Of a stretch of DNA of 36,192 bases, positions 1-36,192 are shown piece after piece. Each line of letters begins with the position of its first letter. Positions within the stretch are counted from its first letter, which is position 1. The DNA is from Dimorphilus gyrociliatus (lineage: Eukaryota > Animalia > Annelida), in assembly GCA_904063045.1 (NCBI GenBank), contig CAJFCJ010000123.1:1-36192 (forward strand). Reading direction: 5' to 3'. The position numbers were made by a program, and so were the translations under genes. Below the pieces are notes generated by a model, which saw only the letters and a program-made list of their open reading frames with translations, had not been told where the DNA came from and searched no databases.

Positions 1-263
1 TGTCTCCTAAGTAGTTTTGATGCAAATGAAACAGGTCTCTTGGTTTTCTTTCCATCAGCTCCAACAGTTTCTTGCTCTAAGATAGCTCCAACTGCAAAAT
101 CAGATGCATCAGTGGTTAGGTAGAAAGGTTTGTTATAATCAGGTAGCTGTAGGATTGGAGGTGTTATCATAGCTGTCTTGAGGGTATCAAAGGCTTCTTC
201 AGCTTCTTTAGTCCAGTTCAGTTTGCTGTTTTTACCATGTTGCTTTATCAAATTTCATAGGGG
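1..263 (-). mobile_element. Ty3/Gypsy-type LTR retrotransposon pol fragment (RT connection / RNase H-like region), degenerate, runs off the window edge
   Basis: Manual minus-strand translation PL*NLIKQHGKNSKLNWTKEAEEAFDTLKTAMITPPILQLPDYNKPFYLTTDASDFAVGAILEQ...RPVSFASKLL matches the Gypsy RT_RNaseH pattern (W..E.E.AF..LK, P.L..PD..KPF.L.TDAS..AVGA.L.Q); has an in-frame stop. Confidence 0.9.
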
Positions 264-1551
264 AAAGAAAAGGTGTCTTTTTTATTTTTTCACCTTTTTT
301 TTCACTGTTATATTTTTGTGGACATTTTCTGTCTGAACCACTTTTCAACTATATTAAATATTTACTTTTGTTACTGTACTCTTTCAATTCTAAACTGTTT
401 GCTTCAAGAAAAAAAAGTATATTCTTTATTAAGCTTTGTCTAAGTATACTATATAGTTAAATAACTATGCAGGGGCGAGTTCTGTCTCTGTCCTGGGCGA
501 CTTCTGTTGATCTCGATATTTCAATTATTATCTACTCTTCAAAGATGAAGTTCAGACATGAAAACGGTACTAAGAGATAAGGAGAGAGAGAGAGGAAGGC
601 TCTAAAAGGAGATGATAGCAATTGAATCTACTGCCTAAGTAAATACATTTCAAAAAATTTTTGCAATCAAAGAATTGTTATATTACAAATAATTTGATCT
701 AATCGCAATCTTTTAAACGATAGATAGGGAAGCAGGAGAAAAAGGTCCACTGTATGTAAAGTTTGTGGTTAGCTTTGGGACAGTTTTACAGTTAAGAAAT
801 TGGAAATTGCATTACTGTCAGAATTTGATAGGGCTAAACTGGTGAAGAGATTCCACAAATTGAAAGAAAGTTTGTCCAACAGTAAGTTAAAAATGCAATA
901 GCTTGGAGGTTTTTCCAGAAATATCGCACCGAAAGCTATCGGTGATGATGAAATCTGGAATAAACTTCCAACTGGAAAGCTAGAATTTTTGCAACTACTC
1001 ACAAAAAATTATCGCCACTTTTTTTTTACAGATTGCGGTGTATTAGTAATATTAATTAAAATCCAGTTCTCTTTGTTTGTTCTTTTGAAAATTATCTCAA
1101 ATAATTATGTTGCCGGAGTAATTTCCTTATGAATAAACCAATATTTAGAATGTCTTCACTTTTATCTTTCAGCCTACAATAATCATTCACCAGAAAATAA
1201 AATTCATTTCTCTCTCTCTAAAATGTTTTTATTGTAGAAAATATTCAAATAAAGTAAAAAACTCTTTTTTTTTAAATATTATTGTATACCTTAAATATTA
1301 AACTACTGCTTATATCTTGACAAATGAGCGATATATGGGCATCATGAGCAAGGTGAAAAGTTTCACTTAAATTTAAAATACAATGTAGATATCTCTTATT
1401 ATGGAAGAATGTTGAATCAATTTTTAGAATGTCATATTGTTCAAATTTCCTTTTTAGAATAGAAAAATTCCTTTGATTTGTGATAAAAGCCATGACTATA
1501 AAAGTTAAAAAGTATTTTTTTTAGATTGGAATTTTATAGTTCACTAATATA

Positions 1552-2438
1552 CTAACGGGACTTGTGATAATTGTCTAGCCGCATTTCAATATCTGCAATT
1601 CTTTAGAAAACAGAAAATGAAAGAGAGATATAAGTGGATAGTTGGCCATTTTTTTACAAAATTTTTGGCTATCTTGAACGTCGGGCAAGATGTGAATCAT
1701 GATTTTCAACTAGAGGTCATTTCTTTCATTTCAAAAAAAAATGACAACTATCCCATTGAATAAAAAGTTTCCAACATACCTCAGGGTTTTTTTTCTCATT
1801 TTAGATTCTTTTAAAAGTGTTAGAATTTCATTAATAGAATAAATGAATGGATTCAAAAACGGATTAAATGGTACAACAAGTATCATTGTAGTGATATAAA
1901 TATCATTCGTCAAATGAACGTTAGTAATAACGGAGAGAATAGCTAAAAAAATTTAAAATGAAAATAAATTGACAAATAAAACAAACATAAAAACAGACAT
2001 AAAATTGAAATTGGTGTCCAACATAAAATATTTGAAATTGCTATAATATAAGTACTCTTTGAAATAGATTTCTTTTGTTTAGTTACTTTTGCAAGAGTGG
2101 GTACTTTTTTTGATTTTGCCAAAGATACAAACATGATAATGTATAGGATAGATATTATACAACTGATGACGAAAGTTAATAAACCAAATGTTATGAAAGA
2201 AAACAGCCATCCTCTGCTTTTGTCACTTCGAATAAAAATATTGATGCATATTGTGGATTTTGAATAGAAAGTCTATAAGGAATAAATGAATGAATGAGGT
2301 CAGATAGCTGGATAGATAGAGAGATAGGTGAATTGATAGATAGATAAATAGATAGATAGATGGATGGACGGATAGATAGATAAATAAACAAAACATTTAC
2401 ATCTAACCTTATGTTGTATAATAGGAACCAATACCAAT
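1552..2438 (-). CDS. LGR exons for end of TM4, ECL2, TM5-TM7 and C-tail
   Basis: Exons 2438-2408, 2272-1999 and 1942-about 1780, plus a probable last exon ending at 1552. They give LVLVPIIQHK|TFYSKSTICINIFIRSDKSRGWLFSFITF...SNILCWTPISIL|SILSVITNVH...VPFNPFLNPFIYS, with the NPxxY motif present. Confidence 0.85.
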
Positions 2439-5400
2439 NNNNNNNNNNNNNNNNNNNNNNNNNNNNNNNNNNNNNNNNNNNNNNNNNNNNNNNNNNNNNN
2501 NNNNNNNNNNNNNNNNNNNNNNNNNNNNNNNNNNNNNNNNNNNNNNNNNNNNNNNNNNNNNNNNNNNNNNNNNNNNNNTGGCAAAATATTCCTTCCCTCC
2601 ATTTCTCTTCATTTTCCATATACTTAGGACCTTCCAGATAGGAATCAACAATACTAATAGTTAAGATGTAAATAGTTGTCATCAAATCGCTGATTGACAA
2701 ACAAATACGAAATATTTTGGAAGTTTGTCGCTTTGAATTGATAATTAAATAAATTGAAACTGAATTGGCAATGCTACCAATAATTCCAACAGACCAAAAG
2801 AGTATTTTCAAAAACTTGGATGGAATGATATTATCGCAAGTTAAAAGGAAAGTTGGCTGAGGTTGACAAACAACTTTATCACCAAAATATCTTGATACAA
2901 CACAACAAATTTGAAATCGTTCACTAATTATCAATTCTAAACTAGTTAAATCTTGAAAAATGTTCGTAAGATATTTTAATGGAAATAAAGTAGAATTTAA
3001 ATAAAGTATTTCTAAATTAATAAGATATTGAAATGAATGTTTGTCAACAAATTTTAAAAAATTGTTTGTAATATATAAAATCTTTAAATATTTGAAAAAT
3101 TTCAAATCAGTTTTACTAATTGTCGTTAATTTTAAGAATGAAATATCTAAATATCTTAGATTAGGACAAAATATCATTTTCAAAATATCCAATGACCTAA
3201 TTTCATAGTTAGAAGATATATTAAGATTTTCTAATATATTTAATGTTTGATTTCCTTTGATAAAACTAAAATTGGTTAAATGATTACTAGACAAATCTAA
3301 ATTAATTAGATTTTTAAAATTTTCAATATTCCATAATTTTAAATTTTCGTTATTCGTTATCTTAAAAACCTTTAATGAATATGAATTTATATCTAAATTT
3401 CTCAACAAGAAATTTCCATTTATTTCAACTCCTTTCAACTTTGAATCAATATTTTTTAAAATGCTCCTCTTCTCCAATGTATTGATACACTTCAAAATAT
3501 ACATATTTGATTGTTGGCATTCCTCAATTGTTTCTGATACAATTTCCGGTTTTGAACAGAAAATTTCATCGCTAGCCATTTTGCAATCTACTATGTTATT
3601 ACATAATTTAATATCTGATAAATAAAAATTTTGCTTGCGGCACTTGAAGAAGCCTTTTCCAATAAAATTATCTGTTTTTTGAAGAAGAAAAGGACAAAAG
3701 TAATGGGAGTAGATGACATTTTCTCTTTTGTTTTTCTTTACCGCAATCCAATTCATCATCTCCGTGTAAACAGTGACTAATTCCGTCGCAAATCTGCTCA
3801 ATATCTATGCAATACTTCTCTTTATAGCACTTATATTGATTAATCGTGCACGTTTTATTAAAACAGATGCTTTTAGACATTAATCTATGTTGAACGTGAG
3901 AGTATGTGAAACCTCTGGAATCATAGGCTATGCTGCATGATTGGTCTTGAAATTCATCACAAAAGTTCTCATCAATTTCGCAATGTCTTTCATCAATGTT
4001 ACTTAAACAGTCAGTTTTAAAATCACATTTTAACCTATTCGTTACGCATTTATCATCACAGTTAAATTGTTTATCTAGATTGCATTCTGTTTGTTTGTTT
4101 GCGAAGAATTCTAGCTTTCTCTTTTTTAAAATTATAAAAACGTACGTTTGGTGAAATTTTCATGAATTGCTTTTTCATTATGGCATATTTCGTCGGACGA
4201 GTCGAAGCAATGATTTTCTCCATCGCAAATATGATCAATTCTTACACATTGCTTATTGTTACATTGATAACTGTGACAAAAGAAAAGGAAGAACTTTAAA
4301 TTTTATCTTATGGAGGAGTCATTGAAATCGAATGGCTCTCTCTTTTGGAAAAATGTTAAAGAATTGTACATACTATTCATCTTTTCTACAAGGTTCTCTT
4401 GCTGAAAAATATTCATGCATTCATTGAAAACAACTACTTTTATTTTTAAATTACAAACAGCAAAATCTTTCATCAGATCCATCAGGACAATCTTTGTAAA
4501 AATCACAAACTAAAGAATACGATATGAATGTATTATTTGAAAAACATTCGAAATTTTCCATAATATGTGTCCCGCAGTTATTTTCATCTTCTCCCGATGG
4601 ACAATCATTAAATCCATCACAAACATAGACATAGTTTATGCAAATATCATCTTTTTTACAGACAAAATTCACTTCTGAACAAGATAAATTTTTCTTGAGT
4701 TTTATTGGATTAAAACTAACTGTAGAAAGGAAAGCATTGAAAAAATGTTTATTTATTCTAGAAAGCAAAAAAAGAAAAGAAAAAAAAGGGGATATAACAG
4801 TCTTTTTCTTGACAAATTAAGAGTTGACTTGTTTTTAAACTGTCTTCATTTTTAATAAGAACATCAAGTTTGCTAAGTTAAACAAAAGAACATATATAAA
4901 GTTTTCGCAAACAGAGCAACCAAATGAACAATTCACAAGCCTACTTACGCTGTTGCTGAAACGCTAAATGATATATAACCGGTAGTTAATTTTACACTTT
5001 CAATGGCTCTTGAGGTAAAATATTCATCATCTCTTTTATAGTTGACTACATAGTCACAAGATCTAACATCATCAAAGAAATAATCCTGGAACCCGAAATC
5101 GTACTTGAACAAAAGATCAACTAAATAATTACTGGTTGTTGTGTGAACTATATTCTCTTTTAATTGTTTCTTATATATTTCTGAAAAGTTACAAGTTTTA
5201 ATCATTTTAAATAAAAAATTTAAAACAATAGAGTATCATTTTTCTCTTTGGTGATACTTGATAAAATGACTATTTCTTTTGTAGTAAAATCCGTTTGGTC
5301 AAATTTGAGCAGAAGATGTATATATCTCATCAGAAAACGTCTATAAAGAGTAGGTACATCAGTTAGAGTTTTATTGGACTTTTGACACATTTTCTCCATC

Positions 5401-7443
5401 TGATTGGCAGTTATAGGTTTTTTTAACACGGTTACATAGTAACAAATGTGGTCGAAATATATAAATGGTTCTTTACTACATTTTTCGGCTGAAAGAAAGA
5501 GAAAAACTAATGAGAGTAAAGATGAATTTCTCAAGAATTTGACCCAGAAAAAAGTTAAGATACAATCAAGATATTTTATACCTTCTCGCGAACAGTTGAT
5601 TGAAGGTAAATCAACGAGTTCACCTAATCTATAATTGAATCTGTTTTGTTTCGAAGGAAAAGGGGACTAAAGATTTGGATAATTTCTAGTTACAGGAAAA
5701 ACAAAACTTACATCCTCTTATAGAATATACAATTCCTCAAATTAGCATCTGATGAATTCTTACAATCCATATGTGATAGAGTTAGAATTTGTTGTTTATT
5801 ATATATTAGCACTCTTTTGTAAATATATTTCTGAAAATTAACAGAAAATTTACCGAAATTGAAACCAAAGTATTTGCAAATGAGTTGTATATGTTGGTGT
5901 TTTAATATTTCTATATAGTAATATATGTTTTGTTGAAGAATAAGAACAATTCCAGTTATGTAATTCATCGTTAAACTCTCTTTTCGAGTGATAACATTTT
6001 GTGGAAAAGTGTTTCGATTCATTTGATCAGCTAAGAGTATTTCATTTTCTAAAAAATGGATTGATTGATTGAGTGAATGAAAAGTTTTGCTTTTACCATA
6101 AGGAACAAATCTTTCTAAACAATCCAATTTGTTAAAGTAATAATACTCATGCTGTCGTCTCCCTACCGACAATTCACAATCAGTTAGTTGAGCTTTTTTA
6201 AACTTACAACCAGAAAGAACAAAAGTACTTTTCTTGATCTAAAAACAATGAAAATTTTGCATCAAAATAGAATAAAAAAGAAATTTAATTGCATATGGAA
6301 GCAAGATGTAAAGAAAACATTTGTTTCCTGTTTTTTTTTCCCAACAGAGAGTTAAGAACTAGTTTGTCATAATATTTTTTCTATAACAATGACAAGTACG
6401 TTCTACCTGTATCCATCTCGCGACCTTTTTTCATTTACTTTAATTTTTTTCCAAAAAAATACTGGGCCACAGGATTTTTTCATCGCTTGACAAGCAATGC
6501 ACATAACAGTTTGACGTTTTATACTTTTGTCAAATATCAAAGGCAAATATCCGTAAATTGTTGAGTGAATGTAAAAACACAATTTTGGTATTTGAAATAT
6601 CATTTTATTTTCATCAAGTTTAATTTTCACTATCTTCAATTCTAAAACAAGGTGATTTAGGAATATGGTTACGAAAAAATTGAAGATTCTTTCACCTTCT
6701 AAATCAAAAAGTGTACAATAAACAGTTTTTATCTCTTTACTTTTAATGATTGTAAAATTTCTACTATCCAAGGTCATGGCCAAAGTTGAGCTATTTTCAA
6801 TGGAAGGAATTTTGGATACTATATATTGGCATTGTCTGCATAAAGATTTCGTTTTATTGTTAGTTGAGTAGATACGATAATTCGTATTATTGATTCTATA
6901 AAAAATTTCATAGAGATTTAAGTCAAGTCTTCTACCAAAGATATCTAAATGAAAAAATGAATATATTATCCAGTGATTTTGAATTCATGGATCCATCCAA
7001 AAAGTAGACACTTACAGGAGACATTTTGCTTAAAACAGGTTAATATTAATCTATCAAAAGTTTGCTTCCTAATTAGTTTACTATAAAAATAAAACATTTA
7101 AAAATAGAAACAGTTTTTTAGTGTTTGCTGCAATGAAAGTACTTGATTACATTTTACAGCAGGGATTAAAAACTGTTAATTCGTATGCTGGAAGGCTAGT
7201 ATTTTCATACTTGTACTCTAATTTTGAATGATCTGACGAATAACCAAACTGATAGCACATAATCTTTTCGTAGTTTAATAATCCATCAAATACTCTTCTA
7301 GTCACGATAATTGCGCCATAATTATTTTTTACCTTCAGATATCCTTTCCAGAAGATTTCAGTGTCACTTATCAACGAAAATGAAAATATACCCTGCGCAA
7401 ATGGATACAACTTTAACATGAATAATAAGCGATAAATGATCAT
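1552..7443 (-). CDS. Multi-exon LDLa/LRR-containing rhodopsin-family GPCR (LGR type C / GRL101-like) with extra N-terminal SRCR-like and C-type-lectin-like modules
   Basis: ATG at 7443 with a signal-like segment (MIIYRLLFMLKLYPFAQG); six LDLa repeats; LRRs; hinge ERFQICC...CQPQP...TC; TM1-2 before the gap; TM5-7 with CWTP and NPFLNPFIY; putative stop TAG at 1552-1554. Exons are joinable by GT-AG mini-introns. The 5' modules are linked by inference. Confidence 0.8.
2302..2392. repeat. Imperfect (GATA)n/(GATG)n microsatellite in an LGR intron
   Basis: gatagatagagagatagg...gatagatagataaatagatagatagatggatggacggatagatagataaataaac lies inside intron 2273-2407. Confidence 0.9.
2439..2578. other. 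Assembly gap (140 N) covering TM3-TM4 of the GPCR
   Basis: Run of N in the sequence, flanked by WREGIFC (before TM3) and LVLVP (end of TM4). Confidence 1.
2579..3671 (-). CDS. LGR exon: sixth LDLa, LRR array, hinge, TM1-TM2
   Basis: Acceptor at 3672-3673. It encodes FFKCRKQNFYLSDIKLCNNIVDCKMASDEIFC, the repeats LINLDLSSNHL / LENLNISSN / LRYLDIS / LKILYITNNFL / LEILYLN, and FWSVGIIGSIAN...LSISDLMTTIY. Confidence 0.92.
3742..4715 (-). CDS. LGR exons encoding LDL-receptor class A repeats 1-5
   Basis: CDGFNDCPSGEDE, CDFYKDCPDGSDE, CDGENHCFDSSDE, CDFKTDCLSNIDE and CDGISHCLHGDDE, all with the LDLa C-D-x3-D/H-C-x3-D-E pattern. Confidence 0.92.
4790..7443 (-). CDS. LGR N-terminal exons: two degenerate SRCR-like + C-type-lectin-like pairs
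   Basis: SRCR-like: KGYLKV...IMCYQFGY, and TGIVLI...LICKYFGF...LSHMDC...LRNC...SINC. CTL-like: KSLCRQC...LCFYIH...CIACQ, and CSKEPFIYFDHICYY...MCQKSNKTL...LLICQE. Assignments are by cysteine pattern only. Confidence 0.5.
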
Positions 7444-8529
7444 AGTTATATCATGCGTAGGATCCTTAACTCTCTGAATAAGTATAACTTAAAGTATTTA
7501 ATTGCTCTTTATAAATGACTTATTTAATATTTGAAACATTTACTCATTTTTATTAACCTTTTCCAAAAAACTAATTTAAAAGTGATATTTATAAATCAAT
7601 CTTTTAGTAGTTTGCTGGATGACATTCACATCCAGTAAAGTTCCATTTCTATTTTCTTGACAAATAAACAACTGGAGAAATGTCCGTGAAGGTATTGTCT
7701 GGTATATTAAAGCATGCTTAGAGAAAATGGGAAAGGAAATGAAAGACAGGCGTTTTGATTTCTACATCTAAAATTGACAATTCTTATCAAGGGCGGAGAA
7801 AAAAACTGAAGGAAAGGAACACAAATAGGAAATAATTTTTTCCATTATTTGATTAAGGTAAGAGTAAAAATGCAATATTAGCGACAGTTTGCCCAGCATC
7901 CTTCTTATCAGTACTAATACAAATCAACAAATCTTTGAGCAATTTATGTCATTCCAAATATTTTGCATTTTATATTTTCAATTTTTCTAAACGATTTGAA
8001 AAAATGTCTGAATGCCTTTGTTAAGCATTTTCATCTCTGTAAAATCTGTAGCCATTGTGTAGCAATAAATCTTCCCTTTCTAACTTATTCTATGAAGTAT
8101 TTTCAAAGTTATGTGTACAATATTTGGATTATCATAAACTCCATCTTCATTTGAGAAAGAATTTTCCAATATGTTTTTTAAAACATGATTATTCTGTTGC
8201 ATAATAATAATAAAGACATCTGTTTGTCATTGTACAAATATTATGTATTAGTCTGGGGGACAATTTTACAAAATGTGGGCGTCATTTCCAAGAAACATAA
8301 ATTATATTGGTTATGTAATTAAAAATTACTAGGAAATAATTTTAAACAACAATCGTCAACAAGAATTAACTTCAAATGGTATTTTTACTATACTAAAGCC
8401 AACTTGTATAAACAGTTTGTTAGTGAGTTTAAATTGAATTTTTTTTTCTAATTGGAATTTCTATTCTTATTAGAAAACAACTATAAGTTTATGTCAGTTG
8501 AGGAAGATTAATATTTCTTTCTATGGCAG

Positions 8530-8751
8530 AATAATTCTATGTCACGTTTTATAGGATATTTTCAAATATTCTATAAGAGCAGATGGAAGAATATTGATTT
8601 GATAACATATATTGATCATAAAGCAATTTGCAATAATTTTGGGTTTAAAGTTTCTATCAAGTTGTATCAACTTTTTTATGTAAGTGTTTATAATGGCTCC
8701 TTTGTAAAATATGTAGGCCTAAACGTAGACTACATAAGATATTATATATAA
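8530..8751 (+). pseudogene. Orphan SRCR-like exon fragment
   Basis: IGYFQIFYKSRWKNIDLITYIDHKAICNNFGF resembles the SRCR G-R-V-E-V...W...(V)C..LGF start and the SRCR-like exons of the neighbouring GPCR. No continuation was found. Confidence 0.35.
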
Positions 8752-8914
8752 CATGCAAAAAATGTTTTTATAAGTTTTCATGAAAACATACTTTAAAGCT
8801 AGGTTTGATCTCAGCTTCAAAATTTTTGTTCGTAAACTTTTTTAATCTGTTGAAATTAGTCAAATCATGAAAGAGAAGAGGCAAGGCACTTTCTTTTTTT
8901 TAATGGTATCGGTT

Positions 8915-9114
8915 TGATTAGTTGAAAATGCTCATTTTGGGGTTGTTCTGAGGTAAGATTTTGGTTATTTAATGTGTTAGGATCAAATATAGAACAATTG
9001 ATATGTGATTAGATGAGTCTAAACTAGGGTTTAGGAACAATGAAAAAATTAAGACAAGGTCCAGGGCTAGGTTAGGGTAAAACCAAAAAATTATGAACGT
9101 TTTCAACAACATCC
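8915..9114 (-). mobile_element. Diverged copy of the about 200-bp telomere-repeat MITE family
   Basis: Shares ggttagggtaaaacca, agggtttaggaacaatgaaaaa and a cgttttc..atcc end with the reverse complement of the 24319-24526 copy. TIRs are imperfect and no TSD is visible. Confidence 0.6.
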
Positions 9115-10199
9115 GTTATTAATAAATGATAAAACTTTTATAGTATCAACTCCATTCACGTCATTCTATGATACAAAGTTATACTTTTAAGAGAGTCTCA
9201 CTACTGAAATTCCTACTAACACACGAAGCTTCTTTCAATACTCCTTTTAAAGTGACTCTCAGTTTTCCTGATTTGTTGAAATCTACTATAGTGCGAGAAT
9301 TTCTTCAGCACAAATTGCCATTAAGACAATTTTAATCTAATTTTTAGAGAATAGGATCAATGCAAATTTCAATTGGAAAATGTTGAACAGAAAAGAAATT
9401 AACATTACAACAATGACTAATCTCACATTGTAGTGGTTCTTGACAATGGAACTAAATTGATAAAATATATCACGTGACTGAAATATGAATACTGATTTTA
9501 CTTACATTAATAATAATAGACAGATCAGAAAAAAAACTGTACATGCACATTCCACAATAGATGTCGCTCTTAAAGATATTTTTATTTGTTTTGACAACTG
9601 TCCACATCATTTACAATAATTAAAATTGTCATTAGCTCAATGGTTTAATCTCAAAACATTTCTTCAACAGAAAACAGCAAACAAGTATTTCTATTATTTA
9701 CATCTGTCTCGATAATTTAAACTTAAAAAAAAATGATGAAAAACTGTAATGAAAGATTTGTATCATTTTAGTTTGTTGTTTAAAAGAAAACTATACTAAT
9801 AATAATTTTTCAATGTCAGCAACAATTGTGTCATTGTATTAGGATACATTTACCCAATGGAAAACATTGAACCATTATTCCTTATCAATAATTGGATATC
9901 TTCTTATTGATGTTACTGACAAAATATACTAATTGTATCTGTTTATTTTAATATATCGAAAGAAGAGAAAATGTTTAATGAAGACTTATTATATTGTCAT
10001 ATTGTCTTAAGTATTTTATAATTTATTAATTCATAACCACCTATACAATACTAAACAATTAATGTTCATGTTCACAATCAATATTCCAATGAATATTATT
10101 AGTTATATAAGATGCATCCATATTAAACTTCATTACTTATTGTCAGATTGTTAATGATAAAGCAAATTTTTGGAATTGTGTATCATAAGATAATTAATT

Positions 10200-12665
10200 A
10201 TGAAATTATTCACCTTAATAATTATTCAAATCGCTTTTAGTTTTCATTTTGCTAAAGGTAAAATAAAAATTTTGTTGTTTCTGTTTTTATCTTATCTGTT
10301 TGTTTAACCATAGGTGATAATTGCCCTGATAACTGGATAAGATATCTTGATAGTTGTATTGGAATATTTTATAAGTCATCTTTTGATGTACAATCTACAT
10401 GCAATAGTAAAGGTGGAACTGCAATTATAATTGATTCTCCTAAGAAACTATCATTTGTTACAATATATCTTCACGAATGGGCAAAAAAAGAGTATTTTAT
10501 AGGCCTAAGTAGAATACGTACAACTGGAAATTATTCCAATGATTTTGTTTGGCATGATAATTCACCACTAAACTTTCATAATTTTAAATCAAATGCAAAT
10601 ACAGTGGTTAATGATAGAGATTATGTTAAGATTAATTCAAGAGATGGATTATGGAAAGCTGTTAAGAAAAACAGTGGATCTTCTGGATATATATGTGAGA
10701 TGACAAAAAGTTGGTATATACTCTATATAATATAGAATTTTACTTAAAATTAACTTTGAATTTAATCCCACCATATTTTTTCAACTATTAAGTTGACCCT
10801 ACTGGCTGCAAACCTTACTGGCATATGTTAAAGACCCGTCGCCCTCCTCATTTGGTTGATGGGATGACAAGTTCAAAACATCGTTGTCTAAAAGTATTTA
10901 GAAAAAAACATCTCAACAATCATTGTTATATTTTTAATCTCTTTCAACTAGGATTGCATCTCACAAAAATATGGTTTTTGCACAGGCATTTATTTTTATC
11001 ATTATGGAAATTATTGTTACTTGTTTGCTGATAAAAATTATGCAGAAGATGCAAAAGTTAGTAATAGTTACTTTGGATATTTCTATCAATGGGAATGCGA
11101 AGCTGACACTTGTAAAATGCAGAATGACATTATTGATAAACTTCCTGATCATAGTTTTAAAACTTCACTTGGTAGTACTTTAATGAGACCTTGGGAAGGC
11201 AGATATGGAAATTTTAGGCATAACAACTATGATGGAGCATTTATATTTAAACCTTCTAATAAACATCAATGGTTTCAAGTAGACCTCATAAATCTGTATA
11301 ACATTAGTGGTTATCACATTTTAGGAGGCGAAAGAACAAATGAAGCTACAGTTGAAGAACACTACTTTTTGTATAGTCTAAATTGTTTAGATTTTTCATG
11401 GTATCGCCAAAAACAGACACAGGACATTGTTGTAAGAGAAAAAAGCGTTTCTTTTGATCAACATAAAATAATTTTGGAAGTGTTTTTCTTTTTCAACAGA
11501 AAATGGTGAGAGACACTGAATGGGATTTCGACAGAGTTATCATTTTCAAATATCCTATCATTGCAAGATGTATACGTATAAATCCTCTCACTTGGAAAAA
11601 GTCAGCTGACTTGCGTTTAGCTATTCGTGGTTGCCAATTGGCTAAAGAAGTTACAAGTATTGGTATAAAATATCCTAGAAAGCATATCACGTGACATATT
11701 TTAACTATTTTTTTTATTAAAAGATTTCCAAGGAGTGCCATTGGGAATGGAATCTGGTTTGATAGATGATGTGCAACTGAGTGGAAGACGTGTAAGGACT
11801 GGTTCTAATAACTTTTATGCTCCTTTTTTGGCTAGGTTACGAGGTCGCGCCAAAGTGTTTCCTTTTCAACAGTCTTGTTTTGCAGTTTTGTCACAGTCAG
11901 ATTGGTTTGGTGTAACATGGTCATTACCTATTCAATTCTTTGGATTAAGTTTATCTCCAATTATCAATAATGGAGGTTTTATACGAAGGTTCCAGTTGGC
12001 AGTTGGATATAATTACAAGACACTAACTAAAAAATTAAGAAACGTTTCCGGTAATTTGATAAGATTTACTGCTTCAGTTGAACAAGTTTCATTAACTCCA
12101 ATTCAAACCCTTTTGGATAAGCCAATAAGAGCAAAACATGTTCGTGTTTATCCAGATGAATATACTACTGCTGGATGTACTGTATTTGAATTTTATGGAA
12201 AATTAGACGGTAATTATTTAATTAATTAATTAAATAAAAAATAATGAATTGTAATTTTTCTCTAGCTGTTTGTCCTAAATTGAATTTTGAAAAAAATACT
12301 ATTTTAACAACCACGACTTGTCCAATTACACAAAATATTACCACAATTTATGATGAATCAGCAAATATAACGCATCAAAGAGTCGAATCTATCAATTTCA
12401 TTGAATTTCAATTACTCTATCATATTGTTGCATTTGAAATTCAATTTTCAAATATACCTCTTCCTGAATGGAACATTGAATGGGCAAGAGACAACAACAT
12501 TTGGAGGTCATTAGATCAATATAGAGTTGACAATGTTGACAATTTCACAATAAATATTACTTTATTAAATCTTCATTCAGCAACAAAATTACGTTTAACC
12601 TTTTGGAGTTTGAATACCAGTTTTGTTTTACCTTGTGTAGAAGTTTCTATTAGCGCATGTCAAAG
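10200..12665 (+). CDS. PKD1L ectodomain unit 1: signal peptide, C-type lectin, PAN, F5/8C x3 (third degenerate)
   Basis: CPDNWIRYLDSC...FIGL...FVWHDNSPL...YICE (exon 10314-10709, absent from the ORF track); CLKDCISQKYGFCTGIYF...CYLF; QWFQVDL...RCIRINP...LRLAIRGC; PLGMESGLIDD...CTVFEFYG. Confidence 0.8.
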
Positions 12666-15600
12666 TGAAGTTTGTCCACCAAACACAATAGAATATGATA
12701 ATTCTTGCTATCAATTCATTCCTGGCTATAGTGGTGGAGGCGATAAAAGTATTATAAAAGAGATTTGTAAAGATATGGTTTGGACTGATTACTCATATCC
12801 AATTGAAATTTCTAATGTTGAAGAGGATTCGCTTGCTTTCTATATGGCAAGGAGGTTTGTACCTATTGTCTCCTTCTCTCTTACTTTTAACTCTTTTTTA
12901 ACAGATTTGGTAGCTTCTGGATTGGATTGACTGTAAATATGTCTGCTCCCGAAAATATTTTAATGAAACAACTAAATTCAAGTATGAATTGGCAATGGGC
13001 CAATAATGCCCCAATTGATTTCACAAGTTTTGGTCTGAATGAACCTGGTACTAATTTACATCATTGTGTAACTCAAGAAGTAAATTTACGTACCTGGCAT
13101 TCCAAGGATTGTAATGATTTTTATTTCTATTTGTGCGAAATGAAGGCAAACAGTTTGTAGAACAAAAATATAAAATACCATAAAAAATGACAAGCAGCTA
13201 ATTATACGATTTATTTAGAAAAGAAAAATGACAAAAATATCAAGTGGCTCCACCTAAATGAAGGTAGATTTAATAATGCATTTTTAAAGGAGACATTAGA
13301 AACTAATCAGATTGAAAGTTGCTCTTATTGGTGTGAACATGAAAGTAGTTTTGAATGTAAAGGATTTGCATTTGAGTTTGGGTCTGATACTCGAAAGTGT
13401 CTTTTGTACAATGACACTACAAGTATTGAACCACTTTCTGATAGTTCATTTGATGCCTTTGAAAAGTACACTATGGTAAATGACTGTGAAGAAGCTCTAA
13501 TAGATGGTCCTAATGGGATTCCGGATAGTGGTATTGAAACTGATGTAACCACAACAAATCCAATATATGGAAAACATAGCTTAAGAATGGATTTTCGCAA
13601 TCTCTATAGTTCATCACATCCAACAAATGGAGGATATTTCCATGCAGACAATCTCAATTTTTACATCAAATTGAACTTTGGAAGAGTAGTTAAAATGAGA
13701 AGAATAAAGCTTGAAGCAAGTGGAAGGCATTATCCTTACATGGTGTACTATTTCTATTTAGACATCAGCAACAGTTCAGATACAGTAGTGCCTGTCACAC
13801 ACAAAAATGAAATACGTCAGGTAAACAGTTTTCGTGTATGGTTATAGGATTTTGTTGAATTCACTTTTCATTTTAGAAATTTTTTGGAAATTTTCATAGA
13901 ATGTCACTTGCCCATAATTCATTCCATACACCTTTAATTGGTCAGTATCTTAAATTTACTCCAGAATCAGGTTCAACAAAAGCTGGAATTCGATTAGAAG
14001 TTTATGGATGTAATGTGAATGTTACTAAGAATTATATTAAACCCCTCGGTTTGGAAAATCTGTATATATTACATTCTCAAATGATGAGTGAAAGTACGCA
14101 GGAGATTGACAATGGCATTCATGAAATTCGATTAGGTTGTAAATCCTATTTACTATCAGATGGACATTATCTCGCAGACACATATTTCCAATTTGACCTT
14201 GGCTTACGATATGAGATAATAAAAACTGTAATAGAAGGTTCATGTTCATCTAATCAATACATCAAAAGTTTCAGTGTTATGTACTCTGACAATCTTTTGA
14301 ATTGGTCTACTGATACAACAAAAAGTGGTCAGACCAGAGTGTACAATGCCCAATACTTAAACACTGCTACAGAAGTTATATTTAAACAACCAATAGTCGG
14401 TCGTTATGTTCGATTTACAAGCATTGCCTACTTTACTGCACCACATATTAATATGGAATTGTATGGCTATCCAACAAAGCACCCTCAATTGAATATTACA
14501 GATAAATTTCCCAAAATGGTTAGTGCCTCCTCTCAGAATGATTCAATAAATGCACCAAAGATGGCGTTATATACTAAAGATACCTTTTGGTGTAAACAAC
14601 AAAGTGAATTAGACACCTGGTGGTCAGCTGATCTAGGTTTAATCTACTATATTGAGAGATTATTTATTTACTACAAAGACAATGATTTAAGAGATGCCTG
14701 TGAAAATATTTTGGTATTTGGGTCACAGTATAATGCAACAAATATGATCAAAGTGGACAAAGTAAGAATGATATATACAGTCCTCATATGAAGTCTCTGG
14801 CAGGGTTGTTCTTAGATTGGAAAAAGTGAATTAATTAACTAACAGGACTTGCATAATTAAATCTTTTTGTTTGGAATGAAGGATAAGATATTTATACAGC
14901 TGAATTTATAGATAAAACTTGTTAAAAAATTTTTCCTACTTTATAGTAATCTTCATTTAAAAATTTTGAACAAAATGAAGGAGAGTAAGCTGCTGCCATG
15001 CCAAAAAACTGAAAAAATTTACAAAAACCTAACCCATCTTGTTGAAAAGTGTTTCGCCTTGTGTATGTAGGCAATAGCTGGCTTTTTAATATGTTAATGT
15101 ATTGCTCTGAATCCATTGATTCTTTAAATAATGCCAGAGCTCTGGAGCCATCAAATTTTATTGCTGCCCATATCATTATTTTACAGTTTTTTTCTTTCAA
15201 ACTTTTTCTTGAATATTTTGGAAGATGTTTATCTTCTTTTCTACATCTAACTCTAATCCTTTATCATGGATATAATCAAATGTTGGCTCATCTTCAGCTG
15301 TTTCTATAATTTTTTTAGCAAAGGCAATTCTTTTCTTTTGGTTTCCTGGTTTGCCACATAGCTTTTCAGACCTCATTTAAGAAGGATCTTCTGCCAAGAA
15401 GATAGACTTACTTTGCCTGCCATGCTCCATTCATTGAACATTTGTCTTGCAGAATAGAAAGGGTTTTTCTTGTATAATTACAAGATTCCTTTCATCTGAT
15501 TCAGCTATTGTTTTGGGACAACCAGTTCTAGGTTTGTCTTCCATGGAAGAACATTCCATTGCCTTCTTCAGGTTGTACTGTACTGTACAATAGGCAATTT

Positions 15601-18600
15601 GAAGCTGCTTTGATATCTTTACTTGCTTTGCCCTCTTTTACTTAAGTCAACAATCATCTCCCTCATTTCAAGGCTTATCTTCACCATTATATAATGTTCT
15701 TTAAATTTTCTGTTCTGTGACTGTGTAACACTTCTGAGTAAATGTCATAAAAAATTGTAATTGGTTTTCTGTCAGATTATTATCTATTTTTTTCGTAGGA
15801 ACAGGAAACATGGCAGGAACTTACTCTCCTTTATTTTGTTCAAAATTTTTAAGTAAAGATTACTGTAGAGTTAGAAAATTTGTTTAGCAAGTTTTATCTA
15901 TAAATTCAGTTGTATAAATATCTTATCCTTCATTCTAAACAAAAAGATTAATTAAGCAAGCCCTGTTTGTCAAATAATTCACTTTTTCCAATCTAAGAAC
16001 AACCCTGGCAGAGACTTCTTATCAGGACTGTATTACCAATATGAAAACTGGTATTAATATATTTAAACTTTTTTATAATTTATTTTAAGGAAATAACTTG
16101 TGACTTTGAAGCAAATCATACAGGACTTGCTGCATCACCAGCTTTGCGCTTTAGATTTATTCGTCTAGAGTTTAAAAATGGACCAAACGAATGCATCAGA
16201 TTTGAATTATATGGTGAAAAAGCACCAATATGTCCTCCAGGTTCGGTCAGGCATATGGACAAGTGCTATATGATTTCTGAGACACCAGGTAATTTTGAAA
16301 AAGCAGTACAATTTTGTCAATCAGGATTTAGTTGGAAAGGTCCAAGTTATCTGGTGATGCCAAAAAATACACTTGAAACTGATTTTGTTGCAAGATTTTA
16401 CCAATTTAGGTAAGCAGAACTGGAAAACCAAATATATTATGTTCAAAATAGTGCATTAAAATAAGTAATCTTTAATTTAATGTATTTAGAGATAGGAATA
16501 TTGCTATTTACATTGGTGCTAAGCAAACAACAACTCTGAGTAAATATGTTTGGTTAGATGGAACACCAGTAACAAACTATTTAAAATTTCATCCAAGTTA
16601 CTCTCCACATTTATCCTATCCATGCGTTTTAATGAAAAATTTTGTCTCCAAAAGCTCATGTGATGATAATGCCTATGCAATGTGTGAGACAGGGGCAAAT
16701 TGTTAGTATTTCATTAAAAGTGCATTTGTGAAAAGTGCAATTTTCTCCACAAAAACTGTTTTTCAATTCTTTATTAATACGAATTGACAAACATTATTTT
16801 CAGAATGTCTTTTTGATAAGAAAAAAGATATTCTTCCATAAAGAATGCAATCAATAAATTACGTATTAGACAGTTTTTGAAACAACATCTATCTATTGAT
16901 TATATGCACTTTTTTAAAACGTCAAATTCTGTAGATTCATGCATTCAAGGAAAAGCACACAAATGTAATATCTCTTCTTAATTTCAACAGTACCAGATGA
17001 ATTAAATGATTACAATGAGGAAGAAAAATGTCAAGTTGTATGGTCCTTGAGACCATCATATCGATTACATGATCAGTATAAAGTGGAATCTATTACAACA
17101 ATCAATATAGCAAGCTGCTTAAACTACTGTCTCTCTCATAAGTTGTGCAAATCAGTCAGTTGGCTATTCACGTATGTAAATTACGAGCTGAATGCTATAT
17201 TATTTACTAATTAGCATATTCATATCTTAACATCCATTTGCAGACTGCGCACTAGAACGGAATGCATTATTTACAATTCAAATAGTTCAATGCTGAAATA
17301 TGATCAAGACAAATATATCAAATCAGGGTCATATCATTATTATGAGTATTTTTGCTTTGATAGAAAGAGTTACAAACTATTACCAGAAGGAAATTATGAA
17401 GAAGACAGAGACTTTAATGTTACAGTGCTGTACGATAAACTTGCCTATCCTAGCATAGATAAGATATATCATCTTGGTTATATTACTGCTTCGCAGAGTG
17501 GTGTCAGGTGTGCCAAAAGCATTTATTGCTTTTTACAAGTGGATTTTCAAAGATTAGTTCTATTGACTTCCTTTACTACATCTTCACATTTGACCTCTGC
17601 ATATTATACAACTAGAGCTCATGTTTTCTATAGCAGATCTTCATACGATCACTGGCTGCCAATAAGAGATAGGGATGGAGATTTTATTGTAAGATATTGA
17701 ATGATTTAACCAAGATTTTGTGCTAATTCAACTAAAAGAAGCCGCATTTCTGTTTACTGATTGAAGAAACAAAATGGCGACTTTTAGATAAACTAGCACC
17801 AAATTTTCTAGATAGATCTGATGTTTTGACATATTTCATTTTTGCATTTCATGTTCCATGAATATAGGAGTACTTTATACAAGATGATACAAGCTATTAT
17901 AATAATCATGAATTACCTCCTGATATTGTTTGTAAAGCATTTAGAATCAATCCCACAGCCTATAACAACTATGCAATTCTTAATATTCAATTATATGGAA
18001 GATATATTGAAGAAGGTCAGAGGTCAATTCATACTCCTCAATGCCATCATCCTTTGGGCTTAGAGAGGCTAGATCAAATACATGCTTCTCAAATAACTGC
18101 CCTATCTTCTTTGGATAATTATCCTTCTATTGATGTTAGATTAAATAGTCCCACCTGTTGGGCAACTGGTTCTGACAATTACATACAAATAGATTTAGGT
18201 CATGTCTACTATGTTACTGGTTTTATTCCGCAAAGGTGCAAAAATCAAGCCTATTATATTTATGAATTTAGAGTTGAATATTCATTATATAGAATTCATG
18301 GATGGAAATTTTATGATGAGGTAAATAAAAATGATAAGGAACAATCTTCACAACAATGACTAATACAAACACTTGATCCATCTCCATAGAAACTGACCTT
18401 AAGAAAAAATCCATATTGGATTACAGAAATGAAGAATTTATTACTTTTCAACGAAACTCTTGAGTTAAGATTTATGAGATTTTCAGCCAAGAACTTTGTA
18501 GGGAAGAGAGGCATACGTTTAGAAATTATTGGTTGCATAAGACGTAAGCAAACAACAATTTCATTTACATGTATTTTTTGACAAGAAAGTTGTTTTTGAT

Positions 18601-21097
18601 TCTTTAGAAGAAACTGCTATAAAGAATTCTGAAAATTATAAGGAAATGATTAATATTGATGAAGATACGATTGGAAATTCTTTCTTTTGGGGACCAATTG
18701 ATGAAAATACCTTTTTGGCATGTCCCAACCAATTTTCACAGCCATCTAAAATAACTTTGAACTTCAAGAGAATATTTACTATTACTGGATTTACTATTTT
18801 TTCTAATACAACAAATGATTTGGATGCAATAATGAAATATTCAATCGACAGTGCACAGTGGTACACCTATACCCAAGGGTTTGATAACATAAAGTCAAAT
18901 GTAAGTAATATGTCTGGTATTTTTGATTGTCTGCATGACCTACTTTCCTTCATTTAGTCTACACACAAAATTTACCTATCTACTCCAATATTGGCTGTAT
19001 ATTTATCAATCTTTATTGCTGGTCAAAATCAGTCAATTTGCTTGAAAGTATATGCGCATGGCCAAAAACATTCAGGTGTTCATCTGCAATAATTTTAAAA
19101 GTCTTGAAAATTGTTTAATTTCAGCATGTCCCCCTGGATATTTCCTTTTCAATACGAAATGTATTTCTTACCCTTACTCCACAACTTATCATTATGACAA
19201 GGCCATTGGACAGTGTATAGGTATACCATGGACAGGTGATGGCTATTTGATAATGCCCAAATATGATCAAGTTTTAAATGTATTCCTCCAAGGTTTTCTC
19301 ACTGAGTAAGGAGATTTGTATTCACTTGCTTAATTGTATTACAACTAATGGAAAAAATATTTGCAAATAGAAATGTAAAGAGAACACGCCTAGGGTTAAC
19401 CAAAGTAAATGGCAAATTTACTTGGCAAGATGGTAATGCACTACCTACAGATGAAGTAGTAAGATGGCATACAACCTCTACAGCTGGTAGTGGTAATTGT
19501 GCTGGTATTGAAACAGTATTAGGATTCTGGATAAACGTAGAATGTAACACTATTGAACATCGAATTGCTTGTGAAAAAAAAGCAGGTATGTCATTTTAAT
19601 GTTAAATATTTATTATATCCATCTTCTTCTTCAACAAATAAATGTAGCGCTTATGCCTGATGAAAAATCTGGTAAAATGTGGACAGTAACTGTTTCTGCT
19701 ACATTTAACACAACAAGTGCTAGTATTGTTTATAACAATGATGATAATACAAGATTTAGTTGTTTAATGGCTTGCAATGAGGAAATAAGATTTTTATGTA
19801 TTTCATTTTTTTTTGATTCTGATACTAAGGAGTGCATCCTTTACTCATCAAATACCTATTCACGAAATAGTTACCTTCAAAAGACTACAAATGACAAATC
19901 AAAGTTCTATTTTGAAGCTCTTAATCCTGGTAAATAAGAAATTTGAGTTTTGAAGTTTTTGTATTATATTAGGGTCAGCCTGAAAGTTTTACCCATTGGT
20001 GTCCTACAGCTAAAAAGAAAATTGCATAATATGTTAGTCATAAATCTTAACTAATGTCTTAGGTATGTCTGTATAGCTTTAAATTCCCCATTATTGTCAA
20101 TGCATGTTTGCCACTTGGCGGGAATCATATCAATCCCTGTGGCGAAGTATAAGGGTGGTTTGGACCTGAATAATGCCCTTATTGCATTTTGCAATTCCTC
20201 AACATTCTCATATATTTTGCCCTGAAGATGGTGCTTTAATTGCCAGAAAAGATAATAGTCTGATGGCGGCAGGTCTGGGCTGTCGGCTGGATGAGGCAAG
20301 ACTACCCATCCAGTTGTTCTAAGATATTGAGTAGTTTGTAAGCTTGTATGAGATCTTGTTATAAAATCACCTCTTTTACCAGGCCCGATTCTATTTATTC
20401 TTTGTTTTAATCTCTTAAATCTCTTGCTGATGTGAATCTCTGAATTTATTCCGACTGGCAAATTTAAAAATTCTAGGTGAATAAGCCCTTCTCTGTCCCA
20501 AAACACACATGCCATCAGTTTGTCTGGAGACTTACCTGTCTTAACCTTTTTTGGTGGTGGAGAAAACTTTGTGTGATACTCTAAAGAAGCTCTTTTAGCT
20601 AATGGTTCATGATAGAATAACCATGGTTCCAAAAAAGCTTTCAGTTGCCTGATACGACAGAAAACGTCCACAAATTGGTGCTTTTACCCTAACCCTAACC
20701 CAGCCCTTAGCTGTACCTAACCTTTTTCCTTTACCCCTATCCCTCAGAGGAGACCCTCCTAACTACAAATCAGTTGCTGTTTTCTTTTGCCTAACCATTC
20801 TCAATCCAAATTTTTGTCTTGAAATTTCTCATTTGTGGACGTTTTCTGTCGACCCCGATTGCAATAACTTGCTGTGATGCAAGAAATTGAATAATTACTC
20901 TCTGCTTTATACAATCATCCATACCATACCAACACTGAAGTGTCAAGAACTTTTCATTCAGGGATCCCAAGTTGTGAAAGTTTTTTAGTGACAGTGCATT
21001 AGTGAATTCACTTTCTATTAATAACGATAACATAGGCCTACAATGTACCATTTTAAAATTACAGGGAAACAAGTAAAGCTTTCAGGGTGACCCTAAT

Positions 21098-21136
<39 letters not shown>

Positions 21137-24100
21137 TGATCTCATATTCCTAGGCAAATGCTCAATAAACCTTCTTGAAGGTGAGACTCTAGGAGTACAG
21201 TGGAATGTTTCCTCTGAGTATAATTCAGCAACTGATAAAACTAAATTGCCATTACATGTAAGAAAGGGTTCAAAAATTTATTGGAGACCCAAAAATTCCG
21301 ACCTTCAACCTTGGGTTCTCTTCTACTTTAAGGGAATAATAACAATATCCCATTTTATATTACAAGGAACTGGAATGCCAAATGATAATGCATACATCAA
21401 AACTTTTTCAGTACAATCATCTTTAGATAATGAAGATTTTAAAGATGTCATTTGGGATTATGATGATACAAATGTGTTTCAAGGCCTTTTTGATAATACT
21501 TATGCAAGATTATATAGATTTCAAACAGCTCTTAAGACACAATATTTGAAATTTACCCTAACTAGCAAAAACTCATTTTTTGCTATGCAAATTGAATTAT
21601 ACGGATGTGTTGAATTTGTTCCTGATTGTTTTTCATTGCCAACATCATCAAACTTTCAAGTTAAAGGGGCCGATAAAAATGTAAAATTAAAATGCCTGGG
21701 AGATTGGACAGTACTGGGTCAAAAGCTAGAGAAGGATGTTTCATGGTTAAAAAGTTGGTCGGATTTTAAAAATGGATTTGAAACTGACCAAATATTCTGG
21801 GCTGGAAATCAGTTAGCAACCTACTTAACTAACTTTAGACGCTATAGTGCAAGAATTGATATTTGGGGAAAAACTGGTTACCATATACACAGTGAATTCA
21901 AAACATTTCTTATCCAATCCGAAAGGAGTTTTTACATAAAGAATGTCTCAGAATTCACAACTGGTAGTGCGCCATCAAGTGATTTTTTGTCAACCACAAA
22001 ATTTTTTACAATTGATAGTGATAATGAAAAATTATGTTCACAAAATTTGCAAACTGGTTGGTGGCATCCTGAAAATATGTGCTCTTCTTCAAATTTATTA
22101 GGTTCAAATTCAACGTGGTCAGTTGATGGTACAGATTTAAATAAGCCATATGATTTTGAAGTTGAAAAATTTCTCTTTAAAATAAAGTCTGATGATACAT
22201 GTTGGTAATCTTTTCTTAATTGAAGAACATCTAGTTTTATTGATGCGTTTGTTAATGTATTTAATAGATAACATTGCTGTTGGCAAGATAGCTTTTCAAA
22301 AGAAAACTAAAGGCAAAAATGAAGCCAAATTGGCAATTGATGGTATTGCTTTAAGCGATGCTACACTTGGTTATTGTGCAATTGGTGAAATTACCGACAA
22401 TCCTTGGTGGGTTGTCAATTTGCTGAAGCCTTTCAATGTTACAGGAATTTCCATTACCAATAGGAAAGACTGCTGTGGTAAGTTTAACACCTAAAAGAAC
22501 ATCTCATGTGTTATTCAAATATTTTATAGCTGCAGAATTATCCAACTTCAAAGTAGGCTTAGGAGACAACTTTCAAGAAAGTAACTTTGACTCTTCTCTG
22601 TTTAAATTATGCAAACATTACGTTGGAACTGTTGGATCAGGTGTAAAAGAGGAAATAGAATGTGATGATGGGCCAGTTGAAGGCTTGTATCTAGGAATTT
22701 GGATGACTGGTACCAATCTTAGATTGACCTTATGTGAAGTTGGAATAAGAACTGTATTAAGATATGGTTTGTATGCTTGCATATATTTGTTTGTTTTTTA
22801 ACTTTTAAACTTAATTAAATGCTTAAACAGAATCAAACAGAAGGTATGGGGATTCTTGTGAATCAGATTCCAATTGTATTGATCCATACACATTATGCAT
22901 TCCATTAAATGAACCACAAAATCTTGATAGTATATTGTACTCTTGTCAATGTGGAAGCTATACAGTACTTAAAAATAACAATTGCATTAGGGGTAAGATT
23001 ATTAGAGGGTGAAGGATAATTGGCAAAGAAAACTTGAAAAGTCAATTATCCAGATCCATGTATCAACATAAAACTATCTAATCATTTGTTTTTTTCAAAC
23101 CATAAATAGCTGTTGATCTTTTGCTAAACCTGGTCAATCTTGAGGGTATATTTACAAGGGGAGAAGAGAGTACTGTCTCATCAAATTTTTCATTTGTAAA
23201 TCATGCTGGATGGCCAATTGACGAAGCCACTCTACCAAATACTAATTTTGATGTGGGAGGATATATTTCAGATTCAGAAAATAGTCTTGATGCAACTTGG
23301 GCAGAAAATGTAACTGTAACCTCAAAAGTTGGCATAACTGCCAAGTTACTAGCTAGAGATGGAACAAATTCATCTAAAAGGGGTGAAGCATTTATAATTG
23401 CATCAATAACATTTAAATTTCCAATGCTACAATGCTTCAATAAAACTTATTTTTGCGGAATTATATTCCCATCTCCAACCAGTCACTTTGTTGAGTGGGA
23501 TAATACAAACAATGAAAAATGTCTCTCTTTAACATCTCTCATAAACTGTCAACCGGATATAGATTTATCAATACTAAACATAACATTTACATCCAGAGAA
23601 GTCATTTACAGAGATATTAATCAAAAACATAGTTTTGTTGTTACCTTATTGAACAAAAATTCAAATATTCATGATGTTGTTCAACTGTTTGACAGTTATT
23701 TTAATTATGATGTTGAAATTATTCTATCAAACAAAACTGAAGATATTGATAGTAAAAGTGAAAATTGGAAAAAATCAAATTTGAGTTTAAATGAAAAGCA
23801 AAAAGGGATAAAAGTTGGTGATACTTTAAACTTGACAATAGAAATTCCAACACAGTTGTCAAGATTTCAATGTGAAAATGATTTATTTGTTTGCTGTCGA
23901 ATATTACTATCAAATTTTTCATCATATCACGAAACTAACGTCAGTGATGATATTTTGTGTCTTGATTTAAAACCCTTTAAGAATTGTGCACCAGGTAAAC
24001 AAGTTGAATTAATATTAGGTACAATCGAAAAGTTTATTACGTTTTGCTGTAATTTTAAAACAGTGTAACTAATACTGTTGATACTTTCCAAATCTTTTAC

Positions 24101-27100
24101 TTAATCTGTAAACTTTCATTGCGAAAACTTTCATTCGGTTCTGTCAAGCCATTACAAAATTATTTCGGTGCAAGCAAGAGCAAGTCATGTCTACATGTTC
24201 CGATCAGTGAAAAATTAATGCATTTCTAGTCCATGAGAAGGCCTCTTCAAAGAATAATTATACAAGGTTAAAAAGCTATTTTGGGGATGAAACTCTGAGT
24301 GAAGATTCAGTAAGAAAAGGATACGACAGAAAACGGCCCCAAAAGTATGGTTTTACCCTAACCCTAAACCATCCCTAATGTATCCCTTACCCTTTTTCAT
24401 TACTCCTAACCCTTAGATAGGAGCCCCCTAACTACAAATCAATAAATGCTTGTTTCCTCCTAACCATTTCTTAACCCAAAATGCTGCCTTCAAATATCCT
24501 ACTTGGGGCCGTTTTCTGTTGATCCCGTAAGAAAATGGGCTATTAAAATAAAAAAAGTAAGAGAAACTCTTGAAGACAGCTGTAACAGATCAACATAAAA
24601 AATCAGTTGATAGGCTTATCAGTGAAGATTGAACCACATCTCAGAGAGCACTTGCCAAAAAATGAGATATTAGTCAAGAGGCTGTTGGGAAGATGATTAA
24701 GGAGAGCTGGGATATTTGAAAAATTTGTGCTAAATGGATCCCCTATGATCTTAATCAGGATGAAAAAGAGGTAAGGGTGAGCCATTGCATTGAACTACTT
24801 GATAGATACATGCACAAAAAGAATCATTTTTAGAAAAAATAGTAACTGGGGATGAATCTTGGGTTCATCTCTGATCCAGAATCAAAGAGGGCTTCCTAAC
24901 CTACAAACACACATCAAAAGGCTAAAAATGACTAAATCAGCTGAAAAACTGATGTGTACAGTTTTTGGGACAGTTGAGGGTTAATCCATGTTGAATTTAT
25001 GGATTATGGTGAAATAGTCAACTCCATTCAGTATGTTGAGACCCCACAGAGGCTAAGGAGGAGACTGCATAGGATAAGGGCTGGAAAACAGATTATTTTA
25101 CAGCGTGATAATGCCAGACCCCATACCAGTCTGTACACAACTGATTTGATCAGAAATCAGGGATGGTCTGTCTGTCCACATCCCCCATAGAGCGCTGATT
25201 TGGCCCCATCTGATTTTTACCTGTTTTTACCCGAAAGATCATATCAGAGGAGTTGATTACAAAAATTTGGATGAGCTAAAAAAAGATGTGAGGGAATTTT
25301 TGAAGAGAAAACCATCCTCCTTTTATGTGAATGGGACAGATCTACTTCCATCCAAATGGCAGACATGTATAAACAATGGGGCGACTATGAAGAAATAGAA
25401 CAGTTAATTTTTCTAGATTAGACTATAGGCTATGATATAAACACAAAATTATTAAAATAAGCTAACTACTACAAATATAAATACAAAATGTACCAAACTT
25501 TTCGATCACACCCAATATCTTATCCAGTTTTTTTTATTATCTCATTCTAAATATTTCTCACTTATTTTCTTAGCTGTTCAAATAAAAGCAAATCTGACTT
25601 TGCCTCAACAAACTGTTGTAAGAGGCTATGCTCAATATATACAAACTTATCTACAATGGACAAACATCGATAAAAGATTTGATATTGATACCATACCAAA
25701 AAATAGAGATAACTTTAATATTAGTATATTTTTTACTGATAAGGACGTGGAAAATGAAGATTTAATCCCTGAATTTTATGATTTATTGAATTCAACAACT
25801 ATTCAGTCAAATTTAACAATGAATAACTTTTTATCATGGGAATTTTTCAATGGAATAAACATTCCAAGAAATGAATGTTCCAAATATAAATTTCTTTGTT
25901 TCAAGGTTATTCCTGGAAACGGGTCATCTTATTCCGTGTCTGAAGATAAAAATAGTATTTCTTGTCAAGATATGAATAATACTATAAGTTGTATTGGTCT
26001 AAAGATAAAAGGTTTACATTTACAGCTCGCCAAAAATAATCTAACAGAAGGAAGTTGTAGTGAATTTTCTATTTTATGGAATGAAGGAACTGACATCAAT
26101 TATCAGGTAAATTTTACGGATATAAATTCAATTTCATGGAATTGGTTGAATGCTGGTCATACAGAATCATTTGGACAAATCAGCAAGCATACTTTGAAAT
26201 TTCATTACAATAGTTTCGGCCTATATAATGTTAGTTTAACAGCTTGGAATGAGGTTGGAAGTGAAACAGTTTGGTTAGTAAAAAGTGTTGAAGCAATATT
26301 AAATAACCATATCGATATTACAAGTGAATATATTCCAAATGAGCCTCCTTTAGAAGTCTCTATCAAAATAAATTATATCTATCCAATAAATGCTGAAACA
26401 AAAGACATGCCTATGACGTGCATTATTGAAACTGGTCAAAATGTTACCTTAATAAAAACTGGTATTCTCAGTAAATCCTCTGTATTGGATATTAATTACA
26501 GATATTTCAATGACGAACTTGAAGCAGAAGCAACAATTACTTGTAACAATACTGTATCAAATGTAATTGATACTGAAAAGTTTGTACTTCAACAAAAAGT
26601 TACTGATTTAAGGGCAAGATTCGCTGCACTCTATTGGCCGTCCTCTAAAAATATTTCTTTGGAATTAACATTAAAAAATGGAAGTGACGTTGAATACGAA
26701 ATTACTTTTGGTGACGGCATGAAAAAGATTGTTAAGAATCCAGAATTGTTTGCCAACAAAAATCCATTTTTTGTAAATCATTCCTATTCTGCTATAGGTG
26801 AATATAGAGCCTTTGCTATAGCAAGAAACGAATTTTTTAACTATTCAAGTAAATCAATAGAATCTGTAATTATTCAGCATGAATTGAAAAACATTGAATT
26901 GTTAATTTCATACAAAGCACCTCGAAAAGTGAATTTAACACTTGTAGAGATTGAAAATAAACTTTACCCAACAAATGTCTCTTGTATATTTGAACTTGGA
27001 GATGGAGTTGAAAGAATATTCCACAATGTCGATATCATTGGTGGAATATCTCTAACTTATGAATATAACAGAACATTTAATGAGAGGGAAAAGAGAAATT

Positions 27101-30100
27101 TAACAATAGTAGGCAACTGCTTTAATCAAGTTTCAGCGATTAATTCAACAAAAGAACTCTCTTTACACGAAGAAATTAGACATCTCTCAATCACAGCTGT
27201 AAATGATCATCTTGTCAGTTTTCAATGGTATCTCCTAACTTTTATGATAAAATCTGGGACTAATATGAATCTATCAATATCTTTTGGTGATGGCAATATG
27301 ATAAATTTCCAAAGCAAAGGTCCAGGGTTAACATATGCGCATAATTATACGTACAGTGATGAAGGAATTTATAAAGTAGTGATAACTGCTGAGAATGTTG
27401 TCAATAACGAAACGTATTCCTATCCTAATGGATTTTTCGTTCAAAACAGAATTGAAAATGCTTCATTTGCCTTGGAATATATGTTGCCAAATAATATTTC
27501 TTTATTTATAAGACAGCATCTGCCATTTGTTAGGCCTACAAATGTATTTTGTGTAGCAGAATTTGAAAATTCAACAATTCACCTAAAAGACGCTTCTCAA
27601 CAATATGGTAATGTTATTAAAAACGTTAATCTGCTTACTGGATTAGTTGTTAAACACCAATACCCGAGAATTTTTCATAAGAGAGAATTTAGAAATTTAA
27701 CCGTTCAAGCTCTGTGCTTCAATGGAGTCTCTAATGCATCATTTTCACAAAATATCTCACTTGAAGAAGAAATTTCAGGACTAAATGTGTCAATTGATAA
27801 ACACGTTTTACCAACTTTTGAAAAACTGAAACTTAATATTTCAACTCTTACTGGAACAAATATCAACTTGACAGTTGACTTTGGAGATGGCAAACTATCT
27901 AGTTTCATTTTCAAAGGTCCAAGTATGGAATATCTGCTGACTTATACATACACAGAACAAAATATATTTCGATTGAGTACAAGAATATTTAACTCAGTTA
28001 ATTCTCTTATAAAACAGTACGAAATTACAGTTCAAAATGGAATTATCAATGCCACATTCTCTTTATTTTATCAAGAGCCTAGAACAATATTTTTGAAAGT
28101 TAAACAGAATAAGCCACTAATCTTACCTACAAATGTTACATGCTCAATTGATGTTGGTAAAGAAAATCAAACAATTCTTAAACATCAAAATCTATTATTG
28201 GGAAGTGAAGTAAATTACACTTTAAATCAGATTTACAACAAAAGGGAATTGAAGCTTTTAAACATCACAAAGAGATGCTATAATTTAGTTTCTAGCGTCG
28301 AATTTTACGATAATGTTACCTTCAGAGAAGAGATCAGGGGACTAGACTTTCAAGTTGACACTAAACTTGTAAAAGTTAATGAAACTGTAAATTTTACTGT
28401 TCAAACAACAACTGGTGATAATATTTCACTTGAACTGGACTATGGAGACGGAAATACTCTTAGGAAATCAATCAAAAGTATATATGAACTAAAAAGCTTC
28501 ACGTACGACTACTTCAAATCAGGGAATTACAGCACAAGTGTTGTAGTGAAAAACAGTGTCAATCTGTTGTCGAAAACCATACCATCCAAGATAATAGTTC
28601 AAATGCCAATTACTGATTTTATTGTTCACGCACACTCCGTTGGAAGTCTAGACCGACAGCCATTAAACTTTTCCATTTCTGTGAACAAACATAAACCATT
28701 TCCAACAGATGTTTTCTGTTACTTTCAACTAACAAATGAAAATGTAAATCATAAATTTATATATCAACCTGATTTGAGCTCAAATTTGAAATCACTTACT
28801 CTAAGTCACAAATATGTAAGAGATGATGTTGGCAAACGCATGTTTGTTAATATATCCTGTAAAAATTTAGTTAGTAATTTTGAAAAGACTCTTAATTTGA
28901 GTATATATGAAAAAGTTACAGGTTTGTCACTCAAAGTAGACAAACTTGCTTATAGAGAAATGGAAAATGTCCGTTTGGAGATAACAGTTGTGGAGGGATC
29001 ATCGGTTATTTATAGCATTTACCATTTATCATCAATTGTAAGAAAACACCATCCACTTTTATTTGCCAGTGACGAATCATATATCAAGAGTTTGCAATTT
29101 GCAAAGATTGGAAATTATTCTGTAAAAGTAGTTGGAGAAAATGAAGTAAACAGAGAAGAAAAAACAATTAAAGTAATTATACAGAACAAGATTGAAAATA
29201 TTAGCTTAGAAGCAAATAGATCAATACTATGGACTCCTGGAATTATTACTTTTGAACTTGTCTCAGATCCTCTTCAAGGTTTTCTTAGAGATGTCTATTG
29301 CAGGTTTAATTTTAGTAATGGTGTGTCTAAAAGCAAATTTGTATCATCTTGGCCGCCATCTACTTCTTTATTCTATGATTTTTACTTTCCAAGGAGTGCA
29401 ATTGGGAATCTAACAACAAATCTAGTTTGTAGTAATTTGCTGTCTACTAAGAAACTGGATGTACGGACAGAAGTTATACTTGACGCAGTAATGGTAAAAC
29501 AGATACAAGACAATGGAACTGTCTTTTTAACTAATAAAACAACAATAACAACTGAAATCAAGAGAATGGGTACAAATTCATGTTTTATCTTTGATCTTGA
29601 TGATAGACACGCAACAAAATTAGCATTTGGTATTAATGATATTTGTAAGGATTACGCTGCTGATAGATCTATAGAATTTACACTAATCCCCGTTGAACAA
29701 CAATTCATAGTATTCAATCACATTTATGATGAGATAGCATACTACAATGTCAAGGTTCACGCATTCAATCATATTACGGAAGATGTGAAAACTGTTCAAA
29801 CAAGAGTCATTGATTGGTATTGCTATAGCCCAAATGCATCAGTACCAATTCAATATACCTTTGAAGAAAACCCACTTCAAATTATGAAGAGCACTGCATT
29901 CGAAGTACCTGTAAATATTAGTTGGGATTGTATGAAAACAAGTGAAATTGTTTACAAATGGACAGTTTTTAAATTCAATACTAATTCCCTAAAGTTTCAA
30001 TCAATTAATAAAACTTTAAATATTAAAGAGCGGCAGTTAGATTATGGAAAATACAGAGTTGAATATTTTATTTATATGCTAAATAACATGGATGCTAATA

Positions 30101-33100
30101 ATACTTATGAATATTTCTTTGAGATTACACCAACTCCATTATATGCTGAAATTCAAAATGGAAATTGGACTAGTGCTGACTATGATACAAATAAAACTTT
30201 TAATGCCAAAATATTCAGTTTTGACCCTGATCAAAATATTAACGAAAAGCTGAAGGCTATAAATTTCAAATGGCATTGCAGGGGAGAAAATGAAAATTTG
30301 GATTTATCAGTAAATAATGAATTCAAAGGACCAAAACTACTCGATATCCTTACACTGAATCAATTTAAAAAAAATGGAGGATGCTTTGGAAATGGTCCTG
30401 GGTATATTGACAATAATGACAATGGTTCGAATGGAATATTAACAATTAATACCTTCTATATGATACCAAATGCAACGTATATTATAACTTTAAAGATTTT
30501 ATCAACTACAACAAATAGAGAGGCAACTTTTCAACAGAAATTATTTTTAAATTCCCCAACAAAGCCAACATTTAAACTAAAGTACAAACATTCTTTTCAT
30601 ATAAGTATTCTATTATCATTTTTGTTTGTGTTTTAGGTGTAAAAAGAATTGTTTTAGGAAAACGTCTCTTTCATCGACCACAATTTTTGAAGCTACTTGT
30701 ACATCGAAGTGTACAAGTTTGTATTGGAAAATTGTTTATGATTGGAAAGTTTTGGAAAAGGCTAATGAAACTTGGAATTCTGTCAAAGATCTGTCTGATA
30801 AAATCATTGGAAATATTACAACAAACATAGTAGAAATAAAAGGAAATGTTCTCAACCCTGGAACTTATCATACTATTGTTGCTGAAGGAAAATTGGAAGA
30901 AATTGGTGAGACTGGATATATAAATGAGACATTTCTTGTAAATAAACCACCATTTGGTGGTAAATGTAATTGTCAGCCAAGGACTGGTTTTGCCTCAATC
31001 ACTAGATTTGAGATAAGTTGTCACGGTTGGCAAGAGTTTGAAAAGTCACCAGACACACCTGGTTTAAAATATCAGTACAGAGCAAAACCTCGGGGGAAAA
31101 AGACTAGTTTCTTACTATACTTTTCTTTTAAGGATGAAGCCGTCTTCTTAATGTTGCCTGTTGGTGACCCAAGAAATCAAATTACTGAAACAATAGTCAA
31201 TGTAATTGACTCTGTGGACGATTCATTTGAATTTCTATTCGATGTACATGTGAAACCTCCTCCAGAGCCTGAAAATGTATTGTTGGATTCAGCCATAAAT
31301 GTCGTTTCAAATGGTCTTTTGGATAAACAGTTGGAAACTGGTAATTTTAGTGAAGTGTCTTCTACTATATATTCAGTAACGTCAATTCTCAATGCGAATC
31401 TTGATGCGTCTGTAGAAAATGTAAGGAATATGACGAAAACAGAAGAAGCTAAAGATGCTTGTGAAAAGAGATTGAAAAGAATCAAGGTGAGGCAGATGAA
31501 GTTTTAAAGTTACTTTTTGTTTTATATTGTTGAATTCTTTGAAAGGCAAGAAAACAAATGATTGCTTTTGCAATAAAAATTCCATCTAAATCAATTGATG
31601 AATTGGAACAAAACAATGGTCTTATTAGCACTCTAGTATACAAACCAAAGGAAGTAGATATTGAATCACAGGTTGCTCGCTGTCATTATGTAACTAGAAT
31701 TTTAAACGAAAAATTCCTTTTTAAATCTTGTAGATAAAGGTAGCTAATCAAATAGGAAAGTTAAATAATGTGTTGAACGAAGAAAACGTTTCACCAACAC
31801 TTAAAAGAGATTTGTCAATAAGTATGAAAATATTCATTTTAGGGAGACTACAATATTTAATCAAAAAACTTTCTTTTAAAAATAGGCCTGTTAGAAACAT
31901 CTATTCTAACAACTACAGCAGCTGATACTTATAATGAAGATGTTAAAGAGAAAGAGCAATTTAAAGTTGTCAATCAAACGGCTAATGCAACAAACTATTT
32001 CTGCGATGTTACCTCTCACACTAAGCATGTAACAAAAAGTGATGAAAATAGCACAGATGTCCCAACAAGTGCTACTGGTAACAAACTCAAAAATGTTATG
32101 ACAAGTGTTCTTGAAGTTATTAACAATGTTACTGATGAATTACTACTTGAGCAAAAGGAAGATGCACCGTCTTTAAATGTTGAGTTTGAAGAAATGAGTA
32201 TCAATATTGAAAAAGCATCTCTTGATAAAGTCAAAAATAGTAGTTATAGTTCAAATTTTGGTTCAATAAAATTGAATGACTTTGAAGGTCACAGTAAAAA
32301 TGGTTCATGTATAACTAGAAAATTAATCATGTCCAATATTAATCCATATATGTGGGATAAGTCTTCTTTAGATGTTACATCAACAATTACAGAATTTTCA
32401 ATTCAGCCTTGTGATCATTTATTACCAACAAAACAAACCAGAAGGAGAAGAAGTATTCAGGAAAAGCAAACATCGGCTAACTTTTCTCTGATTTTGAACA
32501 TGAAGAACACTAAGGAAGGTATCCAATACATAAACACAACAAAAAAATCAGCTATTCATATTTTCAATGCCACAAGAAATATTTTGATACTCACTTTCAA
32601 TTTTAAAACTGAGGATGTTATCTCAGTATTCGTTGGCTATAACTTGAGACCAGCTAATGATTTGAATAACGAATCTTTTATTCTACCTGATGTAAATAAG
32701 ACATGCTCACCAATTCTTGGTCCAGAACATTGTGAAGAATACCAAAGAACAATTATGCTCAGACCTGATACAAATCATACGATTATGGCTGTTGTTGAAT
32801 GTTTCAATTGCTCAAATCAGATTCTCAACTACAGTGTAAGAATAGCTTATCCATCGTGTAAAATGTGGAAGGAGAACAAGTGGCAAGAGGACAATAATGC
32901 TTGCACAATCGACAGAGAGACAACAACATCCAAAGCAAGGTTTACAAGTAATCTATTTGCAAGTTTAGGAGCTGGATTAGATATGGCACCAAATCTTATC
33001 AATTTTGAAACAGTATTTGATGATTTTGCAAGTAAATTAGCAGATAATGCAGCCGTCTTTGGAACAATTTGCTCATTAATTATCCTTTTCATTCCGTTTG

Positions 33101-36032
33101 CATTATTAGTCAGAAGATTAGACAAAAGGGATAAATTACTGTGGACACCACTACCATTACTAGATAACTATAAGGAAGATAAATATGAATACGAAATACA
33201 TGTCTACACAGGAAATAAGAAAGATGGTGGCACTCAGTCCAAAGTTAAGTTAACATGTTATGGAAGTGAAGGGAGTACAGTTGATCGAACATTAGCTTCA
33301 GAGAGTGTAGTTTCCTTTGCAGCTGGATCCACTAGATCATTCATTATGGCAACATCTAAGAGTATTGGATCAATTGTTTGCATAAAAGTATCTCTTGAAC
33401 CAACAAATTTCCAGTCAAAAGAATATGATCCGTGGTTTTTAACAAGAATCATAATTATCGATAAAGTTGCTGAAAATTCTTGGTTTAGTTTTGATTGTAA
33501 CCAATGGCTATCATCTACACATGCAGATTTTCAAACGGAAAGAGTACTTGTTGCAACGAAATCAGAGATGGATTCACAATCTATTAAAGATATTAAAACA
33601 AAATTGATGGATGACCATTTATGGGTGTCTGTTGGAGCAAGAAGAACAAAATCAATATTCACAAGACTTCAAAGATTATCGGTTTGCTTTGTTGCTCTCT
33701 TTCTATCAATGATTGCAAGTTGTATGTTCTATAGAAATTCTGGAGAATCTGATGTTAAAGTTGGGTTGACATTCGGGACAGTTACATTTACAGTATATGA
33801 ATTATATGTGGGTTTAGCAAGTAGTGTTGTGGTGTTCCCTGGATTGGTTCTCATAACATTGTTGTTCAATTCAAAAAGATGGCGGAAGTATACAATCCCA
33901 ATAGGATGGGCTATAACATTTCTTACAGCAGCAACAGCAGCATTCTTTACAATTCTATATTCAATTCAATGGGGAAGAGAAAAATCATTAAAATGGTTAA
34001 TGTCATTTTTTCTGTCTTTCATACAAAGTATTATTCTTGTTCAACCAGTCAAAGTAATACTGGTTGCACTCTTGATAACATTTTTGTTTAGAAAAGATTC
34101 TAATCTTACCAAAGTTGAAGAAAATATTAAAGATTTGAAAAGATTAAGAATGAAAAATCTATCTCACATTCCTTTAGGTAAGAGAATTCTGTTAAACATG
34201 AATACTTTACATATTTCAGAATACCTAATCATTTGAACAGAATTGAACATTTATGAAAGATTGAACAAAACACTGGACAATACTCGTACTCTAAAAAATG
34301 AAAAAGTTTTAAAAGATAAGATGCACTATATGATAAAGAATATTCTTCTACATGCAATATATCTAATATTTGTTCTCTTTATATGCTACAGTAATCAGAA
34401 TCCAATGGTTTACTATCAAAATAAATCAATTTTCAATACAATACCAAATGTTAGTAGGGTGAATAATTATGAAAATTTTGGAAATGGATTGAAACTCATG
34501 CCATACCAGAAATTTATCCTACAACTCATTATAATAATAAAAATCTATCAAACTATGATCTTAAACACACAAGTGAAATGAATCATATGAGATTTTCAAG
34601 CTGTTAGATTATTTCAACTAAGAGTCAAAAGTGACAATTGCCAAATTCCTACTGGTATGGATTTAAAACAATACTTTTCAAATCGTAGCTGTTTTGGATA
34701 TTACTCAATGTCTAGTAAGCTTAATAGGAACTTTTCTGTTTTTTGGGATGATTTCAATTTTAATAGAACTCATAATGCTTTCATGTATTCGGAAAAACAT
34801 AAGGGTTATTCAATTTCATTGAGCCAAACAGCTGATAATGCAATGGAAATAGTAGATGAGCTGAAAAGGTATGGTTGGCTAGATCGTCAAACACGCTATG
34901 TCATATTAGATTTAACAATAATGAATCAAGAAATTGTCTCTCAGGTATCTTGGAAATTTGAATTCAAACCATTTGGAGGAATTATTGCAAATATTCATTG
35001 TGATTCTTTACAGCTTTATAGATATACTGGAGTTGGTGGTTTAGTGTCTCTTATATTTGAAGTTATATCTATATTAATTTGGCTCGTCTTAGTTACAATA
35101 TGCTTTTATTCTTTTATTAAGCATTCAAAAGTCCCTGGTGTACTTTTACTCGTCTCATTGGTATGTTTTCTTTGCGCCGCTCTTCTTTATATTTGGAGAA
35201 CAATAATTGGAGTAAAAGCTGTGGAAACTGTTATGAATTCCAGAAATGAATATACGGATTTATCCATATTTTTTAATGTGCACAGCTGCTTTATGATGTT
35301 TATTGCATTCTGTGGTTTCTTTGGTGAGCTGTATGTGTTGAGTTTATTAAAAATATCTAGAACAATTTCAGTTCTAGTGAGCACATTGAGAAAATCAGGC
35401 AAAGATTTAGCATTGATAGGACTGTGTAGCTGTATTATTCTTATTGGCTATGCTTGCTGGGGTTACATGATTCTCGGGAGAAATATAAATAACTATAAAA
35501 GTTTTAAATCTGCGTGTTATGCATTAATTGCAACAATTTTTGGTCATTTGGATTTTCATATATTGTCTGACGGTGCAGGATCTATGGGCAAAATCTACAT
35601 AATTTCATATGGATCTGTAATGACGTATTTAATTTTAAATGTTTTTATTACAACTTTAAATGAATTTTTAAATGCAATCAAAATTGATCCAACTGTTTTA
35701 CCAGAAGATCATCAAGTGTTTCAATATATTACTAAGAGTTTAATGAAATTATTCTTAAAGGATGATGACAAAGTAAAAACATCACATAAAGAATTTGATG
35801 ATACGACATTTAGAGGTTGCCCTTTTCATTTGTTCTTTAATGTGTATTACTTTATTTTCTTTTTGTAGCATTGTACAGTAGAATTGAAGATTTGGAGAAA
35901 ATTGCTTGCTCATGGGATTCTCCTGCAGATTTGGAATTATTTGATATAGTATTGACTACTGCAACAAATCAAGTAAATGAAATAGATTATAAAAATAGAG
36001 ATAATCCTCGAAACAGCAAACTGGACAATTAA
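10200..36032 (+). CDS. Giant polycystin-1-like (PKD1L/REJ family) receptor-channel subunit, about 33 exons, about 6,500 aa estimated; two frameshifts near 34476 and 34595
   Basis: Signal peptide MKLFTLIIIQIAFSFHFAKG at 10200. A continuous reading frame was reconstructed through about 32 GT-AG introns, covering lectin/discoidin modules, PKD repeats, REJ, GPS, TM1, PLAT, polycystin TM region and stop TAA 36030-36032. Confidence 0.88.
12666..16222 (+). CDS. PKD1L ectodomain unit 2: C-type lectin, PAN, F5/8C x3 (third split by the Tc1-containing intron)
   Basis: CPPNTIEYDNSCY...FWIGL...WQWAN...YLCE; CSYWCEHESSFECKGFAF...CLLYN; GIRLEVYGC; PLGLEN...MELYG; WWSADLG...RFIRLEF...CIRFELYG. Confidence 0.82.
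14778..16030 (-). mobile_element. Tc1-like DNA transposon with about 220-bp TIRs, internally deleted transposase, in PKD1L intron 14762-16089
   Basis: TA|CAGTCC...GGACTG|TA ends; TIRs about 14778-15000 and 15809-16030. Minus-strand ORF from ATG 15687 has an HTH region with RTGCP and IMIWAAI...YINIL...FQQD, truncated after the second Asp. Confidence 0.93.
16223..19075 (+). CDS. PKD1L ectodomain unit 3: C-type lectin, PAN, F5/8C x3
   Basis: CPPGSVRHMDKCY...YIGA...VWLDGT...AMCE; SCLNYCLSHKLCKSVSL; LQVDFQR...FRINP...IQLYG; PLGLE...YIQIDLG...GIRLEIIGC; ITLNFKRIFTITGF...YSIDSAQW. Confidence 0.8.
19124..21620 (+). CDS. PKD1L ectodomain unit 4 (partial): C-type lectin, PAN, one F5/8C
   Basis: CPPGYFLFNTKC...RLGL...FTWQDG...WINVEC...IACE; SCLMACNEEIRFLCISFFF...CILYS; LQPWVLFYF...ILQG...FAMQIELYGC. 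Interrupted by mariner intron 19930-21153. Confidence 0.82.
19969..21096 (-). mobile_element. Mariner-family (DD34D-type) element, deleted and inactive, in PKD1L intron 19930-21153
   Basis: TA-flanked TIRs TTAGGGTCA(G/C)CCTGAAAG(T/C)TTTAC. Transposase remnants KLMACVFWDREG and HPADSPDLPPSDYYLF; the middle of the N-terminal half is missing. Confidence 0.93.
20650..20856 (+). mobile_element. About 207-bp MITE with telomere-like CCCTAA repeats nested in mariner
   Basis: Perfect 21-bp inverted repeat CGACAGAAAACGTCCACAAAT at 20655-20675 / 20831-20851; internal ccctaaccctaaccc; collinear with the copy at 24319. Confidence 0.85.
21102..21133. repeat. (TA)n microsatellite next to the mariner right end
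   Basis: About 15 TA units directly visible. Confidence 0.95.
21625..22200 (+). CDS. Fibrinogen C-terminal (FReD)-like domain within PKD1L
   Basis: GDWTVLGQK...SWSDFKNGF...FWAGN...Y.ARIDI...KFFTIDSDN...C...GWW...C..SNLLG follows the FBG consensus (WTV.Q.R, W..YK.GFG, FWLGN, GGWW, C..SNLNG). Confidence 0.85.
22268..22766 (+). CDS. F-type lectin (fucolectin/FTP) domain within PKD1L
   Basis: NIAVGK.A.Q...LAIDG...C...NPWWVVNL...ITNRKDCC...L.NF.V...LCEV matches the FTLD consensus. Confidence 0.88.
22831..22992 (+). CDS. Six-cysteine EB/EGF-like module exon within PKD1L
   Basis: YGDSCESDSNCIDPYTLC...SCQCGSYTVLKNNNC, a single exon flanked by phase-1 introns. Confidence 0.6.
23110..25990 (+). CDS. 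Three Cys-containing CARDB-like beta-sandwich repeats (third after the mariner intron 23995-25573)
   Basis: Each about 140 aa, with N.N.....N(F/Y)...(I/V).(F/L)S/T-D in the middle and C....(Y/F).C...(D/N)...C near the end. The family assignment is tentative. Confidence 0.45.
24015..25515 (+). mobile_element. Near full-length degenerate mariner element (DD34D) in PKD1L intron 23995-25573
   Basis: TA-flanked TIRs TT(A/G)GGT...ATCGAAAAGTTT. Motifs WIPYDL (WVPHEL-like), VTGDESWVH, QRDNARPHT and HPP*SADLAPSDFYLF, with stops and frameshifts. About 1284 bp after removing the nested MITE and one TSD copy. Confidence 0.95.
24319..24526 (+). mobile_element. 208-bp MITE with a 9-bp target-site duplication (Mutator- or Merlin-like), nested in mariner
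   Basis: GTAAGAAAA directly repeated at 24310-24318 and 24527-24535; TIR GGATACGACAGAAAACGGCCCCAA / TTGGGGCCGTTTTCTGTTGATCCC. Removing it restores the transposase frame SEDSVRKWAIK. Confidence 0.92.
26030..29812 (+). CDS. Array of about 13 PKD-type Ig-like repeats inside the 5-kb exon 25574-30581
   Basis: Recurrent ITFGDG, ISFGDG, VDFGDG and LDYGDG motifs followed by H/Y-x-Y...G-x-Y-x-V...N, alternating with PT(N/D)V-x-C...C-x-N-x-VS repeats. Confidence 0.9.
29813..31486 (+). CDS. REJ module of PKD1L
   Basis: CYSPN...YKWTV...LDYGKY...SFDPD...FKWHC...C.KNC...VNKPPFGGKCNCQP..G....T.F.I.C.GW...Y.Y...LP.GD, typical of REJ; intron 30582-30636. Confidence 0.88.
32098..33125 (+). CDS. GAIN/GPS region and first TM helix of PKD1L
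   Basis: SCKMWKENKW...ACTI...TSNLFASLGAGLDMAPNLINF, followed by NAAVFGTICSLIILFIPFALLVRRLDKRD. Confidence 0.85.
33175..33555 (+). CDS. PLAT/LH2 domain of PKD1L
   Basis: YEYEIHVYTG...GGTQSKVKL...YG..G...F..GS...F...IG.I..I.V...PWFL..I.I.D...F.CNQWLS. Confidence 0.92.
33600..35780 (+). CDS. Polycystin transmembrane region, TOP domain and TRPP-like channel module
   Basis: HLWVSV...FTRLQRLSVCF; WG..KS.KWL.SF..S...S....QP.K; VRLFQLRVK..C; L....WLDRQTR.V; S5-pore-S6 with YKSFKSA...IFGHLDF...LNVFITTLNE. Two frameshifts lie at about 34476 and 34595. Confidence 0.9.
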
Positions 36033-36192
36033 TGAGTATATTTGAAAATTCAAAGGATAACAAATCAAAATGTTTAGATTTCTAAATGTATTGCAATTTG
36101 TTGCATTTGATGAAAAAGGATTTATCAATATATATAATAGAATACATTATTTCAAACATGACGTTATTTGTACTGTTACAAAACCAACACAC

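What the first reader, a model, noticed from the sequence alone, without database searches (positions are those of the whole stretch)
10200..36032. About 6,500-aa polycystin-1-like protein with a five-family lectin/recognition mega-ectodomain
Seen: one open frame, apart from the TOP frameshifts, linking 4 C-type lectin, 4 PAN, about 10 F5/8C discoidin, 1 fibrinogen-C, 1 F-type lectin, 1 EB and 3 CARDB-like domains to PKD x13, REJ, GAIN/GPS, PLAT and the channel module. Established: human PKD1 has one CTL, and sea-urchin REJ proteins have one or two CTLs. Inference: an exon-shuffled glycan/pattern sensor coupled directly to a TRPP-type channel, possibly for gamete recognition, settlement cues or innate immunity. 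I do not recall this combination being described, but cannot verify that.
Basis: partly seen in the sequence, partly recalled or inferred. Interest (0 to 1): 0.75.

Follow-up and report, generated by a model that had tools for sequence, protein, structure and literature searches.

The report
Giant lectin-fold polycystin-1-like receptor gene
This contig of the tiny marine worm Dimorphilus gyrociliatus carries one 32-exon gene for a roughly 6,490-residue polycystin-1-type membrane protein whose outer half is a chain of about 20 lectin-type modules; it is one more copy of a worm-specific gene family that this scan has met before, and nobody has tested what it binds.

Summary
Window 10200-36032 (+) is one gene: ATG at 10200, stop at 36030-36032, 32 exons, about 6,487 codons. 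It is collinear end to end with four annotated Dimorphilus gyrociliatus paralogues of 5,543-6,071 aa.

- **Outer half:** four CTLD-PAN-(F5/8C)n cassettes, then fibrinogen-C, an F-type-lectin-like domain and a weak EB-like stretch.
- **Middle:** about 440 aa of unidentified modules, then 8 canonical plus 5 interleaved PKD modules, then REJ.
- **Membrane part:** PLAT, 11 TM, TOP domain and a PKD2-like channel half.

The three long gaps are introns swollen by transposons, not gene boundaries.

They are absent from contig C44, whose end overlaps the last 5.9 kb of this contig at 99.75%.

- The GPS cleavage motif is lost in the whole worm clade.
- All four CTLDs and the F-type domain lack canonical sugar-binding residues, so "glycan sensor" is unsupported.
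- EB is weak; the CARDB call is unconfirmed.

The architecture is public only as unnamed predictions of paralogues. I found no paper describing it and no protein model for this copy. The scan already found this family on other contigs. Expression could not be tested.

The parts
10200..36032 (+). Whole gene: 32 exons, 31 introns, about 6,487 codons plus stop
   Evidence: Splice-aware model, refined. Collinear with P0001, P0151, P0152 and P0003.
10200..10257 (+). Exon 1: start codon and hydrophobic signal-peptide-like stretch, followed by a 56-nt phase-1 intron
   Evidence: Sequence read; model. 'Signal peptide' is my reading of the sequence; no predictor was run.
10355..12193 (+). Cassette 1: CTLD1 (10355-10708), weak PAN (10870-11065), two F5/8C domains (11213-11625, 11852-12193)
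   Evidence: Pfam Lectin_C E 8e-10 and F5_F8_type_C; own profiles.
12209..12723 (+). About 150-aa module of unknown family
   Evidence: No Pfam match beyond a weak C-lectin-like tail.
12736..16209 (+). Cassette 2: CTLD2 (12736-13148), PAN (13263-13472), three F5/8C domains (13611-14002, 14174-14461, 14573-16209 across intron 10)
   Evidence: Pfam; own profiles.
14762..16089 (+). Intron 10 (1,328 nt), filled by a non-autonomous element with inverted ends of about 210 nt; 105 matches genome-wide
   Evidence: 14775-15000 matches the reverse of 15809-16033 at 90%, and 105 matches in the genome.
16285..19047 (+). Cassette 3: CTLD3 (16285-16691), weak PAN (17092-17304, split by the 72-nt intron 17172-17243 that holds an in-frame TAG), three F5/8C domains (17485-17993, 18141-18527, 18718-19047)
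   Evidence: Pfam; own profiles; intron placed by cysteine spacing against P0152.
19384..22985 (+). Cassette 4 and tail: CTLD4 (19384-19581), PAN (19695-19922), F5/8C (21258-21599), fibrinogen-C (21699-22106), F-type-lectin-like domain (22360-22588 and on), weak EB-like cysteine module (22842-22985)
   Evidence: Pfam: Lectin_C 1e-6, PAN_1 3e-7, F5_F8_type_C 2e-12, Fibrinogen_C 3e-14, F5_F8_type_C_2 1e-5; EB 0.013.
19964..21101 (-). Degenerate mariner-type transposon inside intron 21 (19930-21153)
   Evidence: 29-nt inverted ends, 90% complementary. Transposase_1 E 1.6e-10 on the minus strand, 20051-20671. In the C7 paralogue the same stretch is about 1.2 kb shorter.
23110..23994 (+).
   Evidence: No Pfam match. 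Atlas CARDB look-alikes at 0.83-0.89 only. AlphaFold pLDDT 39. Conserved at 53-55% in four paralogues.
24011..25533 (+). Second degenerate mariner-type transposon inside intron 26 (23995-25573), starting 16 nt after the donor CAG|GTAAAC
   Evidence: Inverted ends; weak Transposase_1 match; the paralogues end the exon at the same place.
25574..30581 (+). Exon 27 (5,008 nt). PKD array at 26020-29790 (8 canonical plus 5 interleaved PKD-like modules), then the start of REJ
   Evidence: Pfam PKD E 3e-37; own profile; interleaved modules aligned; hhalign 81%.
30632..31363 (+). REJ domain, Pfam-matched part
   Evidence: PF02010 E 9.6e-27, profile positions 208-448.
32857..33054 (+). Degenerate GPS-like stretch. 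The C..W..W..C half is kept; the CxC and H-L/T cleavage site are replaced (reads N-L-F/A)
   Evidence: Alignment with GPS-positive homologues; no Pfam GPS match.
33055..34086 (+). TM1 (33055-33111), PLAT (33190-33552), TM2-TM5 (33676-34086)
   Evidence: PLAT E 2.8e-17; polycystin-1 chain 6a70_B E 2e-24; hydropathy.
34241..35815 (+). Exon 31: TM6 (34330-34386), TOP/polycystin domain, TM7-TM11 (35050-35649) with pore loop. Broken in this contig by 1-nt indels at 34475 and 34598
   Evidence: Indels found. The C44 copy is one 543-aa ORF with Polycystin_dom 3-199/199. PKD2 structures E 1e-24. Paralogue ORFs here are 534-557 aa against 425 in the window.
35869..36032 (+). Last exon and stop codon
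   Evidence: Model.
30246..36192 (.). Stretch that dovetails with the end of contig C44 (239898-245842, reverse) at 99.75%: 11 substitutions and 4 homopolymer indels

Best explanation
**What it is (shown)**
- A single, essentially intact gene of the annelid Dimorphilus gyrociliatus.
- It encodes a polycystin-1-family (PKD1-like, non-PC1 branch) 11-TM receptor/channel subunit of about 6,490 residues.
- It belongs to a clade of giant paralogues seen, among the sequences compared, only in this worm.
- The outer 3,100 residues are four tandem CTLD-PAN-(F5/8C)2-3 cassettes, then fibrinogen-C, an F-type-lectin-like domain and cysteine-rich modules.
- Next come about 440 aa of unknown beta modules, 13 PKD-type Ig modules, REJ and a degenerate GPS.
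- The membrane part is TM1-PLAT-TM2-5, then a TOP domain and a PKD2-like six-helix pore half.

**How it most likely works (inferred)**
- It probably assembles 1:3 with one of the two TRPP2-type genes of this genome (contigs C9 and C14), as PC1-PKD2 and PKD1L3-PKD2L1 do.
- It would then report what the long ectodomain binds or is pulled by.
- The GPS cleavage site is lost, so the ectodomain should stay covalently joined to the channel body. Signalling by shedding or a tethered agonist is therefore unlikely.
- The CTLDs and the F-type domain lack canonical sugar-binding residues. Ligands may be proteins, matrix or particles as readily as glycans.

**The gaps and frameshifts**
- The three long gaps are transposon-swollen introns (shown).
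- The two TOP frameshifts are most likely homopolymer assembly errors or, less likely, a broken allele (inferred).
For: - **Organism and paralogues:** named (DgyrCDS14777, 14890, 6354, 14438).
- **One gene:** a stop-free 32-exon model with GT-AG introns. It is collinear with all four annotated paralogues over the whole length.
- **Transposons are intronic:** in paralogues, the exons on either side of the mariner elements end at the same places. In the C7 paralogue the stretch spanning the first mariner is about 1.2 kb shorter.
- **Domains:** Pfam and own profiles.
- **PKD1-family body:** 6a70_B polycystin-1 E 2e-24, PKD2 structures E 1e-24, 11 hydrophobic helices.
- **Frameshifts:** absent from the overlapping C44 copy, which gives one 543-aa ORF with a complete TOP domain. 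Every paralogue has a 534-557-aa ORF there.
- **Species-specific clade:** support 100 in the tree.
- **Possible partners:** two strong PKD_channel loci, 276 and 216 bits.
- **GPS loss:**. **Missing sugar-binding motifs:**
Against:
- No protein model of this locus appeared in the length ranges searched: 192-610 aa and 1,449-9,700 aa.
- As written, the window sequence has two frameshifts and a premature stop in the TOP domain.
- The 11 substitutions against C44 (4 synonymous, 7 non-synonymous) show that the two contigs are different alleles or very recent copies. The indels could therefore be real.
- Three transposon insertions in one gene are unusual in a genome whose median intron is 66 bp (PMC7854359).
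- Some exon borders are model choices (introns 9, 11, 20, 29 and 32).
- Heteromer formation, ligand and cell type are all inference.
Confidence: 0.8

Rival explanations
1. This copy, or the allele on this contig, is a young pseudogene. It was inactivated by the two TOP-domain frameshifts and is accumulating transposons, while the intact function is carried by paralogues or by the C44 allele.
For: - Frameshifts at 34475 and 34598 give a stop at 34579 in the window sequence.
- Three transposon insertions.
- No protein model or transcript fragment was found for the locus.
- 7 of the 11 differences from C44 are non-synonymous.
- At least one clearly dead paralogue exists (C55, 8 stops).
Against: - About 19.3 kb of coding sequence is otherwise free of stops and frameshifts, including a 5,008-nt exon in 30%-GC DNA.
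- All modelled splice sites are GT-AG and all three transposons lie in introns.
- Both indels sit in A/T runs. C44 itself has the opposite kind of error near its own end: a 1-nt loss at 30497 in an exon that is open in the window.
Confidence: 0.15
2. There are two or three neighbouring genes: a secreted lectin mosaic at 10.2-24 kb and a separate PKD1-like gene from 25.6 kb. They were read as one only because they are adjacent.
For: - Gaps of 1.2-1.6 kb at 19.9-21.2 kb and 24.0-25.6 kb.
- A shorter family member without lectin domains exists (DgyrCDS13672, 2,634 aa) and nests among the giants.
Against: - Both gaps are transposons flanked by good donor and acceptor sites in matching phase.
- Without the elements the introns would be about 85 and 56 nt.
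- Exon 27 has no start codon plus signal peptide of its own at its 5' end.
- Four annotated paralogues span both halves in single models.
Confidence: 0.05
3. A functional rival. The ectodomain is not a ligand sensor but a structural tether or adhesion stalk, for example anchoring cilia or cuticle to a mechanosensitive channel. The lectin folds would serve as rigid spacers or matrix anchors.
For: - Canonical sugar-binding residues are missing in all CTLDs and in the F-type domain.
- With the GPS cleavage site lost there is an uncleaved, continuous chain to the membrane.
- In the annelid Platynereis, PKD1-1 and PKD2-1 mediate hydrodynamic mechanosensation (PMC6294549).
- Another PKD1-like protein carries 18 LDLa plus 12 Fz modules instead, so the chassis tolerates any long array.
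Against: - The family has diversified to 30-60% identity in the ectodomain across ten or more loci. That pattern fits recognition of varied targets better than a uniform tether.
- F5/8C, fibrinogen-C and PAN domains are binding modules in other proteins (general knowledge).
Confidence: 0.35

Closest known systems
Annotated D. gyrociliatus paralogues DgyrCDS14890 (5,744 aa), DgyrCDS14777 (5,543 aa), DgyrCDS6354 (6,065 aa) and DgyrCDS14438 (6,071 aa)
   Same: Same domain order from N-terminus to C-terminus: 10 F5/8C-type domains each, then fibrinogen-C, PKD array, REJ, PLAT and channel. All share the same degenerate GPS. They form one clade with the window gene.
   Different: - Only 30-51% identical over the long ectodomain alignments and 43-55% in the C-terminal part.
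- The window copy has four CTLDs by my profile against 2-3 in the others.
- It has three transposon-bearing introns and lies on an unmerged 36-kb contig.
- No public protein model for it was found.
Human/vertebrate polycystin-1 (PKD1, PC1)
   Same: PKD repeats, REJ, TM1-PLAT-TM2-5, TOP domain and a six-helix channel-like half. It has a CTLD in the ectodomain. 6a70_B matches at E 2e-24.
   Different: - PC1 has one CTLD plus LRR and WSC (Pfam lists) and a cleavable H-L/T GPS.
- Here there are about 20 lectin-fold modules and no LRR or WSC match.
- The GPS cleavage site is lost.
- The gene falls outside the vertebrate PC1 clade.
- The pore half resembles PKD2 far more closely than it resembles PKD1L3, and no PC1 match to that half passed E 0.001.
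Sea-urchin REJ proteins / PKDREJ / PKD1L2-type invertebrate PKD1-like proteins
   Same: REJ + PLAT + 11-TM body with a mosaic ectodomain that can include lectin-type modules. Examples are Petromyzon PKD1L2 and an Actinia protein with F5/8C. They sit in the same broad non-PC1 part of the tree.
   Different: - Those proteins are 2,000-3,900 aa with zero to a few recognition modules and keep C-x-C-x-H-L-T/S.
- Sequence identity is only about 30%.
Unnamed 4,406-aa PKD1-like protein P0010, with 18 LDLa and 12 Fz domains
   Same: Same design principle: a very long array of extracellular binding modules grafted onto REJ-GPS-PLAT-TOP-channel.
   Different: The module families are different (LDLa and Fz, no lectin folds), the GPS is intact, and it sits on a different branch.
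Platynereis dumerilii PKD1-1 / PKD2-1
   Same: Annelid PKD1-family and TRPP pair with a demonstrated sensory role in hydrodynamic startle (PMC6294549).
   Different: No lectin array is reported in that paper: 'lectin' occurs 0 times.

Membership tests
Polycystin-1 (PKD1/REJ) family | REJ domain | tested here: met
   PF02010 E 9.6e-27 on 30605-31504.
Polycystin-1 (PKD1/REJ) family | PLAT domain in the loop after the first membrane helix | tested here: met
   PF01477 E 2.8e-17 at 33190-33552, between TM1 and TM2. 6a70_B polycystin-1 E 2e-24.
Polycystin-1 (PKD1/REJ) family | Eleven membrane helices, the last six forming a TRP-like channel half with a TOP/polycystin domain after the first of the six | tested here: met
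   Eleven hydropathy peaks. Polycystin_dom 3-199/199 and PKD_channel on the C44 copy. PKD2 structures E 1e-24. Topology is by hydropathy only.
Polycystin-1 (PKD1/REJ) family | GAIN/GPS domain with the C-x-C-x-H-L-T/S autoproteolysis site before TM1 | tested here: inconclusive
   - No Pfam GPS match.
- The C..W..W..C half is present, but the CxC and H-L/T are replaced by F-T-S-N-L-F/A in all D. gyrociliatus members.
- The GAIN fold attempt failed: pLDDT 53, no Foldseek match.
- The domain position is kept; cleavage competence is very unlikely.
Polycystin-1 (PKD1/REJ) family | Tandem PKD (Ig-like) repeats upstream of REJ | tested here: met
   PF00801 E 2.9e-37. 8 canonical plus 5 interleaved modules.
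TRPP pore-forming subunit (PKD2-like) | Pore helix, L-G-D selectivity filter and a conserved S6 | tested here: inconclusive
   The alignment to PKD2 runs through S1-S6. PKD2's 'ILGDINF' aligns with 'IFGHLDF', and the S6 'LNMFLAIIND' aligns with 'LNVFITTLNE'. The residues differ at the filter, and conduction cannot be tested here.
Ca-dependent C-type lectins (sugar-binding CTLDs) | EPN or QPD tripeptide plus WND motif in the long-loop region | tested here: not met
   None of the four CTLD sequences printed has them (for example 'NEPG...WHSKDC' and 'WINVEC'). The fold-level match is present (Lectin_C). The motif definition is from my own knowledge.
F-type (fucose-binding) lectins | His plus two Arg fucose-binding triad around the N-R-x-D-C-C motif | tested here: not met
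   The sequence reads 'GYCAIGE...NPWWVVNL...ITNRKDCCAAEL'. The first Arg is kept, the His and the second Arg are not. The fold-level match is PF22633 E 1.3e-5. The triad is recalled from memory of the eel agglutinin.
F5/8 type C (discoidin) domains | Match to PF00754 | tested here: met
   Five pieces match with E from 1.5e-20 to 2.7e-5; three score above the curated cut-off and two below it. A sixth fragment matched only at E 0.052. The own profile finds 10 copies, as in each paralogue.
Fibrinogen C-terminal domain | Match to PF00147 | tested here: met
   E 3.3e-14, 53.7 bits against a cut-off of 22.
PAN/apple domains | Match to PF00024 | tested here: met
   Two clear matches (E 7e-5 and 3e-7, above the cut-off) and one weak (E 0.008). 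The own profile adds a fourth weak copy after CTLD1.
CARDB domains | Match to PF07705 or a CARDB-like fold | tested here: inconclusive
   No Pfam match. Atlas look-alikes are all under 0.9. The AlphaFold model is unusable.
EB module | Match to PF01683 | tested here: inconclusive
   E 0.013, 16 bits against a cut-off of 24.3.

The most novel reading that the evidence does not exclude
The ten or more giant paralogues form a fast-diversifying, dinophilid-specific receptor repertoire. In it, arrays of lectin-fold modules, re-tooled for non-canonical ligands, are wired without GPS cleavage directly to a TRPP-type pore. That would be a new class of ionotropic pattern or chemical receptors in ciliated sensory or immune cells, analogous in logic to variable immune-type receptors but with a channel output.
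Probability: 0.12. Interest if true: 0.8.

Novelty: new variant of a known kind. Interest (0 to 1): 0.42.

Why it matters
- Polycystin-1 proteins are important (kidney disease, fertilisation, left-right patterning), but their ligands and the job of their large ectodomains remain unclear.
- A compact genome that has multiplied a PKD1-type channel subunit, and loaded each copy with about 20 recognition-type modules, offers natural variants for asking what the ectodomain does.
- These variants lack GPS cleavage, which bears on whether cleavage and a tethered agonist are needed for signalling.
- For this particular window the practical value is smaller. It adds an apparently unmodelled family member, shows that contigs C123 and C44 should be joined, and flags homopolymer errors or a broken allele in the TOP domain.

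Tried and rejected
**Searches and folds that led nowhere**
I did not try it another way.
Transcript or contig context was therefore not obtainable.
- Looking for this locus's own protein model: nothing in 3,049-9,700 aa, 192-610 aa or 1,449-4,609 aa. Models of 610-1,449 aa were not covered.
- AlphaFold of exon 26 with four paralogue rows: pLDDT 39, unusable.
- AlphaFold of the pre-TM1 region: pLDDT 53, and Foldseek against the PDB gave nothing below E 0.08. The GAIN fold is therefore unverified.
- Pfam at E up to 5 on the GPS stretch, the unknown 150-aa module, the start of exon 27 and one interleaved module: nothing useful.

**Model choices I corrected or rejected**
- My first model hid the TOP frameshifts behind a false 138-nt intron (34454-34591). 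It also placed a 39-nt intron over the TAG at 17212. Both were corrected after comparison with C44 and with paralogue cysteine spacing.
- Homology-only refinement of splice sites favoured deleting unconserved residues. I did not follow it where the splice signals were weak.

**Literature**
- The genome paper and its supplements do not mention polycystins or lectins.
- One full-text search for the domain combination found no description of it.

- The joined spliced protein was used only inside my own scripts. It was not sent to any search or folding tool, so all database work was done exon by exon.
Full report
**What the DNA is.** The window is AT-rich (about 30% GC). On the plus strand, from about 10.2 kb to the end, it shows a chain of open pieces that change frame every few hundred bases. 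The junctions have short GT...AG introns. Protein searches name the organism as the miniature annelid Dimorphilus gyrociliatus. Its genome paper reports a median intron of 66 bp and DNA transposons of the Mariner and MULE types (PMC7854359). The window is the whole of contig C123, 36,192 bp.

**Observation check: domains.** Pfam on single open pieces confirms the following:
- Lectin_C at 10262-10732, 12891-13157, 16476-16703 and 19306-19596.
- PAN_1 at 13191-13844 and 19575-19934, and weakly at 16969-17211.
- F5_F8_type_C in five pieces, plus a sixth fragment at only E 0.052.
- Fibrinogen_C at E 3e-14, the NedA-like/F-type model PF22633, and a weak EB match.
- PKD, REJ, PLAT, Polycystin_dom and PKD_channel.

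**Observation check: counts.** Many domains are split by introns, so I built profiles from the gene and four paralogues inside a script.
- These give 4 CTLDs.
- They give 10 F5/8C-type domains, and exactly 10 in every paralogue.
- They give 2 strong and 2 weak PAN domains.
- They give 8 canonical PKD domains spaced about 195 aa apart.
- The five roughly 110-aa modules between the PKD domains align with each other. They relate to the PKD profile at 81% probability, E 1e-5.
- Each CTLD is followed by a PAN and then by two or three F5/8C domains. The ectodomain is thus a four-fold CTLD-PAN-(F5/8C)n cassette, with the last cassette running on into fibrinogen-C, the F-type-like domain and a cysteine-rich stretch.
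- 'CARDB-like x3' is unverified. Exon 26 and the start of exon 27 have no Pfam match. There are only weak Atlas look-alikes, and the fold attempt failed.

**One gene or several.** A splice-aware dynamic-programming model was trained on the long exons and anchored by tblastn hits of the paralogues. It runs from the ATG at 10200 to the stop at 36030-36032 without any in-frame stop. After corrections it has 32 exons and 6,487 codons.
- The model is collinear with DgyrCDS6354 from residue 18 to 6,418, and likewise with DgyrCDS14438, 14777 and 14890.
- The three long introns each hold a repeat. Intron 10 holds a long-inverted-end element with 105 matches in the genome. Intron 21 holds a 1.1-kb degenerate mariner with 29-nt inverted ends and a Transposase_1 match on the minus strand. 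Intron 26 holds a 1.5-kb degenerate mariner that starts 16 nt after a strong CAG|GTAAAC donor.
- In the paralogues, the exons flanking the two mariner sites end at the same residues. In the C7 paralogue the stretch spanning the first mariner is about 1.2 kb shorter.
- Exon 27 has no start and signal peptide of its own.
- The two-gene reading is therefore unlikely.

**The 'TOP frameshifts' and the assembly.** The last 5.9 kb of the contig (30246-36192) dovetails with the end of contig C44 in reverse orientation at 99.75% identity. C123 is therefore the continuation of C44, not a redundant copy. The lectin half occurs nowhere else at high identity.
- The two contigs differ by 11 substitutions, of which 4 are synonymous and 7 non-synonymous, and by four 1-nt indels in A/T runs.
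- Two indels, a missing T at 34475 and an extra A at 34598, bracket 41 codons of the TOP domain. In the window these codons are readable only in another frame.
- C44 gives one 543-aa open frame with a complete Polycystin_dom (profile positions 3-199 of 199). All paralogues have 534-557-aa frames there, against 425 in the window.
- Conversely, C44 has lost a T at 30497 inside an exon that is open in the window.
- I read the indels as homopolymer assembly errors near contig ends (about 75%). The alternative is a broken allele.
- My first model had hidden the frameshifts behind a false intron. This is corrected in the final model.

**Family membership.**
- The body is PKD1-type. REJ matches at E 1e-26. 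TM1-PLAT-TM2-5 matches polycystin-1 chain 6a70_B at E 2e-24.
- TOP plus six helices matches PKD2 structures at E 1e-24. PKD1L3 matches only weakly and PC1 not at all.
- There are eleven hydropathy peaks.
- In a quick maximum-likelihood tree of the membrane part, all D. gyrociliatus members form one clade (support 100). The clade includes two shorter ones without lectin domains. It lies outside vertebrate PC1, and the window is nearest DgyrCDS14890 and 14777. This was the quick tree; the careful search did not finish.
- The genome holds at least ten loci with both halves, several on small contigs, and one clearly dead copy on C55.

**Differences that bear on mechanism.**
- Homologues with a Pfam GPS match read C-x-C-x-H-L-T/S-S-F before TM1. 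Every D. gyrociliatus member reads F-T/K-S-N-L-F/L-A/G-S-L at that position. Both cysteines, the histidine and the nucleophile are gone, so autoproteolysis is very unlikely and the ectodomain should stay attached.
- The four CTLDs lack EPN/QPD and WND. The F-type domain keeps N-R-x-D-C-C but not the histidine or the second arginine. The motif definitions come from my own knowledge.
- At the pore, PKD2's L-G-D aligns with F-G-H, while S6 is well conserved.
- Two loci with very strong PKD_channel matches (C9 and C14) are candidate TRPP2-type partners.
- From these points I infer an uncleaved receptor subunit of a TRPP heteromer. Its antenna binds, or is pulled by, something that need not be a sugar.

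**How new.**
- An exhaustive profile search with the PLAT/TM piece found 2,729 relatives. Among the best 150, only the D. gyrociliatus proteins exceed 4,500 aa.
- Word-based searches with Pfam lists show the lectin mosaic only in four D. gyrociliatus predictions, all unnamed.
- An Actinia protein and a lamprey PKD1L2 carry single F5/8C matches. One unnamed 4,406-aa relative carries 18 LDLa and 12 Fz domains. Long arrays on this chassis are therefore a wider theme.
- A 449-aa Logan fragment with PAN, F5/8C and fibrinogen-C is at most 57% identical to any locus of this assembly. It therefore comes from elsewhere, and I could not trace it.
- The genome paper, its supplements, and one full-text search for the combination gave no description.
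- This scan has already reported the family on other contigs of this genome (s1-080216, s1-080458, s1-080363). The present window adds one more member, apparently without a public protein model in the ranges I could search.

**Limits.**
- There is no expression evidence for this copy.
- Several exon borders are model choices.
Database work was done exon by exon.
- Function is inferred.

Noticed in passing
window 30246-36192 and G000 contig C44:239898-245842: C123 and C44 overlap end to end (5.9 kb, 99.75%) and were not merged. The gene therefore straddles an assembly break. Each contig carries homopolymer indels that the other lacks.
   Followed up: yes
window 14762-16089: An element of about 1.25 kb with roughly 210-nt inverted ends and no recognisable coding capacity, with 105 matches across the genome. 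It is probably a non-autonomous DNA transposon family.
   Followed up: partly
window 2191-4768, minus strand: A neighbouring gene on the other strand has LDL-receptor class A repeats (4451-4768, E 7e-16) and leucine-rich repeats (2191-3801). A 140-base N run at 2439-2578 lies inside it. The gene was not identified further.
   Followed up: partly
G000 contigs C9:453388-454062 and C14:321338-322095: Two loci with much stronger PKD_channel matches (276 and 216 bits) than any of the PKD1-like genes. They are probably the TRPP2-type partners.
   Followed up: no
G000 C7:2953164-3008741: Three giant paralogues lie in tandem at about 20-kb spacing on C7. Others sit on small contigs (C136, C183, C75, C95, C43, C49), which suggests the family lies in regions that are hard to assemble.
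   Followed up: partly
DgyrCDS13672 (P0004, 2,634 aa): A family member without any lectin-type Pfam domain nests inside the clade of giants in the tree. The lectin half was therefore either lost in it, or its model is truncated.
   Followed up: no
P0166 (Logan-derived, 449 aa): A PAN + F5/8C + fibrinogen-C protein that is only 50-57% identical to every locus of this assembly. The same cassette therefore exists in another, unidentified source.
   Followed up: partly
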